IMG/VR virus record: IMGVR_UViG_3300037504_000149 | Reading direction: 5' to 3' (one strand) | DNA: 64,000 nt | Source of the DNA: a virus | Taxonomy: Duplodnaviria > Caudoviricetes | Shown here: in pieces, positions 1 to 64,000 of the stretch | How positions within the stretch are numbered: the stretch's first letter is position 1 | How the letters are laid out: each line of letters begins with the position of its first letter | Translations under genes and position numbers: made by a program | Notes under the pieces: model-generated | Database searches by the model: none | Seen by the model: the letters and a program-made list of their open reading frames with translations, nothing else | What the model was told of the DNA's origin: nothing

Positions 1-78
1 AATAGTATAGTCGGTTGACTGGTAAGATGTCATAGGTAAACCAGTACGTAAACTGCGTAATTTTACTGTTTTAGGCAT
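1..78 (-). CDS. Partial ORF running off the window start (MPKTVKITQFTYWFTYDILPVNRLYY...), probably the next baseplate gene
   Basis: ATG at 78 overlaps the upstream stop (TAATG coupling); the frame is open to the window edge. Confidence 0.5.
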   Translation of the reverse strand, partial: MPKTVKLRSLRTGLPMTSYQSTDYTI

Positions 79-581
79 TAATCTTCCTCGTCCTCATCAA
101 ACTCGCCTATACCGGTATCATAAGCGTATTTTATACCTTGGTATATATTTTCTGAAAAAGCTTCAACTATCGTATTTATATACTCCAAAACAAAAGTTTC
201 TCCAGACCCTTCATTGTATTCATTGAACAGATCGGTCAACCCATCCTTAATTATAGCATAAATGTCCTCTTTAATCTGATCTATTGTACCTGTGTCCTCG
301 CTGTTCCAAGACAAATAACCTTCATCAACACCAGCATCTATTTTAGAAAATAAATCTATAATAAACGTAGACGGTTGCAAAGAAGCAGGTTTTATATTAG
401 GGTATGATATACGTAACTTATCCATGTAATCAGTCGTATTCATAGAAGTATGATAAACGGCTGATGTATACATCAATATTTCTATTATACGTAAAGCTGG
501 AGTGTACTCTTTAATTTTTGGTATTTTCATCCACTCATCTTTCATATGAGTTGGCTGTTCTATATCTATTTCAACGTACAT
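78..581 (-). CDS. Hypothetical acidic protein in the baseplate module
   Basis: 167-aa ORF translationally coupled to both neighbours. Confidence 0.6.
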   Translation of the reverse strand: MYVEIDIEQPTHMKDEWMKIPKIKEYTPALRIIEILMYTSAVYHTSMNTTDYMDKLRISYPNIKPASLQPSTFIIDLFSKIDAGVDEGYLSWNSEDTGTIDQIKEDIYAIIKDGLTDLFNEYNEGSGETFVLEYINTIVEAFSENIYQGIKYAYDTGIGEFDEDEED

Positions 582-1699
582 TACTTCTCCGCCTTAACAG
601 TTGAAGAGCCTTCAATTATTTGACCATGAATTTTAACACCTAGTACTGGACACACAACTGTTGTTTCTGTTTTATGTCCCTTACAAGCTACAGGAACATC
701 ACCGTTTAATTTAATCTCTTCCCCATTTACACTACATACTCCAGAAACATTTTTACTAGCCTCCCCGCCTATGTCTTCTTGCTCATTACCTTGTATATTA
801 GTTTGCTTATTTCCTACAACAGATTCGTTACTATTACCTCTAATATCTTCCGTTTTATCTGAATGTACAATAGTGTTTAACGATCCAAAAATAGTTTGTG
901 AAACATCTCTATATACTTTAAGTACTATTGATTTTACTGTAAGTTTAATAGTATCCATTATACGTGATATCAAGTTTTTACCATTTAATGTTATATCTTC
1001 AGTGATTGAATACTTAATATTTTCAGTATTTAGAGTGTAGTCGTCCAAAACACTTTCAACAACTTTACCATCTGAGGTGATGCTTTTATGGTAATTATTA
1101 CCTATATCAAGTGCATACCCTATGTTACCTTCAGGCGCTTTTGATAAAGCAGACATCTTTGGGTTACCTAAACTAAGTATAGAATTACCTCCCATATTCT
1201 TTATAGTTATTGAGCCGTCATTAGACATATATACCACACACGCAGTATGCGCTCCTGTAGCATCCGAAGAGCTGAAAAGAACTTCACCTGCATTAACTTG
1301 AGGTACTCCTTTGGACGCAAGCTTATCTATAGGTTTGTCCCCGCTAATTGCTGTAGACATGAAAGTAATTACTTGGTATACTGTATCACTACCGATTGTA
1401 ACTGGCTTAACTAGACATTGTTGACCTCTAACCGGTGGGCGAATATTTATGACACCAGTACCTAACATTACATTACTAACAAATGCTTCTTTTTCTTCGT
1501 TATTAGCTTCAGTAACTAACCTGACAATAGCTTTACCATTCCAATATTGCTTACCTGCTATATCTATAAATATTGGTTTTACTATAGATCCTATTATATA
1601 ATTATTAGTGTTAGCTGTAGCTACTGTTGATAAATTTTTATTTATCTTCATTGCGGCTGCACCTACGGGTGCCCCACTATCTTTCATACGTCTAGGCAT
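581..1699 (-). CDS. Baseplate central spike (gpV/gp5-like) with beta-helix and PAAR-like tip
   Basis: N-terminal OB-like region (RPPVRGQQCLV); 8-residue beta-helix repeats (EDIRGNSN-ESVVGNKQ-TNIQGNEQ-EDIGGEAS); C-terminal VACKGH...CP...HGQIIEGSSTV; follows the hub gene. Confidence 0.75.
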   Translation of the reverse strand: MPRRMKDSGAPVGAAAMKINKNLSTVATANTNNYIIGSIVKPIFIDIAGKQYWNGKAIVRLVTEANNEEKEAFVSNVMLGTGVINIRPPVRGQQCLVKPVTIGSDTVYQVITFMSTAISGDKPIDKLASKGVPQVNAGEVLFSSSDATGAHTACVVYMSNDGSITIKNMGGNSILSLGNPKMSALSKAPEGNIGYALDIGNNYHKSITSDGKVVESVLDDYTLNTENIKYSITEDITLNGKNLISRIMDTIKLTVKSIVLKVYRDVSQTIFGSLNTIVHSDKTEDIRGNSNESVVGNKQTNIQGNEQEDIGGEASKNVSGVCSVNGEEIKLNGDVPVACKGHKTETTVVCPVLGVKIHGQIIEGSSTVKAEK

Positions 1700-1711
1700 A
1701 TAATCTCCTAT

Positions 1712-4700
1712 CTACAAAGCTCTAACAAACTGTCTGTAGTCAAACAAACTTAGTTTAACGGGTGAACCACACGGATCACTTTTACCTTTATTAAGTGTTT
1801 GATGTCCTACTATACCACTAAATGCTTTTATTTTATCATACGTTTCTTGGTAATAACCATCAGCTTTTCCAGACGGTAAATCCCATCCAAAACCATCCAC
1901 TCCTTTAAGAGGGTACTTTTTAGGAATATTATACACATCACACACATTACGTACTAAACCTTGAAGTATAAGTATTTGACTATCAGTAAATCCACTAGCT
2001 TCTGTACCTATAAGGCAAAAACCTATAGTTTCCGTATTACCATCATAGTACCCGTATTTTTCTTGGCTTGTACTACCAGCATGGAACGCTGTATTCTCGT
2101 AATCTACCATAGTATGTTTACTACCATCACGATCTATAAGTACATGATAAGATAACCCTTCGTTTAGTAAATGATCTAAAGCACCGTCTAAACTAGTACC
2201 AGCACTATAATGTATAACTACCTTATTAATATTTGATGCGCTACGAGATGATTGCTGGTAACGTACATCACCTGTAACCTGTATATTTTCTGTACTTGGG
2301 ATTTCTCTAGTATACTTACTCAATGTTAAGTGTCCTAGCATAAAACTTAATCTTGGATAATCTTCCAAATATGGTGAAATAGCACCAACTCCATTAACAT
2401 CATCATCTTCTGTATACTCTTTATATTCTATTACCTGTTGTAGAATATCTTGTGGGAGGTATATTTTATCCTCATCTTCAATCCATATATCCTCACCAGA
2501 TTCATCTTTACCTTTCCTACTTAAAGTAAATACCATGTAAGTTGGTTCAGTACCATCATCATTTTCGGTCATACCCTCTATATTTATCTTAATTGAGTGA
2601 CCACTCCAATGTCCATAATCTTTCTGCAGATCCATATATCCATTTATGTCTTCTATACCATAACCAGCTATTGCCATAAATGTATTTTCTTCTGTAGCCC
2701 ATTCAGGCCGATCTTCGGCTAATACATATGCTGATCCGCTAAAGTCTATATGATGGCCTATTGGTGAATGTGTTAATAGTATAGGAATTTTAAATTTATC
2801 AGAATCTATAGTTATTTTAATTTCTGAATCATCCTCATTACCATCTTCGTCTACTTCACCATAATTTCTAACAACCCATAAGCGTATAGCTTCTAATAAT
2901 CCATCTAATCTATCTTTAGCTGAGCTAGTTAACTGAGGCGTTACTTTATCAGTTCCTTCTCTTGCATAAGGATGTTTGTTATCAGCCATATTAGGTATCG
3001 CTGAAATATCATAATTATCATTACCAGTTAAATCAATTAAACCAGATTCTATATTATCTAATCGTTCATCACTAAAAACAGATATGGTATCTGTTACAAA
3101 TTCAGGATTACCAGTACTTGATAAATCCTCTGGGTAATCTAAATGATTTATTAACCATTCTAACTTCTCTTCTGCAGTATCCAAACCACTTATAGATACC
3201 ATATCTATAGCAGCTTCGTCATACGCATCAAAAGTATCTCTCCAAGCCTTGTTGCGTGCCTGATACTCTATATAAGGATTCCCTATAATTTTACCTATGT
3301 CTACCAAGCTCATCAAAGTGATGTTTCCTTTAGCTCCACCTGAAGCCTCATAACTATCTTGTAATTTAATAATGAACCCTTTTTGACATAAAGGCGACAT
3401 GAATATATTTCTACCTGGCTGCATTGTTAATGTTTGCCAATTTAAGTTTACATTACCACTATACGCTTTAGAGTTCTCTACGCGTAACATGGATGAACTA
3501 AAAATTTCCATTAGTTCTTGGTTTGTTTGACCATTCATACCTATATTAGGAGTGGATAGTATAGATGGTATATTATCTAATATTCTAACTCCATATTTTA
3601 ATTGCGTGGCTATACTGGTTCCCCCAAACCCTGCACGATATAGTAAATCAAGTACCCCTGAAAACTGTAGGAAATCTATCTCAGAACGTGTTTTAGCAAA
3701 AGTATACACAGCGTTAGGGTCTAAATTTGTTTGGAAATTGATGAAGTGATCTTTGCCTATAATATAACGATTATCATGATCCTTAAGTAAGAATTTAGGC
3801 AAGTCATTATAACTATACATACTTCTCTTCTTTATACCTTCAGCAAAAGTATCTTTAGAATATGCGTCTTTAGCTTCTTTACCTAATCCAGTTACTACAG
3901 TTCCATCAGTTTGTAAAAATCCTTTATTAGAATCTTCATCTTCTATTTCTTCACCAGATTCTTCGTAACCTTCTACGTCTTCACTTGAGTTACCTTCCCC
4001 GTCGTTTTGGGTATCTTCCTCAGTATCTTCTTCATTTTCTTTAGATTCATCTTCTTGTAATTCAGCGAGATTATCGAATGGGCAATATCCTGGGAAAGTT
4101 ATATCTACTTCTACTGGAGAGTAATTACTACCATCTTTACCTTTAGTTGCTTTAATAGAATGTGGATTATAAATATAAGGTAAATCATCATAACGATTTT
4201 GAATAACAATAAGATTACCGAAAGGATCATCATAGAATGAGCATCCTATCTTAGTACAAGCTTCTTTTAATATAGATAAGAAAGTTTTACGATCTCCCAT
4301 ATCATCTAATGAGAAGCTCTTCCTAATCAACATAGCAAACAGAGGATCCTTCCAAATAATATGGTCTAGCATTATTTTAGGTGACCATCTTTCCCTAATA
4401 GGTAAACTTAAATAATAATAAATATTATCAATTTCATTATCCGTTTCATCGGTTTCTTTTTGAACGTCTTCACCGCTGTCGCGTTCTCCACCATAATCTT
4501 CTTCAGTAGGTTCACCTTCTACGTCTTCTTCCGGTTCAGTTTCAGAATTATCATCTATACTACTTTCCTGTATGCCAAACCACCACGCTTTAGCCGCTAG
4601 TTCAACATCTTTAACATTTTTTAAGAATTCAACTTCCCAATGTAACGCTGGATAATCCAAATCCCGTCCATTATAATCAAATATCCACGGACTACTATGA

Positions 4701-6304
4701 ACAGCATAAGCTTTGTTAGCTTTATTAGTTTCTTTCTCTACATAATCTGATGGTATATAAGGACTATATCTAGGATAAATACCTTCTTTATCATCATAAT
4801 TATCAGTGTCTATATCTAGTCTGTACATCAATGTATTAGATCCAAAACTATTACCTAATTTATTATCAGATCTATGAGGTATGTAGAAATAATCATAATA
4901 AAAGTATTTATCTCTAGGTATATTTAGTTGATCTGCTACACTCTTCCAATAATCACTTATTAATCCTTGGGTATTATCTGCAATTTCTTCGTCAGCTACT
5001 TCTCTAGCATCAGTGGTAGTCTCTAAACTCTTCTCTTTATCAGATTTCCTTAGATATTCATTATGTGCGTAATTATATATTCCTAATGCACCTAGATACG
5101 TCCTACTGCAGTTAGTTAATTGTATACCAGAATGTAGAATACCAGCTAATGATTTATTAGAAAACATATTTTGTAACGCAGCACCGCTTTGGGCACCAGA
5201 CATTCTAATACTAGCATCCTGTATAATATCAAGTACTTCATGGTTTCCATCAAGATCTTGGCTATTCCTTCCAACCCAATTGACTACAGTATAATGAGTT
5301 TTTATTTGTGATTCTTCAAATTTACTAGATGTACCTTGACAGCTAAGTTCTACATCCCAATTAGCAGTTTGAGCATTATAAGTTGTACTAATGTTAGATA
5401 TATATCCTCCAAAGTAAGGTATCCATCTAGCCATATGCTTACTGGTTTCAGGTGGTTTCTTAACAAATATCCATGTACGATAAATATCACTAATAAATGG
5501 ATTAAATTTAGTCCGTTTATACAAGTCTAGGAATGCTGAGGTTAAATTATCTCCTTTTTTAGTGTTTAATTTAGCATAACGCGCTAGATAAGCTAATTCT
5601 GGTATTAAATCTGCTACGAGGTTACTTTGTGTACCATCTCTCGTAGGTGTATTGTATACTGCATCAATAAATTGACTAGCTACCGAATCATCGAACGAAT
5701 CAAAATAACCACCGTAAAGTGTGCGAATATATTCTAAATCTGGGGGTGGTTTAGACGTATCTGTCACATCAATATTCCTGATATCATATACAACATCACT
5801 ATTTTCTGGGTTAATTACAGATTCTAAATTTTCATAGTCCACTGTTGTTCTAGCAGTGCTAGACACACTTTTCATTAATTTATCATCTATTGTCCTCAAT
5901 CTACTAATTAGATTTACTAAGTTAATGGATATTGTAGCAGTAGATGGTCTGTTTAGTGTTATAGTACGCGCAACTTTTGTCACATTAGGTACATATACAG
6001 GAAACCCTACCTCATACAATGATGGTGCTGCATCTTCACCGTCATTAGTAGGTAAGGTTTCACCATTATCACTTGTTGGTGTTATTCCAGAAAATAGTGT
6101 AGTTAAGTCAGTTGAACCAGTTTCGTCTTGCTCTTCTTCACTAGGAAATCCTTTACCACTTTTTTTATTAGTTCCAAATTTCCGTTTACTTGAAATTGGA
6201 TCAGCGTCGCAATCAGTCAGTAAATTAGCTGCTTGATCTGGTTTAACTACTTCTATGAAGACGGCTATTCCATCTTCCGTAACTAATGTTGTTTTATACG
6301 CCAT
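1712..6304 (-). CDS. Baseplate hub / tail lysin with C-terminal N-acetylmuramoyl-L-alanine amidase (Amidase_2)
   Basis: C-terminal VVIHYSAG...SYHVLIDRDG...AFHAG...TIGFCLIG...IVGH...KSDP zinc-amidase motifs; position after tape measure and tube initiator. Confidence 0.75.
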   Translation of the reverse strand: MAYKTTLVTEDGIAVFIEVVKPDQAANLLTDCDADPISSKRKFGTNKKSGKGFPSEEEQDETGSTDLTTLFSGITPTSDNGETLPTNDGEDAAPSLYEVGFPVYVPNVTKVARTITLNRPSTATISINLVNLISRLRTIDDKLMKSVSSTARTTVDYENLESVINPENSDVVYDIRNIDVTDTSKPPPDLEYIRTLYGGYFDSFDDSVASQFIDAVYNTPTRDGTQSNLVADLIPELAYLARYAKLNTKKGDNLTSAFLDLYKRTKFNPFISDIYRTWIFVKKPPETSKHMARWIPYFGGYISNISTTYNAQTANWDVELSCQGTSSKFEESQIKTHYTVVNWVGRNSQDLDGNHEVLDIIQDASIRMSGAQSGAALQNMFSNKSLAGILHSGIQLTNCSRTYLGALGIYNYAHNEYLRKSDKEKSLETTTDAREVADEEIADNTQGLISDYWKSVADQLNIPRDKYFYYDYFYIPHRSDNKLGNSFGSNTLMYRLDIDTDNYDDKEGIYPRYSPYIPSDYVEKETNKANKAYAVHSSPWIFDYNGRDLDYPALHWEVEFLKNVKDVELAAKAWWFGIQESSIDDNSETEPEEDVEGEPTEEDYGGERDSGEDVQKETDETDNEIDNIYYYLSLPIRERWSPKIMLDHIIWKDPLFAMLIRKSFSLDDMGDRKTFLSILKEACTKIGCSFYDDPFGNLIVIQNRYDDLPYIYNPHSIKATKGKDGSNYSPVEVDITFPGYCPFDNLAELQEDESKENEEDTEEDTQNDGEGNSSEDVEGYEESGEEIEDEDSNKGFLQTDGTVVTGLGKEAKDAYSKDTFAEGIKKRSMYSYNDLPKFLLKDHDNRYIIGKDHFINFQTNLDPNAVYTFAKTRSEIDFLQFSGVLDLLYRAGFGGTSIATQLKYGVRILDNIPSILSTPNIGMNGQTNQELMEIFSSSMLRVENSKAYSGNVNLNWQTLTMQPGRNIFMSPLCQKGFIIKLQDSYEASGGAKGNITLMSLVDIGKIIGNPYIEYQARNKAWRDTFDAYDEAAIDMVSISGLDTAEEKLEWLINHLDYPEDLSSTGNPEFVTDTISVFSDERLDNIESGLIDLTGNDNYDISAIPNMADNKHPYAREGTDKVTPQLTSSAKDRLDGLLEAIRLWVVRNYGEVDEDGNEDDSEIKITIDSDKFKIPILLTHSPIGHHIDFSGSAYVLAEDRPEWATEENTFMAIAGYGIEDINGYMDLQKDYGHWSGHSIKINIEGMTENDDGTEPTYMVFTLSRKGKDESGEDIWIEDEDKIYLPQDILQQVIEYKEYTEDDDVNGVGAISPYLEDYPRLSFMLGHLTLSKYTREIPSTENIQVTGDVRYQQSSRSASNINKVVIHYSAGTSLDGALDHLLNEGLSYHVLIDRDGSKHTMVDYENTAFHAGSTSQEKYGYYDGNTETIGFCLIGTEASGFTDSQILILQGLVRNVCDVYNIPKKYPLKGVDGFGWDLPSGKADGYYQETYDKIKAFSGIVGHQTLNKGKSDPCGSPVKLSLFDYRQFVRAL

Positions 6305-6306
6305 AA

Positions 6307-7005
6307 TTAAATTGTTAGAGATTCGACAAGTGCAATTGAATCAAATATACTTGTCAATAGGGGTGGGTAAATAGATTCAATTCTCCACCACGTATCGGGA
6401 TAAGCCATAAATTTATAAGAGTAATCAATTCTATATGGTTCTTCTGCATTACGTGAATATTCTAGAGAGGTTAGATGTCCTTGGATTATTTGCATATCAT
6501 AAATCATTGTCAACACTGTATGATCTTGGTGTGATTTATCATAGAAATCATGGAATCTCATTAATAGATAATATCTAGGATTTAACATAATATTATCTAA
6601 ACGTGCTAAAGATGCTATATTATCTGAACCTTTTAAATTAGTTATATAACTTGGTAAAGCAAGATAACCAGTATTACCCTTAAAAGAGTATTCAATCATC
6701 TCATTTCCACCCATAGCTACTTCCCAACCAGCCGCAGTTTTGTCTTTTTTAGTTAACTTTTTACGGTTAACTGACATAGTATTTGGGTTTATAGGCATGC
6801 GATAAAACATTTCTAATAATGACTGATCGGCGGCACCAGATGCCATTGCACCTACATTCTCTGACAAAGAATCTAGTGCTACATCTTCTAGCATATCGTT
6901 ACGGAAGAATGTAACTCTATCTACCATACCTAATGCTTTCTCTATTGTTACAAGCGTACTGCCTAAACTACCACTTGTAACTTCTGCTATATCTGCTCTA
7001 TTCAT
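6307..7005 (-). CDS. Baseplate-proximal tail tube initiator-like protein
   Basis: INPNTMSV...KTAAGW...FKGNTG...GHLTSLEYSRNAEEP..IDYSYKF pattern; directly after the tape measure gene. Confidence 0.55.
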   Translation of the reverse strand: MNRADIAEVTSGSLGSTLVTIEKALGMVDRVTFFRNDMLEDVALDSLSENVGAMASGAADQSLLEMFYRMPINPNTMSVNRKKLTKKDKTAAGWEVAMGGNEMIEYSFKGNTGYLALPSYITNLKGSDNIASLARLDNIMLNPRYYLLMRFHDFYDKSHQDHTVLTMIYDMQIIQGHLTSLEYSRNAEEPYRIDYSYKFMAYPDTWWRIESIYPPLLTSIFDSIALVESLTI

Positions 7006-9651
7006 TTAATACTTATCCTTCGTGCTATCAGCAGTCGCACTCGTATCTGGATCTTCATACTGTGCGTCTAATGCTTGCTGCATATCTTTAAATATCCGAG
7101 ATTGGTTCCTTAATTCATCTAGTAAATCTTCTTGACCTCCCTGTAAATAAGCCTCTATAATACCTCCACCAGCAAATTCTGTCATTCTTTCTGCTTCTTT
7201 GGCTCCTCTTTCTGTAGCATAGTCTCCCCAATCACCATAATAAGTACTTTCTCCGCCTAGCCCCATAATAGCTCTCTCTCCTAAACTCATAGAAAAATCA
7301 TCACCTAATCTATGTGCTCTATTAGAGATTCCCATCAATGTTTCCTGTACTAGTGATTGCCTAACTACAGAGCTTCTCATAGCTACTTGCTCTCTGATGT
7401 CCTTATCTTTTACTGTGCCCATTATTAAAGCATCTAATCCTTGTGCAGTAGATAATGTATTAATACGCATTAATTCATTCAATTGTTGTTCAGCAGTTTT
7501 AGAATCTTGATGCATCTGTATTGTTTCAGCATATAAATCTTCTACTGTTCCTTTAATTTCATCTTGTACTTGTAGCATACCTTGAGTAGCATCAGCAGTA
7601 ATTTCATCAAAATCACGCAATTCCATAGATAAATCAAACAAGTCTTCTTGTTCTTGTATTAAATCAGAAACCTCTACTCCAAGCTGGGGAGCCATTCGTT
7701 GAGCTGTATCTAAAAATGTAGCTTTACCTTGCTCAGTTTGCATAGCTTCATCAGCAGACATACCTAAAATTTGCCCTGTTTGTTGCCATAAAACTTGATT
7801 AGCCATAGCAATACCTGCCGCCCGACCAGTGCCTCCCTCCTGCTGCATTCTGTAACGCATTAAAGCTTGGCGTTGGTATGGATCATTAGTTCCGCCTAAT
7901 TCTCCCATTAAGTTTGTTACAGCAGAAGCAGTTTCAGTTCCCATTCCTTCAGTAAACGAATCACCCTGCAATAGTGCTTGCTCTGCTATAAACGCACGTG
8001 CGCCGCCACTACCCATACCTGAAATACCCATTCCTGAAATAAAGCTGTTCAATGTACCCATAGACATACGTCCTATATCTAGCTCACGTGAAAATCTACG
8101 CGATACAGCAACAACTTCTTCTTGTGTGGTTCCAAACTTAGCTAATGTTCCTGCTACATCTTGTGTACGTTGTCCAAATTCTTCAACAGCAACTCCCGTT
8201 GTTCGAGCTATATTAGCTAAATCAAGTAAAAATTCGCTTTGATTACCTACACCTGCTATACCTGCTTTTTGGTATGCTTGCATAGCTGACATAGCACCTG
8301 ACTGACTATATCCAGCTCTCTCTAAACCTTGTAATTCTTCAGCTAATCCCATTTCTTGGGATTGTCCCCATCTAGCAGCAGTAGCATAACGGGCTGTTAT
8401 TTCATCTCTAATGCCTTCACCGCCACCTGATGCCGCCCGAGTAACATCACTTGCTCCCATTCTAGCAGCATCAGCCAGACTTTCTAATTCACTTACCTCA
8501 AGCGTATCTATATCTACACCTGTAGATTGCTGAAAATATCTATTAAAAAATTCTTGCTGTTGACTAAATCTAGCCTGTTGTTCGGCAGAGTATAAACTAG
8601 GTGCTGCAGCAGCAGATCCTTTGCCTGTTAGTGCAATTTCTTCGTCTATAGTTTCACTTAAATCCTCTACCATACGTTCAGCCATATTATAAGCTTTTTG
8701 CTCAAACCAAGACACTCCTCCGTAATCCTCCAAAGATTGCTGATGTCCTCTAAGTCTCTGTCTCTGACCCACTTCATAAGCAGCATTTTGGTTGTATACT
8801 TCATCAGCCATACGAGGACCAAACAAATCAGTCATATTAGTTCCTATTTCCCCCGCAATACCTTGACCAAATTGTGATCCATAAGCTTGAGATTCTCCAC
8901 TAATAATACCCATACTCATTGCTTGGCGTATAGTATTCTGCAAGTCTCCTGGAGACATACCTGTACCAATCTCCATCGCTAAACCAGCGCCTGTCATACG
9001 ACCCATAGAACTTTGAGCATCTGCATACGCATTACCCAACATAACAGCAGTTTTAGCAGATTCTTCCTGCATCTGTTTTAAGTACCTATAATTCTCACCA
9101 ATCTGTTTAACAAATTCTTCTATAACACTTCCTATAGCCTTCATCACACCAGCAACACCCGCAGCAGGATTACCAGAAAGAAATCCTTTAACAGCATTAC
9201 CCATAGTACCTATACTTGATGCAAATGTGGATCCCCACTTACCACCAAATTCACTAGCGGCAGTTCTAGCTATACCACCTAAAGGTTGTATTAACGTACT
9301 GGACAATGTATTTATAAACTCTTCTGAATTTTGTTTTATTTTATCGGTAGCTCTTTTATAGGCGGCTTCGATAGCATCCATAACATCTTCGTCGCCTATT
9401 TTCTTATCGGAAGGATCTTTTGCTCTTGCTGATAATCTTTCTAGTCTCTTACGATCCCGCTCACCAACCATCTCTTTCCACTTACTGAAAGCAGGTACGT
9501 CAGAATCCCCAACTAATCTTTGAAGATGGCTATAAGCTGCATTAGCTGCACCAGTTTTGCTACTTCCTGGACGTGAGCCACCTTCGGGTCTTCCTGGATT
9601 AGCATTTGAAAACCCGCCTGATGCTTGGCCGCCCTGTGATTGATTAGGCAT
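7006..9651 (-). CDS. Tape measure protein
   Basis: 881 aa, Ala/Gly/Gln/Met-rich and helical; follows the frameshifted chaperone pair. Confidence 0.75.
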   Translation of the reverse strand: MPNQSQGGQASGGFSNANPGRPEGGSRPGSSKTGAANAAYSHLQRLVGDSDVPAFSKWKEMVGERDRKRLERLSARAKDPSDKKIGDEDVMDAIEAAYKRATDKIKQNSEEFINTLSSTLIQPLGGIARTAASEFGGKWGSTFASSIGTMGNAVKGFLSGNPAAGVAGVMKAIGSVIEEFVKQIGENYRYLKQMQEESAKTAVMLGNAYADAQSSMGRMTGAGLAMEIGTGMSPGDLQNTIRQAMSMGIISGESQAYGSQFGQGIAGEIGTNMTDLFGPRMADEVYNQNAAYEVGQRQRLRGHQQSLEDYGGVSWFEQKAYNMAERMVEDLSETIDEEIALTGKGSAAAAPSLYSAEQQARFSQQQEFFNRYFQQSTGVDIDTLEVSELESLADAARMGASDVTRAASGGGEGIRDEITARYATAARWGQSQEMGLAEELQGLERAGYSQSGAMSAMQAYQKAGIAGVGNQSEFLLDLANIARTTGVAVEEFGQRTQDVAGTLAKFGTTQEEVVAVSRRFSRELDIGRMSMGTLNSFISGMGISGMGSGGARAFIAEQALLQGDSFTEGMGTETASAVTNLMGELGGTNDPYQRQALMRYRMQQEGGTGRAAGIAMANQVLWQQTGQILGMSADEAMQTEQGKATFLDTAQRMAPQLGVEVSDLIQEQEDLFDLSMELRDFDEITADATQGMLQVQDEIKGTVEDLYAETIQMHQDSKTAEQQLNELMRINTLSTAQGLDALIMGTVKDKDIREQVAMRSSVVRQSLVQETLMGISNRAHRLGDDFSMSLGERAIMGLGGESTYYGDWGDYATERGAKEAERMTEFAGGGIIEAYLQGGQEDLLDELRNQSRIFKDMQQALDAQYEDPDTSATADSTKDKY

Positions 9652-10259
9652 TATCTATTCCTTGGCTTATCATAACCTTGATTCACACCGTGTACAACTC
9701 CTCCACCGTGTCTATTTCTATCTCGTAACGCTTCTAAAGCTAGTTTACGTGAAGCTCTAATAACATGGTTTTTAATCTTATCTCTGTTAGAGATAGCTTT
9801 ACTTATACTATTACCATAACGCATTGCAATAGGATAGAATACCTCACTCTCAGCTTCATTAAGCTCACTCATAGGTTTACCCCAGATGTAATTAGAAATC
9901 CAATCCATAGTATCTTTAGATTCACGACTCTTTACCATTGCACTATCAAGATCTGGATTAAGTTGTTCTAACTTAAAACCAAACATATTCTCATAACGTT
10001 TTTTTATCATCTGATGTATACCATCTACCGTACCTTCGCCTCCGAAGGTTGCGGCAACAGGTGTATTTGCTGATACCTTTTCGGTCCAACTCTCAAATTT
10101 ATCCAGTGTACGATTTAAGTTAATCCATTGACGTTGTAAAATATTCAAATCTCTAAATCGCTCGGCTCCCCCAGGTAATTCACCGGTATGCTGGATTACT
10201 GCCCAGTATTCTCGGAGGAGGATTCCGACTTCTGTTCTTGAGCGCGGACCGCAAACCAA
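9651..10259 (-). CDS. Tail assembly chaperone, -1 frameshift extension (gpT-like)
   Basis: Lies in the -1 frame, opening exactly at the slippery heptamer of the upstream chaperone; no clear RBS of its own. Confidence 0.7.
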   Translation of the reverse strand: MVCGPRSRTEVGILLREYWAVIQHTGELPGGAERFRDLNILQRQWINLNRTLDKFESWTEKVSANTPVAATFGGEGTVDGIHQMIKKRYENMFGFKLEQLNPDLDSAMVKSRESKDTMDWISNYIWGKPMSELNEAESEVFYPIAMRYGNSISKAISNRDKIKNHVIRASRKLALEALRDRNRHGGGVVHGVNQGYDKPRNR

Positions 10260-10705
10260 TTTTTTAATTCATCTCTTGATATACCTGCTCCCAGCATAAT
10301 TTGTTTGATGAATGAATCTACGTCCATCACACACTTTTGATAAAACGCTGCGAAGACCCGATTAGGTATATTGATAAAGTACTTTATTTTATCGTGCTTC
10401 GAAAGTTCCTTACCATTTATACTAATTATAGCATATACTAACTCAAATAAAGATTGTACAGTACCTTTAGCTAAACTAGAATGTTGTATAGCGTCTTTGT
10501 AATCTTCATCTGCAGCAATCTTCATTAGATCCTTTGGTGTTAACGGCATTACCTTGCACACTACTTTCAATTTAGAGTTAGGTGCTATAACGGTAATTTC
10601 TCGCGTAGCACGTGAATCCATGATAAGGGTAGCTATTTCCTCATCTAGTTGTCTTAAATCAGAATCTAGATCAGTTGATAGCTCTTCCCATTTTTCGCCA
10701 GACAT
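10196..10705 (-). CDS. Tail assembly chaperone (gpG-like)
   Basis: Between tube and tape measure genes; RBS TAAGGAG; ends just after a slippery site. Confidence 0.75.
   Translation of the reverse strand: MSGEKWEELSTDLDSDLRQLDEEIATLIMDSRATREITVIAPNSKLKVVCKVMPLTPKDLMKIAADEDYKDAIQHSSLAKGTVQSLFELVYAIISINGKELSKHDKIKYFINIPNRVFAAFYQKCVMDVDSFIKQIMLGAGISRDELKNWFAVRAQEQKSESSSENTGQ
10259..10265 (-). promoter_or_regulatory. Programmed -1 ribosomal frameshift site A AAA AAT
   Basis: Minus strand GAA TTA AAA AAT TGG fits X XXY YYZ; a -1 slip gives AAA AAA TTG GTT TGC GGT, the frame of ORF 9651..10259. Confidence 0.75.
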
Positions 10706-10788
10706 ACTGACTCCTTATGTAAAGAGTTTGGGGTAGGTTAGAACTGAGGCGGGATAAAAGGAGGGTGGTGAGGAGAAGGGCGGGAGGG

Positions 10789-11370
10789 TTATGCCCCAGA
10801 GTGCTCCTCAATACCACCCTTTATATCGAATCCGGTGCGGGCCACTTCAATATTGACCTGCTCCATAATTACATTATTTCCGCCATCTATATTTATACCG
10901 CTCATTGACCAATTAGCCATCATACATTTGTATAAACGGTATACTACATAAATCTCATCTGGATGGTTAGGGTGTGCAATTTTTATAGCTATGTCAAAGT
11001 TAGGTAGTGAATCGTCTAAAATACCGTAAGGATTATTGTCTACCTGCCCAATACGGTTAACGATATCACGACTAATACCAGCACGAGGCCATAATAATAG
11101 ACCCTGTACAGATATCTTGGTAGTTGATACACCTGGTACTAATTCAAGTACTGTACCTGCATCAAACATATTTAAATGACGTACACGATAAACATTTCGT
11201 TGCTGAGAAAAGTTGCTTATCTGCTGTACCCACCCAATAATCTTATCATTTGGTCCAAGTAAATGACATGCGGTAACGACCGCTGTTTGTAGATCATCGT
11301 CTATATAAACGCGGTTACCTTTTCTAACATAATCTAATACTGCACCACTAAGCCCTTCATTAACGGCCAT
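10789..11370 (-). CDS. Tail tube protein
   Basis: IIGWVQQIS...ELVPG...FDIAI...YRLYKCMMANWS...VIMEQVNIE myovirus tube pattern; between sheath and chaperone. Confidence 0.75.
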   Translation of the reverse strand: MAVNEGLSGAVLDYVRKGNRVYIDDDLQTAVVTACHLLGPNDKIIGWVQQISNFSQQRNVYRVRHLNMFDAGTVLELVPGVSTTKISVQGLLLWPRAGISRDIVNRIGQVDNNPYGILDDSLPNFDIAIKIAHPNHPDEIYVVYRLYKCMMANWSMSGINIDGGNNVIMEQVNIEVARTGFDIKGGIEEHSGA

Positions 11371-11435
11371 TATTCTTCCTCACTATTTATTAGGGCAATT
11401 TACATTATTCAAGAAGAGAAATTCTCTACTTAAAT

Positions 11436-12032
11436 TTATTTCTTTTCAAAATAATTTACAATAGTTTTTGCTGCTTCATAAAGTTCCTTAGCAGATGTGC
11501 GTGATAAATCGGAAGGAACTGAAATAGGCTTACTAGGTGGGACTTCTTCATCATACTGATTTATTTCCATCGCCGGTCCTGTTTCTGCACCTAAACTTTC
11601 TGAAATGGCAGGTCCGACAACCTCATTGTAATCACCTAAATGCACGAATGGATCAACTGGTCCACCATATACTACCGTCATTACACGCTCCCATGCCGTA
11701 GGTATATCACTTTCATTTCCTACTGAAGCAGATTCTACGTTTTCTAAACCTTGCCAATTTATTGAATAATTTATAGCGTCAAAGATTACGCACTGGCCGC
11801 CACCCTCACACGTTACTAAATATCCATCTGGAGTACCATAATCGGATCCGTCAAAACGATCATACTTCTCAACATATCCAGCAAGGTCTCCACTACTCAA
11901 ATACTGTCCTAGCGCATCTGATATAGCATCAGCTATAAAAGTTACTAAGGCTTGAACATGCTTAAGCATCCTATCACGATTAATTTTTGCTTCTTTAGTT
12001 GTAGGCTTGTAAAATACTTTCATATTACTCAT
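11436..12032 (-). CDS. Hypothetical protein between sheath and tube
   Basis: 198-aa ORF with AAGGAG RBS. Confidence 0.6.
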   Translation of the reverse strand: MSNMKVFYKPTTKEAKINRDRMLKHVQALVTFIADAISDALGQYLSSGDLAGYVEKYDRFDGSDYGTPDGYLVTCEGGGQCVIFDAINYSINWQGLENVESASVGNESDIPTAWERVMTVVYGGPVDPFVHLGDYNEVVGPAISESLGAETGPAMEINQYDEEVPPSKPISVPSDLSRTSAKELYEAAKTIVNYFEKK

Positions 12033-12053
12033 TTTATTCTACTCCTTGTAGTT

Positions 12054-13784
12054 TTAATTTAATTGGTCAATACTAAAGTTGAATCGTCTCTTCAGTATAA
12101 TAGTATCAATTGGGTATCTTGGAGTGTAGTTAAATGTTATTATCCAACCTGTGTATGGTCGTTCTTCGTCTTCATCAACAACTACATCTTCGATACTGCT
12201 AATCAATCCAGCAGCTTTCTCTACAGCCAAACGCCTCAGGATAACACGTGTAGCTAAGTCTCTTAGTTCTGTACTTTGTGGTTGCCCGATGATATTAGCT
12301 GCAACCAAATCAGCACGAACAGCCCTATTTAAGTAAACATCAGTTTCCCAAATAGATGAATGTTTGTATTCAGCGTTATTTACTGTCAGTGTCAGATCAT
12401 GACGACACCTAATAACACCTAGTGCATTAGAAGACAGCGGAGCAGTCATGTATTCAAATACAATTCCACCTACAGCACCTAACGCATCTTTCTCTACTAT
12501 GGAATATATATCTACACCTGCATCATCGACAAGTTTAACATCACCCTTAACTATCTTATTTGTTAACGGATCAATAGGTGTTGTGACAGCACCACGCATA
12601 CCAGCGTAAATAGCCGCCAGTACCCAGCCATCATACTCAGTCCAAGAGTACGTTGATGTATCACTATAAACTTTAACATTTACTGTATCTATAGCTATAT
12701 ACCTTACATACTCACTATAGTTAAGTGCATTAATACTTAAAACTATTTGTGAATATGTTGTATCTTGTGGTGATGATAATACACAATACCTTTCCTTACC
12801 TACGCGATAAGACGACATATATTCACAATGGTTCATAACTTTTCTGTTTATTGCTTCATTACTAACTAATGGTACCACAGCAATAAACTGATCAATTCTA
12901 TACAATTTGGCGAGTGCGGCTTCGTATGCACCGACAACATCACTAGCTACTGATGTAGAATCAACAGCTACAACCCAGCATTGCGGACATTCTTGTCCAT
13001 CACCGTTTTTACCCATTATTAGCTTACCAGCTACACCAATATCACTATCTATACCATGATCTGATTGTAGTGCATTTAGATCACTATAAAGAGTAGGATT
13101 TAAATAATCGTATGATTTGTAATCATATGTGACGTAATATGTCGCTCCTGCTGTTGGTTCACGTTCTGTGGTGTTTGTCCCTGGAGGCGCTGCGCCACCC
13201 GCATCACCTGTATCAGTATAAGTAGTTGTACCTGCGTTACTGATAGTTGTTATAAGTTGATCATCACGATAAATCTTATAACCTGATGCCATCGCATCAA
13301 TATTATCCCACTGAAGTATCACTGAAGATGTTGAATCTGTTAGTGTTATACTTTGTCCAGCAGATTGTGTAGTCTCTTTACCACCAGTTTGTGTAGCAGT
13401 AATAGTATACACATAAGTACCTGCTGGTAGTGATCCACCAGTAGTTGTAGTAGGTGTTCGCAATGTAGGTGCAGTAATGGTATTATCTAACCACTTAACG
13501 TAACTAACGCCACCAGTTTCATACAGTTCATAGTCTGTATCTTTGGTGTAAGTTGTTACATTTTTCGTATCTCCAACAAATGTAATATCGTCTACATTAG
13601 CATTAGCTAGAGCATCTGTGTTTCCTACAGCTCCTCTTTCTACTTCTTCATTATACACTGTAGTAAGTTTACCATCAGAAGTACCTATAATACAAGGCAC
13701 TACATTACGTCTTAGCTGCAACGGTGATACATTACCACTCTGTTCTCGTTGCGTATATACGTTTGGGGGTAGATATGTAGGCAT
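12054..13784 (-). CDS. Contractile tail sheath protein with inserted FN3/Ig-like domain
   Basis: N-terminal YLPPNVY; HCEYMS...KER; PLTNK; C-terminal ITFNYTPRYPIDTI; Thr-rich insert TYVYTITA...ILQW...GYKIYR...YTDTG. Confidence 0.85.
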   Translation of the reverse strand: MPTYLPPNVYTQREQSGNVSPLQLRRNVVPCIIGTSDGKLTTVYNEEVERGAVGNTDALANANVDDITFVGDTKNVTTYTKDTDYELYETGGVSYVKWLDNTITAPTLRTPTTTTGGSLPAGTYVYTITATQTGGKETTQSAGQSITLTDSTSSVILQWDNIDAMASGYKIYRDDQLITTISNAGTTTYTDTGDAGGAAPPGTNTTEREPTAGATYYVTYDYKSYDYLNPTLYSDLNALQSDHGIDSDIGVAGKLIMGKNGDGQECPQCWVVAVDSTSVASDVVGAYEAALAKLYRIDQFIAVVPLVSNEAINRKVMNHCEYMSSYRVGKERYCVLSSPQDTTYSQIVLSINALNYSEYVRYIAIDTVNVKVYSDTSTYSWTEYDGWVLAAIYAGMRGAVTTPIDPLTNKIVKGDVKLVDDAGVDIYSIVEKDALGAVGGIVFEYMTAPLSSNALGVIRCRHDLTLTVNNAEYKHSSIWETDVYLNRAVRADLVAANIIGQPQSTELRDLATRVILRRLAVEKAAGLISSIEDVVVDEDEERPYTGWIITFNYTPRYPIDTIILKRRFNFSIDQLN

Positions 13785-13796
13785 TTTTACCTCTTA

Positions 13797-14726
13797 TTAA
13801 TAATTTCTCTTGAATCGTACAGTTTCAAATACATCCCGTTCTATTCCCTCATCTTCAATTGCTGTAAAGAATTTGGTGGATAATATGTTGTATAATGGAT
13901 TATCTGACTCAATCTGTTTCCATTTACGTGCAACTCTATCGTATGTAAATATTATAACATAATCAGTTGATTTTGGATAAATTTTATACTCTATACTATC
14001 GTGTTCTAGCGTGAATGTATAAAAGAATAATATTGTTTGAATGCTCCACTGAAAGCGTACAGGTAAAATTAGTGTCTTCGAATATACAAACATGCTATCC
14101 GCTAACTCATCTATATCTAATTGTGACTCTTTTAATATTCTGGTATCTGGATGTATTCCCATCCTCTCTAACAGTGACTTTAATGACCACTGGTCATCCC
14201 GCTCATCAAGGGCAAGTCCTGTCATTACTAAACCCATGATATCTCGCGTCATTTGTTTATAGCCTAAACTTGAAACTTCTATAGCTATATTTGTCTCAAT
14301 TAGTCCTCCCTTCTTGCTGTATGTTCCTATAGCTCCTTCTATGTCATCTAATCCATTCGATCTCATAGATCTGTCAGGCGCTGCTGCTACATCTGTTATT
14401 TCACCTATAGTTACAGTAATGCAAGGGAATAAAGCTTTTCCATGCATCATATCATTTAATGTAGGAAAACTTTCTTGAATATGAATGTTTGAATAAGGTT
14501 CGTCTTCTGCTTTACCTATATCTAAATCTTCATCAACATAATCAGATTGATCGGGTTCGGCAGTAATAAGCTCTCTATTTATATAAGGTCTTCCTGTTTT
14601 ATAGTTTCCATTCCATTTATAAACATCAGGTATAGTTTCAGAAAGCCCAAAATAAGCTTTTAAAGCACTTACAATGGCTTCGTATACCATATCTGTTCTA
14701 TTAGGTATTCTTCCTACTAAAGCCAC
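13797..14726 (-). CDS. Putative tail terminator / neck protein
   Basis: IHIQESFP...FPCITVT pattern; immediately upstream of the sheath gene. Confidence 0.5.
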   Translation of the reverse strand: MALVGRIPNRTDMVYEAIVSALKAYFGLSETIPDVYKWNGNYKTGRPYINRELITAEPDQSDYVDEDLDIGKAEDEPYSNIHIQESFPTLNDMMHGKALFPCITVTIGEITDVAAAPDRSMRSNGLDDIEGAIGTYSKKGGLIETNIAIEVSSLGYKQMTRDIMGLVMTGLALDERDDQWSLKSLLERMGIHPDTRILKESQLDIDELADSMFVYSKTLILPVRFQWSIQTILFFYTFTLEHDSIEYKIYPKSTDYVIIFTYDRVARKWKQIESDNPLYNILSTKFFTAIEDEGIERDVFETVRFKRNY

Positions 14727-14728
14727 AA

Positions 14729-15973
14729 CTATTCCTTATCATTATTCTTTTTAGTCTTTTTCTTCTTTTTATCTTTCTTGTTTTTACCTTTACTATCTTT
14801 CTTATTTTCTTTATCGTCGCAGTTTCCCTCTCCACGACCAGTTTTTGGACCTTTACCTTCTGGTCCAGTACCATCTAAATTACGTGCTGTAACTTCACCT
14901 GGTGACATACCTAAAGGTATAAGGTAAATATGGCCCCGTTCACCATCATGACGCCATACGTTAACATTTATACCTTGCTGAGCCATATACGCGATAGCCG
15001 CAGATTCTAGATTATCGTAATATGTTTCTAATGAAGGGACATAAAACTTTCCATCTTCTTGTTCTTCTGCTACTATTTCTTTATCTAATACTACTATATT
15101 AGGTTCGTTACCTGGTGTTTGTTTATAAACTATGTCTGTCTTTGGGTCTGGGAAGGTATTAAACATCTTTTGTAAGAAGTTATTAAAATCTTGTCCTTTT
15201 TGGTCTATTCCACTCTCCACATCTATATCTTCATAAGCGTCACCGGTTACTTCTCCCGTTTCCTCGTCATAGTATGCACGCTTCATGTTCATAAGTCCTT
15301 CCTCAATTGTAGCTAATTTCTTCTTAGCTAACAATAATGCACGCATCTTTTTAGCATTACCTGGATCTTCTTGGTAAGCTTCCTTTAGTGTGGCGACATC
15401 TGCTGCCACAACATCTCTATGATACGCAGCGGCTCTAATGAAGAATTCAATCTTAGCTGCTAAAACATCAAGATTATTGTCTCTACTAGATGTGTGTGGA
15501 TCTAGTAATTTATCGATAACTTCTTCTTCTGAACGTAGTTTAGTGGCTGGTTCACTAAGATCTAATACTGCCTCTTCTCCTTCTTCTTCTAACATATCTT
15601 CAACTTGGTCCATATCAGAACTACCAATTTGATCTGCTAGAATAGAAAAGTAGTTTTCTATACCTTGAGGTATATTCTCTATGTTTCCTATATCATCTTC
15701 TTCGGAAACTAATACGTAATCATTATTAGTTATATACTCTGCCAGAACTAATGGTACATTAATAGGGCTTATTTCATACCAATCTTCCAAGTCTCCTTGG
15801 GGAGATATTTTTAGTACCGCTGAGTCTCTAGTGTTTAGCGCATCTCCCGTTTGTTGAAGATAAACTATAACATTTACGTTATCTCGTATAACGCCTTGTT
15901 CTTTATCATCAGAAGTGATAAATATTATATCAATAAGATTATATGGTGTTCCTTCTATTTGTAAACTTTCCAC
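14729..15973 (-). CDS. Acidic putative virion protein with C-terminal DUF5320-like motif and Lys-rich tail
   Basis: GTG start with GGAGG RBS; C-terminal DGTGPEGKGPKTGRGEGNC followed by poly-Lys. Confidence 0.55.
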   Translation of the reverse strand: MESLQIEGTPYNLIDIIFITSDDKEQGVIRDNVNVIVYLQQTGDALNTRDSAVLKISPQGDLEDWYEISPINVPLVLAEYITNNDYVLVSEEDDIGNIENIPQGIENYFSILADQIGSSDMDQVEDMLEEEGEEAVLDLSEPATKLRSEEEVIDKLLDPHTSSRDNNLDVLAAKIEFFIRAAAYHRDVVAADVATLKEAYQEDPGNAKKMRALLLAKKKLATIEEGLMNMKRAYYDEETGEVTGDAYEDIDVESGIDQKGQDFNNFLQKMFNTFPDPKTDIVYKQTPGNEPNIVVLDKEIVAEEQEDGKFYVPSLETYYDNLESAAIAYMAQQGINVNVWRHDGERGHIYLIPLGMSPGEVTARNLDGTGPEGKGPKTGRGEGNCDDKENKKDSKGKNKKDKKKKKTKKNNDKE

Positions 15974-16007
15974 GGGAAACCTCCGTAAATATATTTGTTA
16001 TGTAACT

Positions 16008-16018
16008 ATTGTACCATA
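16008..16018 (-). promoter_or_regulatory. Extended -10 promoter TATGGTACAAT
   Basis: Intergenic, 35 nt upstream of the 15973 start; same motif precedes other virion genes. Confidence 0.5.
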
Positions 16019-16020
16019 AA

Positions 16021-16866
16021 CTATGGAATTAAATGAATGTATTGACTAAGTGCTTCATTACGTGCCTGATTCTGGGAAACAGTATTACCCATCATATCAG
16101 TAATTCGTTCTAGCGGAACAGTTTGATACGTCATTAACCCACCAATTGTAGATCCTTCTACTCCGCCACTTACTTTAAATTTGTCATACCCTGGACCCTT
16201 TGGGTTACGTCTTACTACCCAAGTTTTCTGATCTATTAATGGTAAGCCTACAAAGTATGCTATAACTTGTGCTGCTCCGGGAGGTATTATAATACCTCTT
16301 TTTTGCATTTCGTAAGCTCGACTTGAATCCCAAAAGTGTAAACGAGGTAACTCCCCATCCGGCATATATACCATGTAAGTAGCGCCTCCTATTCTCCCCG
16401 TACCTCCACACACTTCACATAATGGATCTGCTTCGTTAGATGAATAACTCCAACAAGAACAACGAGTTGTTAATTTACGTTCAAGCATAACAATAGCAGG
16501 CTGCCCATACATATCGTTTGCCATATATACTGAGCGTGCCTGCTGTAATGCATTCTGATAAACAAATCTACTTTTAAATTTTTTCAGTGGATCATAAGTG
16601 TATTCTTTCTCGTAATTGTCTAGTAATTCTCCGTTTAATATTGGTGATACGTTGTAGGTTACTGGCTCATATATATTTTTTACAAAATCTCTAAATAAGT
16701 ATGTTTGAACTGGTCCTATAGGTATGCGTGGTTTTGACCCATATGTAGCATATACCATATACCCATCCCACTTAGAATGAGCCTCGTCTTCTATATACAG
16801 ATCTAAGGCACCATGATAAGTGTTTTCGTCCATTACTAAAGCTGGATTGTGCACGTATAAGTTCAT
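16021..16866 (-). CDS. Neck / head-closure protein with Zn finger
   Basis: RCSCW...DPLCEVCGGTG Cys4 motif in the neck-gene position. Confidence 0.55.
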   Translation of the reverse strand: MNLYVHNPALVMDENTYHGALDLYIEDEAHSKWDGYMVYATYGSKPRIPIGPVQTYLFRDFVKNIYEPVTYNVSPILNGELLDNYEKEYTYDPLKKFKSRFVYQNALQQARSVYMANDMYGQPAIVMLERKLTTRCSCWSYSSNEADPLCEVCGGTGRIGGATYMVYMPDGELPRLHFWDSSRAYEMQKRGIIIPPGAAQVIAYFVGLPLIDQKTWVVRRNPKGPGYDKFKVSGGVEGSTIGGLMTYQTVPLERITDMMGNTVSQNQARNEALSQYIHLIP

Positions 16867-18356
16867 TATATTTTTGTTTGTAGTAACGATTTAAGTACGT
16901 GTGTTTCAAATAATTGTTTCTTCCAACTTATTGTCATGGTTCTAGCATGCATAGATACATCAGGACGGGGAAAATCATTAAAGTAGTTATATAATATAAA
17001 CGCGTCGATATCTCCCGCATATTGCAGAATATCAGTAGCGGCTGACGCCGCAGAACGGAAGCGTAGATGTTTAGCTTGTCTGTCTGATATACCTAAACAA
17101 TTTGTAGGGCAAACTAATATACAAGCACTAAATCCAAGTATAATAGATTGTTCTCCAGAATCTAAAACTTCATTTATAGCTCTTTCAAGCTCTTCTAATC
17201 TATCACTAGCAAAATAGTATTTATTGTTATCATTACTATAGTTTATTCTTTTCTTTTCATGCCCTTCGGGCTGTTCAACATTTAATGTAAAGTATCGTCT
17301 AATAAACTTTTTAGCATTTTTACGTATCCTTTCTTCTTCTTTACTATCAATACCTGGTGTGTTTACCCAATTGCCTAACTCATCTGCTTCAGCTTCAAAA
17401 TATGTACGTGTAATTTGTTTTAAATCTTCTTCATTATTTACATCGGGATTTTCTTCAACAACTTCCTGTAAGTATTTTATAGCTTCTCCTACTTCAGGTC
17501 CAGATTTTATATTTCCTATTTCCATTATATCATAACCAGATATATTTAAATCATTTTTAGATGATTGCTGAGGGTCTCTGTCAACAGTTTCTATACGCTT
17601 CGCTAATTCATCTATCAAGCTGCAATCACCATCGTCTAAATGGGCCAACGAATCCGCTCTAGCTAAATCTAACAACGCTTCTACGTTTTCTTCTCCTACA
17701 CGATTTATAAATCTTCTTACAGCAGCATCTTTCCATTGACCATTATAACCTATCATATGGTTACCAATCATACACGTTACAAAATCTATAAATTCTTCGT
17801 CATAACCTAAGTTAGAGAGTATGTATTTAGCCTTTGCTGCTGAAAAATCTTCATGTGCAGGAAATGAGTATTCTCCGGTAGCTAAATTATCTGTTCTAGT
17901 TTCTGGTTTTCCTATATCATGTAGTAGTGCTGACCACCTTAAACCTACATCATCTTTAGGAGTATAATCACATGCTTTAAGTAAATGCATAAATACATCA
18001 TATTTATGGTGGCTATTTTGCTCTACACCTTTACATTCCTGTAATTCTGGTAATAAATGTTCTAGTAATCCAGTTTCAGCAAACAATTTGATTGCTTTGG
18101 ACGGCGTGTCCATACTTAAGCATTGTTCCCAAATTTCCCTTTTCTTTTCTGGTGTCCACGAGCTAGCTATAATTGCATGATCTTTTATAGCTTTAATATC
18201 ATCGTCTGCTAGCTCACAATCATTCGCTCCTGCACGAACACACGCCTCGTACATAAGATCTGGTACGTTTAGATATGTAAAATACGGCTCAACTAGTATA
18301 GAGGCTACTCGGCGTCCATCAAGCATTTCTGTGATTTGAAAATGTTCTCGGCTCAT
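16866..18356 (-). CDS. HD-domain phosphohydrolase derived from a CCA-adding enzyme, lacking the nucleotidyltransferase head
   Basis: GLLEHLLPEL..C.GVEQNSHHKYDVFMH, ALLHDIGKP, H.DFSA, HM and ARAD motifs; CCA-type tail LNISGYDIM...GPEVG; no GGAVRD or DxD. Confidence 0.8.
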   Translation of the reverse strand: MSREHFQITEMLDGRRVASILVEPYFTYLNVPDLMYEACVRAGANDCELADDDIKAIKDHAIIASSWTPEKKREIWEQCLSMDTPSKAIKLFAETGLLEHLLPELQECKGVEQNSHHKYDVFMHLLKACDYTPKDDVGLRWSALLHDIGKPETRTDNLATGEYSFPAHEDFSAAKAKYILSNLGYDEEFIDFVTCMIGNHMIGYNGQWKDAAVRRFINRVGEENVEALLDLARADSLAHLDDGDCSLIDELAKRIETVDRDPQQSSKNDLNISGYDIMEIGNIKSGPEVGEAIKYLQEVVEENPDVNNEEDLKQITRTYFEAEADELGNWVNTPGIDSKEEERIRKNAKKFIRRYFTLNVEQPEGHEKKRINYSNDNNKYYFASDRLEELERAINEVLDSGEQSIILGFSACILVCPTNCLGISDRQAKHLRFRSAASAATDILQYAGDIDAFILYNYFNDFPRPDVSMHARTMTISWKKQLFETHVLKSLLQTKI

Positions 18357-18383
18357 TTGTTTTCTGTTTGCAAGGACAATTTG

Positions 18384-18392
18384 ATTATACCA
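18384..18392 (-). promoter_or_regulatory. Extended -10 promoter TGGTATAAT for the HD gene
   Basis: Divergent intergenic region, about 28 nt upstream of the ATG. Confidence 0.45.
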
Positions 18393-18426
18393 AAACGTAG
18401 CTTGTTCAGAAAAATTTTATAGAGTA

Positions 18427-18435
18427 TGCTATACT
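18427..18435 (+). promoter_or_regulatory. Extended -10 promoter TGCTATACT for the glycosyltransferase operon
   Basis: gcTATACTat also occurs at 25916 and 63590; followed by a GGAG RBS. Confidence 0.55.
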
Positions 18436-18462
18436 ATAAAAGACTAATTTGACGGAGAAGTT

Positions 18463-19572
18463 ATGCAAATTGTAACTATCAAGAATGGATCTCATCATAA
18501 AACTGTATTTGGTGAGGGTTTTAGTATGGGTCAGCGGACAAATAACGGTACGGTGGTTTCTGTTACATCAACCGATTGTCAACCATACAAGGGACAATCT
18601 CTTGATAAAAAGCGATTATTGGTAAAGCGGCAGGGTGGTGGAGGAGATATTATCTGCTTATCTGCTGTAATCAAATACTTACTTAAAAAGTATTATATAC
18701 CTCATATTACCTTATCTTGTGATTCTTACTACTATCCTCTAATAGATCATATACCACAACTTCATGTAACCAAGCATCCATGTAATTTACAAGATTTAAT
18801 CAATTATGATTATCTGATAGATTACGACAATTTAATAGAAACAACGTCTAAAAAAGCTGACAATATATACGATTTATTTTTTGAACATGCTGGACATAGT
18901 AATACTGATCCTACACCGTATATTGGCGCACCTTCTTCTCATGTAGAAAATTTTTATTTAGAAGATCTATTACACAAAAATGATATTGTATTAAAAAATA
19001 ACGTAGTACTTGTGCAATGGATGGCCAATTCTGGAGTTAGAACTTTTGATCCGGTAAAACTATCTTTAATATGCAGGAAACTTTCTAAACTTAGTAATAC
19101 TACAATACTGATAGTAGGCACTAACAAGAATATAAATATACAACAATTACCTACAGGAAATAATATATATCATTTGATAGATCTAAAAGGTAATCTTGCA
19201 ACACTTAGAGAGTTAACACGTTTATCTGATGTAGTTGTTGCTCCTGATTCTTTGTTCGTACATTTAGCAGGAGAAACTAATACACCTTGTGTAGCTCTTT
19301 ATGGTCCTTTTACCGGATATAGTCGGGTGAAATATTACAAAAACAACTTTTTCTTTGAAGCTACATCAGAGTGTGCCCCTTGTTTTTCTCATAAACGTAA
19401 ATGTCCTAGAAATAACATATGCTGGGATTCTATAGGATATAGATCCGTTTATAATTTTATAAGACTTTTACTCAATAATCCACGAATTGCTGTAGGTATT
19501 CCAGATAAACTTAGTATAGACGATTTTAGATTACAACGTGTAGGTTATGCATATAATGTGAGGAAAGTATAA
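18463..19572 (+). CDS. Glycosyltransferase, GT9 / heptosyltransferase-like
   Basis: KRQGGGGDII; DVVVAPDSLFVHLAG...PCVALYGP; CAPC...CP....C. Confidence 0.8.
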   Translation: MQIVTIKNGSHHKTVFGEGFSMGQRTNNGTVVSVTSTDCQPYKGQSLDKKRLLVKRQGGGGDIICLSAVIKYLLKKYYIPHITLSCDSYYYPLIDHIPQLHVTKHPCNLQDLINYDYLIDYDNLIETTSKKADNIYDLFFEHAGHSNTDPTPYIGAPSSHVENFYLEDLLHKNDIVLKNNVVLVQWMANSGVRTFDPVKLSLICRKLSKLSNTTILIVGTNKNINIQQLPTGNNIYHLIDLKGNLATLRELTRLSDVVVAPDSLFVHLAGETNTPCVALYGPFTGYSRVKYYKNNFFFEATSECAPCFSHKRKCPRNNICWDSIGYRSVYNFIRLLLNNPRIAVGIPDKLSIDDFRLQRVGYAYNVRKV

Positions 19573-20309
19573 TGTCTAATGTTAAATTATTTGTAAGTGT
19601 CAGAGATAGACTAAATATAACTAAACAAACTATAAATGATCTTCATAATGGTGGGGAACCTGTAGATATATTTGTCTTTGATGATCGTTCTTTCACAGAA
19701 AGAAAAGAGTTATTTAAATATTATGAAGAATCTATAGCTAACGGTAAAATAAGTATGGTAGTAGCTAACACAGATAGTACTACTGGTAATTATCCTTGGG
19801 GTAAATCTGTTATGCTTGCTCAGTTTGCTAAGCTGATGCAGTTATATAATACTCCTGTAGAAAACGGAATTTATGGTATAATAGATAATGATCAAAGGCT
19901 TTCACCTGGTTGGCTAGTAACTATGCGTCAACTGCTAGAAAAAGCAGAGAAAAGATGGCCTGATCGTGTAGCTGTTGTATCACCTCGTACTGAAGCAGTA
20001 CACCCTACAGTAGCTACTTCAGTTATAAATAATAAAAAAGTGGAACTTAAATATTGTGTAGGAGCATGTTCTTGGCTATTTAGACCTAATTTCTTCGAAA
20101 AGTATGGTTTACCAGATTTAAACTGGAAAAAAGATAGTCCTGGAGGGCATGCGGGAGCAGAAGACTGGTATTATTCAGAAATATTCGAGAAACTTGATCA
20201 TTACATTGTTGCGTTGAAGAGACCTATAGCCTTTGATAATGCTAAATCTACTCATTCAGCTAGAGTTAAGATCATGCGTAAACGTTTTAATGATGATACC
20301 ATAACTTAA
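19572..20309 (+). CDS. Glycosyltransferase, GT-A/GT2-like
   Basis: VFDDRS, IDND (DxD), GACSWLFR and AED motifs. Confidence 0.7.
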   Translation: MSNVKLFVSVRDRLNITKQTINDLHNGGEPVDIFVFDDRSFTERKELFKYYEESIANGKISMVVANTDSTTGNYPWGKSVMLAQFAKLMQLYNTPVENGIYGIIDNDQRLSPGWLVTMRQLLEKAEKRWPDRVAVVSPRTEAVHPTVATSVINNKKVELKYCVGACSWLFRPNFFEKYGLPDLNWKKDSPGGHAGAEDWYYSEIFEKLDHYIVALKRPIAFDNAKSTHSARVKIMRKRFNDDTIT

Positions 20310-20344
20310 TACGTGTATATCCCTATCCAGAAGGGATATAAATA

Positions 20345-21496
20345 ATGGAAATAAATGACCCGAGGTTAGACGTATATAGATATTGGGATCAGTTAGTTAA
20401 ACATATTGAGTCACAAGGTAAAACAGTAGACGATATGCTGCGGGGCGAATTTATTTGGCCTCGGCAGTTTGAGATACACCTTCCTGGCGACCATAAGCGT
20501 CCATGCGGATTAGCCTGCCCTCATTGTGCCGGGCGTCATTTCGCAAAGGATCTTGGTAGGTGGGAAATTACTGGCCTATCTTTACTTCATAAGCTTAAAG
20601 ATGCCATCCCCTACCACATATACGGAGGTGCGTATACTGAGCCTATAATAAACCCTTACTATTTAACGTACTTGGCTACAACTAAGCAGTATGGTAATCA
20701 CTTTGGTATACATACCAATGGCACAATGCTAAATACACTTGAAGAAGAGTTTGGATGGTTAACAGAACTTAATGCTATTGCTACCGATGATGTTGATTAT
20801 TTATCAGTTAGTTTAGACGCTGGTTTTCCCTGGAGCTGGGGACGCACCAAAGGTACTAGAAATTATAATCAATTCAATGATATAATAGAAGGGATGCGAA
20901 AAGCGTGTAACATACGTGAAAAGAGGGGTGGAGGTCACGCAATACGCTTATGTTATCTAATCTCTCACGATAGTGATTCACGAACAAACTTTGAAAGTAT
21001 TGTAGCTATTGCTAAAGAAATAGGTGTAGATAGTTTACGTTTCTCTATACCGTTCGGATGCTACAACCAAGACTTTGATGAGATTAGAAAGTACAAGTAC
21101 GGTAGAGAAATACCGGATAATGAGTTATATAAAGAGCGTTTGAAAGGGTTACTTTCTACAAGTAAAAACGAGAAACCTTATATATTCTATACTGAACCGT
21201 GGTTTACAGACATAGATCGCTATACTTTTGAACGTTGTTTTTATGGATATTATCAAGTGTCATATGGTGCTGATGGTTATGTTTATCGTTGCAGCACTTC
21301 ATCAACTCCTACTGCCAAGCAATGCAGATTAGGTAAAATAACTGATGATATTGATAAATTTAAGGATATGATTAGGAGGGGTCAAGATATAAACAAATGG
21401 AACTGTAAAACTAATTGTTTTGATAATGGTATACGTTGTAATAGAATGGGACTAGAAATAAGCACTATAGCTAATGATAAACTAGATAATATGTAA
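20345..21496 (+). CDS. Radical SAM protein with SPASM/twitch-like C-terminus
   Basis: CGLACPHC (CxxxCxxC), GG..TEP, HTNG, VSLDAG; C-terminal CFYG...DGYVYRC. Confidence 0.85.
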   Translation: MEINDPRLDVYRYWDQLVKHIESQGKTVDDMLRGEFIWPRQFEIHLPGDHKRPCGLACPHCAGRHFAKDLGRWEITGLSLLHKLKDAIPYHIYGGAYTEPIINPYYLTYLATTKQYGNHFGIHTNGTMLNTLEEEFGWLTELNAIATDDVDYLSVSLDAGFPWSWGRTKGTRNYNQFNDIIEGMRKACNIREKRGGGHAIRLCYLISHDSDSRTNFESIVAIAKEIGVDSLRFSIPFGCYNQDFDEIRKYKYGREIPDNELYKERLKGLLSTSKNEKPYIFYTEPWFTDIDRYTFERCFYGYYQVSYGADGYVYRCSTSSTPTAKQCRLGKITDDIDKFKDMIRRGQDINKWNCKTNCFDNGIRCNRMGLEISTIANDKLDNM

Positions 21497-21504
21497 GGAG
21501 TATC

Positions 21505-22485
21505 ATGAGTGATGTTACTGTTATAATTAATGAGCGCTTCAATAATTTAAATTATGTAGTAGACAAGATACCTCATCTTATACATCAGCTTAGTAAAAGA
21601 TTAGATGTTCAAATATTAACTCATCCAGTAACTGATATATCTTCTGTAAATGGAGATATAATTTTAACTATTAAAAATTTACAGAAAAATACTATAGAAA
21701 CTGATGAAGGTAAAGGATATATTGAATCTTATATTAAATTATTAAAATCATTAAAAGATAAAGGCAAGAAAATATTAGGGTATCATGACGATTTAGATAT
21801 TTCAGAACCAGGAAAATATGAGAATCTAAGAATGTACCATTATGATGTTTTACGTAGATTAATAGGTATATTTGATAAAATGCTTGTAGCGTATCCTACA
21901 CCTTTTATATCTAAATTTCCCACACAAAAACATAAACTAGTTCTCTTTCCCCAGTTTATAGCGCCTACTCATAGGTATAAAAACTTAACTTTCAATGATA
22001 CGCCTATTAAAAAATGTATTGTAGCTGGTTATGATATTTCTGTTTACAGACATACCAAAGGTTACATAACTTCAAAAAACTCACCATTAATACATAGAAT
22101 ACCTCATCCAGGATATAATAAAAATCAAAAACATACCGTAATCAAAGGAGACGCATGGGCACAAGAACTGAATAAATTCTTATGTGGCTATGCTGGTACG
22201 ACTCCCCGTAATTATGTGATAGCTAAATATTTTGAGATTCCTGCATCTGGATGTTTACTATTAGGTACGTATGGTACTGATTTAAAGTTGTTCGGTTTTA
22301 AAGATGGTATAAATTTTATTCAAGTTAATAAAGATAATTTCTTTGATAAACTACAGTATATTATTAATAATCCTAAAGAATATACTGACATACGTAAAGC
22401 AGGTAGAGACTTAGTATTTTCTAGACATACGGTAGATCATAGATTAGAAACTTTGATAAATACTATAGAGGAGATTAGATCATGA
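21505..22485 (+). CDS. Glycosyltransferase, GT-B (Glyco_trans_1_2 / YkvP-CgeB-like)
   Basis: HPGY...KYFEIPASGCLLL...GFKDGINF...IRKAGRDLV..RHT. Confidence 0.75.
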   Translation: MSDVTVIINERFNNLNYVVDKIPHLIHQLSKRLDVQILTHPVTDISSVNGDIILTIKNLQKNTIETDEGKGYIESYIKLLKSLKDKGKKILGYHDDLDISEPGKYENLRMYHYDVLRRLIGIFDKMLVAYPTPFISKFPTQKHKLVLFPQFIAPTHRYKNLTFNDTPIKKCIVAGYDISVYRHTKGYITSKNSPLIHRIPHPGYNKNQKHTVIKGDAWAQELNKFLCGYAGTTPRNYVIAKYFEIPASGCLLLGTYGTDLKLFGFKDGINFIQVNKDNFFDKLQYIINNPKEYTDIRKAGRDLVFSRHTVDHRLETLINTIEEIRS

Positions 22486-23441
22486 AAGGTACCATACATA
22501 TGCCTAAAAGATTTGAAGGAAGTTTTGTATGTGATAGATACAATATTTTACTAGATGGTTTAGCTAATGATTTGGATTGGAAGTTAGTATACTCTGATGC
22601 TTTAGATAAATCTGATATTTACGGCGACATTATACTATCCTTGAAAACACCTCAAGGTGCAGATATTATTAATGGTAGAGATAAAAGCTGGAAAACCTTG
22701 ATGAGTCTTCCAGAAGACATTAAAGTAATTACTTATTTTTCTGACATACATATGATTAGACCTAAATTAGAAAATGAGTATCAAAAAGCAATGCTACCTG
22801 TACTAGCTAGAAGTAATTTAATTTTAACAGCGTACTGGCACCCTTTCTGTGAACGCTTCCCGTATTTCACACATAAGACAATACACTTCCCTCATTTCTA
22901 TGCTCCAGAGCATCGTTACGATATGAAACCTAATCCCGAAGCTTTATTGAAGTGTTTGACTTGTGGAATCTCTAATAATCTATATGATTTACGTAAATAT
23001 TTAATAGATCATGAAACGGAGTGTAAAACTGGCTTGATAGCGTATCTCCCGCATCCAGGGTATACTAAAGACGTTAAAACTACTGCTAAATATAAAGTTA
23101 AAGATGATTATGCTAAAGAGTTGCATAAATATTATTGTGGCTTTGTAGATTGTACACACATGCAATATGTTGTAGGTAAGTATTTTGAGATACCAGCCGC
23201 AGGTTCTTTATTGCTTGCTAGATACGCAAAAGATTTACCAAAATTAGGTTTTAAGGATGGTGTAAACTATATTAAAGTAAATAGTAAGAATATAGTTGAC
23301 TATATTTATGATATACTAAATAATCCTAGTAAATATGAAGATATACGCCAAGCTGGTTGGAAGTTTGTACATACTAAATTTGGTTTATCCAATAGACTTG
23401 CACAATTAAAATCAATAATTAAAAATATTGCAAAATCATAA
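22482..23441 (+). CDS. Glycosyltransferase, GT-B, paralogue of the upstream gene
   Basis: HPGY...KYFEIPAAGSLLL...GFKDGVNY...IRQAGWKFV. Confidence 0.75.
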   Translation: MKGTIHMPKRFEGSFVCDRYNILLDGLANDLDWKLVYSDALDKSDIYGDIILSLKTPQGADIINGRDKSWKTLMSLPEDIKVITYFSDIHMIRPKLENEYQKAMLPVLARSNLILTAYWHPFCERFPYFTHKTIHFPHFYAPEHRYDMKPNPEALLKCLTCGISNNLYDLRKYLIDHETECKTGLIAYLPHPGYTKDVKTTAKYKVKDDYAKELHKYYCGFVDCTHMQYVVGKYFEIPAAGSLLLARYAKDLPKLGFKDGVNYIKVNSKNIVDYIYDILNNPSKYEDIRQAGWKFVHTKFGLSNRLAQLKSIIKNIAKS

Positions 23442-23449
23442 GGTAGTAT

Positions 23450-24325
23450 ATGAATCATCACGAATTATTAGGCACAACATCTATAGAGCAGGTAATTTTA
23501 AAGTTACATAATAGATGTAATTTAAACTGTGAGCATTGCACTAACAAATGCCACTTACCTATAAATAAAAACTCTAAGTATAGCTGTCGCCACGAAACTA
23601 GAGTAATAACATTAGAAGAAGTGGAACGTTATTGCACTTTATTGAATGGTCATCTTGATGATAACATACACTTAATATCAGGTGGAGAGCCCACATTCCA
23701 TGTAGATCCAGAATTTATTGAATCTATTATGGATATGTTAATGTTGTACGGTAAAGGTCGTATAGGTATCAGAACTAATGGGTATAATATATTAGGTTTA
23801 AAAGACAAGTACTTAAAACTATTTGATTTGGTATACCTTGATGATCATGTAGTAAATAAAGAAATTATTGATGAAGCTTACATTAAGTTAAAGAAAATAC
23901 GCGGAAATAAACAAACTATTGTAGAAAGAGTACACGAACATTACAATATTAGAGAATTAATGGATAATCCTATTAGTCGTGGAAAACGCTGCTATATGTG
24001 GAAACGCGTACTTTTACTAGAATATGATATCTTATGGCCATGTTGTGGTTTACCTAACATAGTAAATGAACTTGATATACCTCAAATAAGAGATCATATG
24101 ATTGAATATGGTTGGTCTACTCATAATGATAATCTTATTAAAACACTACGTAAAGGTAGATTGCCTAAATCGGTAAGTCGTTTATGTAAGTATCGTTGCT
24201 GGTTTCCCGCAGCATGGACAAAACAACCAACAGTACCAATTACAGCAAAGAAAGGTACATTAATAGCACCTAATCTACACTACAACCCTGACAAGGAAAC
24301 AGAATGCGAAAACTCCCAACAATAG
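23450..24325 (+). CDS. Radical SAM protein
   Basis: CNLNCEHC, ISGGEPT, RTNG; additional C-terminal Cys residues. Confidence 0.85.
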   Translation: MNHHELLGTTSIEQVILKLHNRCNLNCEHCTNKCHLPINKNSKYSCRHETRVITLEEVERYCTLLNGHLDDNIHLISGGEPTFHVDPEFIESIMDMLMLYGKGRIGIRTNGYNILGLKDKYLKLFDLVYLDDHVVNKEIIDEAYIKLKKIRGNKQTIVERVHEHYNIRELMDNPISRGKRCYMWKRVLLLEYDILWPCCGLPNIVNELDIPQIRDHMIEYGWSTHNDNLIKTLRKGRLPKSVSRLCKYRCWFPAAWTKQPTVPITAKKGTLIAPNLHYNPDKETECENSQQ

Positions 24326-25191
24326 CATTGATCGGACATGGTTATTGGGGTAGTAAACTAGCTCAATATACGCCAGCATACTTTAATTGTAAATATTATG
24401 TAGGATCTACTTTTGATTTGGATACTATATGGAATGATAAAGAAATAACTGGTGTTATAATAGCTACTCCTATAGATACACACTACAACATAACTAAACA
24501 AGCATTGCTTGCTGGAAAACATGTATTTGTAGAGAAACCTCTTACTACATCTAGAGATGAAGCAGAGGAATTAGTAACTATAGCTAACAATAATGGCCTA
24601 CAATTAGGGGTAGATTATACACAAACATTTACCCCAGCTATTAGACTAATACGTACCTGCCTACACGAAATAGGTAACTTACGTTATATAGATATGAAAA
24701 CTACCAATTTAGGAAGATTTAAGCATGATGTATTCTGGATGTTAGGTGTGCATCATTTATCTATATTAGATCAAGTATTCCCTCTACACCATTTAAATTT
24801 TTCATTGAACAGACTTATGATGTATAACAAACGGTGTACAAGTGGTTTGTTGGAATTTTCTTCAGATGATAGGCAGATCACAGGACAAATATTCGTGTCT
24901 ATAAACAATCCTACTAAGCAATTAAAAGTTACATTCTACGGTGATAACGGTACATTAATATACAATCCTGTAGAAGGGCCTTCGGTTAGTTGGACAGTTT
25001 ATTCTAAATTACCTAATAAAACAAAGCCTCACCTTGTTCGAGCAGAACAACAGGTGGACTTTGATGAATCAAATAACTTAAAGTATTCTATACAGTACTT
25101 TAGAAAATTAATAGATGGAATGGCAGAAAGTAATGCACAATCTGCGGCCCAGATAACAACAATTGTAGACAATCTAATTAATAGACCTTAG
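24304..25191 (+). CDS. Gfo/Idh/MocA-family NAD(P)-dependent oxidoreductase
   Basis: IGHGYWG, VIIATP..TH, GKHVFVEKP, D......HH.S. Confidence 0.85.
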   Translation: MRKLPTIALIGHGYWGSKLAQYTPAYFNCKYYVGSTFDLDTIWNDKEITGVIIATPIDTHYNITKQALLAGKHVFVEKPLTTSRDEAEELVTIANNNGLQLGVDYTQTFTPAIRLIRTCLHEIGNLRYIDMKTTNLGRFKHDVFWMLGVHHLSILDQVFPLHHLNFSLNRLMMYNKRCTSGLLEFSSDDRQITGQIFVSINNPTKQLKVTFYGDNGTLIYNPVEGPSVSWTVYSKLPNKTKPHLVRAEQQVDFDESNNLKYSIQYFRKLIDGMAESNAQSAAQITTIVDNLINRP

Positions 25192-25388
25192 TCTACATAT
25201 ATGTATCGTGTAGCCTTTTTCTTCTTATTTTTATAAAATTCTCTAGCTTTAGTTAATGCAGTAGGTATGGCTTTATCGTCTTCCATACCTTCTTTCTTTA
25301 ATGCGTTTCCTATCTCTATAGCTTTATCTCTTATCTTCTTAGGTTCATTCTTCCATGAATTAGGATAATCTTTTTTACTCCAAGGCAT
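25188..25388 (-). CDS. YdaT-like small protein with C-terminal extension
   Basis: MPWSKKDYPNSWKN....R.KAIEIGNAL..EG.....AIPTA resembles Bacillus YdaT-type stress proteins; extra tail KKKKATRYIYVD. Confidence 0.65.
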   Translation of the reverse strand: MPWSKKDYPNSWKNEPKKIRDKAIEIGNALKKEGMEDDKAIPTALTKAREFYKNKKKKATRYIYVD

Positions 25389-25389
25389 C

Positions 25390-25815
25390 CTAACCTCCCG
25401 TAAACAAGTCCCATATAACTTTACCTATAGCTGTAACAGCTCCTGATGCAATTAAAAATCCTAGTACCTTACCTAAAGTAGTCTTGAACACTTTTTGAAA
25501 CCATGACATTTTATCGACTCTCTTATCTAAAAGATTTAAGTCATTTATATGCTCCTCCCTAGCAGTAATCAGTGCTTTCTTCATATATTCAATAACTTCT
25601 TCGTTCTTTGCACATATCTTATCACATTTTTTATCTCTATCTTTAATTAGTTGTTTAAGTTCCATATGGTGTTGTGCATTAACTTCCGACATCATCGTAA
25701 CTTTAGTGTCTAAAGCTGATAGTTGCTTACCTTGTTCAATTTGTTCTCTTTCGAAAACTCGTTGATTACGCTGTAATTCTCTAATAGCTTCAGCTTTTCC
25801 ATTATTACTATCCAC
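25390..25815 (-). CDS. Coiled-coil protein with C-terminal transmembrane helix (possible holin-like or membrane protein)
   Basis: Heptad region followed by hydrophobic LGKVLGFLIASGAVTAIGKVIWDLF. Confidence 0.45.
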   Translation of the reverse strand: MDSNNGKAEAIRELQRNQRVFEREQIEQGKQLSALDTKVTMMSEVNAQHHMELKQLIKDRDKKCDKICAKNEEVIEYMKKALITAREEHINDLNLLDKRVDKMSWFQKVFKTTLGKVLGFLIASGAVTAIGKVIWDLFTGG

Positions 25816-25850
25816 GGAGGTGCTCCTTTTATAAAGTTGGTTACACTATA

Positions 25851-25861
25851 ATTATAACATA
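25851..25861 (-). promoter_or_regulatory. Extended -10 promoter TATGTTATAAT
   Basis: Identical 11-mer also upstream of the scaffold and portal genes. Confidence 0.6.
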
Positions 25862-25892
25862 TTTCGTTTTACTAAAAAATTTTACCGCAAAC

Positions 25893-25921
25893 TTGAATTT
25901 TGATAAATAATCCGCTATACT
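25893..25921 (+). promoter_or_regulatory. Sigma70-type promoter TTGAAT-N17-TATACT
   Basis: 17-bp spacer; AAGGAG RBS and ATG at 25953 follow. Confidence 0.7.
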
Positions 25922-25952
25922 ATGACCGTAACTTTGCTTCAAGGAGAATTGT

Positions 25953-26327
25953 ATGGAAAGGAAAAAGCGTGTTTATGTCGCAGGAGCGTATTCTGCAGAT
26001 AACGTTCTAGATGTGCTACGTAATATGAATAGAGGTATTAGGTTAAGTGCTAAAGTATTTATGTTGGGTTATGCTCCATTTTGTCCTTGGCTTGACTACC
26101 AGTTTGCGCTTAATGCTCGTTTAGACGAAGGAGAAGATGTTACACTAGAAAACTATTACGGTTATAGTATGGCTTGGCTTGAAGTTAGTGATGCTGTTTT
26201 AGTAGTTCCCGAAAAACACGAGGATTCTAAAGGTACACAAGCAGAGATTAAACGTGCTAATGAGCTGGAAATTCCTGTATTCTTCGATATCAATGATATG
26301 GTAGATTATTTTGAGGAGGGAGAATAG
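25953..26327 (+). CDS. Nucleoside 2-deoxyribosyltransferase-fold protein (DUF4406/DUF1937-like)
   Basis: VYVAGAYS...PFCP...SDAVLV...SKGTQAE...A....IPVF. Confidence 0.7.
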   Translation: MERKKRVYVAGAYSADNVLDVLRNMNRGIRLSAKVFMLGYAPFCPWLDYQFALNARLDEGEDVTLENYYGYSMAWLEVSDAVLVVPEKHEDSKGTQAEIKRANELEIPVFFDINDMVDYFEEGE

Positions 26328-26656
26328 TGGAAGATAACGAAAAAACATTAACTGAAGGTACTAAATATGATGAAGGTAAATTACCTATTTACCTACTACC
26401 TAGTAAACCATTAGAGATAATTACCGAAGTTCTACAATTTGGTGCAGAAAAATACACCCCTCATAATTGGCGTAAAGGGATGAAGTGGAGTCGTTTAATC
26501 TCTGCGATAATGAGACACTTACTAGCGTGGAAGGAGGGGGAGGATGTTGATCCAGAGACCGGTATTTCCCATTTAGGGCATATCGGCTGCGATGTTTTGT
26601 TTTTATTAGAGTATGAAGCTAGGGGATTAGGCGAAGATGATAGGTATAAAGTTTAA
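26327..26656 (+). CDS. dATP/dGTP diphosphohydrolase-domain protein (DUF5664-like)
   Basis: KYDEGK...LLP...VLQFGAEKY..HNWRKG...RHLLAW..GEDVDPETGISHL.H. Confidence 0.8.
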   Translation: MEDNEKTLTEGTKYDEGKLPIYLLPSKPLEIITEVLQFGAEKYTPHNWRKGMKWSRLISAIMRHLLAWKEGEDVDPETGISHLGHIGCDVLFLLEYEARGLGEDDRYKV

Positions 26657-27036
26657 TCGTCTATCCATTCATTATGAAGTTTTCTAAGGGCATCTGTCCA
26701 AGTACCGGGTTGATATGCTGATTTTTCGGGATCCATAGTATATTCATTTCCAAAACGTTCCGCGTGTGCTAATATAACTTCCCATTGTGCATCAGTGGGA
26801 GGTTTAGTGCTTAAATATCCTGCGTGACATATTCTTATCCACCCTAAACTTTCAAGTGTAGACTCTACATCCTCCCCATAATACTGATCAATTATGTCTT
26901 CTTCTATGATTTCATGCTGCCCATAATCACTCAATTCATAGTCTCCATTGGGGGAGAGCCACCCATACATAAATCCCATATCCCAATAATACTCCGTGTC
27001 ATCGTTTATATATGCAGTATATACTAAATATATCAT
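26653..27036 (-). CDS. Small paralogue family member 1 (W-x-x-PNG / H / GW-x-R)
   Basis: GWLSPNGDY...GQH...LESLGWIRI..AGYL; similar to 35025..35402 and 36996..37373. Confidence 0.65.
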   Translation of the reverse strand: MIYLVYTAYINDDTEYYWDMGFMYGWLSPNGDYELSDYGQHEIIEEDIIDQYYGEDVESTLESLGWIRICHAGYLSTKPPTDAQWEVILAHAERFGNEYTMDPEKSAYQPGTWTDALRKLHNEWIDD

Positions 27037-27037
27037 T

Positions 27038-28525
27038 TTATTCTCCCAAACTATCTTGTATTGTATTTATTATACTGTTATTAGTTTCTATTGATAATAC
27101 GTATTTTAAAAACTCTTTATAATGATCTGAAAATTGTAAAGCTTCTTCAACGATTGTTTCTTTGGCATAATAATCGTCAGCTAAAATATACCAATATTTC
27201 ATTGCTGTGTTAGATAATTTTGGAATTAATACCGATAAACATTCAAAATCACTATATCCAGGATCTACATCTCTAAGTTTTTGCCCAATATATGTTACCA
27301 GCTCAGGGAATCTATTAACAATACTGGCTCTAATATTTACTAAGCCTTCCAATATACGATCATTATCAGTATCTCGGTATATTTCATCCCAATAACGCAT
27401 ATTAATCGCATCAAAATATTTATCTACTATATCTCTTCTTTCCTCACTATAAGGTTTGTATTTCATATCTTCATTATGCACAAGTATATCTAACATTAGT
27501 TGCCCATTGAGTTGTTCAGTTGCCCAAGAATCGTATATATTTTCTTCCTCTGTATTAACAAATGTAGTATATGTATCAAACTCCCACCCCTCACTTCCAA
27601 AGTTATCTAGTATTCTTTTAGCACATGATAATGTAGTTCCATGATAATACGTAAACCCTTCTATATCCTTATATACTGGATTTTCCCATCCTGTGGACAC
27701 TTCGTTATTTTGGGATATTATATCTACTTTCTTTATCCATCCATCAGGGATGGTATCTCCATATATAGTTTGAGCCATAGATTCTTCTAATAGTTTAACT
27801 ATTATTGGCATTACAGCTTGTTGTATTACACTTTCCCACACATTATACGGAAACTGCTTTATATTTTCTACTACTAGCCAAACTATATGATTAACTAATG
27901 ATTCCGCGTCTTCCATAGTTACTACTGAGAATTCTTCGTCTACATGTGTCCCTGGTGTAGGAGTAAATGTCGATACATCCTTATAGTCCCTATCTGGGAA
28001 AGTAGTTATTGTTGTATATAGATTACCTAAAAACTCATCGTATATAGCGTAAAGTTCTGTATTATAATTTGAATTATCCTTTGATATTATACTATCCAGT
28101 CTATCTAAAATAACTTCCTCATTATCTGTTTCACTATATTCGTGTATCAACTCATCGATAAAGTAGAAAATTGCTCTATGTATTGCACCTGCCACCATAT
28201 CAACATCTTGATCTATTTTATAAGGATTTTCTTCCTCATCATATATAGGTACATTTATGTGTATTATTGCTCCTAGATCTGTAAATTTACCACCATAGTC
28301 CATAATATGATGATGCTTACTGTTTCTGTCACTCCCCAACATTTTATATAGCGCATATCTATGTGCTACATTGTAATCTGTTGTAATATTTACCCCTCCA
28401 AATTTATCAAAAAGATCCATAGAATCAGGTGACGTATATCTAAGATTACTTTTAGGTAGCGTGGCATCTAATTCTGGAGTATAAGTGGGATAGATGGGGT
28501 CGGCTGTGCGAATAAAATAAATCAT
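27038..28525 (-). CDS. Putative circularly permuted ADP-ribosyltransferase-fold protein B
   Basis: GVNITTDYNVAHRYA, AIIHINV and QTIYGDTIPDGWI precede YYHGTTLSCAKRIL. Confidence 0.55.
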   Translation of the reverse strand: MIYFIRTADPIYPTYTPELDATLPKSNLRYTSPDSMDLFDKFGGVNITTDYNVAHRYALYKMLGSDRNSKHHHIMDYGGKFTDLGAIIHINVPIYDEEENPYKIDQDVDMVAGAIHRAIFYFIDELIHEYSETDNEEVILDRLDSIISKDNSNYNTELYAIYDEFLGNLYTTITTFPDRDYKDVSTFTPTPGTHVDEEFSVVTMEDAESLVNHIVWLVVENIKQFPYNVWESVIQQAVMPIIVKLLEESMAQTIYGDTIPDGWIKKVDIISQNNEVSTGWENPVYKDIEGFTYYHGTTLSCAKRILDNFGSEGWEFDTYTTFVNTEEENIYDSWATEQLNGQLMLDILVHNEDMKYKPYSEERRDIVDKYFDAINMRYWDEIYRDTDNDRILEGLVNIRASIVNRFPELVTYIGQKLRDVDPGYSDFECLSVLIPKLSNTAMKYWYILADDYYAKETIVEEALQFSDHYKEFLKYVLSIETNNSIINTIQDSLGE

Positions 28526-28532
28526 ATTTTCC

Positions 28533-28561
28533 TTGACAAAAATTTAGTTGTGTGCTAAAAT
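28533..28561 (+). promoter_or_regulatory. Sigma70-type promoter TTGACA-N17-(TGc)TAAAAT
   Basis: Perfect -35, 17-bp spacer and extended -10. Confidence 0.75.
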
Positions 28562-28625
28562 TAGCTTATGCGAGTAGGAATCACACATTATTTAAACGAC
28601 TTTGTATACATTATGAGGTTATAAT

Positions 28626-29543
28626 ATGTCTACTTCAAACTTCTTGTACAGTATTCCTGAGTTAACTATATTTAACTCATTTACAGGTAATTATGAAACA
28701 CTTCCTAAAAGTGATAAGTTATGGAATATAAAACCAGTATTCACCACCCCATATACATTAACATCTTTACGTACTATATATTTTTCACAATTATTATGTA
28801 ATATAATGGAAAATCTTAAATACAAATGTTGCTCACTAACTATTCCTGTTATTAATAACTGGTTAAAATCTTTATTACACTATGAGAACAACAATAATCA
28901 GTTGGACGATACATCTGATACATTATATATAGTTGGTAAAGATAAAATAGATAGCATTGATATTACTAAGTATTCTAGTGCAACCAGTAAATTAATTGTT
29001 GTGGAAAGTCTTAATCTATACCATTATGAAGGTATGCCTGTAGTAAATATTATGTTAAGTTTACAGGAAAATACATTACTTAAATTTCCTAACATCGTAA
29101 AACTACTATTAATGTCATCTACAATGGTAGCACATTATACTCAAGCATATAATGCATATATAGATGGGGTTACAAATTTCTTTGATAATTGTGTTAATTT
29201 AGATAATATTACCGATAATGATGCAGTGTATAATATTTTAGCTGATCTTCATGTAGAGGAAGTAGACCCAAACATTGTTTATACATTATCGTCTAGTTTA
29301 GATAATTTACATAGTATTACTGATATGGGTAGCTTTTTAGATCATACAATTAGGTATACATATAAGTATAAATTACATGATCTGTACGATACCTTAGTTA
29401 AACGCGCCGAAGAAATATGCCCTTATTATAAAGTTGTAGATAATACGTTAAACCCTATCGGTGTAGAAAAGTCTTCTTATCCTCCTCTAGTAGAATGGCC
29501 CATACCCTTTCCTATACCCTTTCCTAAACACTTTATGTTGTAG
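28626..29543 (+). CDS. Hypothetical protein, possibly a degenerate CysRS-like class I synthetase fold
   Basis: LTIFNSFTGNYETLP...SLRTIYFSQLLCNIMENLKYK resembles the CysRS N-terminus, but HIGH and KMSKS are absent. Confidence 0.35.
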   Translation: MSTSNFLYSIPELTIFNSFTGNYETLPKSDKLWNIKPVFTTPYTLTSLRTIYFSQLLCNIMENLKYKCCSLTIPVINNWLKSLLHYENNNNQLDDTSDTLYIVGKDKIDSIDITKYSSATSKLIVVESLNLYHYEGMPVVNIMLSLQENTLLKFPNIVKLLLMSSTMVAHYTQAYNAYIDGVTNFFDNCVNLDNITDNDAVYNILADLHVEEVDPNIVYTLSSSLDNLHSITDMGSFLDHTIRYTYKYKLHDLYDTLVKRAEEICPYYKVVDNTLNPIGVEKSSYPPLVEWPIPFPIPFPKHFML

Positions 29544-30543
29544 CTTGTGTAGCTCGTTCTAGTGTAGTTCCATGATACCTTACATTTCTTGTATTAATTA
29601 TGTGATCTATGTTATCTTCATAATCCTCATTTCGATATATTTCAATAAACTCAGTAGTATATTTTCCATAAATAGTTTCCATATCGCTCATAGTTCGGTA
29701 TGGTGCTGAAGTTAAATATTCTTCAAAATCAAAACCTTCAAAAGATACTTTATAAATATTTATAATATGCTCAGCTTCTATGTCACTAGTATAACGTTCT
29801 TGTACGTATCCTGAAGTTTGTAGTTGTTTAACATCAGTACTTATTTCAAAAGAAGTTAATAGTTCATATAACCATTTAGAAGCTGTTTCCAGTAATTCAA
29901 CTACTTGATCTTGATAGTCATTGTTGTGTAGATAATCTAAATTTATACGTTCTAGATACCCTATTAAAGATCTACTAAACTTCTCTATACGGCCTCCCTT
30001 CCTGTACCTTTCTATCCCACCTAACCATTCTTTAATATAGTTTATATTCTCAAGTATTATATCCTTCACTTCTGTTATGCGTTCCTCAGTGGAAGTATTA
30101 GATAGTATAATAGCTGCTTTATCTATATTATCTAATAGTTTCTCTAAATAATATTTTGCGTCTTCAATCTCTCCGCTAACCATATAAGGGTAATTTTCTA
30201 TATCTTGTGGTGTATATGGCTGATAATAAGCATACTCATCAACTACTTTTGTATCTATATCAATATCTAAAAAATCTTTGTATGGTCTTATATCTATAGA
30301 TATTACAACAGGTTCTGAATATCGCTCATCATTCATGTAATCAATGAATGTACGTTGCACGGCATAAAACCCTGCTGATTGCATGGCTTCTTCTATGCTA
30401 CCTTTAGGATTTATAACATGTACCCCTACAACATCTTCAGGATTGTTCTCGATATGTGTCATTATATCCCCACCACCTGGGTCATTACGTTTGGTATTCT
30501 CGGGCGGGTTACTGTATAACGGTTCTGATATAAAATATAGCAT
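29533..30543 (-). CDS. Putative circularly permuted ADP-ribosyltransferase-fold protein A
   Basis: GVHV...AGFYA, PVVISIDI and QERYTSDIEAEHI, then a C-terminal RYHGTTLERA. Confidence 0.5.
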   Translation of the reverse strand: MLYFISEPLYSNPPENTKRNDPGGGDIMTHIENNPEDVVGVHVINPKGSIEEAMQSAGFYAVQRTFIDYMNDERYSEPVVISIDIRPYKDFLDIDIDTKVVDEYAYYQPYTPQDIENYPYMVSGEIEDAKYYLEKLLDNIDKAAIILSNTSTEERITEVKDIILENINYIKEWLGGIERYRKGGRIEKFSRSLIGYLERINLDYLHNNDYQDQVVELLETASKWLYELLTSFEISTDVKQLQTSGYVQERYTSDIEAEHIINIYKVSFEGFDFEEYLTSAPYRTMSDMETIYGKYTTEFIEIYRNEDYEDNIDHIINTRNVRYHGTTLERATQATT

Positions 30544-30557
30544 TAGTTATCCTTATA

Positions 30558-30783
30558 TTATAGCAATGTCAAATCGTCTTCTGTAATTTCACCAATACCT
30601 ATCTGTTTAAGTAGCCAAAATGTATAGCTACCGCCTTCTCCTGTAGGATCGAAACTATTTACCCCCTAATAAATTCTTCAGCTTCTTCCTCAGTATTTAT
30701 TTCAGGATAAGTACTGGCTTAATCATTTTAGGTAACTGATCTTCAAAATCTGCTGTATATTCTTTAAGAGTAAAATATATCAT
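30558..30783 (-). pseudogene. Frameshifted remnant of a DPT-motif gene with an MIYF N-terminus
   Basis: Three frames read MIYFTLKEYTADFEDQLPKMI / ASTYPEINTEEEAEEFIRG / VNSFDPTGEGGSYTFWLLKQI; the last matches QYDPTGTSYNHWLIVQV in ORF 31948..34092. Confidence 0.55.
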
Positions 30784-31958
30784 TATTTATTTTCCTCTAT
30801 AATACGTTCTAGTTCTTCATGTTGATCTAGAGAAGGATTTTCTATAACTCTATCTAGAAGTTCATTAAGTATAATTCCTACCATTCTGCCTTGTGGAACA
30901 CCTAAACTTATAACATCACTACCATCTACCTCTAAATCTTTAACTTGTAAAGGTATATCTTCCTGTAGTATAAATTGTATACCTTTCTGAACATCTTCAT
31001 ATACAGATGGCTCTGTTTCTATCCTATATATTTCTAATATATCATCAGCATTGTCTCTACCTACATTACGCATTAATTGGTTAGGATCATTATCAATACC
31101 TGGATAATTGTCTAAATAGTTTAATACTTTTCTAATTACTTTATTAGGATATCGTAATTTATTTAAGGTCTCATCTGCTCTTTCTTTTACTGGACTTAAA
31201 AATATAGCTAAGCGAACTTCTATACTGTTAGGTGCTTGCTCAATCTTATTACCTATATCAGTTATATTAGCTGGGTAATTTTCTACTATATTATCTAATA
31301 AACCTGTTACACTTAAATAATTAAGCATTGTTGTAGGTTTTTCATATAGTAAACCTTTAGTAAACTCAGTATTTATACGCTCGATTGCCGGTTGTGTTAT
31401 ATTCGTTTGTTGGATAGCTGCCAGCAATTCATCATCTATTTCAAAATTAAATTTAGCTGCTTGTCTACAAGCTCTATAAGCTCGTAATCCGTCCTCTAAG
31501 AGCCTTTCTTCGGCTGAGCCTACCGCACGTATTACTCCCTCCTCTAAGTCCTCTCTACCGTTGAATGGGTCCGTTAGAGAGCCATCGACAAGGTTAACAG
31601 CCATCGCATTTATAGTGAAGTCACGACGTGCTAAATCTGGTACAATATCATCTACGAATTCTACACTGTCTGGTCTGCGTCCATCCGTATAATCACCTTC
31701 AGTGCGGAACGTAGTTATTTCTATTGGTTCGTCATTATAAATAACAGTTACTGTTCCATGTTGTAATCCAGTAGGATGTATGGTTATACCTGCACTTTCA
31801 TACACTTCCATTACAGTTTGGGGATTGGCGTTTGTTGCTAGGTCATAATCATCAGGGTTTATACCAAGCAACATATCCCTAACTGCTCCACCTACTAAGT
31901 AGCAGGAGTAGTTAGCTTGTATAAGAATCTGTGCAACTTGTTTGTAATTATTCATCAT
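30783..31958 (-). CDS. cca: Class II CCA-adding tRNA nucleotidyltransferase (no HD domain)
   Basis: YLVGGAVRD..LG..PDDYDLAT, HGTV, EITTFR.EG.Y.DGRRP (flexible loop), DLARRDFTINAMA, EDGLR (EDxxR), ERI. Confidence 0.92.
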   Translation of the reverse strand: MMNNYKQVAQILIQANYSCYLVGGAVRDMLLGINPDDYDLATNANPQTVMEVYESAGITIHPTGLQHGTVTVIYNDEPIEITTFRTEGDYTDGRRPDSVEFVDDIVPDLARRDFTINAMAVNLVDGSLTDPFNGREDLEEGVIRAVGSAEERLLEDGLRAYRACRQAAKFNFEIDDELLAAIQQTNITQPAIERINTEFTKGLLYEKPTTMLNYLSVTGLLDNIVENYPANITDIGNKIEQAPNSIEVRLAIFLSPVKERADETLNKLRYPNKVIRKVLNYLDNYPGIDNDPNQLMRNVGRDNADDILEIYRIETEPSVYEDVQKGIQFILQEDIPLQVKDLEVDGSDVISLGVPQGRMVGIILNELLDRVIENPSLDQHEELERIIEENK

Positions 31959-34092
31959 AAATATAATAAATTCTTGTAAGTTTACTACTTGTATATATAC
32001 CTGGTAATGGTATGTTTTGTTTTCTATATTGCTCTTTTAGATATTCAACTACAGTAAGATGCCCTCTACGAGCAGCCATACGTAATGCTTCACCATAACA
32101 AGCATGTATATCAGCACCATGTTCAACTAAATATTCAACTACAGGAAGATGCCCCCTTCTAGCAGCCCAACGTAATGCATAATCATTACTAGCATGTATA
32201 TTAGCATCATGCTCAACTAAATATTCAACTACAGGAAGATGTCCCTTCGCAGCAGCCGCACCTAACGCATAATCATTCTGAGCATGTATATTAGCATCAT
32301 GTTCAACTAAATATTCAACTACAGGAAGATGCCCATACTCAGCAGCCCAACGTAATGCTTCATCATCGTTAGCATGTATATTTGCATCATGCTCAACTAA
32401 ATATTCAACTACAGGAAGATGCTCTCTCAAAACAGCCCAACGTAATGCATGATCATCATCAGCATGTATATCAGCATCATGCTCAACTAAATATTCAACT
32501 ACAGGAAGATGCCCATTCTCAGCAGCATAACGTAATGCATAATCATTCCTAGCATGTATATCAGCATCATGCTCTACTAAATATTCAACTACAGGAAAAC
32601 GCCCATTCTCAGCAGCCCAACGTAATGCTTCATCATCCTTAGCATGTATATTTGCACCATGTTCAACTAAATATTCAACTACAGGAAGATGCCCATTCTC
32701 AGCAGCATAACGTAATGCACTATCATTGCCAGCATGTATATCAGCATCATGCTCAATTAAATATTCAACTACAGGAAGATGCCCTTTACGAGCAGCCATA
32801 CGTAATGCAGAATCATAATAAGCATATACATTAGCACCTTGCTCCACTAAATATTCAACTACAGGAAGATGCCCTTCTGAAGCAGCCAACCGTAATGCTG
32901 CATTATCATCAGCATGTATATCAGCCCCATTATCTAACGCTTCTTTAACACCTTGTAGATCATTATTTTTAACAGCATTAATTAAATCCTTGTTAGATTT
33001 TATAGAAGGAATTGCTTTTAATAATGCATCTATTGCTCCTTTTAGTTCTTCATTATCAAAATCTATAGTATTACCTTCACTATTATAAAGTGTATCTACT
33101 GCTTTAACATAAGCTAATACAGGATTTCCTTGCTCAAAAACTATATACATACCTTCGCCAATATATTTCTCAGCATAATCTCTCTGCTTACCTGTACACC
33201 ACTTAGTTCCTTGACTATCCCTAAATAATGCTTCGACATCTAGATAATATCTAACTTCATAAGTATTATCTTGATATTTAACTTCATAACCTTCTTCTTT
33301 ACCTACTTCTTTAGTACCACCTATTTTAATATCAAAAACATTACTTAGTAGTATCTTAATATCATCTACATATAAATCTTGCGTATCTAAATTACTTAGA
33401 TTATCAAAATCTATACTTTTATCTATATTAACTGTTTCATTATTTTGATTTAGTAACTTACTCTCATAAGGATCCCAAAGGAATTTAACATTAGTAGAAG
33501 GAAATACAAATCCATAGTAAGAACCTTTATCTATCCATTCTTCTGCTATTCTAGGATTATTAGTATCTAGACTAGTTCCTCTACTAAACTCCATTAAGGC
33601 TTCTTTATTACTAAGCTCTAATATCTTGCATTCATTTAGATTAGTTTCTATATTATAAGCTAACTCACGAGTACCTTGATCAACTAAGTTTAACCATTGT
33701 TGTTTATTAGAAGTATAATCAATATTCTTCATTGTTTCTATTAAATCCTGCCAAGTATATTGTTGTATATCCTTAGAAGGTAATACACCTGGAATATCTT
33801 TAATAGTGTTAAAGTAATCTAGATATTTAGTTAGGGTATCTCCTTGTTCATCTAGATCTAAACCATACTTTAATACTTGAACTATTAACCAATGATTATA
33901 AGATGTTCCGGTAGGATCATATTGCTTAACTTGATCAATCAAGTTATAAGCATATTGCTCATCATAATCCTCACCCATGATATTTTGAATATCAGTAAGG
34001 AGCCGCTTATTAACAGCTAGAATGTTAAGCCAAGCAAGATAAGATGATGTTGTATTTTGAGTAATACAATACTTTATACCTGTTGTTCTCAT
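31948..34092 (-). CDS. Multidomain ankyrin-repeat protein (DPT-motif region, two GTKWCT/PcfJ-like modules, 10 ANK repeats)
   Basis: 30-aa repeats ALRxAAxxGHLPVVEYLVEHxAxIHAxxDx; N-terminal YDPTGTSYNHWL and SQGTKWCT. Confidence 0.85.
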   Translation of the reverse strand: MRTTGIKYCITQNTTSSYLAWLNILAVNKRLLTDIQNIMGEDYDEQYAYNLIDQVKQYDPTGTSYNHWLIVQVLKYGLDLDEQGDTLTKYLDYFNTIKDIPGVLPSKDIQQYTWQDLIETMKNIDYTSNKQQWLNLVDQGTRELAYNIETNLNECKILELSNKEALMEFSRGTSLDTNNPRIAEEWIDKGSYYGFVFPSTNVKFLWDPYESKLLNQNNETVNIDKSIDFDNLSNLDTQDLYVDDIKILLSNVFDIKIGGTKEVGKEEGYEVKYQDNTYEVRYYLDVEALFRDSQGTKWCTGKQRDYAEKYIGEGMYIVFEQGNPVLAYVKAVDTLYNSEGNTIDFDNEELKGAIDALLKAIPSIKSNKDLINAVKNNDLQGVKEALDNGADIHADDNAALRLAASEGHLPVVEYLVEQGANVYAYYDSALRMAARKGHLPVVEYLIEHDADIHAGNDSALRYAAENGHLPVVEYLVEHGANIHAKDDEALRWAAENGRFPVVEYLVEHDADIHARNDYALRYAAENGHLPVVEYLVEHDADIHADDDHALRWAVLREHLPVVEYLVEHDANIHANDDEALRWAAEYGHLPVVEYLVEHDANIHAQNDYALGAAAAKGHLPVVEYLVEHDANIHASNDYALRWAARRGHLPVVEYLVEHGADIHACYGEALRMAARRGHLTVVEYLKEQYRKQNIPLPGIYTSSKLTRIYYIYDE
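32033..32932 (-). repeat. Tandem 90-bp coding repeat, 10 copies (ankyrin array 1)
   Basis: Anchor atattcaactacag at 32041, 32131, 32221 ... 32851 with an exact 90-bp period. Confidence 0.95.
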
Positions 34093-34121
34093 TATTTAGA
34101 TCCTTCGGGTTCAGTGTACTA

Positions 34122-35006
34122 TTAGATGGTCCAGATATTATGGCCGAAGGGTACCATAGCCATTAAGATGAAGTTCTCTACATATCTTACACGTCTACCA
34201 AGTCCCATGTGTGAGCCTCCATCCTTGTACCTAGCAAGAGGACTCATCTCAAGATCTGATTGATATAATTGTTCGAACGTATCTGCTAAACGCATATAAT
34301 CTCGTTCTACACGTACACTAACTGGTGGTAGGTCGGCAGTATGTCTATTGGCTTCCTCCAAACTCTGCCTCACTCTAAATGCTTGTGCTAGAGATGAGTT
34401 AAGTAATAAATGCTCCAATTGTTCGGGAAAATCTTCTAAAGTCCACCCTCGTTCACCTAATGTGTGAGAATAGGCTGTATTCAAGCGAGCAAGAGATGTT
34501 TTAAGACACATGGCTAATTGAGAAGTAGACCAACGACCTGCTTCTTCCCAAAAGTTTACTCGCCATAGTTTAGGATTATGCTCAAATAACAGTAATCGTA
34601 ATGTTTGAAGAAAGTATTCTGGCCTAGAAACAGTACCTAGTTCAACTGTATCCTTTATTATTTGTAAATCTCCATGTTTAAATCCTCTAACTTCTATTTC
34701 ATAAACACCAGGTTCTAAATCTGCTGTTTGCAATTCTATTTTGTATGTACCATAACCACCTTCACTAGACTTAGGCTTAATGGTTACGTTACGTGGATTT
34801 ACTTCTTTACCATCTTTTGTAAACTTTACACTTATATCACGTGCTGTAGTTGCGTTACCTTGTTTACTTTCAAAGCCAGCAACATAAAAAGCAGCGTATT
34901 GCTCTATACCTGCAATATATGAAACTTGTGGACTAGATAAAGTTCTATACTCAGATGGTGCTAGTACGGTTCCGTTTAAATTGTCTAAATCAACTTGAGT
35001 TGTCAT
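34122..35006 (-). CDS. Head-tail adaptor/connector with N-terminal Ig-like domain
   Basis: GTYKIEL.TADLEPGVYEIEV beta-sandwich, then helical RWSTSQLAMCLKTSLARLN...WTLEDFP; lies between capsid and neck genes. Confidence 0.5.
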   Translation of the reverse strand: MTTQVDLDNLNGTVLAPSEYRTLSSPQVSYIAGIEQYAAFYVAGFESKQGNATTARDISVKFTKDGKEVNPRNVTIKPKSSEGGYGTYKIELQTADLEPGVYEIEVRGFKHGDLQIIKDTVELGTVSRPEYFLQTLRLLLFEHNPKLWRVNFWEEAGRWSTSQLAMCLKTSLARLNTAYSHTLGERGWTLEDFPEQLEHLLLNSSLAQAFRVRQSLEEANRHTADLPPVSVRVERDYMRLADTFEQLYQSDLEMSPLARYKDGGSHMGLGRRVRYVENFILMAMVPFGHNIWTI

Positions 35007-35024
35007 TTATTATCACCTAAATAA

Positions 35025-35402
35025 TTAAAGTATGTCTTGAAGAGTACTATTAAGTATACCACTATCTAAAACACCTACACCACCGTCAGGTGTTTTGTAG
35101 GTTGTATTTTTATATAAATCATAATGCTCATTAATAATATATAATTGTTCTTGTGTAGCTTTTTTACCAGGCTGCATCAAATACCCAAAACAACTAACTT
35201 TAACCCATCCTTGATTTTCTAAATATTCTTCTGGATTATTAATAGAGTTTACTTTAGCTAATCCTTGATCTATTAGATCATAAACAATATGAAAAGTTGC
35301 ATCTATATGTCCAGCATATTCAACTGGATGATAATTACCATTAGGTTCCAGCCACATGAATAATGGTATTTTATGTTCATTAACACATATAAAATACATC
35401 AT
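35025..35402 (-). CDS. Small paralogue family member 2
   Basis: MWLEPNGNY...YAGH...LENQGWVKVS.FGYL. Confidence 0.65.
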   Translation of the reverse strand: MMYFICVNEHKIPLFMWLEPNGNYHPVEYAGHIDATFHIVYDLIDQGLAKVNSINNPEEYLENQGWVKVSCFGYLMQPGKKATQEQLYIINEHYDLYKNTTYKTPDGGVGVLDSGILNSTLQDIL

Positions 35403-35411
35403 AATATTCCT

Positions 35412-36971
35412 TTAATAAGCTGCTATTATATTCCAAATATAATACGTCTTTGTAAATTTACTACCTGTATGTATACCTTCGGGTAATGGTATGTTTTGTT
35501 TTTTATATTGTTCTTTTAGATATTCAACTACAGGAGTATGCTCATTTAAAACAGCTAGACGTAATGCCCAACCTTCCCAAACGTTTATATCAGCACCTTG
35601 CTCAACTAAGTATTTAACTATAGGAAGATTTCCTTTCTGAGAAGCTGCACGAAATGCAAAATCATAATCGGCATGTATATTCGCACCTTGCTCTACTAAA
35701 TATTTAACTACAGGAAGGTGTCCTCTCCAAGTAGCCTTACGTAACGCATAATCATCATCAGCACGTATATCAGCACCTTGCTCAACTAAGTATTTAACTA
35801 TAGGAAGGCGTCCATACCAAACAGCCCAACGTAATGCATAATCATCATCAGCATGTATCATCTTTTCTGCTGCTTCTTTACCCTCATTTTGTTTAATATA
35901 TTCTACTAAATATTTAACTACAGGAAGATATCCTTCCATAGCAGCATAACGTAATGCCTCATCATCCGCAGCATGTATATCAGCGCCCTGCTTAACTAAG
36001 TATTCAACTACAGGAAGATATCCTTCCATAGCAGCCCAACGTAATGCTTGATCATTGTTAGCGTGTATATCAGCACCCTGCTCTACTAAACATTCAACTA
36101 CAGGAAGTTGTCCATGATAAGCAGCAATACGTACTGCATAATCATCGTCAATGTGTATATCAGCACCATCATCTAGAGCTTTTTTAATTCCTTGCAGATC
36201 ATTACGTGCAATAGAACTTATTAACAATTGTGTTGCTTCTTTAATTTTTATAATCCTATCTTTATCCATTTCAGGATTTTTCATTAAATCAAATATTTCT
36301 CTAAGTTCTTCTTCGTCACTACTAAAATACTCAGCAACTGTTCCACCATGATGAGCAACATCTTTAATATGATCTATTAACATCATTCTTTTATCTACAT
36401 CTATTTCTTGTTCTATCTCTTGTAACTGATCTTCGATACCTTCGTGTACTCCATCTCCGGTCATTCTAGGAGTATTTTCTTCTCTAATAAGGTTAACTAG
36501 TTTATTAGCAAAGATATCTAATATCTTAGTAAATAGTTCAGGAGCTAGATTATTTAGATATAAATTTTTGTAATAATGATATAAATTTAACCATTCAAAA
36601 CCATTTAAAAATTCTATATTACCAAAAGCATCTTGCTCTAAAAATTCTATTGCTTCAGTTACAACAGGAGCTTCATAAACATCATCGACATAATTAGTAG
36701 TAGTATCATTAGGATGCTTATCTAATCTCATTATAATGTTTTGTAAATCATCATCTAGTAAATCTATATCTCCGTAAACTTTTGTAACATGATCTCTAAA
36801 TTCAGATAATGTGGTTATGGATTCCCCATTAGGAGAAATAACAGTCATACCATTATTTAGTTTAGTAGTATAACCCATGTTACTCATGATTTCTGCTATC
36901 TCATAAGTTTCATCTACATAAGAATAATAGTATTTCATACTAGTTTTAAACTTCATAATTATATTGTCCAA
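35412..36971 (-). CDS. Ankyrin-repeat protein 2 (7 ANK repeats) with an unrelated acidic N-terminal region
   Basis: Same ANK consensus, N-cap NDLQG.K.ALD.GADIH and C-cap EYLKEQY.KQNIPLP as ORF 31948..34092. Confidence 0.85.
   Translation of the reverse strand: MDNIIMKFKTSMKYYYSYVDETYEIAEIMSNMGYTTKLNNGMTVISPNGESITTLSEFRDHVTKVYGDIDLLDDDLQNIIMRLDKHPNDTTTNYVDDVYEAPVVTEAIEFLEQDAFGNIEFLNGFEWLNLYHYYKNLYLNNLAPELFTKILDIFANKLVNLIREENTPRMTGDGVHEGIEDQLQEIEQEIDVDKRMMLIDHIKDVAHHGGTVAEYFSSDEEELREIFDLMKNPEMDKDRIIKIKEATQLLISSIARNDLQGIKKALDDGADIHIDDDYAVRIAAYHGQLPVVECLVEQGADIHANNDQALRWAAMEGYLPVVEYLVKQGADIHAADDEALRYAAMEGYLPVVKYLVEYIKQNEGKEAAEKMIHADDDYALRWAVWYGRLPIVKYLVEQGADIRADDDYALRKATWRGHLPVVKYLVEQGANIHADYDFAFRAASQKGNLPIVKYLVEQGADINVWEGWALRLAVLNEHTPVVEYLKEQYKKQNIPLPEGIHTGSKFTKTYYIWNIIAAY
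35512..36171 (-). repeat. Tandem 90-bp coding repeat, 7 copies with one 30-bp insertion (ankyrin array 2)
   Basis: Anchor tatt(c/t)aacta at 35521, 35611, 35701, 35791, 35911 and 36001, with a one-mismatch variant at 36091. Confidence 0.9.
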
Positions 36972-36995
36972 ATATGATAAATAAAAGTCTTATTT

Positions 36996-37373
36996 CTACA
37001 GTATTTTATTTAATGTGTAATCTAATCTATCCTTACTAAAGCGTATATTCATGGGACCATAATAATCAATAGACATGACTTTGTTGCAATACTTATCATA
37101 ATGAGCCATTATTACTTCAAATTGGTCATCGTTAATATGTAATCCATTAAGCATAAGATATCCAGCGTCAGTAACTCTTACATACCCTAATTGTTCTAGT
37201 AATAATTCAGGATCTTTATTGATAATAGATGTGTCCCCTGAATCAACCATCTTACTTACTATTGCCGCAGCTTTCTCACCATGTTCAGCATAATTCACAG
37301 GGTAGTAATCACCGTTTGGTGCGACCCACATAAAAGGTGGAATATAGTCATTAGTACAAATAAAATATATCAT
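36996..37373 (-). CDS. Small paralogue family member 3
   Basis: MWVAPNGDY...YAEH...LEQLGYVRVTDAGYL. Confidence 0.65.
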   Translation of the reverse strand: MIYFICTNDYIPPFMWVAPNGDYYPVNYAEHGEKAAAIVSKMVDSGDTSIINKDPELLLEQLGYVRVTDAGYLMLNGLHINDDQFEVIMAHYDKYCNKVMSIDYYGPMNIRFSKDRLDYTLNKIL

Positions 37374-37519
37374 TCTGTTTTATCCTTATCATTATAATAC
37401 CTTTCAAAAATATAATCTTTATCTAAAGAATAAATTATATCTTCACCATCAACACAATATATATACTCCGTTTCTCCTCTTAAAAATATTTGAAAAGGCC
37501 CATCTTCCAATATAAGCAT
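37370..37519 (-). CDS. Small hypothetical protein (MLILEDGPFQIF...), probable start at 37519
   Basis: The track's TTG start at 37558 falls inside a promoter/terminator hairpin; the stop overlaps the next ATG (ATGA). Confidence 0.4.
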   Translation of the reverse strand: MLILEDGPFQIFLRGETEYIYCVDGEDIIYSLDKDYIFERYYNDKDKTE

Positions 37520-37520
37520 G

Positions 37521-37565
37521 AGAAACCCCGGATGTGGTACAGTATAATTATACCACAATCCGGGG
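37521..37565 (-). terminator. Intrinsic terminator after the RNA ligase, containing extended -10 TGTGGTATAAT (37547..37557)
   Basis: CCCCGGATTGTGGTA...TACCACATCCGGGG stem followed by TTTCT. Confidence 0.6.
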
Positions 37566-37584
37566 TAACTAATAATATTTGATA

Positions 37585-38715
37585 CTACTCATCTAAAGAT
37601 AATAAATACTCTCTAGATATAGCTTTAAAGGACACATTGTACTGTTTTTTCTTAGTAACAGCCCTAGATCGTACAACTATTCCTTCCTGTAAAACAGTAG
37701 GAACTAATGTACTTTTACTATCAGCTAAGTTTAAAAAGTAAGCTGTATCCATATTCTTAGCCAATACTAACTTAGTATTGATAATAGGTACAGTTTGTAA
37801 TCCCACCTTATCACAAAGATTTACAATATCAGGAAATACTACATATTCCATACTATTAATTTTAAAAATATTAAATACAAAAAACTTAAGTTTGTTAAAC
37901 TTATAGTTATTCTTTTGTACTCGTGGCCCAACTATCTCCCCTTGGACTGCCACAGACTCACCTAGTAATGTACTCAATTGCTCCAACCGCTTGCGTAGTT
38001 CATATGAACGAGCAATATTCCAATAATTGGTATCATCTTCTATAGGTCGAGCTTTGTTACGAGAAGCTACGATAAACTTAGGACGAGAAAACCATCCTTT
38101 GGGCTTATAAAATGCAAAAGTACCACTTTGTCCATCGAGCTTTTCTGTGACGTAGCATTCTGTTCCAGCAGCTAGTTCACCTATATATGGTAAATTCTGG
38201 ATGCGTTCTTCATCTGTTTTAGGTATCTCAGGTGGGAACGTTCCTGTAGCATCTCCTACAAGCCTACTTCGTATAGCTCGGAAAACCTTAAACCGCATAA
38301 AGAAGTTAAAGATACCAGAACGTTTATTACTTTTAGGACTTTTAGAGGCTTGCTGACGTACATGAGGCTCATACTTTACTACTCCAATAATATCAGTAAC
38401 ATCTTGACCTATACTAAGATCAACTTTATGAGTTGTAAAATGTTCCAGTATATCCACCGGCATAGCTAAACCTTGAGATATCTGGCCTCTAAGTTTAATT
38501 GTCTTTACACGAAATTTACTCCTACGCATAAATTCAAACACAGGGTGGTCGGGAAGCACAGAATCAGTTTCAAAGAAAATACACTTATCCCCTACTTTAA
38601 ACTCGTTCTTCTTAGCAACAAGTTCCCATCCTTTAACTGTAATACATACAATTCTGTCAGCTCCCTTAATAAGAGAAATAGAATCTACACGCTGAATTGT
38701 AGCCAACTTACGCAT
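37585..38715 (-). CDS. ATP-dependent RNA ligase, DRB0094 (Rnl5) family
   Basis: N-terminal RKLATI...GADRI...FETDS.LP...IKLRGQISQGL; PKTDEERIQN; motif I TEKLDGQS; QGEIVG; FVFNI; EGIVVR; SFKAIS. Confidence 0.92.
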   Translation of the reverse strand: MRKLATIQRVDSISLIKGADRIVCITVKGWELVAKKNEFKVGDKCIFFETDSVLPDHPVFEFMRRSKFRVKTIKLRGQISQGLAMPVDILEHFTTHKVDLSIGQDVTDIIGVVKYEPHVRQQASKSPKSNKRSGIFNFFMRFKVFRAIRSRLVGDATGTFPPEIPKTDEERIQNLPYIGELAAGTECYVTEKLDGQSGTFAFYKPKGWFSRPKFIVASRNKARPIEDDTNYWNIARSYELRKRLEQLSTLLGESVAVQGEIVGPRVQKNNYKFNKLKFFVFNIFKINSMEYVVFPDIVNLCDKVGLQTVPIINTKLVLAKNMDTAYFLNLADSKSTLVPTVLQEGIVVRSRAVTKKKQYNVSFKAISREYLLSLDE

Positions 38716-38735
38716 AACACACCACCTTTTGAGTA

Positions 38736-38769
38736 TAAAAAAGCCTGTACTAGTAGTATAGCACAGGCT
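38736..38769 (-). terminator. Intrinsic terminator overlapping the RNA ligase promoter
   Basis: AGCCTGTGCTA-TACTAC-TAGTACAGGCT 11-bp stem plus TTTTTAT. Confidence 0.7.
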
Positions 38770-38783
38770 GCAAACTTTTTCAA
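38755..38783 (-). promoter_or_regulatory. Sigma70-type promoter TTGAAA-N17-(TGc)TATACT for the RNA ligase
   Basis: 17-bp spacer, extended -10, AGGTGG RBS downstream. Confidence 0.7.
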
Positions 38784-38792
38784 GTTTATTTT

Positions 38793-39446
38793 TTAATCAC
38801 GTGGTCGGTATGCTGGTGCAAACGGTTCAGCACGCTGTTCATCAGCATCTTTTTTAATCTTAGCTATCTGCTTATTATATTTTTCTTCATAAACAGAGTA
38901 AGGACAACGTACAGTTCCGCCAACGTTTTTAGGAACTTCGATAACGTCTTCTACCAACTCAACCTCATGTTTTCCAGGATCGAAATCTGGCCTTATCACA
39001 GCCACTCGTTTCCTTTCTATCGCGAAGCGTAAGCTCTTAGAAGTTTTAATACACGTATTCATTTCACGCATAAGCTCAAGCTGCAAAGATTCAAGCTCAT
39101 TATCGATACGTTCTTCAATCTCTTTAATTTTAGCCGGGTCTTCTACACCAAAAACAGCACTTTCTTTTTCTGCATAAATAGACTCAGCTTTTGCTTCTAT
39201 TTCGGCAGCTTTATGTGCTATAGTTTTATGGTAATTAGCTAAAATTTCATAAAGATCTACGACAGTATTAGGCGGAATGTTTACGTGGTTTCCGTTTCGC
39301 GCACCATCTGGATCAACTAGATCATCTAGAACAACGGACGCTCTTTTAGAAGCAATCCAACGCACGTCCTTCATGTTCCTTCCAGGACGCATTAGTTTGT
39401 AAGTATGAAGTTTAGTAGTTCCAACTTCTTTATTATCTGTACTCAT
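38793..39446 (-). CDS. Hypothetical head-module protein with coiled-coil insert
   Basis: 217-aa ORF two genes downstream of the major capsid gene. Confidence 0.55.
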   Translation of the reverse strand: MSTDNKEVGTTKLHTYKLMRPGRNMKDVRWIASKRASVVLDDLVDPDGARNGNHVNIPPNTVVDLYEILANYHKTIAHKAAEIEAKAESIYAEKESAVFGVEDPAKIKEIEERIDNELESLQLELMREMNTCIKTSKSLRFAIERKRVAVIRPDFDPGKHEVELVEDVIEVPKNVGGTVRCPYSVYEEKYNKQIAKIKKDADEQRAEPFAPAYRPRD

Positions 39447-39506
39447 ACTTTACCTACCTTGTTTACAAGTACCTATTTAACAACAATAAATTTAGGTACG
39501 TTACTG

Positions 39507-39821
39507 TTACTCATCTAGAACAAATATGGCTGATTCTTCAGGTTCACTAGTAAATAGTTCCATTATTTCACTAATGTTATCTTCTTCTAGTAACTCTGTT
39601 ATTTTATCTTTACCAACATCAGTTAAATCCATCATAGGTGAAGACTTACTAGAATCTTCAAGAAGTTCAATTATGGTTTCCCGAAGATCAGATAAGTGAT
39701 CCAAAACTAGTTCTAACTCTCCAGCATTAACTAAAGGTAATATCTCATCCATTAAGGTATTACTAATTTTTTCTAGTTCTAGTTTATATTTTTTACTATC
39801 TACTCTTAGTCTATCAGCCAT
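39507..39821 (-). CDS. Hypothetical acidic protein
   Basis: 104 aa, GAGGTG RBS. Confidence 0.55.
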   Translation of the reverse strand: MADRLRVDSKKYKLELEKISNTLMDEILPLVNAGELELVLDHLSDLRETIIELLEDSSKSSPMMDLTDVGKDKITELLEEDNISEIMELFTSEPEESAIFVLDE

Positions 39822-39859
39822 ACCACACCTCTGTGATATACAAGAAGTGTAAAGTTATT

Positions 39860-39883
39860 GGGGCTGTTAGGGTTAACAGCCCC
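39860..39883 (-). terminator. Stem-loop directly after the major capsid gene
   Basis: GGGGCTGTTA / TAACAGCCCC 10-bp perfect stem with a weak U-tract. Confidence 0.55.
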
Positions 39884-39894
39884 TAGTGATTGTC

Positions 39895-40914
39895 TTAAGC
39901 CCAAACGTTTGTAGCATATGCACCGCGAGATACACCGTAAGAGTTCCATACGGACATACCACAACGTTGCCATGCAGCTACACCAATCAACATCTGGTCA
40001 GGATAGTTTACCATCTGTACCTTAGTTGTCTGCCTGATAGGCATCCATCCTAGGTGTTCATCGTCGGTAAGTGCGTAAACCTTTTCCTCGTTATTTGAAG
40101 ATGAAATCAAGTTAGTGACATGAATTTCTACGCCACCCCATGATCCGATATAACCTTGCTTATTTACTTCATCCAGCAAGTCTATACCTAGCTCTTGGAT
40201 CTGCCATGTCTGGATAGAACGTGGCAAGTTAGGTCCACCCAAGAAGGCTGTTACGTTCAGCCTGTGCTCTTCAATTTCCCTACGCATACCTGCTAGGAAT
40301 GTCCTAGTCGCTAGTGTAGAAACAGATGTTTCGGAGTTTGTTACGGTTGACTGAGCGTCTAGCAAGTTCAAGAAGCGGGTGTCTTCAAGCAAGGCCATAG
40401 CGATACCAGCCTTATCTTTCAACCTATCCACTACGTTGAACATTGTTTCAACGGTGTCTTCGTAACGCACGTATCCGTTAAAGGCGATGTTGAAAGGATC
40501 CAACTCTAGTCTACGAGCTATTAGGGTGTAATGATCTGCACGTCCATTGTCCGCTACGCGAGCAGCCATGACGTTATCCAGTTCACCAATTGCTCCCCAA
40601 GTTAGGTCGTAATCCCTACGCATAGGGATAGCTGGAGGGTATTCTTCAACAACCCACAAACTACGGTTGATTGGAGCATAATCGAGATAGTGCCTTAGAG
40701 GTGATACTAGCGTTGCAGCTAGGATTTCACGAGCACGAGGACTCCGTGCCGCAGCAGCAAAAGCACGCTTTAGCTGCCGACTTTCCTTGGCCTCTACCTG
40801 ACGATTAGCGATTCTTGCCATTGCAGGGTTTTTTGGCTTACTTTCTTCCTGCGCTTTTTGCAGTGCGCTAGCCAATATTTGCAATGCTTGGTTACTGTTA
40901 ATCTGTTGTGCCAT
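39895..40914 (-). CDS. Major capsid protein (HK97-like fold)
   Basis: 339 aa; strong GGAGGTG RBS and biased codon use; LAATLVSPLR..LDY...R, EDTRFLNLL, GYIGSWGGVEIHVT; follows scaffold and decoration genes. Confidence 0.8.
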   Translation of the reverse strand: MAQQINSNQALQILASALQKAQEESKPKNPAMARIANRQVEAKESRQLKRAFAAAARSPRAREILAATLVSPLRHYLDYAPINRSLWVVEEYPPAIPMRRDYDLTWGAIGELDNVMAARVADNGRADHYTLIARRLELDPFNIAFNGYVRYEDTVETMFNVVDRLKDKAGIAMALLEDTRFLNLLDAQSTVTNSETSVSTLATRTFLAGMRREIEEHRLNVTAFLGGPNLPRSIQTWQIQELGIDLLDEVNKQGYIGSWGGVEIHVTNLISSSNNEEKVYALTDDEHLGWMPIRQTTKVQMVNYPDQMLIGVAAWQRCGMSVWNSYGVSRGAYATNVWA

Positions 40915-40936
40915 TTGTATTATTCACCTCCTGGCG

Positions 40937-41428
40937 TTATGTTGTGATTAGACGGTCTAGGTAGAATACTACTTCCAGGTCACCATCAGAAGCAACGTCG
41001 CTTAGAACGTATCCTGCGATAAGCTGGTTTATACTACCACTACCTACTGCGTTATCCCATTTACCATTGTCAGAGATGTACAGCGGGTCACCGGCTGTCC
41101 ATGTACCGCCTGTAGGTGAAGTCTCGTATGGGTATGAATCCGTATAAGAGCTGGACATATTTTTAGGCGTTTCACTGCACAGCACGGCTTTTAGCGATCC
41201 TTGTGGACGGTAAATAGTAATCCTATCACTTGTACCAGCACGATAATTAAAGTAGTCATCGCAAAAAGCGAATAGACCGATAACAGTAGTGCTAGTAGTA
41301 TCCACAGTTATGATTTCCCCACTTGAATCCAATGCAGCAGGCATACCACCTTCAAAAGTACTTAAACTTGAAGAAGGCACCTGAGAAGCATCAGCAAACA
41401 TAGGGTTGTCAAGAGTTCTTATAGCCAT
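40937..41428 (-). CDS. Putative head decoration protein
   Basis: FEGGM..ALDSSG...VIGLF...WTAGDPLYISDNG; directly upstream of the capsid gene. Confidence 0.6.
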   Translation of the reverse strand: MAIRTLDNPMFADASQVPSSSLSTFEGGMPAALDSSGEIITVDTTSTTVIGLFAFCDDYFNYRAGTSDRITIYRPQGSLKAVLCSETPKNMSSSYTDSYPYETSPTGGTWTAGDPLYISDNGKWDNAVGSGSINQLIAGYVLSDVASDGDLEVVFYLDRLITT

Positions 41429-41448
41429 TTATTGTTACACCTCCTAAA

Positions 41449-43503
41449 TTAGGGTAGGTCAGGGCGTGTATGGTCTCTTACACGTCCAAATATGTTTAGG
41501 TTCTTTGAAGCGTTCTGAGCTGTTTTTTCATCTAAATCAGCTACAGCTTCCATGTCTGTATACTCATCACTACTTTCTATCCTTCCTTCAGAGTACGCTT
41601 TATATGAATTAGCAATTTTTGTTGCTTGCGTAATCAAATCCTGGTCAGATAGTCCGTTTAAATGCTCCTTGAAGCGTTCTACATTTAGTTGCTTTTCTTC
41701 AGCAGTAGCTAATGTTTGTGCTAGATTAGCGGATACATTGATCCACTTTTCTCTCATCTCATCAGAAGCTATACGCTTGTTATCTACTTTAGAGCTTTCA
41801 TATATTGCTTCAGCTTGAGTAATGAATTCATCAGCAGCTTCGACATTAGCTTTTTCTGAATTAACATCACCTGATGCAGCTAGTATTTGTTCTTCTAGAC
41901 TTGTATCATTCTCCGCAGCTTCGATTTCTTCCATCATCTTTAAAGCTTCCTCAGAATCTTTACCGAATGTTGCTTCTAGATCTTCTTTAGATGCTCCAAA
42001 TGTGGATAGAATTTCCATAACCTCATCATCAGTTACGTCTACTTCTGTATTAGCCTTTTTCAAATCAGCATCATCGTCTAAAGATCCGGGTGCTTCTTTA
42101 CTAGGGCCATCATCTGGTTTAGGTTTATTCTTTGCTCCAGGTGGACGACCTCTACCGTCAGAACCACAATCTACGTCAAATTTATGTCCGCAATTAGGGC
42201 AAGTTACATTCTTTTTCTTGCTTCCCTTATCTGGACTATCTTTAGATTTGCTAGGTGCATCTTGAGGTGGTTTATCCATCTTAGGTGGCATACCATCCGA
42301 CTTAGGATCTGGCATAGGTGGTTCATCACCTATAGCTGTTTTCTCTATCCTATCAATCTTGATGGGGCTTGCTTCGTGAGGATATCTAATCTTTTTCTGA
42401 TTTTTGACTTTTCCAAAATTAGATTTATTAGACATCTTAACACCACCAGGAATTACTTCGCCACTCTGCCCGATCTGGTCCTTACCTTTCGGGTATGCTC
42501 TTTGAGTGCCTTTTTCATAAGGCTGTTGCATTGTTTCGGTTTGTTTCTGGGGCTTTGCTTTTTCAGCATCACTAAATTCCCTATCAAAATCACTAGTTCC
42601 TGTAGTTTCATAATTCTTGATAGGCCCCATACATTTTTCCATAGGGTTGTTAGCTGCTAAAAACTCTGCGGCCATCTGTGGATTGAAAGTAGGACTATCA
42701 GGATCAACAAACTTCGCGTACCAAGCTTTAACTTCTTTTTCCGTACTTGGAGTTTCAGTTGTGGTAGCGTTAGGAGTGTTTTCAGGCTGCTTAACATCTT
42801 CCTTCGCTGATCCGTCTTGATCGGCCTTTTTCTTCACATTAGTGGCCTGCATTCTATTAGACAACATAGCCCTTACTTTATTGTAAAGTTGCTTGTCTCC
42901 CATGCTTGTTGACCTCCTGATCTCTCGATTACCTGTAGCTATTGAAAATTCTCCGTCTGTTGCTACAGGTCTTGTTTGTTCCCCTTCACCTGGGTAAGTG
43001 TTAGGGACAGCTTTATTAGGTTTTGGTATCTTATTGTGTGTTTCACCAACGTCTTCATTTACGGCATGTTCATCTTTGATTTCTTCTTTAGTCTCTTCTT
43101 TATGTTTAGCTTTATACTTAGCTTTTGCTTGCTCTAACATCTGTTTACCAAATGCTTCACTAGTTAAGTCATCTTCGGCAAGATTACCATAACCGTCTAA
43201 GTAAGCTTCTTTATCTACTTCAGCAACTGGTAAACTAGCTACTTCTTCTTCACCATAGTAAAAATGCCATGTTGTATTTTCCTCATCATAAAGACAAGAC
43301 CATTTCTTTTCTTCTACTGGTTCTGGTGAACGTACTTTATCTGTGTCATCTAAATCTTTGTCATATGGTTGACGTACCATACCGTAGTCCCCGCCAGATG
43401 ATTGAGGGATTCCCCCCATACCAGGAACATTCTCATTTATAGATGGTTCGGCTGCCTCTTTTAGATAGGCAGGTATTCTTTTATTTTGTTTATTATTCAC
43501 CAT
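41449..43503 (-). CDS. Scaffolding/core protein with Zn ribbon and AT-hook
   Basis: Low-complexity charged protein between protease and capsid genes; CPNCGH; GRGRPPGAKNKPK. Confidence 0.55.
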   Translation of the reverse strand: MVNNKQNKRIPAYLKEAAEPSINENVPGMGGIPQSSGGDYGMVRQPYDKDLDDTDKVRSPEPVEEKKWSCLYDEENTTWHFYYGEEEVASLPVAEVDKEAYLDGYGNLAEDDLTSEAFGKQMLEQAKAKYKAKHKEETKEEIKDEHAVNEDVGETHNKIPKPNKAVPNTYPGEGEQTRPVATDGEFSIATGNREIRRSTSMGDKQLYNKVRAMLSNRMQATNVKKKADQDGSAKEDVKQPENTPNATTTETPSTEKEVKAWYAKFVDPDSPTFNPQMAAEFLAANNPMEKCMGPIKNYETTGTSDFDREFSDAEKAKPQKQTETMQQPYEKGTQRAYPKGKDQIGQSGEVIPGGVKMSNKSNFGKVKNQKKIRYPHEASPIKIDRIEKTAIGDEPPMPDPKSDGMPPKMDKPPQDAPSKSKDSPDKGSKKKNVTCPNCGHKFDVDCGSDGRGRPPGAKNKPKPDDGPSKEAPGSLDDDADLKKANTEVDVTDDEVMEILSTFGASKEDLEATFGKDSEEALKMMEEIEAAENDTSLEEQILAASGDVNSEKANVEAADEFITQAEAIYESSKVDNKRIASDEMREKWINVSANLAQTLATAEEKQLNVERFKEHLNGLSDQDLITQATKIANSYKAYSEGRIESSDEYTDMEAVADLDEKTAQNASKNLNIFGRVRDHTRPDLP

Positions 43504-43534
43504 TCACCTATGCATTGGCTACTTTTCTAATGTT

Positions 43535-43545
43535 ATTATAACATA
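43535..43545 (-). promoter_or_regulatory. Extended -10 promoter TATGTTATAAT
   Basis: Upstream of the scaffold-decoration-capsid genes. Confidence 0.6.
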
Positions 43546-43575
43546 AATAGCTTTTTATAAATGAATTTCACAGAC

Positions 43576-44916
43576 TTACTTCCACCTATCTGGGATATAT
43601 TCAAAGTCTTCCTTCCATTTACCATCATCTTCATCATCATCTTTAGTATCTACAGCTAAATCTACACCAACTGGAATGTCCGTTTTTAGTAACTCTTCTT
43701 CATCGGCTTTTTTAGCAGAGTCTACACTATCAAGTTTAATATCTTTTAAATTACCGTGGAATGGTGCATCAAATTCCAGCGGTATCTCGTGTGCTTCTGG
43801 GGGAGGAGTGAAGTATGGGTTATCTTCAGAATCTCTATAATCAGCTATTCTTATTTTAGCTAAATTACCTATCATACGTTGTGCTTCTTTTATTTTTTGT
43901 GTAGCTTCTTTAAATATTGCTGCTTCATCACCGTGTAATATAATAGGTGTAGAGTTGTAATCCTCTGTATTTGTACTTATTACAGGAGCTGCTGTCTTCC
44001 TAATTAAAGCTTGACCAACTCTTGATGATCCTGAATCTAAGTATGCATTCCAGAAGTCTTTATTCTCTTTATCATCTTCATATTTCTTAATTATATCTTT
44101 AATATCTATGACAGAGTTTTCAATTACTTTATGACCACTATATACTTTCATAATCTTAGCATAAGGGTCGGCTCCTCCGCCAATAGGTGCTTGTGTGGTT
44201 ATTATAGAGTCTTCAAAGAATAAGAAATCTTTAACTATTTCATAAACATCCCTTGATAATGCTCCATATTTCATCAATTCATGTTTATCTTTTAAGTGTA
44301 CACAAAAATCATTTAAATCGTATATTTGTTTACCACACACACTACATGTAGAATACGCAGCCACACACCCCATACTGGTGTCTGTAACTACACCGCCTGT
44401 AATTAATGTTGGTAAACTAGGGAATTTCTTCTCAGCAGTAAGTACATCTATGATGCACACATTATCTACATATACTGCTCGTGGATCTTCCGGGTAGAAT
44501 ACGGATGGTCGTAAAGCTGAATCATATACTACACCTATTTTATTGTTATCGAAATCTCCATTATCATGATCTATAAATACAGCGGAACCTAAAAACGTTT
44601 TATACCTGTCCCTCAAATCAACTCCCATAAATCCATCGTGGTTTAAATTAGGACCGGAATCTTCTATAGAAGACATAGCTCTAGTTCTGTAATACAAATA
44701 TCTATCAGGATATAGCTTTACAGCACTTGCTGCCTTCTTCAAGAAATTGTCAGCAGCATCATCATTTAATGCTAGTTTTACAGGAACATCCTGTATATCT
44801 TGTACATTGAACGCTGAGCTAAGTATTCTACGACTGCGTTTAGTTACGTTTAATGGATGTGCACCATAAAATCTACGTTTATAATTATCTGGGTTTATAT
44901 TTCTTAAACTTGCCAT
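43576..44916 (-). CDS. Putative prohead (capsid maturation) protease
   Basis: NLNHDGF...YKTFLG..VFIDH...IGVVYD...TSMGC...CSVCG...FEDSII..GAD pattern (candidate His and Ser catalytic residues); upstream of the scaffold gene. Confidence 0.55.
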   Translation of the reverse strand: MASLRNINPDNYKRRFYGAHPLNVTKRSRRILSSAFNVQDIQDVPVKLALNDDAADNFLKKAASAVKLYPDRYLYYRTRAMSSIEDSGPNLNHDGFMGVDLRDRYKTFLGSAVFIDHDNGDFDNNKIGVVYDSALRPSVFYPEDPRAVYVDNVCIIDVLTAEKKFPSLPTLITGGVVTDTSMGCVAAYSTCSVCGKQIYDLNDFCVHLKDKHELMKYGALSRDVYEIVKDFLFFEDSIITTQAPIGGGADPYAKIMKVYSGHKVIENSVIDIKDIIKKYEDDKENKDFWNAYLDSGSSRVGQALIRKTAAPVISTNTEDYNSTPIILHGDEAAIFKEATQKIKEAQRMIGNLAKIRIADYRDSEDNPYFTPPPEAHEIPLEFDAPFHGNLKDIKLDSVDSAKKADEEELLKTDIPVGVDLAVDTKDDDEDDGKWKEDFEYIPDRWK

Positions 44917-46529
44917 AATGCTTCCTTTAATATATTTGAGGGTGCATGACGAATTGTGTCAATTACACTACGATCATTTATTACAAATGTAACTTTAGAT
45001 GCGTTTACGTTTATTGGTTCTTCGGTGTCCTCTTCGTCCATAGTAGCTTGTTCTTTAGTGTCTTGACTACGTATAGTTTTTAATAATGTTTCGGCATAGT
45101 CACTCAACGATTGTTTAATATTATCTAAATCTGATTTGTTACGGACAGTTCCATTATTGAACGCTTGCATAATAGCAGATTCTATAGATTTTAAAGGGAA
45201 GTCTAGAACATCACCCTCTGTAGGGATAGTGAATGCTCTTGGTATTCCTTGTGAGGTAAGTGACGTTGCTTTACTATAGTCTAGAGTCATTCTTTGTAAT
45301 TCACCTAAGAAAAACCTACTAAAAATAGCAATCATCCATTCTACAAAGTTTTGGGAAGATTCTATAATATAATTATAACCATTGAAGTATTTATATAATT
45401 GTGTACTCTCTGCATCCTTACCTCTAAGATCTTTTGTTATATCATATGTTTGGTTATACACACTATCGTTAATATATGTGATTACGTTAGAAAGATTAAA
45501 TACATCTTCTATTGTTTCAGGATTAAATATATTTAATGTTGATATAATTAAATCATTACTATCGAAAGTATTTATTAAACTATATACCGCTTTTTCTAAG
45601 TATTCTACATTTGTAGTGTCACCAGACAACATTATTTTCACTAAATTTTCATTATTACTTAATATATCAAAGTATGGTAAGAATCTTTCTTCAACAGAAG
45701 AGTATAAGATCAAAGCACCTTTATAAGCTGAATACTCCTTAACATACTTATATATATTAGGTACACTATTTTTAAAATTTTCTAGTATATCATATGCCTC
45801 ATCCACAGTTATATCAAGTTCGCTCTCAGCTATAGCATTTTGTATTTTAGATTCTTCTTCTGTAGCATCTCTACGCATACCGGTTCCGTAATCCTTACCG
45901 ATATCTGTAGCAAAAGATGTATCTTCTGTAATACTTTCTAATGGCGCATATGATAGAGATGTACTAAGATCTATATTATCCCACACACCTAATTCAAAAA
46001 CTTCTTTAGCATATCCAGCTTGCATAGTTTCTCGTAAACCAATAAAGAAGTCGTATACAATAGCCGCAGCTTTTACGGCTGTTGTATACTTAAAATTATT
46101 ATCAATATAATCTAGTATATTATCTACCTGTACTGTGTCCATCTCATTTACATAATTAGATATTTGTGTATCATCATAACCTAATTGTTGCCCGTAATGA
46201 TTAATAGTTTCGTATATAAGATTACTGGCAGGAGCTTTAACTAATTCTATTCTTTGTAAAGCCTCATTTATATCACTACTAGTTGAAAATGTATCGCTTA
46301 AAAGTAATAATGCTTCAAGTTGTTTGGTATCTAGTTCCCTATAATCTATAGTGTCTATACTTTCTATTATTTCGTTAAGCTCATCTTCATCAGTATAAGT
46401 ACCCGATACATTACTTTCTAAACCGTCGGCTGTTTTTTTATACTTTAACGGTATGTTAAAGCTAGGAGACACAAATAGCGGTTCTCCCCCTAAAGCGGCG
46501 ACAATACTTCTAGTAGTGATTGCTCTCAT
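44904..46529 (-). CDS. Hypothetical helical acidic protein in the head module
   Basis: 541-aa ORF coupled to its neighbours. Confidence 0.55.
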   Translation of the reverse strand: MRAITTRSIVAALGGEPLFVSPSFNIPLKYKKTADGLESNVSGTYTDEDELNEIIESIDTIDYRELDTKQLEALLLLSDTFSTSSDINEALQRIELVKAPASNLIYETINHYGQQLGYDDTQISNYVNEMDTVQVDNILDYIDNNFKYTTAVKAAAIVYDFFIGLRETMQAGYAKEVFELGVWDNIDLSTSLSYAPLESITEDTSFATDIGKDYGTGMRRDATEEESKIQNAIAESELDITVDEAYDILENFKNSVPNIYKYVKEYSAYKGALILYSSVEERFLPYFDILSNNENLVKIMLSGDTTNVEYLEKAVYSLINTFDSNDLIISTLNIFNPETIEDVFNLSNVITYINDSVYNQTYDITKDLRGKDAESTQLYKYFNGYNYIIESSQNFVEWMIAIFSRFFLGELQRMTLDYSKATSLTSQGIPRAFTIPTEGDVLDFPLKSIESAIMQAFNNGTVRNKSDLDNIKQSLSDYAETLLKTIRSQDTKEQATMDEEDTEEPINVNASKVTFVINDRSVIDTIRHAPSNILKEALWQV

Positions 46530-47249
46530 TTATGAATCGGCTTTAACTTTACTTAGTACTTTATCAAACTTTTTAACACTTTTACTCGTAAATTTTTCCA
46601 GTATAGATTTATTTCTAGAACCGTTAGGTATAAATTCGAAAAAGTACCTTACGTCTAAGTAACCTGTTAAATACTTACCTAATCCATGAGTATAACTATA
46701 TCTGTATTTAGGATCATTAATATACTGATCTAGTTCTTTTAAATTGGCTGATAAATCATTTATAAGATCTTCAGCGTTATCAGCGTGCTGGATAGCTTCA
46801 ATAATACCTGCGGTGACATCATAATCACCTGCTGATTTACGCCTAACATAATCTATAATCTTTATCATTTTCTGATCATTTTTATATGTTTGGCGTAAAA
46901 CTTTATATGCATCTTCAAATTCATCCATTCTTTTTTTCAATAATTTAGAAGGGAGATTGTAATATGCATGTATTATAGCTACTCCACTATGGTCACCATA
47001 CTCCATCTCATACAGACAAGGAAATGAAACAGCGAATGCTTGCTCTCGCTTTTTGGGTTTAGGTGTTTTATTCGCTATAGCCTTATATTCATCACTAAAG
47101 CTATAAGTATTTATACCCTGATCTTTTACTCTATCCAATACGTCAATAGCAAACTGACTATACAGCGCTGCTTCGTTAGCATTAAATTCTCTATTATACT
47201 GCAAGCTATCATCTACAATGTTTTCGATCAGTAGTGTTATGTTATCCAT
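46530..47249 (-). CDS. Hypothetical protein
   Basis: 239-aa ORF coupled to its neighbours. Confidence 0.55.
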   Translation of the reverse strand: MDNITLLIENIVDDSLQYNREFNANEAALYSQFAIDVLDRVKDQGINTYSFSDEYKAIANKTPKPKKREQAFAVSFPCLYEMEYGDHSGVAIIHAYYNLPSKLLKKRMDEFEDAYKVLRQTYKNDQKMIKIIDYVRRKSAGDYDVTAGIIEAIQHADNAEDLINDLSANLKELDQYINDPKYRYSYTHGLGKYLTGYLDVRYFFEFIPNGSRNKSILEKFTSKSVKKFDKVLSKVKADS

Positions 47250-47649
47250 TGTTCTTTTCCCTATATACTTTATTTAGTATTGAAACTGCTTTACGAATAT
47301 GTCCTACAAAATAACTCTGTGTTAGTGACATCTTACGATATGCCTCCGATTCCTTACCGTCAATATTATTTAAATGACTTTTTGCTTGTTCAGTAAGAAC
47401 TACAATACCTTTCAAGGCATCTATTAAAAATCGTAAATCAGGAATATCTTCACTAGTTAAATTTTTTGGCAAAAAACCTTCGACAGGTTCTGTAGGTATT
47501 TTACCTATCCTCAAAGAGAACGATGTACCACAAGTAGGACAAAACCCTAAGTCATCTACGTCATTTTCTATACGGGGTATAATTGCTTTATTACTTAAGT
47601 CAGGTTTAGTTATATAACGTTCTATAAAGTCTTCGTGTGTTTCATCCAT
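47242..47649 (-). CDS. Hypothetical protein with CPTCG motif
   Basis: 135 aa, AAGGAG RBS. Confidence 0.55.
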   Translation of the reverse strand: MDETHEDFIERYITKPDLSNKAIIPRIENDVDDLGFCPTCGTSFSLRIGKIPTEPVEGFLPKNLTSEDIPDLRFLIDALKGIVVLTEQAKSHLNNIDGKESEAYRKMSLTQSYFVGHIRKAVSILNKVYREKNNG

Positions 47650-47686
47650 CAGTTATCTCCTTAATATAATTGTTGCTTCATCTACT

Positions 47687-47697
47687 ATTATACCATA
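47687..47697 (-). promoter_or_regulatory. Extended -10 promoter TATGGTATAAT
   Basis: Just downstream of a terminator and upstream of the 47649 start. Confidence 0.55.
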
Positions 47698-47703
47698 ATA
47701 GAT

Positions 47704-47733
47704 AAAAAAACAGCCCTTATAACAAGAGCTGTT
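47704..47733 (-). terminator. Intrinsic terminator
   Basis: ACAGCTCTT / AAGGGCTGT stem (one G-U pair) followed by a T7 tract. Confidence 0.65.
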
Positions 47734-47753
47734 GATTTATACTTTATATTTAT

Positions 47754-48380
47754 TTAACTAGTCCATAATATATGCCACCTAGCTTGTGGTTTATTTGTTT
47801 TCTTAAACCCATATAACTTACCACTTTCTAGTTTATTCCTAACTGTAGCGGTAGTTACGTTTAGTTGTTCTGCTATAAATTTAGTATTTGTTACTTTAAT
47901 ACGTGGATCCGCTAAGAGTATACTCACACTACGTGCATATTTAGGTGACTTATCTTGATCACTATCCTCTAAAACCACACGGACATAGTCTCCATGATAT
48001 TCTATTAAAGAAATATAAATACTATCTGTATCTATAACTGGAAAATTATCAGATATGATCAAATCCTTAGAAGGTATATCCGTATCCGAGTGAGTCAGTG
48101 ATTGTATTTCCCTAAGCATTTGATCTGCTTCCTTTGATAATTCAGGGTCTTTATCGGCATATTCTCGTAATGCGTAGTTTACCGTAGCTTCAACCATCTC
48201 CTTTTTCATGTCTAAAGCTTGGTTAAGTAATTCAATATCATTAGATTGTGCATCTATATCGTACTTAGGTATATCTATATCTGTGCCGAAAGACTTACGT
48301 AACCATACTACAAGTTTATACCATACTCTTTTAAACCATAATCCTATTTTTCTAAACATACTATTCCTCCGTTTGATCAC
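47754..48380 (-). CDS. Protein with C-terminal excisionase-like HTH
   Basis: IAEQLNVTTATVRNKLESGKLYGFK...W.I. Confidence 0.6.
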   Translation of the reverse strand: MIKRRNSMFRKIGLWFKRVWYKLVVWLRKSFGTDIDIPKYDIDAQSNDIELLNQALDMKKEMVEATVNYALREYADKDPELSKEADQMLREIQSLTHSDTDIPSKDLIISDNFPVIDTDSIYISLIEYHGDYVRVVLEDSDQDKSPKYARSVSILLADPRIKVTNTKFIAEQLNVTTATVRNKLESGKLYGFKKTNKPQARWHILWTS

Positions 48381-49674
48381 TACGGTTTCTAAATACTGGT
48401 GTTTTTACTCCGCGTTCATTAGCTTTCCACTCTTTAGGATTATCTAACCATACCTTCTCTTCCATTATAACACCTTCGTGTTCATGTATAGTTAGTAATT
48501 TTTGGCTTGGTCGAGAGCATAAACGTTTTTCTGCTGCAAATGGTGATGTCCCTACCCAACTTCCGTTAATGTAAGTGTAACTGTTATTATCGCTTATAGT
48601 TGCATCTCGATGGTGATGTCCTATTTTAAACAAGTCTGCCTGTTCTCCAAAAAACTGTCCATACTGTGCATTGGCTCTATCAATACCATAATATGGAATA
48701 CCTCTACTATAAGACCGTATATTATCTCCGTGTGTTATTAAATGTAACCACTTAGGTATTTCATCTAATCGATATAAAATACCACCAGTCTTCGCATAAA
48801 CTAAATCTATACCATCTACATCCATAAACTTTAATCTTAGCATTTCAGCTACTAGATTGTCAAAGTTATCAGCTTTATGATGATGCTTAGAGAATCTACC
48901 ATGATTACCTGGCACCATCTGTATTAATATTCTATTAAACCACTTCTTCAATGTAACTATCATTTGTACGAACATATCAGTAACTACATAAACTTGTTCA
49001 AGTACAGAGTTAATTGCGTAGTTACGTTGTCCAGGATAAATAGATACACCCTCTATCAAATCACCTAAGAAATCCATACATAATGTATTTATAGGAAAAG
49101 CTTTACGCTTTATCTCCGTAAGTTGGATTATCTTTTCAGTGAGTTTTTTACCCCTCTCTAACATAATGTCCATATTGTAGGGGGCTACACCTTGGGCATC
49201 GGTAGTTTTAAATACTGTACCTCCTTGAACATCTCCAATAACAATATTAGCTACATAAGCTTCGTCGGAATCAATCTTAGGTACAACTTGCTCTACTTTA
49301 ATAGGCTTACGTTTAGCTTCATAGCGTGCTATCTCAGCCCTCATTAGTTCCCAAAAATCTTTTAAACGTTTATTTTCAGCTAATACTTTCTTTAATTGCT
49401 TTTCAGTTTCTACACTTTGAACAATATCTTTACCATACTTCTTGACAAATTCTGCTCTATCCCGTAATCCAAAGTCTTCTCTAACTTTATCCATTAAGCC
49501 AGCTCTACGTAACTTACCACGCACAGCATCACCAGAAGGAGCACCAACTATTTCTGCTACTTTAGCAAACGCTTCTGTATATGTAGAAGATTTTACTTCA
49601 AAAACTGTTTTGTAATATAGTTCTTCTGGTGATATATTATCCCAAGATATGTTGTTCAATAAGTCTTTAGACAT
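48361..49674 (-). CDS. Calcineurin-like metallophosphoesterase with N-terminal helical/coiled-coil region
   Basis: GDVQ.G, LGDLIEG, PGNHGR, HGD, GHHH and NGSW.G motifs. Confidence 0.8.
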   Translation of the reverse strand: MSKDLLNNISWDNISPEELYYKTVFEVKSSTYTEAFAKVAEIVGAPSGDAVRGKLRRAGLMDKVREDFGLRDRAEFVKKYGKDIVQSVETEKQLKKVLAENKRLKDFWELMRAEIARYEAKRKPIKVEQVVPKIDSDEAYVANIVIGDVQGGTVFKTTDAQGVAPYNMDIMLERGKKLTEKIIQLTEIKRKAFPINTLCMDFLGDLIEGVSIYPGQRNYAINSVLEQVYVVTDMFVQMIVTLKKWFNRILIQMVPGNHGRFSKHHHKADNFDNLVAEMLRLKFMDVDGIDLVYAKTGGILYRLDEIPKWLHLITHGDNIRSYSRGIPYYGIDRANAQYGQFFGEQADLFKIGHHHRDATISDNNSYTYINGSWVGTSPFAAEKRLCSRPSQKLLTIHEHEGVIMEEKVWLDNPKEWKANERGVKTPVFRNRSDQTEE

Positions 49675-49685
49675 GAAAACTCCTT

Positions 49686-50123
49686 TTAATCTACAATTGG
49701 ATTCTTCTCGTAATGTTTTAACTTAGTTAAAAATTTAATAGGTAATACTTTTACACAGTTTGCACATTCTAAATTATTTAATTGACCTGTACCACTACAC
49801 TTAGTGTTCCAATAATTACAACAATTTTCACATACTCCTCCTATGATTATACTTGCTAAAACTGTTTGGTAATCTAAAATATTAGTAACTATTTCATTAG
49901 TAAGCTCACCAAATTTACTTTCAAATAATTCTACTATATTACGATTAGTGTCTCTTCTTACAGCTTCTTTACGTAAAAATTTATCGAAAGTAACTCTAGC
50001 TATTGGATGAAATCTTTTTGTTTCCTTTAATAATTTATATATATTAAAGCCTAACGGATGTTCGTTTATAATAATCCTTATAGCCTCTAACTTATTTTGT
50101 GTCACCTGTGTCATTTGAATCAT
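49686..50123 (-). CDS. Hypothetical protein with Cys-rich C-terminus
   Basis: CENCC...C...CANC. Confidence 0.5.
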   Translation of the reverse strand: MIQMTQVTQNKLEAIRIIINEHPLGFNIYKLLKETKRFHPIARVTFDKFLRKEAVRRDTNRNIVELFESKFGELTNEIVTNILDYQTVLASIIIGGVCENCCNYWNTKCSGTGQLNNLECANCVKVLPIKFLTKLKHYEKNPIVD

Positions 50124-50505
50124 CTACTTCAATTTTGCTAAGAGCATCAACTGTTATTTTAGATAGCTCTTCCCAATTTTCACGAACGATAATTCCCGGA
50201 ACACTAACTGAAACACTTCTGTTGCCCGTAAGTATATTTACATCATCTAATATATCCTCTAAACTATTAGATATAGTTTCTTGTACAGTATTGTCAAACA
50301 CTTTACGGTAATCTAAATATACTTTTTGGTATTTTCCATCAAACAACAATTTTAGTTTTTTACTAGTTATTTTATCTAATTTAAATTTACTTAATCTACT
50401 ATCCATAGATCTGAAAATAGTATCTACAAATTCTATAAATAACTTTTCTAAAACTGTATCATTTAATTCTGTAGACAAAGATACTGTAAACATACTAATC
50501 TCCAT
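50092..50505 (-). CDS. Hypothetical protein
   Basis: 137-aa ORF overlapping its neighbours. Confidence 0.5.
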   Translation of the reverse strand: MEISMFTVSLSTELNDTVLEKLFIEFVDTIFRSMDSRLSKFKLDKITSKKLKLLFDGKYQKVYLDYRKVFDNTVQETISNSLEDILDDVNILTGNRSVSVSVPGIIVRENWEELSKITVDALSKIEVDDSNDTGDTK

Positions 50506-50947
50506 ATCTGCATTTGACTAATTTATGTTTTTTACGTGCTTTCATATACAACAAGGTAGCACTACTTAACATATTATCAACGTCTAACATAAGTTCGTCT
50601 GTACTATTAATTACAGTGCGTAAATACTTTCTATAATATTTATAAGCCTTATCAATATTTTCATAATCTTCACTTGTAAAATTAAAATCTGTATCATCAT
50701 TTTTACTGGAAATATCTAGTAAACTATTATACTTCCTGTATATTGATGCGGCTCTAAACTTGCTAGTATATCTTTTACCAAATATAAACTCATCTAACAA
50801 GTAATCATATCTATCATTAATATACCTAGTTTTCTCATCTACTTCCATACCTTTAGGTATGTCTATATTAAAACTTATGTATTCAGTAAATGCTGCTACC
50901 ATCTCTATAATTTTATGTACATAATCTCTTTCTTTATCAGACAACAT
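50495..50947 (-). CDS. Hypothetical protein
   Basis: 150 aa, GGAGGAG RBS. Confidence 0.55.
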   Translation of the reverse strand: MLSDKERDYVHKIIEMVAAFTEYISFNIDIPKGMEVDEKTRYINDRYDYLLDEFIFGKRYTSKFRAASIYRKYNSLLDISSKNDDTDFNFTSEDYENIDKAYKYYRKYLRTVINSTDELMLDVDNMLSSATLLYMKARKKHKLVKCRYGD

Positions 50948-51087
50948 TAAGACTCCTCCTCTTTATCATCATAAAATTCACATTCATCTTTAAACTTACA
51001 ATGTTTACAATGTTTAGTGTCTATTGGTTTAGATATACATTTATGATTTATTTCAGCATCAGGTTTAATTCCTCTAAATATTCTCAT
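50947..51087 (-). CDS. 46-aa Cys4 protein not in the ORF track (MRIFRGIKPDAEINHKCISKPIDTKHCKHCKFKDECEFYDDKEEES)
   Basis: AGGGAGGT RBS; its TAA overlaps the next ATG (TAATG). Confidence 0.6.
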   Translation of the reverse strand: MRIFRGIKPDAEINHKCISKPIDTKHCKHCKFKDECEFYDDKEEES

Positions 51088-51107
51088 AGTTAGTAATAAC
51101 ACCTCCC

Positions 51108-53225
51108 TTAAGACGGCATACTTGTTGGTGGTGTAGGCATATCTCCTCCCATATCTTCTCCACCCGCAGCAGACTCACCCATACCCTCTCCTTCAAGCGG
51201 TGCTCCGCCTGGTATAGATTCAATGGATTTAGGTAATCCATTACCTGGGCTAACTTTACTAGGTTGGTTTGCAGGGTTGCCTCCAGGTAATCCTCCACCC
51301 AGACCGCCAGGACCAGTACTGATATTTGGTGTTCCTCCTTTTGTGGGTTGGGCTTGCTTACCACCTTGTTGTGATTGACGTAATGTCTCATACTGGATAG
51401 GATTTTTCATGTATAGAGTACCATACGCAGGATCCATAATTGTGCGTTGCAGTTCTACAGTATCTTTAAATACTTCATCAAATGGTATGTTTAATCGCTT
51501 CATTAACCAAGGTAAGAAGTTTAAGGCAACTTTACCAGTAGACATTAATTTCATGATTGTTTCAACTTGTAATGTTTCTAATTGTGTCCTAATTCTATCG
51601 TTAAATATAATACCTTCTTGTTCAGTAGGTACATCATACTGTACTCTGGTAGCCGTTTTAGGTGTACGCAAGTTTCCATCTGTGTAAAGACTAGCTACCC
51701 TTTTTGTTAAAGGTAATGATTCTTCTGCTTCTTTTAATGCTTTTTCTACAAATGCTGCTGTTTTAACATTTTTATTGTGTCTATCAGCTTCTTCAAGCAT
51801 TTTACTTAGTACTTCAGGTGTAATATCCTCATCAGTAATTTTGCTAGAATAATGCAGTTTAGGCATATAGTACCCTGTAGGTGTTGTTCTAACATTATGT
51901 TGTATATCTGCTTGCTTTCTACGATAGTATCCTCTAGCTATTGCTACAGGCATTAATATTTTATCCGTAATTAATCTAGCAAACCTAGCTCTATGTACAG
52001 CATAACGTTGTTCCCTTACCTCATTCTTTATAAATTCTGAAGCATAGGAATAAGCTCTACTACCAGAAGATTCATCAACACCACTCCACAAACCCAAAGC
52101 TATCATTTTACGGCAATATTCTAATTCACCAGTTAACGGCAATAATCTCATGCCACTTGAACTAGTTTCTATTCTCACGTCGTCGGGAGCTACAACAACA
52201 GCATTTGGATGAGATGCGGCTGACTGGAACATAGCTCTAACTTGTGCTATTCGATCGTCTGAAGCATAACCTTGGTAAGTATTATCACCAACTAAGATTA
52301 AGTCTGGATATTTCAACCTATCTCTTGCTATCCTATAATTAGCGTTCATCAACACTCGTTCATAAAGTAAATAATTTAATACACATAGTACTAAACTTTC
52401 TCCGCGTACTGTAGAGGATACGCCTCGATTAGTTGCTTCCCATACGAAGAATGGGTTTATAGTAAATCTATCATTACCAGCAAACTGTAACATACCAGAG
52501 AAATAAATATCACTAGTAACAGCTTGCATAGTTTTACCCTGCCACTCTCTGTGTAAGTCTCTATGATAAACATAGTTACGCATAACTGAAGGGAGGGGAT
52601 CAGTTAATCTTGCAGATGGATCTTCGTGCTCTGTAATAGTGAAAGCATGAGGTGGTATATGATTACATTTTTCCCATCCTCGGAGTGTACTACTCCATCG
52701 TCCTACAGTGATAGATTCACCAAACAAGAAATAACTAAGAATCATTCCAAGTAACTCATCACCATAGATACCTAAATTATGTAACATATCGTTATATTCA
52801 CGTTGTATAGCTTTATCGTCACAATTTAAAGTATAAGGTGAGTAAGTTATTTGAGAATGTAGATCTATACTATTCCTAACATACGGATGCTGTTTATAGA
52901 ATGTGTATATCATATTATTTAAAAAGTGCCTGCTTCGAGGTAGTACAAGGTCTATCTCGGACAGCCACGATTCAAATCCTACGTCATCAGGGATATAAGC
53001 ATTACCTGTATTAGAAGTTCCACCTCCAGTCCCTAATTCCGCAGTTCTAATCTGTGATTCATAACGTACTTCTTCTTGGGGAAGCATTGCTGCTTTATGC
53101 AATATATCCCCATTAATAGGCTCTTCCGTCCCACCAACATGTAGCGTATTTTTGGACGCATTAGTTTTGGTAGAAGGTTTATAATACTCGCCTAATTTAA
53201 TTTGTAAATTATTTGTGTCTTTCAC
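51108..53225 (-). CDS. Portal protein
   Basis: FYKQHPYVRNSIDLHS, YFLFGE, VRGESLV..VL..L.YE..L; Gly/Pro-rich C-terminal tail; first gene of the head cluster. Confidence 0.75.
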   Translation of the reverse strand: MKDTNNLQIKLGEYYKPSTKTNASKNTLHVGGTEEPINGDILHKAAMLPQEEVRYESQIRTAELGTGGGTSNTGNAYIPDDVGFESWLSEIDLVLPRSRHFLNNMIYTFYKQHPYVRNSIDLHSQITYSPYTLNCDDKAIQREYNDMLHNLGIYGDELLGMILSYFLFGESITVGRWSSTLRGWEKCNHIPPHAFTITEHEDPSARLTDPLPSVMRNYVYHRDLHREWQGKTMQAVTSDIYFSGMLQFAGNDRFTINPFFVWEATNRGVSSTVRGESLVLCVLNYLLYERVLMNANYRIARDRLKYPDLILVGDNTYQGYASDDRIAQVRAMFQSAASHPNAVVVAPDDVRIETSSSGMRLLPLTGELEYCRKMIALGLWSGVDESSGSRAYSYASEFIKNEVREQRYAVHRARFARLITDKILMPVAIARGYYRRKQADIQHNVRTTPTGYYMPKLHYSSKITDEDITPEVLSKMLEEADRHNKNVKTAAFVEKALKEAEESLPLTKRVASLYTDGNLRTPKTATRVQYDVPTEQEGIIFNDRIRTQLETLQVETIMKLMSTGKVALNFLPWLMKRLNIPFDEVFKDTVELQRTIMDPAYGTLYMKNPIQYETLRQSQQGGKQAQPTKGGTPNISTGPGGLGGGLPGGNPANQPSKVSPGNGLPKSIESIPGGAPLEGEGMGESAAGGEDMGGDMPTPPTSMPS

Positions 53226-53255
53226 TATTATCCACCTAAAAATATCTACGCATCT

Positions 53256-53266
53256 ATTATAACATA
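53256..53266 (-). promoter_or_regulatory. Extended -10 promoter TATGTTATAAT
   Basis: Upstream of the portal gene. Confidence 0.6.
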
Positions 53267-53282
53267 AGCCACCTTTCTAGGG

Positions 53283-53738
53283 TTAGCTCCGTAATTCTGG
53301 ATACTTTTGATAAAATTCGTTCCACTTTCTGTGGTAATCTCCGTTATTACGCGAGATACGTTTATTTAGTTTGTGTATTTCTGAAGGTGTACTTACATCT
53401 TCTTCTTTTAACTTGAATAGTTTTAGTTGAGACCAATAATCTAATATTTCCTGAAAGCGCCTAGGTATAGTCAACATAACTAAAACAGAATTATTGTCTT
53501 TATCTTCCTTAATTTCTTCAATACCTAAACTGTTTCTTAAATCATTATTCCATACATTAATAGATCCTGAGTATAAACAACTAGGACCACTCAAGTATAA
53601 CGCACTTACTCTACGATAAACTTCATCTGTTAAATATTTGACTCTACTTTCTTTATCCATAGATTCTGGTATATCTATAGTCATTATAAGTGTTATGTTA
53701 TCTTTTAAACCCATAGATTGTTTGATACGAGGTAACAT
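53283..53738 (-). CDS. Hypothetical protein
   Basis: 151 aa, AAGGAG RBS. Confidence 0.55.
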   Translation of the reverse strand: MLPRIKQSMGLKDNITLIMTIDIPESMDKESRVKYLTDEVYRRVSALYLSGPSCLYSGSINVWNNDLRNSLGIEEIKEDKDNNSVLVMLTIPRRFQEILDYWSQLKLFKLKEEDVSTPSEIHKLNKRISRNNGDYHRKWNEFYQKYPELRS

Positions 53739-53740
53739 TA

Positions 53741-54004
53741 TTACTCCTTAGATGTTTGATCTGCTCTTTTTAATACACTTTCTTTAATTCTTGGTAAGTC
53801 TTCTTTTTCAGGTATCCCACCCGCAGCACCGGGACTAGCACCACCTGGTACTTTAACAAATCCACTACCCCCAGTAATACGCCTTACTAATCCTCTTTTC
53901 TTACAACGAGGACAATGTACATAGGGATCTATCATCATGCTATGTGTAGTTTCGAATTCGTAACCACACTCTTTACAAACATAAATATACACCGCCATAA
54001 TCAC
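53741..54004 (-). CDS. FmdB-family zinc ribbon protein
   Basis: YIYVCKECGYEFE...CPRC...LVRRIT. Confidence 0.75.
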   Translation of the reverse strand: MIMAVYIYVCKECGYEFETTHSMMIDPYVHCPRCKKRGLVRRITGGSGFVKVPGGASPGAAGGIPEKEDLPRIKESVLKRADQTSKE

Positions 54005-55413
54005 TCCTTAAGTATGTTTAGTAGTTCTTCATAATACATCTGTATGACTGAATATCCTTTATCTTGGTATAGTTTCTTTCGTTGGGATGATTGTCTTCGT
54101 AATGTATAATCATATCTATCTAAAAAATCAATAATAATTACTTCATTTGGACCTTCCCGCTTTCGAGTCAGGGCACGTCCAGTACCCTGATAAACTTTTA
54201 CTGGTGACTTTCCGGCTGCAGTATATACCAAAACTCTGATATTTTCAATGTCCAGTCCCTCACCCGCCACTTTGGAGTTCGCTATTACAATGGGAACCCT
54301 TCCTGCGTCGAAGTCTTCTTGTATTTTCTGGCGTTTGGGCAAGGGTGTACTGCCTTGGATAAATGGTGCATTTAGTTGTTTACTTAAATACTTTCCATGC
54401 TTTTTTCTATCAACTAATATAAATGTTGGTAAGTTTGTATTTTTTGCAATATTAATTATAGCTTTGTTCCTGTTATCATTATCTACAATACACTTCTTAT
54501 ACTTCTGCATATAATTATCTTTAGGTACTAATGACCTTGGTCTACGCTCTACCGGGATCATAATTACTTGTGGTTTAGCTACATATCCTTCCTCAATAGC
54601 TTGAGCTGTAGTATAAGTGTAGATGCATGGTCCAGTAACTGCACGTACTGCCATATCGTTTAGTAAAGAGACGCCTTTAGGTGTATCAGAAAACCCTAAT
54701 CTATAGTAAGCCTCGCTTTCCATACTATACTCAAACCAATAACCCTCATGGTTTATATGGTGTGCCTCATCTATAATTAACACATCAGCAGATTTGAACA
54801 ACTCCCTGGCTTTATTTCTAGCTTTTTCACGTGAGAATTTAGGGATGGAGACACACATAATTTTACCGTCTCTATGATCTCCTCCTACCGTATACCCAAC
54901 CTCCTGACCTAATAATTTACTTAATTTATCTACTTGCTGGTATAATAACATTCGCTTATCGAAATAATAAACTACATTTAAGTCTGGTAGATTAGCTAAA
55001 ACCATCGCTATAATTTCTGTTTTACCTCCCCTGATAGTTACTTGCGATGTTCCTCTACCTTTGATAAGACATTGTTTAGCACACTCCATTTGATAGTCTC
55101 TAGGCTCTCTTTCTATCGCTAAATCATATGTTATATCTGAGGGATTAATTGGTAAAGGATTTACACCTTTATAATCTATTTTGAGAGAATTAAATAGTTT
55201 AGCATTTTCCTCAATTACTGATATTAATCCAGAAGGGAAATACTTACCTTCATAATTATAAAATCTATGCTTCCCATCCCACATACCTTGCTCGAATGCG
55301 GGGTTATACTTAGCATTAGGTACGTCTACAGTAAATAAATCATTCACGATTTTAGATTCATCTACCGTGCTATCGGTCACATAAGCATGATTATTATAGA
55401 CTTCTATGTACAT
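54001..55413 (-). CDS. Superfamily 2 helicase (UvsW-like)
   Basis: PRDYQ, GGKT, IIDEAHH, GFSDTP, EGLDI and QGTGRAL motifs. Confidence 0.88.
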   Translation of the reverse strand: MYIEVYNNHAYVTDSTVDESKIVNDLFTVDVPNAKYNPAFEQGMWDGKHRFYNYEGKYFPSGLISVIEENAKLFNSLKIDYKGVNPLPINPSDITYDLAIEREPRDYQMECAKQCLIKGRGTSQVTIRGGKTEIIAMVLANLPDLNVVYYFDKRMLLYQQVDKLSKLLGQEVGYTVGGDHRDGKIMCVSIPKFSREKARNKARELFKSADVLIIDEAHHINHEGYWFEYSMESEAYYRLGFSDTPKGVSLLNDMAVRAVTGPCIYTYTTAQAIEEGYVAKPQVIMIPVERRPRSLVPKDNYMQKYKKCIVDNDNRNKAIINIAKNTNLPTFILVDRKKHGKYLSKQLNAPFIQGSTPLPKRQKIQEDFDAGRVPIVIANSKVAGEGLDIENIRVLVYTAAGKSPVKVYQGTGRALTRKREGPNEVIIIDFLDRYDYTLRRQSSQRKKLYQDKGYSVIQMYYEELLNILKE

Positions 55414-55434
55414 AGATTTCCTAAAGAGGGTTTG

Positions 55435-55443
55435 TGTTATACT
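55435..55443 (+). promoter_or_regulatory. Extended -10 promoter TGTTATACT (rightward)
   Basis: Upstream of the RuvC-like gene (likely start 55522). Confidence 0.45.
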
Positions 55444-55476
55444 TTATCGCAGAAAGCTCCAGCGGCGATCGTAGTC

Positions 55477-55505
55477 ATTATAGCATATAACTCAATAAAT
55501 TTCAA
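55477..55505 (-). promoter_or_regulatory. Sigma70-type promoter TTGAAA-N17-(TGc)TATAAT (leftward, helicase)
   Basis: 17-bp spacer, perfect -10 with TG extension. Confidence 0.7.
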
Positions 55506-55521
55506 TACAAAGCGGGTTAAA

Positions 55522-56184
55522 ATGACAACTTTTTCAGATTTTAATGAAATTCCTATAGTTGGATTTGATGTAGGATTAACGTGTATGGGTATATCTTCTG
55601 TAATGTGTGACACGAATACATTAATTAGTGTGCACGATATGACATATATTAAATTTAACCATGATAGAACATCACGTATATTAGTAGATTACGCCAATAG
55701 ACTTAAACAAAATAAAGATATTTATGGAGGAGTACTAACATATTTGAATGAAAGTATATACCATAGAGTACAGCAACAACTGCCTAAAATATTTACTTTT
55801 ATCGACTCTTTTATAGAGTATATTCCTAGAGATGAACCTTTGTACTTTGCTTTAGAACAACCTTTTATGGCAGGGTCTAAATTAGTTAAAGCTTTTCAAA
55901 AACAAGTTTTGTTAAATGGTTACCTTACTATACTTTTAAAAACACGATATCCACAAGCTACAATAATAGGGGTGGAAAATAGGATAGCAAAATTGTCTAC
56001 TATAGGTAAGGCGATAAAAGATAAGGAGAAGATAGTAAAATTGATGATTGATTTATTCCCTACCCTTGGTAAAATTACTAAAAACTTCTCTAAAGAAGGA
56101 AGACAATCTAGTATTGAAGGTGTGATGATAGCGATCGGAGCACTTGGAGGAATCACATTTTTAAGTAACATTCCACGATCATAA
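55522..56184 (+). CDS. RuvC-like Holliday junction resolvase
   Basis: IVGFDVGLTCMG, FALEQPF, AK...GKA..DKE, EGVMIA; start moved from 55387 to 55522 because the upstream part contains promoters. Confidence 0.65.
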   Translation: MTTFSDFNEIPIVGFDVGLTCMGISSVMCDTNTLISVHDMTYIKFNHDRTSRILVDYANRLKQNKDIYGGVLTYLNESIYHRVQQQLPKIFTFIDSFIEYIPRDEPLYFALEQPFMAGSKLVKAFQKQVLLNGYLTILLKTRYPQATIIGVENRIAKLSTIGKAIKDKEKIVKLMIDLFPTLGKITKNFSKEGRQSSIEGVMIAIGALGGITFLSNIPRS

Positions 56185-56335
56185 GCAAAAAGTTTGTGCT
56201 AAATTTCTCGAACTGCTTATACAGCGCGTCTAGGCTGCTCATAATCTTCGGAGTTTATATGGCGTTGTGGTCCTTCTCCCCCTAGTATAATATTATATTA
56301 TATATTATATTAGATCCTACATAATATTTTATGTA

Positions 56336-57280
56336 ATGCAGAATCAGAATCATAATGCTTATTTCTCTTCACAAGCTTGTGCCCCATTTCACAATCTCCA
56401 CCTTTTCGCGCTGCCGCGCTCAAAGTTGTCGATCGCCTCCGGCGGTGAAGAAAAACTTGAAATTTTTGAAATGAGAGACTATACTGAGTGGACGATGAAC
56501 CTAGATCACTTTGACAGTTTTGAGCAGGAGAGTATATTTTGGGAAATCGTGCGTGTGTACGAGTACCAAGCTTCACGTTATCAAAAATACAAAACTTACA
56601 TAATCAATCGTCGTACATCTTTATCTAACAATCGTAATTTTAAAATTATTAAAAGTATAGCTGATTTCATTATAGATAATGGTATCCAAGATGATATACC
56701 TAACTTCATCGCAGCTCAATTCAACCACTTAAAAGGTAACGATGATAGAACTAAATGGAATTATCCTTGGTTAAATAAACTAAAATCTAAGAAAGCTTTA
56801 AATAAATATCTACAATACAAGAAAAAAGCAAATCAAGATAATGTTACACCAATATGGAAACAGAGATTATTACAAGATTATGAAACTATAAATTATGAAG
56901 TGTATAGAGAGATTCCAAATGATATAACTAGTTATCAAGAAGCAGAAAATTATGTCTATGATACTGTGATTAAGTTAATTTACCACCCAGCCATAACTAT
57001 ATCACCTTATTATTTTATAGCTACAACTAAAATATTAAATAACTTAGTAGAAGCGTATGATCAATTTATAACATTACAACCAAGTCATGCACTGTATGAT
57101 TATTTAGGTGCATTAATTATACCAACTTTCAAAAACATTAAAGAGGTAGTAGATGGTTTGCCAGATGTTTTTTATACTAGATTAATACAGGAACGTACTA
57201 GATTAGATAAAGTATATAATTTTAAATATGAGAGTTTTATAGTATATTATAGTTTCAGGAGTGTGGCAAGTGGTAGATAA
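56336..57280 (+). CDS. Hypothetical replication-module protein (possible helicase loader/initiator); true start may be 56471
   Basis: Directly upstream of and overlapping DnaB; FIAAQF...YPWLN.L.S.KA motif. Confidence 0.45.
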   Translation: MQNQNHNAYFSSQACAPFHNLHLFALPRSKLSIASGGEEKLEIFEMRDYTEWTMNLDHFDSFEQESIFWEIVRVYEYQASRYQKYKTYIINRRTSLSNNRNFKIIKSIADFIIDNGIQDDIPNFIAAQFNHLKGNDDRTKWNYPWLNKLKSKKALNKYLQYKKKANQDNVTPIWKQRLLQDYETINYEVYREIPNDITSYQEAENYVYDTVIKLIYHPAITISPYYFIATTKILNNLVEAYDQFITLQPSHALYDYLGALIIPTFKNIKEVVDGLPDVFYTRLIQERTRLDKVYNFKYESFIVYYSFRSVASGR

Positions 57281-58631
57281 AATAACTAAACTACAAACTA
57301 CAGAAGAGTTACAAGAAGAGATAGTAAGGTTGTTATTAAGTAATAAAGTATTTTACTTCAGTGTAAGTAATCATTTACTACCCAAAGCATTTGTCTCGGA
57401 TTATGGAAGAATAATTAGTGCTCTTGTAGCTTATGAAGAAAAGTACCATACTTACCCTTCAGGTAAAGCTTTTAGAGATTTTGCAGATAAATTATTTAGA
57501 TCATATGGTTGGAAGGAAGATAATGTATCTAAACTTATAGAAGTCATACAACAATATCAAGCTAGTGGAACAGAAGATATAGACGAAGAGTCTATAGCTT
57601 ATTATATTCATTTAATTAAACGTCACAAAGCACAACATAATGTAGTAAATATGTTTAGGGAAGCAGGTAGTCTATTAGAAGATCAAACTTCTGACCTTAC
57701 GCAACTTACTACAATGATTTATGATGCTGTAAGTCCTCTGTTGGAGAACGATACAGAGGAAGTAACAGACCTACTAGATCCAGATACACTTAAACAAAAC
57801 TTAGATGAAGTATATTCTAATGAAGAACATAACAAGTATTTCAGAACTGGTATACCAAAAATAGATAATCTTGTTCTGCGAGGTGGATTAAACGAATCAC
57901 AATTAGGAATATTTATAGGTGCTACAGGTTCAGGTAAATCTTTCATGTTGCAAAATTGTGCTTTAATGGGAGCATTAGACGGGTACAAAGTATTACATAT
58001 TAACTGCGAAATGAACAGTAGTAGTATGGTAGATCGCTTCTATCGTGCTATGTCCGCACGTACTCATGAGGAAATTAAAAACGATCTAGATGGTGCGTAC
58101 CAGATACTAGCTAATAATATAAATCTATTCAAGCAAGAATCAGATAGTCAATTAGTTACATGGAAAGCAGCAGAAAATAAATCGATAATGGGTATTGAGA
58201 ATAGATTAAGAAGGGATAAACTAAAGGGTAAAGAATGGGATTTACTAGTTATTGATTATGCTGATGAATTAGTTGAATCTGGTAATTCACAAGATTGGGA
58301 AAAAGTACTTAATGTGTATAGAGGCTTAAAGAGAATAATGGATATATACAAAGTAGGTATATGGACTGCTAGCCAGATGGAGTCTATGGCGGCTGTACAG
58401 ATGGCATTAGGAGAAAGGGATGTAATTACGAGCTATGATCAGGCACATTCAAAACGTAAAGCTTATTACATGGATTATGGTTTTGCAATGAAACAAACTG
58501 CAGAAGAAGATGAATCTGGAAAGATAAGAATCTCTATCACTAAAGCTCGTCACAGTGCTAAAATAAGTGAAGTTGTGATATATAAAGACTTTGATAGAGC
58601 GTCTTTCAAAACTGAAATGGGAGATATATAA
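57261..58631 (+). CDS. dnaB: DnaB-like replicative helicase
   Basis: TGIPKID..L.GG, GATGSGKS, HINCEM, LVIDYAD, WTASQ and KAR motifs. Confidence 0.88.
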   Translation: MWQVVDKITKLQTTEELQEEIVRLLLSNKVFYFSVSNHLLPKAFVSDYGRIISALVAYEEKYHTYPSGKAFRDFADKLFRSYGWKEDNVSKLIEVIQQYQASGTEDIDEESIAYYIHLIKRHKAQHNVVNMFREAGSLLEDQTSDLTQLTTMIYDAVSPLLENDTEEVTDLLDPDTLKQNLDEVYSNEEHNKYFRTGIPKIDNLVLRGGLNESQLGIFIGATGSGKSFMLQNCALMGALDGYKVLHINCEMNSSSMVDRFYRAMSARTHEEIKNDLDGAYQILANNINLFKQESDSQLVTWKAAENKSIMGIENRLRRDKLKGKEWDLLVIDYADELVESGNSQDWEKVLNVYRGLKRIMDIYKVGIWTASQMESMAAVQMALGERDVITSYDQAHSKRKAYYMDYGFAMKQTAEEDESGKIRISITKARHSAKISEVVIYKDFDRASFKTEMGDI

Positions 58632-59188
58632 TGACTGTGTATAATGATTTATCTAATTGTGATAAAACATACAAGACTATATATGCTGACCCACCGTGGA
58701 ATGAAGCAGGTGGAGGTAAAATAAAGCGTGGAGCTGATAAACATTATACTTTAATGAAGACTAAAGATATAATAGCTTTAGCTCCTAAAGTTAAAAATAT
58801 AACACATAATGATGGTGCACATTTATACTTATGGGTAACCAATAATTATCTACTTGATGGGTTAAAAGTTGTAGAAGAATGGGGCTTTAAGTATATTACA
58901 ATGATAACTTGGATGAAAGAACGCATGGGTTTAGGCCAGTATTTTAGAGGAATTACAGAACATTGCATTTTTGCTAGAACGCCTAAGAAAATTCTTCCTT
59001 ATAAAAAACGAGAAGATGGCAAGCGAGCAACTGAAACTACAGGATTTAATGCACCTAAAACAACACACAGTCGTAAACCAGAGGAAATGAGACGGCGTAT
59101 TGAGTCTATTTCACACGCTCCTCGGATTGAGTTGTTTGCACGTAACGTTGTAGATGGTTGGGATTGTTGGGGTAATGAGGTATCTTAA
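58631..59188 (+). CDS. MT-A70-family adenine methyltransferase
   Basis: TIYADPPW, LYLWVTN, WGF.Y, GLGQYFR..TEH, HSRKP, ELFAR, GWDCWGNE. Confidence 0.9.
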   Translation: MTVYNDLSNCDKTYKTIYADPPWNEAGGGKIKRGADKHYTLMKTKDIIALAPKVKNITHNDGAHLYLWVTNNYLLDGLKVVEEWGFKYITMITWMKERMGLGQYFRGITEHCIFARTPKKILPYKKREDGKRATETTGFNAPKTTHSRKPEEMRRRIESISHAPRIELFARNVVDGWDCWGNEVS

Positions 59189-60071
59189 TAAAATAAAGCA
59201 AAAGTTTGATATCGTAAAAGTTGCCCCTAACACGGGGGAAGTACTGTGTCATTGTGACTCAACTGTTTGTATAGATAAAAAACCAGCTCTTTACGCAAAT
59301 GCGAAAACGGGATGGTATTTCTGCCACCGATGTTTACGTAAAGGAAAATTAACTGTAGAAGATTTTGAAGAAACGTTACTTGAACCTTTAACTAAAGAAA
59401 AACCTAAAAGAATTACAGATATAGATATCTATAAAAATGCATTACAGATTAATACTGAATACACGCCACCATATTTTATTAAAGGGTTACATTATTTAGA
59501 AGATAGAGGTTTTAGTTTAAAAGAATTAAAGGAGTATAATGTAAGAATAACTGGTATGGTTAATGGTAAGAAGTATAAAAATCGTATATTATTTCCGTGT
59601 TTTTATCACGGTAAGATGGTGTCATTTATAGCTAGAACTTTTGTGAATGATTCTCCTAAATACTTAATATCTCCCACAATAGATGGTAATGAATATATTT
59701 ACAATTATGACTTAGCAGCTATATCAAAAAACACATTAGTTATTACGGAGGGAGTAGTAGACTCAATTGCTGTTTCTCGACTGGAAAATTTTACAGGTGT
59801 AGGTTTGTTGGGTAAGTTTTTATCTGAAAGAAAATTAGCACATATACGTGATTTGGCTGGAAAAATTCGAGCAAATCGTATATACTTGTTTTACGATGGA
59901 GATGTTCAGCGAAAGATAGTTTATGACACCGCTGCTAAGCTCACTGATTTATATGGGTATAGCAACACTTACATTGTTAAACCACCCCCAGGTAGAGATG
60001 CAGGAGACATGAATCCATCGGAGCTGGAAGAGTTACTTAGTAATAGTCATAATATGTTTTATCTTGTGTAA
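59154..60071 (+). CDS. dnaG: DNA primase (Zn finger + Toprim); likely start 59175
   Basis: C..C...CHRC..KG, YLEDRG, RILFP, PKYL, ITEGVVD, YDGD, DAGD. Confidence 0.85.
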   Translation: MVGIVGVMRYLNKIKQKFDIVKVAPNTGEVLCHCDSTVCIDKKPALYANAKTGWYFCHRCLRKGKLTVEDFEETLLEPLTKEKPKRITDIDIYKNALQINTEYTPPYFIKGLHYLEDRGFSLKELKEYNVRITGMVNGKKYKNRILFPCFYHGKMVSFIARTFVNDSPKYLISPTIDGNEYIYNYDLAAISKNTLVITEGVVDSIAVSRLENFTGVGLLGKFLSERKLAHIRDLAGKIRANRIYLFYDGDVQRKIVYDTAAKLTDLYGYSNTYIVKPPPGRDAGDMNPSELEELLSNSHNMFYLV

Positions 60072-60080
60072 GGAGTTAGT

Positions 60081-63000
60081 ATGAAGCCGGGATATGAGTG
60101 TGAACACTGTAAACGATGTGGTTTAGCGTGTGAAGGTAATCGTAATAACTTTATGCCCATGACTCAGGGTAGTAATTCAAATTCTATTTTAGTAGTAGGA
60201 GAAGCTCCGGGAGCTAACGAGGATCGTATAGGACGACAGTTTGTCGGTAAATCCGGTGAAAAATTACGAGAAATACTAGATGTAGTATTGGATGGTGAGC
60301 ATTCATCTGGTAAAACTATGGATGATGTAGCCTTTACTAATGCTTGTAGATGTAGACCACCTAAGAATGCTACTCCTAGTTTAGTGCAGATAAATGCATG
60401 TAGACATTTCTTGTATCAGGATATACTAGAAGCAGATCCTATATTGTTAATAGCGGTAGGGACTGTTCCTGTAAAAGCCTTAATCAATAAGACAATTAAA
60501 ATTGGAAACACACATGGTACTATAGAACGGGTAAAAGTAACTGGTGTAGATTCAGATGGTGAAGATATAGTTCGTTACTACCCCTGCCTCATCACATACC
60601 ATCCCGCAGCTACTTTTTACAGTAAGCATATAACACCAGAGGATATTGGACGAGACATTATAGCTGGTGTTAATTTGATTAATGTTAAGCAGTCTGGTGT
60701 GGAAACTGATTATGTACTTGTAGACAACGAGCAAAAGCTGGCTAAGTGTAAAAAGGAAATGCTATCAGCCGAATGGATAGCTTTCGATATCGAAACAACA
60801 GGGTTGTCTCCTTTCTTAGATGATGACCCTCGTGTATTAGGAGTATCATTAAGCGTTGCAAAAAACAAAGCTTACTTCATACCTGTTGATCACGATGAGT
60901 CTCCGTGGAAGACTAAAGAGGAAGACTTATTAACAGGTGTAGTTAATAATAATGATTTTATTATAGGGGAGCTTAAGGATATACTTGAGAATGATATACC
61001 TAAAGTTGGTCATAATGTTAAATTTGATTGTATGTATTTAAAAACAGCATTAGATATAAACCCTACTAATGTAGAGTATGATACAATGCTGGCTTATTAT
61101 ATGTTAGATGAGCGTCATAGAGCTACATCACTGAAAGACTTAGCGGTACTTTATACTAATATACCTAATTATGAAGATCCGTTGTATATCTATTTTGATA
61201 AAGAATTAGATGGTAAGCGAGAATTTGGTAAAGTTCCATTAAATGAATTATATAAGTATGCTTGTGGTGATACAGATGCTACACTACAAGTTATGCATAA
61301 ACTAGATAAAGAATTTGAAAACCTTATAGATGATAAACCTTATACTATATTTAAGAATTTGATGATGCCAGCTTCAGATATGTTAGCTGATGTAGAATGT
61401 AATGGTATGCATACTGATTTTGCGTACTTACTTAATGTTCAGCGGCAGTTTGAAGATGCAGAAGATGAATTACGTCGTAGAATATATAAATTTGAAAGTG
61501 TACAGAAATGTGTATTAGAACATCATTCGGTATTTGCCAAGAATACGTTAAAAATTGCCAGGAATATATATGCTTTAGCTGGGCAAAAGTTTACATTACA
61601 TCAAATATATGATACACATAGTAGGATGTTTAATGTAAATAAAGGTACTGCGCCAGATAAAAAAGCTAAATATAAATGTTTACAGAATATATTAGGTATA
61701 AGTGATGAAACTATATCTATATATAAAAAGCAACGACGCGCAAAGTTAAAAGCTGCAAGAAATGAAGTTGCTTATACCGGGGAGGATATAGGTAGTACAG
61801 AGAAAGTAGTTATAACTAAAGAATATATTGATTTTATAGTTGATAACTATAAGGAAGAAGTTAAACTTGGATCATCTACAAAGAAAGCGGAAATTCTATT
61901 TGATTTTGAACGACTACCACCTGTAAGATTCACAGAAGCAGAAGCACGGAGTACGGATAAGAAAACTCTTGAGGAACTGGCTAATGTAGATTCCATGATG
62001 TTAAACGTACTTGAGTATGAAAAATATATAGACGAAGGGATTCTTGATGATGGTGAAGAAATTCGTGGGAGTAAACTAGCATTAATTTTCCTTATCTATA
62101 GTATTGTATTATCTGCTTTAAGTAAGTCATTGCGGACATTACCGAAATTTATAGATGAAGAGGAGAGAGTACATTCTACATTTAATTTAGCGTTTACAGT
62201 TACAGGACGACTATCTTCCTCTAATCCTAACTTACAGAACATTGCTTCTGATAAGAGAGTTAAAAATATATTTTGCGTTCCTGAAGGTTACCAATTGTTA
62301 CAAGCTGACCTTTCGCAGGCTGAGTTGCGTGTACTCGCAGTAACTACTATGGACAAAAATCTTATTGAATTGTATAAACGGGGGGATGATATCCACAGTA
62401 CTGTAGCTTCAGCTATTTTTAATAAGCCACCTCATGAAATTACGAAAGATGAGCGTCGTCGAGCAAAGACACTTAACTTCGGTATGATCTACGGTATGAT
62501 GGAATCAACATACGCTACACGTGCTGGTATATCAATCGATGAAGCGCGTGAAATGTATAATAGATTCTATGGACAGTTTCCAGGTGTTAGTAAATGGCAT
62601 AAGTATGTTGTGTCTAAAGCACAGGATGAAGGTATAGTACGTTCTGTAGTAGGGAGAATAAGACATACATTCGAATCCACACAAGCTATGAATATGCCTA
62701 TTCAGTCTACTGCCAGTGATTTATTTCTCCTTAGCGTTAATGAATTACATCAGTTTATACATAACGAGTGGAAGCATAGTGGAGTGAAGATTGTCAACTT
62801 AGTACACGATGCTGTGTATTTAGAAGTACCTAATCATCTAGTTAAGGAAGCAGCTATTGTAACTAATAAATTTATGGAAACTCCTATGATTCAGTCTATT
62901 GTAGATTCTGGCGTACCAATTGTATCTGACTTAGAATTAGGTGAACGTTGGGGAAGTCTAAAACCACTATGGATAGTTGACCAGGATTCTGATCTATGGA

Positions 63001-63083
63001 ACAATGGAGAGGACACTTATATAAATAACGTAAGGCTAACGGAACATGAAGAGGAAGGATCACTGTACGTAACTACTAAGTAA
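60081..63083 (+). CDS. polA: Family A DNA polymerase with N-terminal family-4 uracil-DNA glycosylase and 3'-5' exonuclease domains
   Basis: UDG: C..C.L, GEAPG..E, FVG.SG, CRPP.N, YHPA. Exonuclease: FDIETTG, HNVKFD, YACGD. Polymerase: TGRLSS.NPNLQN, DLSQAELR, RAKTLNFGMIYG, IQSTASD, VHD. Confidence 0.93.
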   Translation: MKPGYECEHCKRCGLACEGNRNNFMPMTQGSNSNSILVVGEAPGANEDRIGRQFVGKSGEKLREILDVVLDGEHSSGKTMDDVAFTNACRCRPPKNATPSLVQINACRHFLYQDILEADPILLIAVGTVPVKALINKTIKIGNTHGTIERVKVTGVDSDGEDIVRYYPCLITYHPAATFYSKHITPEDIGRDIIAGVNLINVKQSGVETDYVLVDNEQKLAKCKKEMLSAEWIAFDIETTGLSPFLDDDPRVLGVSLSVAKNKAYFIPVDHDESPWKTKEEDLLTGVVNNNDFIIGELKDILENDIPKVGHNVKFDCMYLKTALDINPTNVEYDTMLAYYMLDERHRATSLKDLAVLYTNIPNYEDPLYIYFDKELDGKREFGKVPLNELYKYACGDTDATLQVMHKLDKEFENLIDDKPYTIFKNLMMPASDMLADVECNGMHTDFAYLLNVQRQFEDAEDELRRRIYKFESVQKCVLEHHSVFAKNTLKIARNIYALAGQKFTLHQIYDTHSRMFNVNKGTAPDKKAKYKCLQNILGISDETISIYKKQRRAKLKAARNEVAYTGEDIGSTEKVVITKEYIDFIVDNYKEEVKLGSSTKKAEILFDFERLPPVRFTEAEARSTDKKTLEELANVDSMMLNVLEYEKYIDEGILDDGEEIRGSKLALIFLIYSIVLSALSKSLRTLPKFIDEEERVHSTFNLAFTVTGRLSSSNPNLQNIASDKRVKNIFCVPEGYQLLQADLSQAELRVLAVTTMDKNLIELYKRGDDIHSTVASAIFNKPPHEITKDERRRAKTLNFGMIYGMMESTYATRAGISIDEAREMYNRFYGQFPGVSKWHKYVVSKAQDEGIVRSVVGRIRHTFESTQAMNMPIQSTASDLFLLSVNELHQFIHNEWKHSGVKIVNLVHDAVYLEVPNHLVKEAAIVTNKFMETPMIQSIVDSGVPIVSDLELGERWGSLKPLWIVDQDSDLWNNGEDTYINNVRLTEHEEEGSLYVTTK

Positions 63084-63097
63084 TAAAAGAGGGAAAT

Positions 63098-63565
63098 ATG
63101 TTAGATATCACTAAAGAGAGTATTATAACGGAAGAAGTCTCTGTTGATTATTTTGGTGAAATCATAGAGATGATTGGGAAAACTAAACATCCTGATTGGA
63201 CAATAGACAGGACTAATGTTATAGAAGATATGTTAGACATGCCTAGAGTTATTCAAAAATGGGGAGCTATCTCAGCCCATGCAGATTATGCATATAGTTT
63301 AGCTAAACACTCATTAGAGATAGTAGAAAAATCATTGTTTAGTATTGTGGAGCAAGATTTTAAAGATAAAGGGAAGAAGGTGCTTAAGAAGAGCATTGAA
63401 GGCGCTGTTCTAGAATCAGAAGAGTATCAAGATGCACTGATAGAAAAGTACCGTGCAGAACGACGAGCAGCGCTAGCTAAGGCGTGTTTAAGTGCTGTAT
63501 ATAATAAGCGCGATGTGTTGAAAGAGCTGGCTACACGAGAAAGATACGAAAATAGTGTGCAATAA
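63098..63565 (+). CDS. UvsY-like recombination mediator
   Basis: Helical coiled protein (TIDRTNV...P....WG...A...K.DVL) between the polymerase and SSB genes. Confidence 0.55.
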   Translation: MLDITKESIITEEVSVDYFGEIIEMIGKTKHPDWTIDRTNVIEDMLDMPRVIQKWGAISAHADYAYSLAKHSLEIVEKSLFSIVEQDFKDKGKKVLKKSIEGAVLESEEYQDALIEKYRAERRAALAKACLSAVYNKRDVLKELATRERYENSVQ

Positions 63566-63566
63566 T

Positions 63567-63595
63567 TTGAAATTACCGAAGACTTACGCTATACT
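63567..63595 (+). promoter_or_regulatory. Sigma70-type promoter TTGAAA-N17-TATACT
   Basis: 17-bp spacer; AAGGAG RBS before ATG 63651. Confidence 0.7.
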
Positions 63596-63650
63596 ATAAG
63601 CGTCTGAACTTCCTAAACCGGCCATGAGGCCAAAGCCCAAGGAGAAGTAA

Positions 63651-64000
63651 ATGGACATACAAGAAGATACACGTAGTAAGCTGCTGAGTCGGCTGAATAA
63701 CAGTAAGGGGATGTACGACTCTCAGAGGTCATTTGAGACAGCGAAAGTTCCTTACGACGGAAAAGATCACTACTATGTGATTCTGCCTATGGTAAATGGG
63801 GACATAGGTATACAAGCTAACTTCCACTTCAATTTCCACTATCTTAACGCTAAGAGTAAAAAGGTTTCTATACCCTGTCCTCGCGGCACTAGGCTACACC
63901 TTCCCGATGACACGAGCATGGGTAAGTGTCCTATTTGTGAAGAGTTTTTCAATCTTAAAGATAAGGCAGATCACACTGCTAATCAACAAGAGCGAGAAGC
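63651..64000 (+). CDS. Partial gp32-like single-stranded DNA-binding protein
   Basis: Own translation MDIQEDTRSK...VILP...FHF...CPR...KCPICE (Zn ligands); open to the window end. Confidence 0.65.
   Translation, partial: MDIQEDTRSKLLSRLNNSKGMYDSQRSFETAKVPYDGKDHYYVILPMVNGDIGIQANFHFNFHYLNAKSKKVSIPCPRGTRLHLPDDTSMGKCPICEEFFNLKDKADHTANQQERE

Follow-up and report, generated by a model that had tools for sequence, protein, structure and literature searches.

A shared N-terminal heptapeptide on otherwise unrelated proteins from one island of an uncultured giant phage

Why do several otherwise unrelated proteins, all encoded in one island of an uncultured giant phage, begin with the same heptapeptide, M-I-Y-F-I-C/H-T? 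A previous sequence-only reading of the locus had pointed to six minus-strand starts of this kind, and all six were recovered when the sequence was re-read (Table 1). The motif was counted in the window, i.e., the whole stretch of 64 kb that was analysed, which contains 62 genes of a genome of 230 kb. The pattern M-[ILM]-Y-[FLY]-[IVT] is present at the start of five of these genes and of one pseudogene remnant, while only 0.02 matches per 62 genes (3.2e-4 per position) are expected from the composition. The probability of at least five matches is 2e-11, and that of at least three independent matches is 1e-6. The motif is confined to 26.6-37.4 kb, and none of the other 57 genes in the window begins with it, structural and other genes outside the island among them; A/U-rich starts among these 57 genes read MK, MS or MN, not MIYF. 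Internal copies are found twice in the approximately 20,500 amino acids of the window proteome. The N-terminal motif is real, and it is not an artefact of AT bias.

A wider consensus of the tag is M-[ILM]-[Y/H/K/V]-[F/Y/L]-[I/V/T]-[C/H/S/R/Y/F]-[T/S/V...], with K, V and H at position 3 also occurring in relatives. Frequently, positions 7-9 include an acidic residue, as in four of the five tagged proteins versus 16 of the 57 others, and a proline comes a few residues further. About half of these acidic residues are Asp, and none is present in p489 of L003. Shine-Dalgarno sequences of the AAGGA/GAGGA type are located 4-9 nt upstream of each of the six starts. Only three genomes carry the motif, namely that of the window, that of one Logan sample (L001/L004), and an NCBI contig (L003), and it was not found in IMG/VR or in JGI metagenomes. 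Therefore, the conservation statistics rest on few lineages.

Table 1. Tagged gene starts, aromatic C-terminal tails and the island that contains them (positions in the window; tails are given with their stop codon).
Feature	Position	Strand	Gene or remark
N-terminal peptide MIYFICT of p125b	37353..37373	-	gene 36996-37373; L001 orthologue MIHFICN
N-terminal peptide MMYFICV of p125a	35382..35402	-	gene 35025-35402
N-terminal peptide MLYFISE of p336	30523..30543	-	gene 29533-30543
N-terminal peptide MIYFIRT of p495	28505..28525	-	gene 27038-28525
N-terminal peptide MIYLVYT of p127	27016..27036	-	gene 26653-27036; p125-family paralogue
28-codon remnant (MIYFTLKEYTADFEDQ...) of a deleted 965-aa gene, start MIYFTLKEYTA at 30783	30697..30783	-	
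C-terminal tail RIYYIYDE of ankyrin protein Ank714	31948..31974	-	gene 31948-34092
C-terminal tail KTYYIWNIIAAY of ankyrin protein Ank519	35412..35450	-	gene 35412-36971
C-terminal tail TRYIYVD of the 66-aa protein	25188..25211	-	gene 25188-25388
Accessory island, all tagged genes inside	25188..38715	-	between tail and head modules

The phage is a phage-G-like jumbo phage by its capsid protein (28% identity). The island has the same strand as the flanking head and tail modules, and it is interleaved with genes for an RNA ligase and a CCA-adding enzyme, a connector-like gene of 294 aa, which is an Atlas lead only, and plus-strand inserts. A sigma-70-like promoter drives the co-transcription of the tagged carriers with the RNA ligase and the CCA-adding enzyme. 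The carriers are acidic, with pI values of 4.1-4.8 versus a window median of 5.5. Gene packing is tight, starts are coupled, e.g., ATGA and TAATG, and between relatives the island is plastic, with a deletion of 2.9 kb, a cassette replacement, and unequal lengths of the ankyrin arrays.

The carriers belong to at least four families, i.e., the 125-aa family, p495 together with p336, a protein of 965 aa whose gene is complete in a relative alone, and a 224-aa protein that likewise stems from a relative (L004). An all-against-all BLAST yielded no match between the p125, p495, p336, p224 and p965 families, the BLASTP comparison of p495 with p336 gave the string YHGTTL alone, and hhalign assigned a probability of 3% to the p125 profile against the p495 profile. 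The proposal that the carriers are unrelated thus holds for these families, but not for p127, p125a and p125b (127, 125 and 125 aa), which are paralogues, the linker of p127 being 10 residues longer than in the p125 family. The start at 30783 is the stump left after the 2.9-kb deletion; the intact 965-aa gene is located at L004:1904-4801, and the segment absent from the window at L004:2135-5066. In the family of Ank714, p965 and p1050, p965 is tagged, and Ank714 and p1050 are not. Tandem ankyrin repeats are recognised by the Ank_2 profile in the 714-aa protein (E = 2.6e-73) and in the 519-aa protein (E = 1e-34). Two fold labels found no support. For an ART-like fold of p495 and p336 there was no Pfam and no PHROG match, and the profile search against PDB sequences gave nothing below E = 0.09; on this question, the AF2 model of p495 was uninformative (pLDDT 43.6), and Atlas scores were at most 0.80. 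The 66-aa protein, formerly called YdaT-like, had no Pfam, PHROG or PDB-sequence support for YdaT, and its sole Pfam matches at E <= 1, Gp49 (E = 0.023) and DUF2188 (E = 0.13), do not reach the curated cut-offs.

The tag is retained in orthologues that have 36-87% identity, via synonymous codon changes. In the five core codons, four synonymous changes and one non-synonymous change were found between orthologues. L003 uses TAC, ATC and ATA versus TAT, ATT and ATA in the window, and the p336 orthologue in L004 has the same peptide with the synonymous changes CTA>TTA and TTT>TTC. The orthologues of p495 start with MIYFIHTADPIYPTY (85% identity) and MIKFIHTAVPIYPTY (36% identity overall), and in spite of the low overall identity, no variation is seen in 11 of the first 15 columns. 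At the level of the sequences compared, selection is shown to act on the amino acids of the tag. It could be argued that the common start is just a historical footprint, and that incoming genes took over the start of a resident p125-type gene, ribosome-binding site and initial codons included, when they recombined with it illegitimately or via short homology. In that case, the A/U-rich codons would have been kept for translation initiation and coupling, and the peptide would be inert. In fact, p125a of the window and the 224-aa gene of L004 are identical in the 15 nt upstream and the first 15 coding nt, with no DNA similarity past this shared start, and the plasticity of the island, its tight packing with coupled starts, and the almost purely A/U core codons of the window are in line with such a history. 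However, the order I-Y-F-I is constant while the codons vary (TAT/TAC, TTT/TTC, ATA/ATT/ATC, CTA/TTA) and include G/C-ending ones in L003, the first 15 residues of p495 are conserved far beyond the protein average, and the other 57 genes, those with A/U-rich starts included, start efficiently without the tag. An inert footprint seems rather improbable to us.

In T4-type genomes, mobile regulatory cassettes (promoter-early stem-loops) mediate gene shuffling. The similarity is that short conserved boundary sequences serve as recombination junctions in hyperplastic regions, compare p224 and p125a, but those cassettes are non-coding DNA or RNA, whereas the unit described here encodes protein, and what is conserved in it is the amino-acid and not the nucleotide sequence.

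The AF2 model of p125b has a mean pLDDT of 89.8, yet residues 1-7 are below 50, and the first secondary structure does not occur before residue 15. In 348 remote homologues of the 125-aa domain the profile matches begin at about position 13-16 and the heptapeptide is missing; homologues elsewhere thus do not carry the extension. According to the model and the homologues, the heptapeptide is shown to be a clade-specific add-on outside the predicted fold of the 125-aa family. The notion of a portable tag beyond the recognisable domain is borne out for this family. Two refutations that the sequence-only reading had named, an equal frequency at other gene starts and the same extension on homologues, were put to the test, and the tag withstood both. 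In p495, by contrast, the tag passes unbroken into a strongly conserved N-terminal region, and therefore it is possibly structural there. More generally, the strand might belong to the ordinary structure of each protein, as its first beta-strand or as an arm for strand-swap oligomerisation. The families would then be convergent or very distantly homologous, and no signal would be common to them. A hydrophobic N-terminal strand is present in a few remote homologues of the 125-aa domain (e.g., P0017 with MKFYFVAVY, and P0074), which together with the continuity in p495 would fit this explanation, as would YHGTTL in p495 and p336, which could be old paralogues. However, AF2 leaves residues 1-7 unplaced in the 125-aa family, an upstream hydrophobic run is present in only 7 of 184 copies of the domain, the carrier families are not linked by profile similarity, and convergence is unlikely to generate near-identical heptapeptides on four families. 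We consider a purely structural role very unlikely.

It is somewhat probable that the heptapeptide serves for docking or sorting, as a portable peptide of this clade, and that recombination of cassettes at gene starts has spread it. This mode of spreading would be exemplified by the 224-aa gene, whose similarity to p125a is limited to the ribosome-binding site and the initial codons. The tag would persist because an exposed aromatic beta-strand docks every carrier to one common partner, and it would therefore be a sorting or assembly signal. By analogy with the T4 capsid-targeting sequence and the P1 DarB leader, the prohead core is the best-precedented single candidate for this partner, although as such it is a tentative choice that we would not expect to be correct. 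The partner might instead be p62, which is small and conserved, a protease or chaperone, or the aromatic C-terminal tails of the ankyrin/1050-aa family.

The C-terminal tails are a second motif, [RK]-x-[YH]-Y-[IV]-[YW], separate from the N-terminal one. The strings that had been reported at the three C-termini are present (Table 1), and [YHI]Y[IV][YWA] has no internal occurrence in about 36,700 amino acids of the window and its relatives. The tails of Ank714 and Ank519 are paralogous, and a shared N-domain (E = 3e-23) joins both proteins to the 965/1050-aa proteins, which end in the same tail. Because these tails belong to one family, the C-terminal motif has about two independent carriers, i.e., the YY[IV]Y tails are essentially those of one extended family plus the 66-aa protein. 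The Ank714 tail overlaps the start of the gene for the CCA-adding enzyme. The positional orthologue of Ank714 in L003 has 1050 aa, lacks ankyrin repeats and ends with RIHYVYEQ, and the codons of this tail include the Shine-Dalgarno sequence of the next gene. The Ank519 orthologue in L001 ends with KTYYVYSI. The tail of the 66-aa protein is TIKYVYDI in L003, while in L004 the gene is kept but the change CGA>TGA right before the tail has removed the tail; an inverted repeat lies between the convergent operons, and one of its arms consists of the last codons of the gene. The tails are thus largely inherited in one family and partly constrained by the overlap with the start of the next gene. Aromatic strings do exist at both ends of proteins, but they are two different motifs, the C-terminal one being mostly inherited in one family, and the case for one tag that can be used at either terminus is weak. 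The string HIYLIP, which had been listed as a further copy, is a single internal strand of a 414-aa protein and no signal. The xTA/KxA sites that had been proposed next to the motif carry no information, because the window proteome contains 180 instances of [KR]xA and 67 of TA.

Aromatic termini could also be degrons, through which a host protease of the Lon or Clp type would keep host-takeover proteins short-lived. Lon typically recognises exposed aromatic segments of this kind, and ClpXP terminal tags. The tag is a short, hydrophobic and aromatic peptide without order in the one good model, a degron would function at either end, and the loss of the tail from the retained 66-aa gene is compatible with this function. 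However, a degron would need neither such sequence specificity nor conservation over such divergence, and we regard this possibility as distinctly improbable.

The sequence-only reading had viewed the tag as a capsid-targeting sequence, which is a special case of the docking or sorting explanation. The tag would bind the scaffolding core, and the carriers would be enclosed in the prohead, perhaps with removal of the tag by the prohead protease, and ejected with the DNA as early effectors. The first 10 residues of the T4 capsid-targeting sequence (CTS) suffice, the positions of Tyr4 and Phe7 are critical, processing depends on an acidic residue at position 10, where Asp blocks it, and T4 Alt is trimmed at both termini (PMC9026906). 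On IPI, IPII and IPIII and at the polymorphic IP loci of T-even phages, a leader of about 7-10 residues is the sole shared part (PMC3012670, PMC9026906). The island displays the same pattern of diverse proteins with one short conserved leader in a hyperplastic locus; aromatic residues occupy tag positions 3-4, and an acidic residue follows in most tagged proteins. In addition, the trimming of Alt is a partial precedent for two-ended signals, the island is located between head and tail modules on the same strand and contains the putative connector-like gene, and a head maturation protease is present in the window (PHROG 18299, E = 5.5e-10). However, the acidic residue is often the Asp that blocks processing in T4, where the leader is cleaved at hydrophobic-x-Glu (PMC9026906). 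The window protease has no Pfam match even at E <= 10, the T4 gp21 family and S77 included, and no solved relative, and therefore it cannot be assigned to the gp21 group; it is closest to phage G gp19 and to proteases of mycobacteriophages. Furthermore, no recognised head protein of the window bears the tag. The sequences MKTYQEFIAE of T4 and MIYFIC/HTxD/E are unrelated, T4 carriers are small and basic while those described here are large and strongly acidic, the carriers share an operon with tRNA-repair enzymes, and the ankyrin proteins bear the different, C-terminal motif. Capsid targeting is thus possible, but doubtful.

Other phages offer further comparisons. The first 30 residues of P1 DarB are enough for capsid targeting, and this N-terminal segment sends an anti-defence protein and reporter proteins into the capsid (PMC9024508). 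However, it is a signal of about 30 residues on one protein, without sequence similarity to the heptapeptide, which occurs across several families. In the jumbo phages phiKZ, 201phi2-1 and SPN3US, proteases of the gp175/gp245 type remove propeptides from head and ejection proteins. Many cargo proteins of these phages have terminal propeptides that are thought to help incorporation, but these are long, lack sequence conservation between families, and have x-x-E cleavage sites that were determined by mass spectrometry (PMC9026906, PMC5694885). The phage of the window is phage-G-like and not phiKZ-like.

A bolder proposal, which we hold to be unlikely, is a terminal address code for the head loading of changing large acidic effectors that are co-injected. 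This code would consist of the N-terminal MIYFI(C/H)T and possibly also of the C-terminal (R/K)xYY(I/V)(Y/W). Among its cargo would be natural DARPin-like ankyrin binders and members of an uncharacterised, widespread GWLSPxG domain family. If true, it would represent a capsid-targeting system that is independent of those of T4 and P1 and could be used as a packaging handle.

The six near-identical N-terminal strings that a sequence-only reading had reported on the minus strand, beginning at 27036, 28525, 30543, 30783, 35402 and 37373, are all present, and each of the six starts is preceded by a good Shine-Dalgarno sequence at a distance of 4-9 nt. They share a heptapeptide, called the tag here, with the core M-[ILM]-Y-[FLY]-[IVT]. 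With the window's own amino-acid composition, this core has a probability of 3.2e-4 per position, and 0.02 N-terminal matches are expected in the 62 genes, versus five observed plus a remnant start (30783). The probability of at least five matches at gene starts is 2e-11, and that of at least three is 1e-6 when paralogues are collapsed. Internally the motif occurs only twice in about 20,500 residues (rate 1e-4), and it is missing from the 57 remaining gene starts in the window. An ATG that opens the motif is found ten times on both strands of the 64 kb, six times at these gene starts; two of the four others were inspected and lie out of frame within genes. An origin from AT bias, which the earlier reading had itself considered, therefore fails, because starts are enriched, internal matches and stray ATG-plus-motif strings are few, and 57 starts lack the motif. 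The motif is real and statistically solid, but it is confined to a very small clade.

Tagged genes are present in only two further genomes, and searches of IMG/VR and the JGI metagenomes revealed no further members. One of the two is represented by two contigs of a Logan sample (L001 and L004), which are 85-93% identical to the window. The other, an NCBI contig (L003), is syntenic, with a DNA identity of about 69% and protein identities of 36-44%. It retains the tag on three tandem genes of the 125-aa family (MIYYIC, MIYYIH and MIVYIC), on the orthologue of the 127-aa protein (VLYFIH) and on that of p495 (MIKFIHTAVPIYPTY), while its orthologue of a 965-aa protein has a different start, MQNIVHMFEKTADFEDQ. 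An apparent 163-aa start in L003, "MLYLYC", is probably untranslated, since it is a Met further downstream that follows the Shine-Dalgarno sequence, and the orthologue in the window has no such extension. Two other search matches were discarded, one an unrelated phage that has the 125-aa domain and no tag (L005), the other a chance DNA match within a minus-strand ORF (L006).

The source database begins p125b at M15 and p495 at M36, and the gene calls of the public protein collection likewise drop the motif from both by later Met starts. As a practical warning, automatic calls thus erase the motif from two tagged genes. Mis-called starts on our side are ruled out, because Shine-Dalgarno sequences occur only at the MIYF ATGs and the region changes in the manner of coding sequence. 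Codon differences within the motif between orthologues are mostly synonymous (TAT/TAC, TTT/TTC, ATA/ATT/ATC, CTA/TTA); in the core five codons of close pairs, four synonymous changes stand against one non-synonymous change. In p495, 11 columns of residues 1-15 are invariant in three orthologues with an overall identity of 36%. The synonymous changes and the invariant p495 start show that selection acts on the peptide. An RNA or DNA signal over the start codon, e.g., an operator, a promoter or a recombination site, is rejected as the sole cause by the same changes and by the upstream regions of the tagged genes, which have the ribosome-binding site alone in common.

The carriers had been described as unrelated. 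This holds between families by BLAST and profile comparison, but the 127-aa and the two 125-aa proteins are paralogues with 30-43% identity. The proteins p495 and p336 have only their start and a YHGTTL string in common, and may be very old paralogues. The remnant at 30783 consists of 28 codons from the 5' end of a gene for a 965-aa protein (p965). The closest relative has this gene intact, while the window shows a clean deletion of 2.9 kb that matches L004:2135-5066. The deletion (window 30560-30783 versus L004:1904-5082) removes the 965-aa gene and an 88-aa gene and leaves the 28-codon stump; in L004 these two were probably one gene of roughly 1,050 aa that has since been split. The N-domain of p965 is homologous to that of the ankyrin protein Ank714. 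A 224-aa protein of the closest relative (p224, L004) also starts with the tag, MMYFISSEKHTIPI. Because all-against-all BLAST and profile-profile comparison found nothing else in common to the p125, p495/p336, p965 and p224 families, the tag is carried by at least four families. The labels ART-like and YdaT-like found no support in Pfam, PHROGs, PDB sequence profiles or the Atlas, which gave only weak leads for p495. Two further elements of the sequence-only reading were abandoned: HIYLIP is a lone internal strand of a 414-aa protein, located 20 residues ahead of a DUF5320 match that is itself below threshold, and the proposed xTA/KxA sites are commonplace (the window proteome has 180 occurrences of [KR]xA and 67 of TA).

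The gene for p224 occupies the place of p125a in the window. The two genes are identical from 15 nt before the start codon through the first 15 nt of coding sequence. DNA similarity ends there, but the next nine residues of p224 resemble the p125a leader at the protein level. Within the one family that has this N-domain in common (E = 3e-23), the tag is found on p965 but not on Ank714 or on p1050, a protein of L003. It follows from both cases that the tag is moved or exchanged separately from the rest of the protein. That the shared start is a pure footprint of gene-start capture would fit the p224/p125a junction; set beside the peptide-level conservation, we consider it improbable.

The AlphaFold model of p125b (eight-sequence alignment; mean pLDDT 89.8, pTM 0.82) leaves residues 1-7 at pLDDT below 50, and secondary structure begins no earlier than residue 15. 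A profile search with the p125 family yielded 348 remote homologues, whose matches begin at profile position 13-16. The 125-aa proteins define a widespread, uncharacterised domain with the signature G-W-L-S-P-x-G-x-F-Y-P-C-x-Y-x-x-H, often in tandem with up to nine copies; it has no Pfam family, and Foldseek and VIA-align found no fold match for the model in the PDB (best Z = 2.9). The broader signature is G-W-[LIV]-[SA]-P-x-G-x-[FY]-x-P-[CV]-x-[YF]-x-x-H, and the tandem copies occur in proteins of 800-1,650 aa. Among 184 domain copies, only seven, mostly from this phage clade, show a hydrophobic run in the corresponding segment upstream. As the first residues are unplaced, the homologue matches start later and upstream runs are rare, the tag is a clade-specific add-on to the domain. 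Homologues found elsewhere lack the extension, whose presence on cellular homologues the earlier reading had named as a refutation. The model and the homologues thus rule out the first strand of a common domain for the 125-aa family, and hhalign found no link between this family and p495. The p495 model is too poor for placing the tag (pLDDT 43.6). That the tag is an ordinary structural strand is, overall, highly unlikely.

The earlier reading placed the tag at either terminus. C-terminal aromatic strings do exist, but they follow a different motif, [YHI]Y[IV][YWA], which never occurs within about 36,700 internal residues and ends five proteins, all of one family (Ank714, Ank519, p965-p88 and p1050). 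The tail of a 66-aa protein is looser (TRYIYVD; TIKYVYDI in L003), and in L004 a CGA>TGA stop truncates this gene (L004:10244-10426) just before YIYVD. The C-terminal tails are, moreover, partly shared with signals of the gene that follows: the CCA-adding enzyme gene starts within the last codons of Ank714, in L003 the W-R codons of the tail make its GGAG, and an inverted repeat between convergent operons has one of its arms in the final codons of the 66-aa gene. This is a second, weaker motif, distinct from the N-terminal tag.

The window comes from a metagenomic contig of 229,864 bp that belongs to an uncultured jumbo phage, and it has no DNA match to GenBank phages; by major capsid protein, the nearest cultured relative is Bacillus phage G, with an identity of only 28%. 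The accessory island encodes an RNA ligase, the CCA-adding enzyme, two ankyrin proteins, a connector-like 294-aa gene, family-less genes and plus-strand inserts. From the RNA ligase gene to p336 there is no intergenic gap of at least 35 nt, except for the deletion remnant, and a promoter-like TTGAAA-17-TATACT site precedes this block. TGnTATAAT sites, of the extended -10 type, are found at other operons, including the head genes, which suggests host sigma-70-type transcription of both head genes and island. Sites of one or the other type lie upstream of 25815, 18356, 43503, 47649, 53225 and 38715.

Tagged genes and their surroundings in the window
Feature	Position	Remark
Tail and baseplate-like genes	roughly 0.1-18 kb	
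Accessory island	25.2-38.7 kb	between tail and head genes
p127	26653-27036	tagged
p495	27038-28525	tagged
p336	29533-30543	tagged
Ank714	31948-34092	ankyrin protein
294-aa gene	34122-35006	
p125a	35025-35402	tagged
Ank519	35412-36971	ankyrin protein
p125b	36996-37373	tagged
p62	37370-37558	62 aa
Head genes	38.8-47.6 kb	
Scaffold, putative	38793-39446	
Capsid protein	39895-40914	
684-aa head protein	41449-43503	
Head maturation protease	43576-44916	
Portal, probable	44904-46529	by position only; no PHROG or Pfam match

Short leaders common to unrelated phage proteins are rare. Those known to us, the capsid-targeting sequence of T4 and the leader of P1 DarB, proved to be packaging signals and have since been put to use in bringing foreign proteins into cells. 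Because the tag is exposed, only seven residues long (aromatic and beta-branched), conserved as a peptide, portable and confined to one island, we favor, with moderate confidence, a functional docking or sorting peptide with a putative common partner. It may spread through the hyperplastic island by recombination at gene starts. The same exposed peptide might act as a degron, which we regard as very unlikely. Capsid targeting, as proposed by the sequence-only reading, is the leading specific form of a docking peptide, though a doubtful one. The T-even internal proteins, with their capsid-targeting sequence, provide the best precedent for it. The first ten residues are sufficient in T4, where positions 4 and 7 direct targeting and 8 and 10 processing, and both ends of Alt are trimmed (PMC9026906); the first 30 residues of P1 DarB suffice for capsid targeting (PMC9024508). 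An acidic residue at positions 7-9 is found in four of five tagged versus 16 of 57 other proteins; however, it is Asp in half of the cases. Further points against capsid targeting are that the head maturation protease matches no Pfam family and is similar to phage G gp19, that the carriers are acidic (pI 4.1-4.8 versus a window median of 5.5), and that they share one operon with tRNA-repair enzymes. If true, a phage-G-like jumbo phage would have a third, unrelated signal of this kind, one that would mark accessory genes acting together, probably early host-takeover or counter-defence factors, and offer a seven-residue handle for finding the carriers' common partner. Even with a non-capsid partner, the docking peptide would show a hyperplastic phage island spreading a functional peptide via gene-start recombination.

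Directly upstream of p125b lies the gene for p62, which is conserved in all three genomes; p62 has an internal EYIYCVDG similar to the two terminal motifs and counts as a possible candidate for the tag partner. The 294-aa gene is among the better-conserved island genes (69% DNA identity to L003), and protein-language-model features place it (0.96-0.97) beside viral clusters, one of which bears the automatic name head-tail connector; it may therefore be a structural gene that has ended up amid accessory genes. In L004 the CCA-adding enzyme gene is broken into 212-aa and 96-aa pieces (L004:813-1904). The ankyrin array varies in length between close relatives, from 519 aa in Ank519 to 445 aa in L001 (10403-11740). 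Both L001 and L004 break at the island, L001 within the ankyrin repeats of the Ank714 orthologue, and the repeats are a likely cause of assembly breaks.

Follow-up and report, generated by a model that had tools for sequence, protein, structure and literature searches.

Two orphan phage proteins with a common YHGTTL motif as probable diverged paralogues with a predicted split core and a putative ligand pocket

Two neighbouring genes of an uncultured phage, here called A and B, are real genes that encode acidic orphan proteins and are confined to a single small clade of uncultured ~230-kb phages. The best overall explanation, to which we give about an even chance, is that the two proteins are diverged orphan paralogues with a split core and a pocket lined by two short motifs. 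An NAD-type pocket resembling that of ADP-ribosyltransferases (ARTs) is our best single guess for the ligand of this putative site; the presence of any ART-like core in A or B is doubtful.

Both genes lie on the minus strand as near neighbours in the window, the 64-kb stretch of DNA analysed here. They are intact open reading frames, as the first-pass annotation had described them, and every peptide string quoted there is present. Gene B (27038–28525, minus strand) encodes 495 aa with a pI of 4.4, and gene A (29533–30543, minus strand) 336 aa with a pI of 4.45. Good ribosome-binding sites precede both starts, AGGA 6 nt before the ATG of B and AAGGA upstream of A. The N-terminus of B, which is left out of the IMG gene calls, is conserved in its orthologues (85% and 36–37% identity), and these match B over the full length, residues 1–35 included. 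Beyond the stop of A there is no open minus-strand frame; an extension of A by frameshift or read-through is ruled out by the closure of all downstream frames of that strand. An inverted orphan gene on the plus strand (28626–29543, an open reading frame of 305 aa) separates B from A. It has a near-consensus promoter at 28533–28561, a lower GC content and no family match; it is convergent with A, overlaps its 3′ end by 11 nt and abuts its stop. A 127-aa gene (26653–27036, minus strand), whose product begins with MIY, starts 1 nt beyond the stop of B and has 125-aa paralogues at 35025–35402 and 36996–37373. A and B have the head module on one side and the tail module on the other, and share the strand of the head genes. 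The window also encodes a head maturation protease, an RNA ligase and two CCA-enzyme-like proteins; the window genes that were scanned yielded no 2H phosphoesterase or kinase-phosphatase.

Relatives of the two proteins are scarce. A k-mer-seeded search of 5.8 billion proteins returned two clusters of orthologues for B and one for A, the latter at 96% identity and likewise 336 aa long; the A family comprises two distinct sequences (Neff 1.0) and the B family three (Neff 1.6). When 1.84 billion representatives were searched exhaustively with the B profile (hmmsearch), only the family of B was retrieved, and not A. No relatives were found by tblastn and megablast in 50,697 phage records. IMG/VR, GTDB genomes and JGI metagenomes gave no related locus when scanned with the B-family alignment, nor did IMG/VR when the neighbouring CCA enzyme served as query. 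In IMG/VR, a two-motif DNA pattern matching both A and B had two hits only, both of them unrelated loci matched by chance. A match to a Psathyrella lectin in the PDB (E 0.008) was rejected as a coincidence at the level of the motif, one short element being repeated in seven propeller blades.

The 15-mer TGTAGTTCCATGATA has exactly two copies in the window, at 27632–27646 and 29563–29577, and is in frame in both genes, where it encodes YHGTT (residues 294–298 of B and 323–327 of A). Its identity at the two HGT sites had been noted in the first-pass annotation, at positions 3 nt off; around it, 23 of 28 nt agree between B and A. The full YHGTTL motif occupies 27629–27646 (minus strand, residues 294–299) in B, where it is invariant across all orthologues, and 29560–29577 (minus strand, residues 323–328) in A. 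Its placement at the extreme C-terminus of A, also claimed earlier, holds, with only 8 residues remaining after it. In both proteins the sequence continues as YHGTTL-x-x-A, a beta1-helix signature (aromatic-His-Gly-Thr/Ser, then helix). A second motif precedes the first. In B it reads QTIYG (27758–27772, minus strand, residues 252–256), is invariant in the family and lies 37 residues before YHGTTL; in A it reads ETIYG (29665–29679, minus strand, residues 289–293) and lies 29 residues before YHGTTL. ETIYG of A is the likely counterpart of QTIYG of B, and the two motifs follow each other in the same order at similar spacing (about 30–40 residues) in both proteins. Only 0.03 shared 4-mers are expected in the collinear zone upstream of YHGTTL. 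The earlier pairing of QERYTSD... of A with QTIYGD... of B was probably mistaken, METIYG (residues 288–293) being the better partner in A.

B opens with ~100 conserved residues, continues through a variable helical insert into a conserved motif region, and closes with a helical domain at the C-terminus. The insert (27791–28225, minus strand, residues 101–245) is only 21% identical to the distant orthologue, whereas its flanks reach ~50%, and is predicted to be helical in a low-confidence model. The region from YHGT onwards (residues 293–350, 49% identity to the distant orthologue) follows a strand-helix-strand-helix-strand pattern. The C-terminal domain (27041–27460, minus strand, residues 356–495), composed entirely of helices in the model, is without a counterpart in A. 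Conservation between B and its 36%-identical orthologue peaks at residues 1–20, 41–60, 241–270 and 291–310, and the motifs common to A and B coincide with three of these peaks. The most conserved stretch of the B family is its N-terminal header, MIYFI... (28487–28525, minus strand, residues 1–13), to which MLYFI... corresponds in A (30505–30543, minus strand, residues 1–13). The MxYFI header also stands at residue 1 of the three small neighbouring paralogues of 125/127 aa, and is therefore not specific to A and B; past residue 13, homology of the N-terminal domains of A and B with the 125-aa family found no support.

The AlphaFold2 models, whose mean pLDDT is 43.6 in B and 41.3 in A, with 25–45 in the relevant strands, are unusable for assigning a fold, and B is modelled poorly in the ESM Atlas too. 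The C-terminal helical domain of B is the only modelled part with a pLDDT of 56–87, and Foldseek and VIA searches, in which the helical parts alone were tested, gave only generic helical-repeat matches for this domain. In coarse outline the low-confidence models of A and B agree: long helices come after an N-terminal alpha/beta part.

From these features we infer a conserved core in two pieces, one formed by the ~100 N-terminal residues and the other by a later segment of 50–100 residues that includes [E/Q]TIYG and YHGTTL, with a fast-evolving helical insert of 120–150 residues between them. B would carry in addition an extra conserved segment (residues 309–350) and the helical domain of ~140 residues. 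As the two motifs are nearly all that survives in the comparison of A with B, and sit on the conservation peaks of B, they are predicted to line one ligand-binding or catalytic pocket.

A and B are probably very diverged paralogues, a rating guided by the second shared motif, by the occurrence of the shared motifs on conservation peaks of B and by a reciprocal best match under loose gap penalties. With such penalties the two proteins select each other among 36 window genes, at z ~4 against shuffles and 2.5–3 SD above the spread of real unrelated genes; the second-best match of A is an unrelated glycosyltransferase (z 3.87 vs 3.99), and under normal gap penalties the A/B alignment reaches a z of only ~1.2. 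The paralogy asserted in the first-pass annotation is not borne out by BLASTP (E 0.21, motif only), hhalign (probability 4%) or HMMER profiles (0.1 and 1.4 bits, the B profile placing A 15th among 100 window ORFs): only the HGT motif aligns. That every standard homology statistic is negative favours the reading of A and B as unrelated orphans, in which the hexapeptide, the 15-mer and TIYG are coincidences aided by AT-rich codon bias, and the common N-terminus is a regional feature of several genes and not a mark of descent. The occurrence of the header in the p125/p127 family points the same way. Hexapeptides are common to 17 of the 1770 window gene pairs by chance, and identical codons for the same pentapeptide have a P of ~0.02, so that the 15-mer alone is weak evidence; the probability of a shared 6-mer is ~0.01 for the A/B pair, and by our own estimate 64 kb of AT-rich DNA should contain a few repeated 15-mers by chance. 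The coincidence of the two motifs, with the N-terminal match left aside, is non-significant window-wide and reaches significance only when the neighbouring pair is specified in advance. We nevertheless regard a lack of relationship as unlikely: A and B lie close together on one strand, their two motifs are collinear and similarly spaced and both fall on conservation peaks of the B family, and the loose-gap match is reciprocal.

For the fold of the presumed paralogues, the ART interpretation is unproven and rests on the YHGT motif and the start of the helix that would follow it. The first-pass annotation proposed that A and B are circularly permuted ARTs. In this model NAD+ would be used on protein, DNA or RNA, with the N-terminal elements as beta2–beta3 and beta5–beta6 and the HGT strand (beta1) last, at the C-terminus in A. 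The position of the motif in A rules out the canonical strand order; thus A, if it is an ART, must be permuted. YHGT followed by L-x-x-A fits the beta1-helix signature, and hhalign aligns B both with KptA/Tpt1 (5 sequences; 15 columns, residues 294–308 of B to 104–118 of E. coli KptA, probability 1–7%) and with Arr (112 sequences; 10 columns, residues 293–302 of B to 20–29 of Arr). Arr clusters are also nearest to residues 240–360 of B by language-model features (score 0.78, ten of the ten best named matches), but the calibration of the tool puts this score at chance level, and we treat it as a lead only. Past beta1 no profile-profile similarity was found in the native order or in three re-orderings, at a score of ~21 and with the low power of alignments of Neff 1.0–1.6; placing the HGT segment first, as had been suggested, neither lengthened the match to KptA and Arr nor raised the score, a comparison of little power with so few sequences. 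No ART family was matched in Pfam, NCBIfam, PADLOC, PHROGs or PDB sequences by the whole proteins or the distant orthologue, nor by fragments even at E up to 10, and these sequence tests are weak in that one family has just 3 distinct sequences and the other 2. A further conserved N-terminal strand, MIYFI, ahead of the supposed beta2 does not suit a simple permutation. ARTs carry a third catalytic residue (Glu, or Asp in Arr) on a strand that follows the HGT and Tyr elements; the candidates for it here, both within [E/Q]TIYG, are E289 in A and the invariant Q252 in B, and both precede HGT. That the supposed catalytic position is an invariant Gln in B speaks against the permuted-ART model. The motif list, moreover, fits B in three different ways, and is therefore unspecific. 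A full-text literature search listed no paper concerned, by title or abstract, with a permuted ART; where 'circular permutation' was traced within a text, other domains were meant. On this evidence a permuted ART pair is quite improbable. An ART unit in B only, partial or differently ordered and confined to residues 250–350, is likewise improbable. It would consist of the QTIYG strand pair, the YHGT-helix, the TFVNT-helix and the GQLMLDILV strand, with A as a copy truncated after the HGT helix, possibly during acquisition of the inverted gene. The conserved strand-helix-strand-helix-strand region of B right after YHGT (residues 293–350) agrees with such a unit, as does the ending of A where homology to B would go on, abutted by the opposite-strand orphan of lower GC. 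Yet hhalign of residues 288–355 of B, alone or placed ahead of 245–287, aligns with KptA or Arr in the motif only; downstream of A nothing remains of a lost C-terminal part; and A is intact, its 336 aa recurring in a sister phage at 96%, unlike a decaying gene. Ideas of virion delivery and of a Tpt1-like role in RNA repair have the gene neighbourhood as their sole basis, and it is very improbable that A and B found the first family of circularly permuted ARTs and, together with the three MIYFI-headed proteins, may be tagged cargo delivered to the host.

At present A and B, as probable paralogues, represent another pair of fast-evolving orphan accessory genes, and a cautionary case of how easily ART motif lists are fitted to an alpha/beta protein. 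Were the ART reading true, they would show an intensively studied enzyme fold in a new topology and be new candidates for host-modifying or RNA-repair enzymes in giant phages. The near-invariant residues Y294/H295/T297 and Q252/Y255 of B, and Y323/H324/T326 and E289/Y292 of A, are candidates for mutagenesis.

Like T4 Alt, ModA and ModB, A and B are phage-encoded accessory proteins, and the short N-terminal peptide they have in common with their neighbours loosely recalls a capsid-targeting tag, although the MIYFI header is hydrophobic and does not resemble the capsid-targeting sequence of T4. Alt, ModA and ModB are ARTs of the R-S-E type, Alt being packaged and injected, whereas A and B carry an H-type motif. 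Comparison with the T4 proteins showed no similarity in sequence or profile. Arr, the rifampin ADP-ribosyltransferase (PF12120) and a minimal H-Y-D ART, has the YHGT motif in common with A and B, neither of which matches PF12120. The NAD-binding lobe of the RNA 2′-phosphotransferase Tpt1/KptA (PF01885) has, as do A and B, an aromatic-H-G-T strand followed by a helix. A and B differ from it in being without the RNA-binding N-lobe and in the C-terminal position of the motif in A, and PF01885 matches neither protein, while the same model gives E. coli KptA 161 bits. KptA is sometimes encoded by jumbo phages together with RNA ligases (PMC9503650).

Two minus-strand open reading frames, B (27038-28525, 495 aa) and A (29533-30543, 336 aa), encode acidic proteins (pI ~4.4 for each) that were examined as candidate ADP-ribosyltransferases (ARTs). 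AGGA-type ribosome-binding sites precede the long starts of both genes, the long forms are also called in independent Logan contigs, and residues 1-35 of B retain 63% identity to an orthologue with just 36-37% identity overall; the long forms were therefore taken as correct. The IMG calls begin at internal methionines (460 aa for B and 309 aa for A), and given the longer starts with ribosome-binding sites and the conserved N-termini, the deposited annotations are probably truncated at the N-terminus. Within the otherwise near-invariant 19-residue N-terminus of B, the sole variable position is residue 6 (28508-28510), where two independent samples of this phage have Arg and the three remaining orthologues have His (FIHTA).

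The first-pass annotation had proposed A and B to be circularly permuted ART (Tpt1-fold) paralogues, and every peptide it quoted was found. The 15-mer encoding YHGTT at the HGT sites of B and A occurs exactly twice in the window (27632-27646 and 29563-29577), in frame in both genes, with 23 of 28 nt identical around it. YHGTTL does lie at the extreme C-terminus of A, where 8 residues remain after the motif, and no continuation of A past its stop was found in any frame. The evidence of the 15-mer and the hexapeptide is weaker than it looks, since 17 of the 1770 gene pairs of the window have a hexapeptide in common, and the chance of identical codons for five identical residues under the codon bias of the window is ~0.02. 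A second common motif is present as AQTIYG in B (251-256) and METIYG in A (288-293), so that [E/Q]TIYG lies upstream of YHGTTL by 37 residues in B and 29 in A; within the window, a single DNA pattern covering both motifs matches exactly A and B. METIYG replaces the QERY segment of A that had earlier been chosen as the counterpart of QTIYG in B.

The case for paralogy draws, besides the second motif, on the odds of word sharing, with the probability of a shared 6-mer for this pair at ~0.01 and 0.03 shared 4-mers expected in the collinear zone, and on the placement of the motifs shared with A, which coincide with peaks of conservation in the B family (residues 1-20, 241-270 and 291-310). The helical insert of B (residues 101-245) is just 21% conserved. 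Loosening the gap penalties makes A and B each other's best match among 36 genes, with a thin margin for A. Alignment of whole proteins and families, on the other hand, does not bear the claim out: BLASTP of A against B returned nothing but the motif (E 0.21), hhalign of the family alignments aligned the motif only (probability 4%), HMMER profiles run with all filters off gave the partner scores of 0.1 and 1.4 bits, within the noise of other window ORFs, and an exhaustive profile search with B across 1.84 billion proteins recovered its own family and nothing else. On balance, the motifs and their placement lead us to lean towards distant paralogy, which is plausible but unproven.

The N-terminal match is not specific to A and B. 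Five minus-strand genes within 11 kb (26.6-37.4 kb), the two included, start with M-[I/L/M]-Y-[F/L]-[I/V], a header expected by chance in ~0.01 genes per window by our own estimate. The others encode 127 aa (26653-27036, directly downstream of B and starting 1 nt past its stop) and 125 aa (35025-35402 and 36996-37373), and are mutual paralogues, the first 30-34% identical to the 125-aa pair. B shares 9 of its first 13 residues with the 36996 protein, and hhalign of the two covers the 13 header columns only (E 0.004), with nothing aligned past residue 13. Three readings of the header come into question: an opening strand in a domain that these proteins share, an address tag, or a feature linked to the start of translation. 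The two 125-aa genes adjoin ankyrin genes; as its 127-aa neighbour is their paralogue, B may likewise be part of an arrangement of the 'partner plus large protein' type.

Between A and B, on the opposite strand, lies a 305-aa orphan gene (28626-29543), convergent with A and overlapping its 3' end by 11 nt. The region holding it (28533-29543) has the lowest GC of the window, 0.30. A near-consensus promoter precedes the gene at 28533-28561 (TTGACA and TAAAAT 17 nt apart, plus an upstream TG), and a ~12-nt tandem repeat at ~29503-29527 encodes PIPFPIPFP at the C-terminus of the protein.

Support for an ART in the sequences of A and B consists of YHGT plus the helix start, and nothing more. Pfam gave no ART for the whole proteins or a distant orthologue, nor for five fragments searched with E values as high as 10, and searches of NCBIfam, PADLOC, PHROGs and PDB sequences gave no ART match for A or B. 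Against alignments of rifampin ADP-ribosyltransferase (Arr, 112 sequences) and the RNA 2'-phosphotransferase KptA (5 sequences), hhalign placed B 293-302 onto Arr 20-29 and B 294-308 onto KptA 104-118, leaving the rest unaligned. Moving the HGT segment to the front, the check suggested in the first-pass annotation, brought no gain: with the A and B alignments re-ordered as HGT segment, N-terminal elements and [E/Q]TIYG segment, or alternatively as B 288-355 then 245-287, Arr and KptA still aligned over 10-15 columns with a score of ~21. The one positive lead came from the protein atlas, where the nearest named clusters to B 240-360 are Arr, at a score of 0.78. By the tool's own statement, chance alone yields such scores in a third of cases, and it is probably again the four YHGT residues that drive the match.

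The ART motif list fits B in three incompatible ways, namely the permutation, a canonical order from the N-terminal FIHTA strand (in which residue 6 is Arg in this phage), and a unit at residues 250-350, and the motif evidence is therefore unspecific. In a full-text literature search for 'circular permutation' with 'ADP-ribosyltransferase', no permuted ART was apparent by title or abstract, and the term, where checked, concerned other domains. AlphaFold2 models are poor (mean pLDDT 43.6 for B and 41.3 for A), as is the Atlas ESMFold model of B; the sole part modelled with some confidence is a helical domain, B 356-495, whose structure matches are generic helical-repeat only. Resting on one short motif, an ART-like core of any kind appears doubtful, and its circularly permuted form improbable.

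The window is part of a ~230-kb contig from an uncultured phage. The major head protein, head protease and portal lie at 39-53 kb, on the same strand as one another and A and B, and the replication module at 54-64 kb. The latter contains a family A DNA polymerase (60081-63083) with an N-terminal uracil-DNA-glycosylase-superfamily domain fused ahead of the 3'-5' exonuclease domain. No loci related to those of A and B were found in the searched collections (IMG/VR, GTDB genomes and JGI metagenomes). Near A and B are two ankyrin proteins, one RNA ligase and two genes related to CCA-adding enzymes and poly(A) polymerases (16866-18356 and 30783-31958). One of the latter two has a match to the nucleotidyltransferase head domain; in the other, an HD domain and the tRNA-binding parts are matched and no head domain is. 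The two are 21% identical over 280 aa. The window contains no tRNA genes, and the window genes scanned yielded neither a 2H phosphoesterase nor a kinase-phosphatase. By itself, this neighbourhood is weak support for a role of A and B in RNA repair; a CCA-adding enzyme gene lies 240 nt upstream of A and the RNA ligase gene 7 kb from it, and KptA is paired with RNA ligases in some jumbo phages (PMC9503650).

What the first reader, a model, noticed from the sequence alone, without database searches (positions are those of the whole stretch)
31948..34092. Natural DARPin-like array: near-invariant 90-bp ankyrin scaffold with hypervariable binding-face codons
Seen: ten exact-period 90-bp repeats. 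Framework DNA is almost identical even at synonymous sites (aactaaatattcaactacaggaagatg), while a few codons vary radically. Position 4 is L/M/Y/W/A, positions 7-8 are SE, RK, EN, EN, EN, LR, EY, AK, RR, RR, and the turn reads YY, GN, KD, RN, DD, ND, QN, SN, CY followed two residues later by S/E/Y/H. Known: helix-1 and beta-turn residues form the ankyrin binding surface and are the positions randomised in designed ankyrin libraries, and compact 30-aa ANK repeats are typical of giant eukaryotic viruses. Inference: repeat homogenisation plus diversifying selection yields a recombinable binder repertoire, for example against host defence proteins.
Basis: partly seen in the sequence, partly recalled or inferred. 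Interest (0 to 1): 0.75.

Follow-up and report, generated by a model that had tools for sequence, protein, structure and literature searches.

The report
Fast-evolving ankyrin binder in giant phage
A giant uncultured bacteriophage encodes a protein whose tail is a stack of ten shortened (30-residue) ankyrin repeats with an almost frozen scaffold and six fast-changing surface positions per repeat, most likely a rapidly evolving protein-binding module; the pattern is real, but it is shared by the whole family of such repeats and the target is unknown.

Summary
Observation confirmed. ORF 31948-34092 (-) encodes 714 aa: an unannotated 367-aa head domain, an N-cap, nine full 30-residue ankyrin units, a C-cap and a short tail. 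It matches Pfam Ank_2 at 2.6e-73, and the model matches ankyrin and DARPin structures.

Framework codons are 91% identical between units, against 46% expected from codon usage (dS 0.12, dN 0.06). Unit positions 1, 5, 8, 9, 28 and 29 are saturated (dN about 1.0). They align on or next to positions randomised in designed ankyrin libraries, on one face of helix 1 and in the turn, which is 3 residues shorter than canonical.

The array is not unique. The same 30-residue subclass, variable at positions 1, 5, 8, 9 and 28, occurs in many metagenomic proteins, including a giant-virus contig. This scan has also noted shortened ankyrin arrays in another phage.

In the only close relative found, the sister ankyrin gene keeps its head domain (about 95% nt identity). 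Its array is rebuilt: 5 versus 7 units and 67-86% identity.

The head domain family is also fused to other repeat types and sits in a polyvalent protein.

Best reading: a fast-evolving binder or adaptor made by repeat turnover plus selection on the binding face. An anti-defence role and a "repertoire" are untested. Interest is moderate.

The parts
31948..34092 (-). Whole gene, 714 aa (P0001): head domain + ankyrin cassette + tail
   Evidence: ORF and translation. Shine-Dalgarno-like GAAGGA at 34101-34106, 8 nt before the ATG. The stop overlaps the start of the downstream CCA-adding enzyme gene.
32992..34092 (-). Head domain, aa 1-367: helical N-terminal part plus two alpha/beta subdomains. The second carries the family motif GTKWCT...YAEKY...G.MYIVF (aa 295-319); the first carries a degenerate copy (about aa 172-197).
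   Evidence: No Pfam or PHROG hit. 38 weak homologues found. Family consensus GT.WCT..A..YL..GPLY. Model built from the alignment has pLDDT 88.8. No clear solved fold. Predicted-structure matches are to proteins of tailed phages and a few Marseillevirus records.
32902..32991 (-). N-capping unit, aa 368-397 (KDLINAVKNNDLQGVKEALDNGADIHADDN)
   Evidence: Aligns to the DARPin N-cap. Shared with the paralogue P0002 and with P0017.
32092..32901 (-). Nine full 30-residue (90-bp) ankyrin units, aa 398-667. Unit = x-A-L-R-x-A-A-x-x-G-H-L-P-V-V-E-Y-L-V-E-H-[GD]-A-[DN]-I-H-A-x-x-D, with hypervariable positions 1, 5, 8, 9, 28, 29.
   Evidence: Pfam Ank_2 2.6e-73. Helix-turn-helix units in the model. Foldseek matches to ankyrin-1 and DARPins.
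32014..32091 (-). C-capping unit, aa 668-693 (EALRMAARRGHLTVVEYLKEQYRKQN)
   Evidence: long last helix 679-691. Framework DNA is 89-92% identical to the C-caps of P0002 and P0017.
31948..32013 (-). Conserved C-terminal tail, aa 694-714 (IPLPGIYTSSKLTRIYYIYDE) plus stop. Predicted as a beta-hairpin at low confidence.
   Evidence: Shared with P0002 and P0017. Strands 697-701 and 706-710 with pLDDT below 50.
35412..36971 (-). Paralogue P0002 (519 aa by the TTG start; more likely starts at MKFK, nt 36956). An unrelated 245-aa head domain carries the same ankyrin cassette (7 units, one interrupted by a C-cap-like remnant) and the same tail.
   Evidence: The two head domains are unrelated. Its orthologue P0017 in L003 has 5 units.

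Best explanation
The gene encodes a cytoplasmic two-part phage protein. A conserved head domain of unknown activity belongs to a family found in tailed-phage proteins (with a few giant-virus structure matches) and marked by GTxWCT...YL..GPLY. It is joined to a capped solenoid of ten shortened ankyrin repeats.

Each repeat keeps the packing residues: L3, A6, A7, G10-H11, and L-P-V-V-E-Y-L-V of helix 2. Each exposes six differing residues, rich in Tyr, Trp, Arg, Glu, Asn and Asp, on the free face of helix 1 and in the turn, which is 3 residues shorter than canonical. Together these make a continuous surface of about 55-60 variable residues that most likely binds a specific protein partner. The array would then either bring the head domain to that partner or sequester it.

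The array arose or was homogenised recently by tandem duplication, unequal crossing-over or gene conversion. Selection has driven or kept the surface codons apart.

Shown: ankyrin identity, the geometry of variation in sequence terms, the codon statistics, and rapid array turnover in the sister gene. Inferred: binding, the nature of the partner, late expression, and any counter-defence role.
For: Ankyrin identity:
- Pfam Ank_2 2.6e-73, Ank 3.2e-52.
- phmmer matches ankyrin-1 at 7e-70 and a DARPin at 6.7e-68.
- The model shows paired helices per unit, with Foldseek probability 1.00 to ankyrin and DARPin chains.

Codon statistics:
- Framework dS 0.12 and dN 0.06; variable codons dN about 1.0.
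- 72% of pairwise non-synonymous differences fall in 20% of codons.
- Same-codon use is 91% against 46% expected.

Position mapping:
- The HMMER alignment to a DARPin puts unit positions 8, 9, 28 and 5 at DARPin positions 13, 14, 33 and 10. Positions 1 and 29 flank the 3-residue deletion in the hairpin.
- Positions 1, 5, 8 and 9 span about a 100-degree arc of helix 1, opposite the invariant L3/A6/A7 (plus helix periodicity).

Rapid change in time:
- Between the window and L003 the head domains have dS 0.12-0.24 and omega about 0.25.
- The P0002/P0017 array drops to 67-86% nt identity, with whole-unit indels starting exactly at the N-cap.
- Within-array framework identity is 92.7%, against 84% between the two paralogous arrays.

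Modularity:
- The same cassette sits on two unrelated head domains.
- The head-domain family is fused elsewhere to 26-residue, MORN-like and 36-residue repeats, and occurs inside a 2521-aa ART-PolyVal polyvalent protein.
Against: - No partner, no binding data and no expression data exist.
- The orthologue of this gene's own array is not assembled: L003 ends at residue 352. Change over time is therefore shown only for the sister gene.
- 'Different between repeats' could mean that each repeat contacts a different part of one fixed, long ligand, which is conservation rather than diversification.
- Mapping to the concave face is by alignment and periodicity only. No coordinates were available, and the gap placement in the hairpin is ambiguous.
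- The same variable positions occur in every 30-residue array examined, so the pattern by itself does not mark a special function.
- The single-sequence model of the array has only moderate confidence, with pLDDT of about 59-68 in the 10-residue blocks that hold the turn.
Confidence: 0.7

Rival explanations
1. Fixed-ligand scaffold. The array binds one long, unchanging partner, such as a phage structural, assembly or RNA-repair protein, with each repeat contributing different contacts as in cellular ankyrins. The six positions differ between repeats but are conserved over time. Framework identity comes from gene conversion that selection stops at the contact codons.
For: Only within-gene comparison is available for this array. 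The gene lies on the late strand between head and tail modules, among RNA ligase, CCA-adding and ART/Tpt1-like genes. Its cassette, caps and tail are conserved.
Against: The sister array P0002/P0017 changed unit number (7 versus 5) and most surface residues between phages whose head domains are about 95% identical in DNA. This argues that such arrays do change quickly here. The nearby 125-aa gene stays under purifying selection (omega 0.09) while the array next to it is rebuilt.
Confidence: 0.15
2. Neutral relaxation after a recent repeat expansion. The six positions are simply unconstrained surface sites with no selected binding function, and the array is a spacer or stabilising rod for the head domain.
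For: These are the highest-entropy positions in ankyrin repeats generally (PMC4308713). No function has been shown.
Against: Unconstrained sites should diverge at about the synonymous rate (0.12), not about 8 times faster (dN about 1.0). Most pairs of variable codons differ at two or three bases. The residues are biased to Tyr, Trp, Arg, Glu and Asn, as in binding surfaces. Only frequent homogenisation of the framework could rescue this reading.
Confidence: 0.08
3. Effector aimed at a eukaryote. As with sponge 'Ankyphage' ANKp or the Wolbachia phage WO ankyrin proteins, the protein acts on a eukaryotic host of the infected bacterium.
For: Ankyrin repeats are mainly eukaryotic. The nearest sequence relatives of the repeat include a giant-virus contig and proteins with SAP, F-box or RING partners. 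In GenBank phages only Wolbachia WO phages and one giant virus match. Jahn et al. report 418 ANK-bearing phage contigs (10.1101/608950).
Against: No N-terminal signal peptide is evident: residues 13-42 model as a long amphipathic helix, whereas two of the three Ankyphage ANK proteins have signal peptides. The head domain family matches mostly tailed-phage proteins, and one member is a polyvalent protein. The host and habitat are unknown.
Confidence: 0.07

Closest known systems
Designed ankyrin repeat proteins (DARPins) and the ANK-N5C library
   Same: - Capped stack of near-identical ankyrin units.
- Variation is confined to helix-1 and turn positions: unit positions 8, 9, 28 and 5 correspond to library positions 13, 14, 33 and 10.
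- The N-cap aligns to the DARPin N-cap (PMC4308713).
   Different: - Natural, not designed.
- 30-residue rather than 33-residue unit: three residues of the beta-hairpin are missing, and TPLH is replaced by xALR.
- Ten units rather than 2-5.
- Fused to a 367-aa head domain and a conserved tail.
- Binding has not been shown.
Ankyrin-repeat gene expansions of giant eukaryotic viruses (e.g. Bodo saltans virus, mimiviruses; PMC5871332, PMC5753266)
   Same: - Same 30-residue repeat subclass.
- Same DNA-level 90-bp homogeneity: L001, an NCLDV-like contig, has 17.6 copies at 84%.
- Repeat and gene turnover in a viral genome.
   Different: - Here the genome is a tailed phage: portal, HK97-type major head protein family, Shine-Dalgarno sites.
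- Only two such genes in the window, not dozens.
- The partner domains are phage-type rather than F-box, SAP or RING.
Phage ankyrin proteins: sponge 'Ankyphage' ANKp (Jahn et al., 10.1101/608950) and Wolbachia phage WO ankyrin genes
   Same: Ankyrin repeats encoded by a tailed phage.
   Different: - ANKp is small (568-nt gene), and two of the three Ankyphage ANK proteins carry signal peptides, so they are thought to be secreted.
- WO matches are only about 31% identical.
- Neither is reported with this head domain or with a frozen framework and variable face.
Polyvalent proteins of phages and conjugative elements, and PcfJ-like (PF14284) proteins (Iyer et al. 2017, PMC5512222)
   Same: - The head-domain family occurs in a 2521-aa protein with ART-PolyVal and cREC_REC domains.
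- Predicted-structure matches include phage 'PcfJ-like' proteins.
- PcfJ-plus-30-residue-ankyrin fusions exist: P0007, P0040.
   Different: - P0001 has no Pfam PcfJ hit, and profile comparison gives 2% probability.
- It has one head domain rather than many enzymatic domains.
- The polyvalent-protein paper does not mention ankyrin repeats.

Membership tests
Ankyrin repeat (Pfam clan: Ank, Ank_2, Ank_3, Ank_4, Ank_5) | Significant match to the family profiles above the curated cut-off | tested here: met
   Ank_2 243 bits (cut-off 27.3), Ank 172 bits, Ank_4 211 bits.
Ankyrin repeat (Pfam clan: Ank, Ank_2, Ank_3, Ank_4, Ank_5) | Stacked helix-turn-helix units forming a solenoid like solved ankyrin domains | tested here: met
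   Two helices per 30-residue unit in the model. Foldseek probability 1.00 to ankyrin-1, AnkB and DARPins.
Ankyrin repeat (Pfam clan: Ank, Ank_2, Ank_3, Ank_4, Ank_5) | Canonical 33-residue unit with TPLH motif and full beta-hairpin | tested here: not met
   Exact 30-residue period. There is a 3-residue gap in the hairpin in every aligned unit, and xALR replaces TPLH. This is a length variant shared by many database proteins, so family membership stands.
DARPin-like binder (works like, not a member) | Variable residues at the positions that form the target-binding surface | tested here: met
   By alignment, unit positions 8, 9, 28 and 5 correspond to positions 13, 14, 33 and 10 (PMC4308713). 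Not checked on coordinates.
DARPin-like binder (works like, not a member) | Specific binding of a target through that surface | not testable with these tools
   Needs pull-down or structural work.
Diversity-generating retroelement target | A template repeat copy of the variable region nearby, with adenine-specific differences | tested here: not met
   The framework word occurs only inside the two ankyrin genes of the 64-kb window. Variable codons differ at all base types. A reverse transcriptase was not searched for, and the rest of the 230-kb genome was not available.
Ankyphage ANKp-type secreted phage ankyrin | N-terminal signal peptide on a small ankyrin-only protein | tested here: inconclusive
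   The protein is 714 aa with a 367-aa head domain. No signal-peptide-like N-terminus by inspection and a long helix at 13-42. No signal-peptide predictor was run.
PcfJ-like (PF14284) | Match of the head domain to the family profile | tested here: inconclusive
   No Pfam hit even at E up to 10. hhalign against three PcfJ regions gives probability 2%. Foldseek on BFVD lists PcfJ-like phage proteins at E 2.6e-4 and 1.2e-3, with low TM-scores.
Polyvalent protein (Iyer et al. 2017) | Several disparate enzymatic domains in one polypeptide of a phage or conjugative element | tested here: not met
   P0001 has one head domain plus repeats. Only a homologue of the head domain lies in such a protein (P0132).

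The most novel reading that the evidence does not exclude
The gene is one instance of a general, undescribed phage design. A conserved GTxWCT-type head domain (possibly a distant PcfJ relative) is fitted with interchangeable, fast-evolving repeat arrays: 30-residue ankyrin, 26-residue helical, MORN-like, leucine-rich. These arrays aim it at changing host targets. That would make these natural 'binder-effector' chimeras of the phage-host arms race, perhaps packed in the virion and injected. The ankyrin cassette itself moves between unrelated head domains within one genome.
Probability: 0.25. Interest if true: 0.75.

Novelty: new variant of a known kind. Interest (0 to 1): 0.45.

Why it matters
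Ankyrin repeats are rare in characterised tailed phages. In 50,697 GenBank phage-collection records only Wolbachia WO phages and one giant virus matched this array.

Here a jumbo phage carries two such proteins. Their arrays show recent duplication or homogenisation together with strong divergence at the binding face. In the one available comparison, the array was rebuilt between near-identical phages. That makes them good candidates for host-interaction proteins whose targets could be found by pull-down.

The shared, unannotated head domain is fused to several repeat types. This points to a modular way for phages to build target-specific proteins.

The shortened, very regular 30-residue unit is also a natural alternative scaffold to the 33-residue units used in binder engineering.

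The pattern itself is family-wide and already seen elsewhere in this scan. The value therefore lies in the phage context and the head domain, not in the 'natural DARPin' analogy alone.

Tried and rejected
- **Assembly artefact.** The longest exact internal repeat is 57 bp and no k-mer of 77 or more is repeated. Judged unlikely, but reads were not available.
- **Codon bias as the cause of framework identity.** Rejected: 91% same-codon use against 46% expected, with rare codons shared.
- **Diversity-generating retroelement.** There is no template copy in the window and no adenine-specific pattern. A reverse transcriptase was not searched for.
- **A 270-bp higher-order period.** TRF lists one, but the unit-by-unit identity matrix shows no clean three-unit superperiod.
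- **More orthologues.**
  - The region-restricted search of 5.8 billion proteins found only the query.
  - JGI metagenome scans with both head domains found nothing.
  - An IMG/VR scan with the second head domain found nothing.
  - GenBank phages gave no DNA match and no match to the head domain.
- **Solved fold for the head domain.** Foldseek against PDB gave nothing at E up to 0.001. VIA-align gave a best Z of 6.8, to halves of GNAT folds and to polo-box domains, which is within background.
- **PcfJ relationship by profile comparison.** Probability 2%.
- **Binding of the conserved upstream 125-aa protein to the paralogue P0002.** Complex prediction returned no verdict, with score 0.00 in both runs. 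This is neither support nor evidence against.
- **Surface mapping on coordinates.** Model files are not exposed to the script box, so solvent exposure and concavity could not be computed.
- **Whole-genome search.** No genome is held for this window.
Full report
**What is there**

The window is part of a 229,864-bp contig of a tailed phage. PHROG matches identify a portal protein, a major head protein, a family-A DNA polymerase and an endolysin-like domain on a 1530-aa protein. The head protein is only 28% identical to that of Bacillus phage G. There is no DNA match in 50,697 GenBank phage records, and no whole genome is held for this window.

The finding's coordinates are exactly one minus-strand ORF of 714 aa. 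It has a Shine-Dalgarno-like GAAGGA 8 nt before the ATG, and its stop overlaps the start of a CCA-adding enzyme gene.

Tandem Repeats Finder gives a 90-bp period, 9.8 copies, 83% matches. In protein terms:
- aa 1-367 have no Pfam or PHROG family.
- aa 368-397 are an N-cap.
- aa 398-667 are nine complete 30-residue units.
- aa 668-693 are a C-cap.
- aa 694-714 are a conserved tail.

**It is an ankyrin array of a shortened type**

Pfam Ank_2 scores 2.6e-73 and Ank 3.2e-52. phmmer against PDB sequences gives ankyrin-1 at 7e-70 and a twelve-repeat DARPin at 6.7e-68. A single-sequence AlphaFold model shows two helices per unit, with pLDDT of about 60-90 along the array. It matches ankyrin and DARPin chains with Foldseek probability 1.00.

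The HMMER alignments place a 3-residue gap in the beta-hairpin of every unit, and TPLH is replaced by xALR. The unit is therefore 30 residues, not 33.

This is not peculiar to this gene. Most of the best hits among 5.8 billion proteins also have an exact 30-residue period and nearly the same consensus.

**The codon statistics**

Across the nine full units:
- Positions 1, 5, 8, 9 and 28 have entropies of 2.1-3.2 bits and position 29 has 1.5 bits. Most framework positions have 0-0.5 bits, and the G/D and N/D loop positions 22 and 24 reach about 0.9-1.0.
- Framework codons give dS 0.12 and dN 0.06. The six variable codons give dN about 1.0.
- 72% of all pairwise non-synonymous differences lie in 20% of the codons.
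- Where two units have the same framework residue they use the same codon in 91% of pairs, against 46% expected from the window's codon usage. This includes rare codons such as GGG, CTT and GAG.

The identity therefore reflects recent common descent or homogenisation, not codon bias.

For scale, orthologous genes of the window and its one close relative (L003) differ by dS 0.12-0.62. The units of this array coalesce on about the timescale that separates those two phages. Unconstrained sites would be expected to diverge at about dS, so an eight-fold excess calls for selection to be, or to remain, different at these positions.

The unit identity matrix shows no clean higher-order period.

**Where the variable positions sit**

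In the alignment to the DARPin, unit positions 8 and 9 fall on DARPin positions 13 and 14. Position 28 falls on 33 and position 5 on 10. Positions 29 and 1 flank the deleted hairpin residues.

Positions 13, 14 and 33, with 2, 3 and 5, are the DARPin library positions (my own knowledge). The ANK-N5C library randomised positions 2, 3, 5, 10, 13 and 33. Its crystal structure shows that these form one continuous binding surface on the beta-turn and helix 1 (PMC4308713).

In the model, helix 1 runs from unit position 30/1 to 8. At 100 degrees per residue, positions 1, 5, 8 and 9 span about a 100-degree arc, opposite the invariant L3, A6 and A7. In ankyrin domains the free face of the inner helix lines the groove.

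**The pattern is family-wide**

In 75 units from 12 other proteins with 30-residue periods, the highest entropies fall at the same five positions 1, 5, 8, 9 and 28. The residue preferences are also similar: Y/E/S at 1, W/L/Y at 5, E/Q/R at 8, N/Y/K at 9. The only framework position of comparable entropy is 13.

Several of those proteins show the same contrast between framework and surface identity, for example 0.86 versus 0.17.

One relative, L001, lies on an IMG/VR contig with a D5/AEP primase, an OTU protease, a patatin-like phospholipase, a synaptobrevin domain and a SAP domain. That marks it as a giant virus of eukaryotes. It carries 17.6 copies of a 90-bp unit at 84% identity.

Another relative, L002, has a run of small tandem ankyrin genes.

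This scan has also reported a tailed phage with 17 small shortened-ankyrin genes (e1-5667532). I did not test that report.

**Change over time**

A 6.3-kb contig from SRR25621648 (L003) is collinear with the window: RNA ligase, a 126-aa gene, an ankyrin gene (P0017), then the orthologue of this gene.

The orthologue of P0001 is 89% identical over 352 residues (dS 0.24, omega 0.23). The contig ends just before the array, so this gene's own array cannot be compared.

The sister gene can be compared. P0002 and P0017 are 92-98% identical in DNA over the head domain. From the N-cap onward identity falls to 67-86% with whole-unit insertions or deletions, giving 7 versus 5 units. It then returns to 90% in the C-cap and tail.

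Units of the two arrays cannot be paired one to one. So in this phage lineage ankyrin arrays are hot spots of change while their flanks are under purifying selection.

Within-array framework identity is 92.7% for this gene, against 84% between the two paralogous arrays. This fits array-specific expansion or homogenisation.

**The rest of the protein**

The head domains of P0001 and P0002 are unrelated. The same cassette (N-cap, units, C-cap, tail) therefore sits on two different domains.

An exhaustive HMMER search with aa 1-367 found 38 weak homologues, with E from 3e-15 to 8e-4, falling into two sub-regions. Their alignment shows conserved D-P-T, W, KDIN.Y and GT.WCT..A..YL..GPLY.

With that alignment the domain folds at pLDDT 88.8 into a helical part plus two alpha/beta subdomains. 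No solved structure matches convincingly.

Predicted-structure libraries return mostly proteins of tailed phages, plus a few Marseillevirus records. They include a Pseudomonas phage PA5oct protein annotated as structural, leucine-rich-repeat and ankyrin proteins, and several 'PcfJ-like' proteins. A profile comparison with PcfJ regions is not significant.

By sequence, members of the family carry other repeat arrays:
- 26-residue helical repeats (P0149, P0150, P0158).
- A MORN-like 23/46-residue repeat (P0131).
- A 36/72-residue repeat (P0122).

One copy of the domain lies inside a 2521-aa protein with ART-PolyVal and cREC_REC domains. That is a polyvalent protein in the sense of Iyer et al. 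(PMC5512222), who predict such proteins to be packaged and injected.

Packaging of P0001 itself is only a possibility. It is suggested by this link and by the gene's place on the late strand between head and tail modules.

**Interpretation**

The best-supported reading is a cytoplasmic binder or adaptor. The ankyrin solenoid offers a long surface of Tyr/Trp/Arg/Glu/Asn-rich residues to a protein partner, and the head domain supplies an unknown activity or anchoring function. The array is remodelled by unequal recombination and by selection on the binding face.

The main rival is that the surface is different between repeats but fixed in time, contacting one long ligand. Only orthologous arrays of this gene can settle that.

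Three other readings are weaker:
- Neutral relaxation is disfavoured by the eight-fold excess of dN over framework dS.
- A eukaryote-directed role is possible but lacks a signal peptide and any ecological evidence.
- An assembly artefact is unlikely, because no k-mer of 77 or more is repeated.

Nothing here bears on whether the partner is a host defence protein.

**Comparison with the known, and novelty**

Phage-encoded ankyrin proteins are known. They include the sponge Ankyphages (with 418 ANK-bearing IMG/VR contigs, 10.1101/608950) and Wolbachia phage WO. Ankyrin expansions are well known in giant viruses (PMC5753266, PMC5871332). In repeat proteins generally the framework is conserved and the binding face varies.

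What is new in degree:
- The tailed jumbo-phage context without a secretion signal.
- The very regular 30-residue unit with measured codon contrast.
- The demonstration of array turnover between close relatives.
- The fusion to an unannotated phage head-domain family that also takes other repeat types.

A comparative review of 224 jumbo phages does not mention ankyrin repeats (PMC7824862). In GenBank phage-collection records only the WO phages and one giant virus match this array.

I rate it a new variant of a known kind, of moderate interest.

Noticed in passing
window 35412-36971 (-): The paralogous ankyrin protein P0002 has a C-cap-like remnant (VEYIKQNEGKEAAEKMIHADDD, about aa 356-377) inside its array, as if two capped arrays had been joined. 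Its orthologue P0017 lacks this segment.
   Followed up: partly
window 26653-27036, 35025-35402, 36996-37373 (all -): Three paralogous proteins of about 125 aa, 25-40% identical, with MIYFIC-type N-termini and invariant W..PNG.Y...Y..H. They have no Pfam family and only a weak PHROG 31560 hit. One precedes each ankyrin gene region. The copy upstream of P0002 is conserved in L003 under purifying selection (omega 0.09).
   Followed up: partly
window 34104-35369: About 1.27 kb, holding the second 125-aa gene and a 294-aa gene of no known family, is present between the two ankyrin genes here but absent from the related phage contig L003. There the two ankyrin genes are adjacent.
   Followed up: partly
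L003 5250-6306: The related contig ends at residue 352 of the P0001 orthologue, just before the ankyrin array would begin. This is typical of a short-read assembly breaking at a repeat.
   Followed up: no
window 27038-31958 and 37585-38715, also 16866-18356: The ankyrin genes are embedded among RNA-end-processing genes: an RNA ligase with the PHA02142 OB domain, a CCA-adding/poly(A) polymerase-family enzyme, and a second tRNA nucleotidyltransferase-like gene. Two genes that another note of this scan reads as ART/Tpt1-like are also here. This looks like a tRNA-repair kit.
   Followed up: no
L002 3000-9300: An IMG/VR contig of 210 kb carries a run of at least ten short overlapping genes (112-262 aa) built only of 30-residue ankyrin units. 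This resembles the tandem small-ankyrin arrays noted elsewhere in this scan.
   Followed up: partly
L001 5815-8379: A giant-virus-like contig encodes an 854-aa protein: SAP domain, 17-18 units of the same 30-residue ankyrin type (90 bp, 84% identity), then a further C-terminal region not matched by Pfam. A D5/AEP primase gene is next to it.
   Followed up: partly
proteins P0149, P0150, P0158 (homologues of the head domain): The GTxWCT head domain is followed by very regular 26-residue repeats (YA..IIKGRWPEAEPYIMKDP) with no Pfam match. These are probably the same repeat that earlier notes of this scan describe in jumbo-phage gene arrays.
   Followed up: partly
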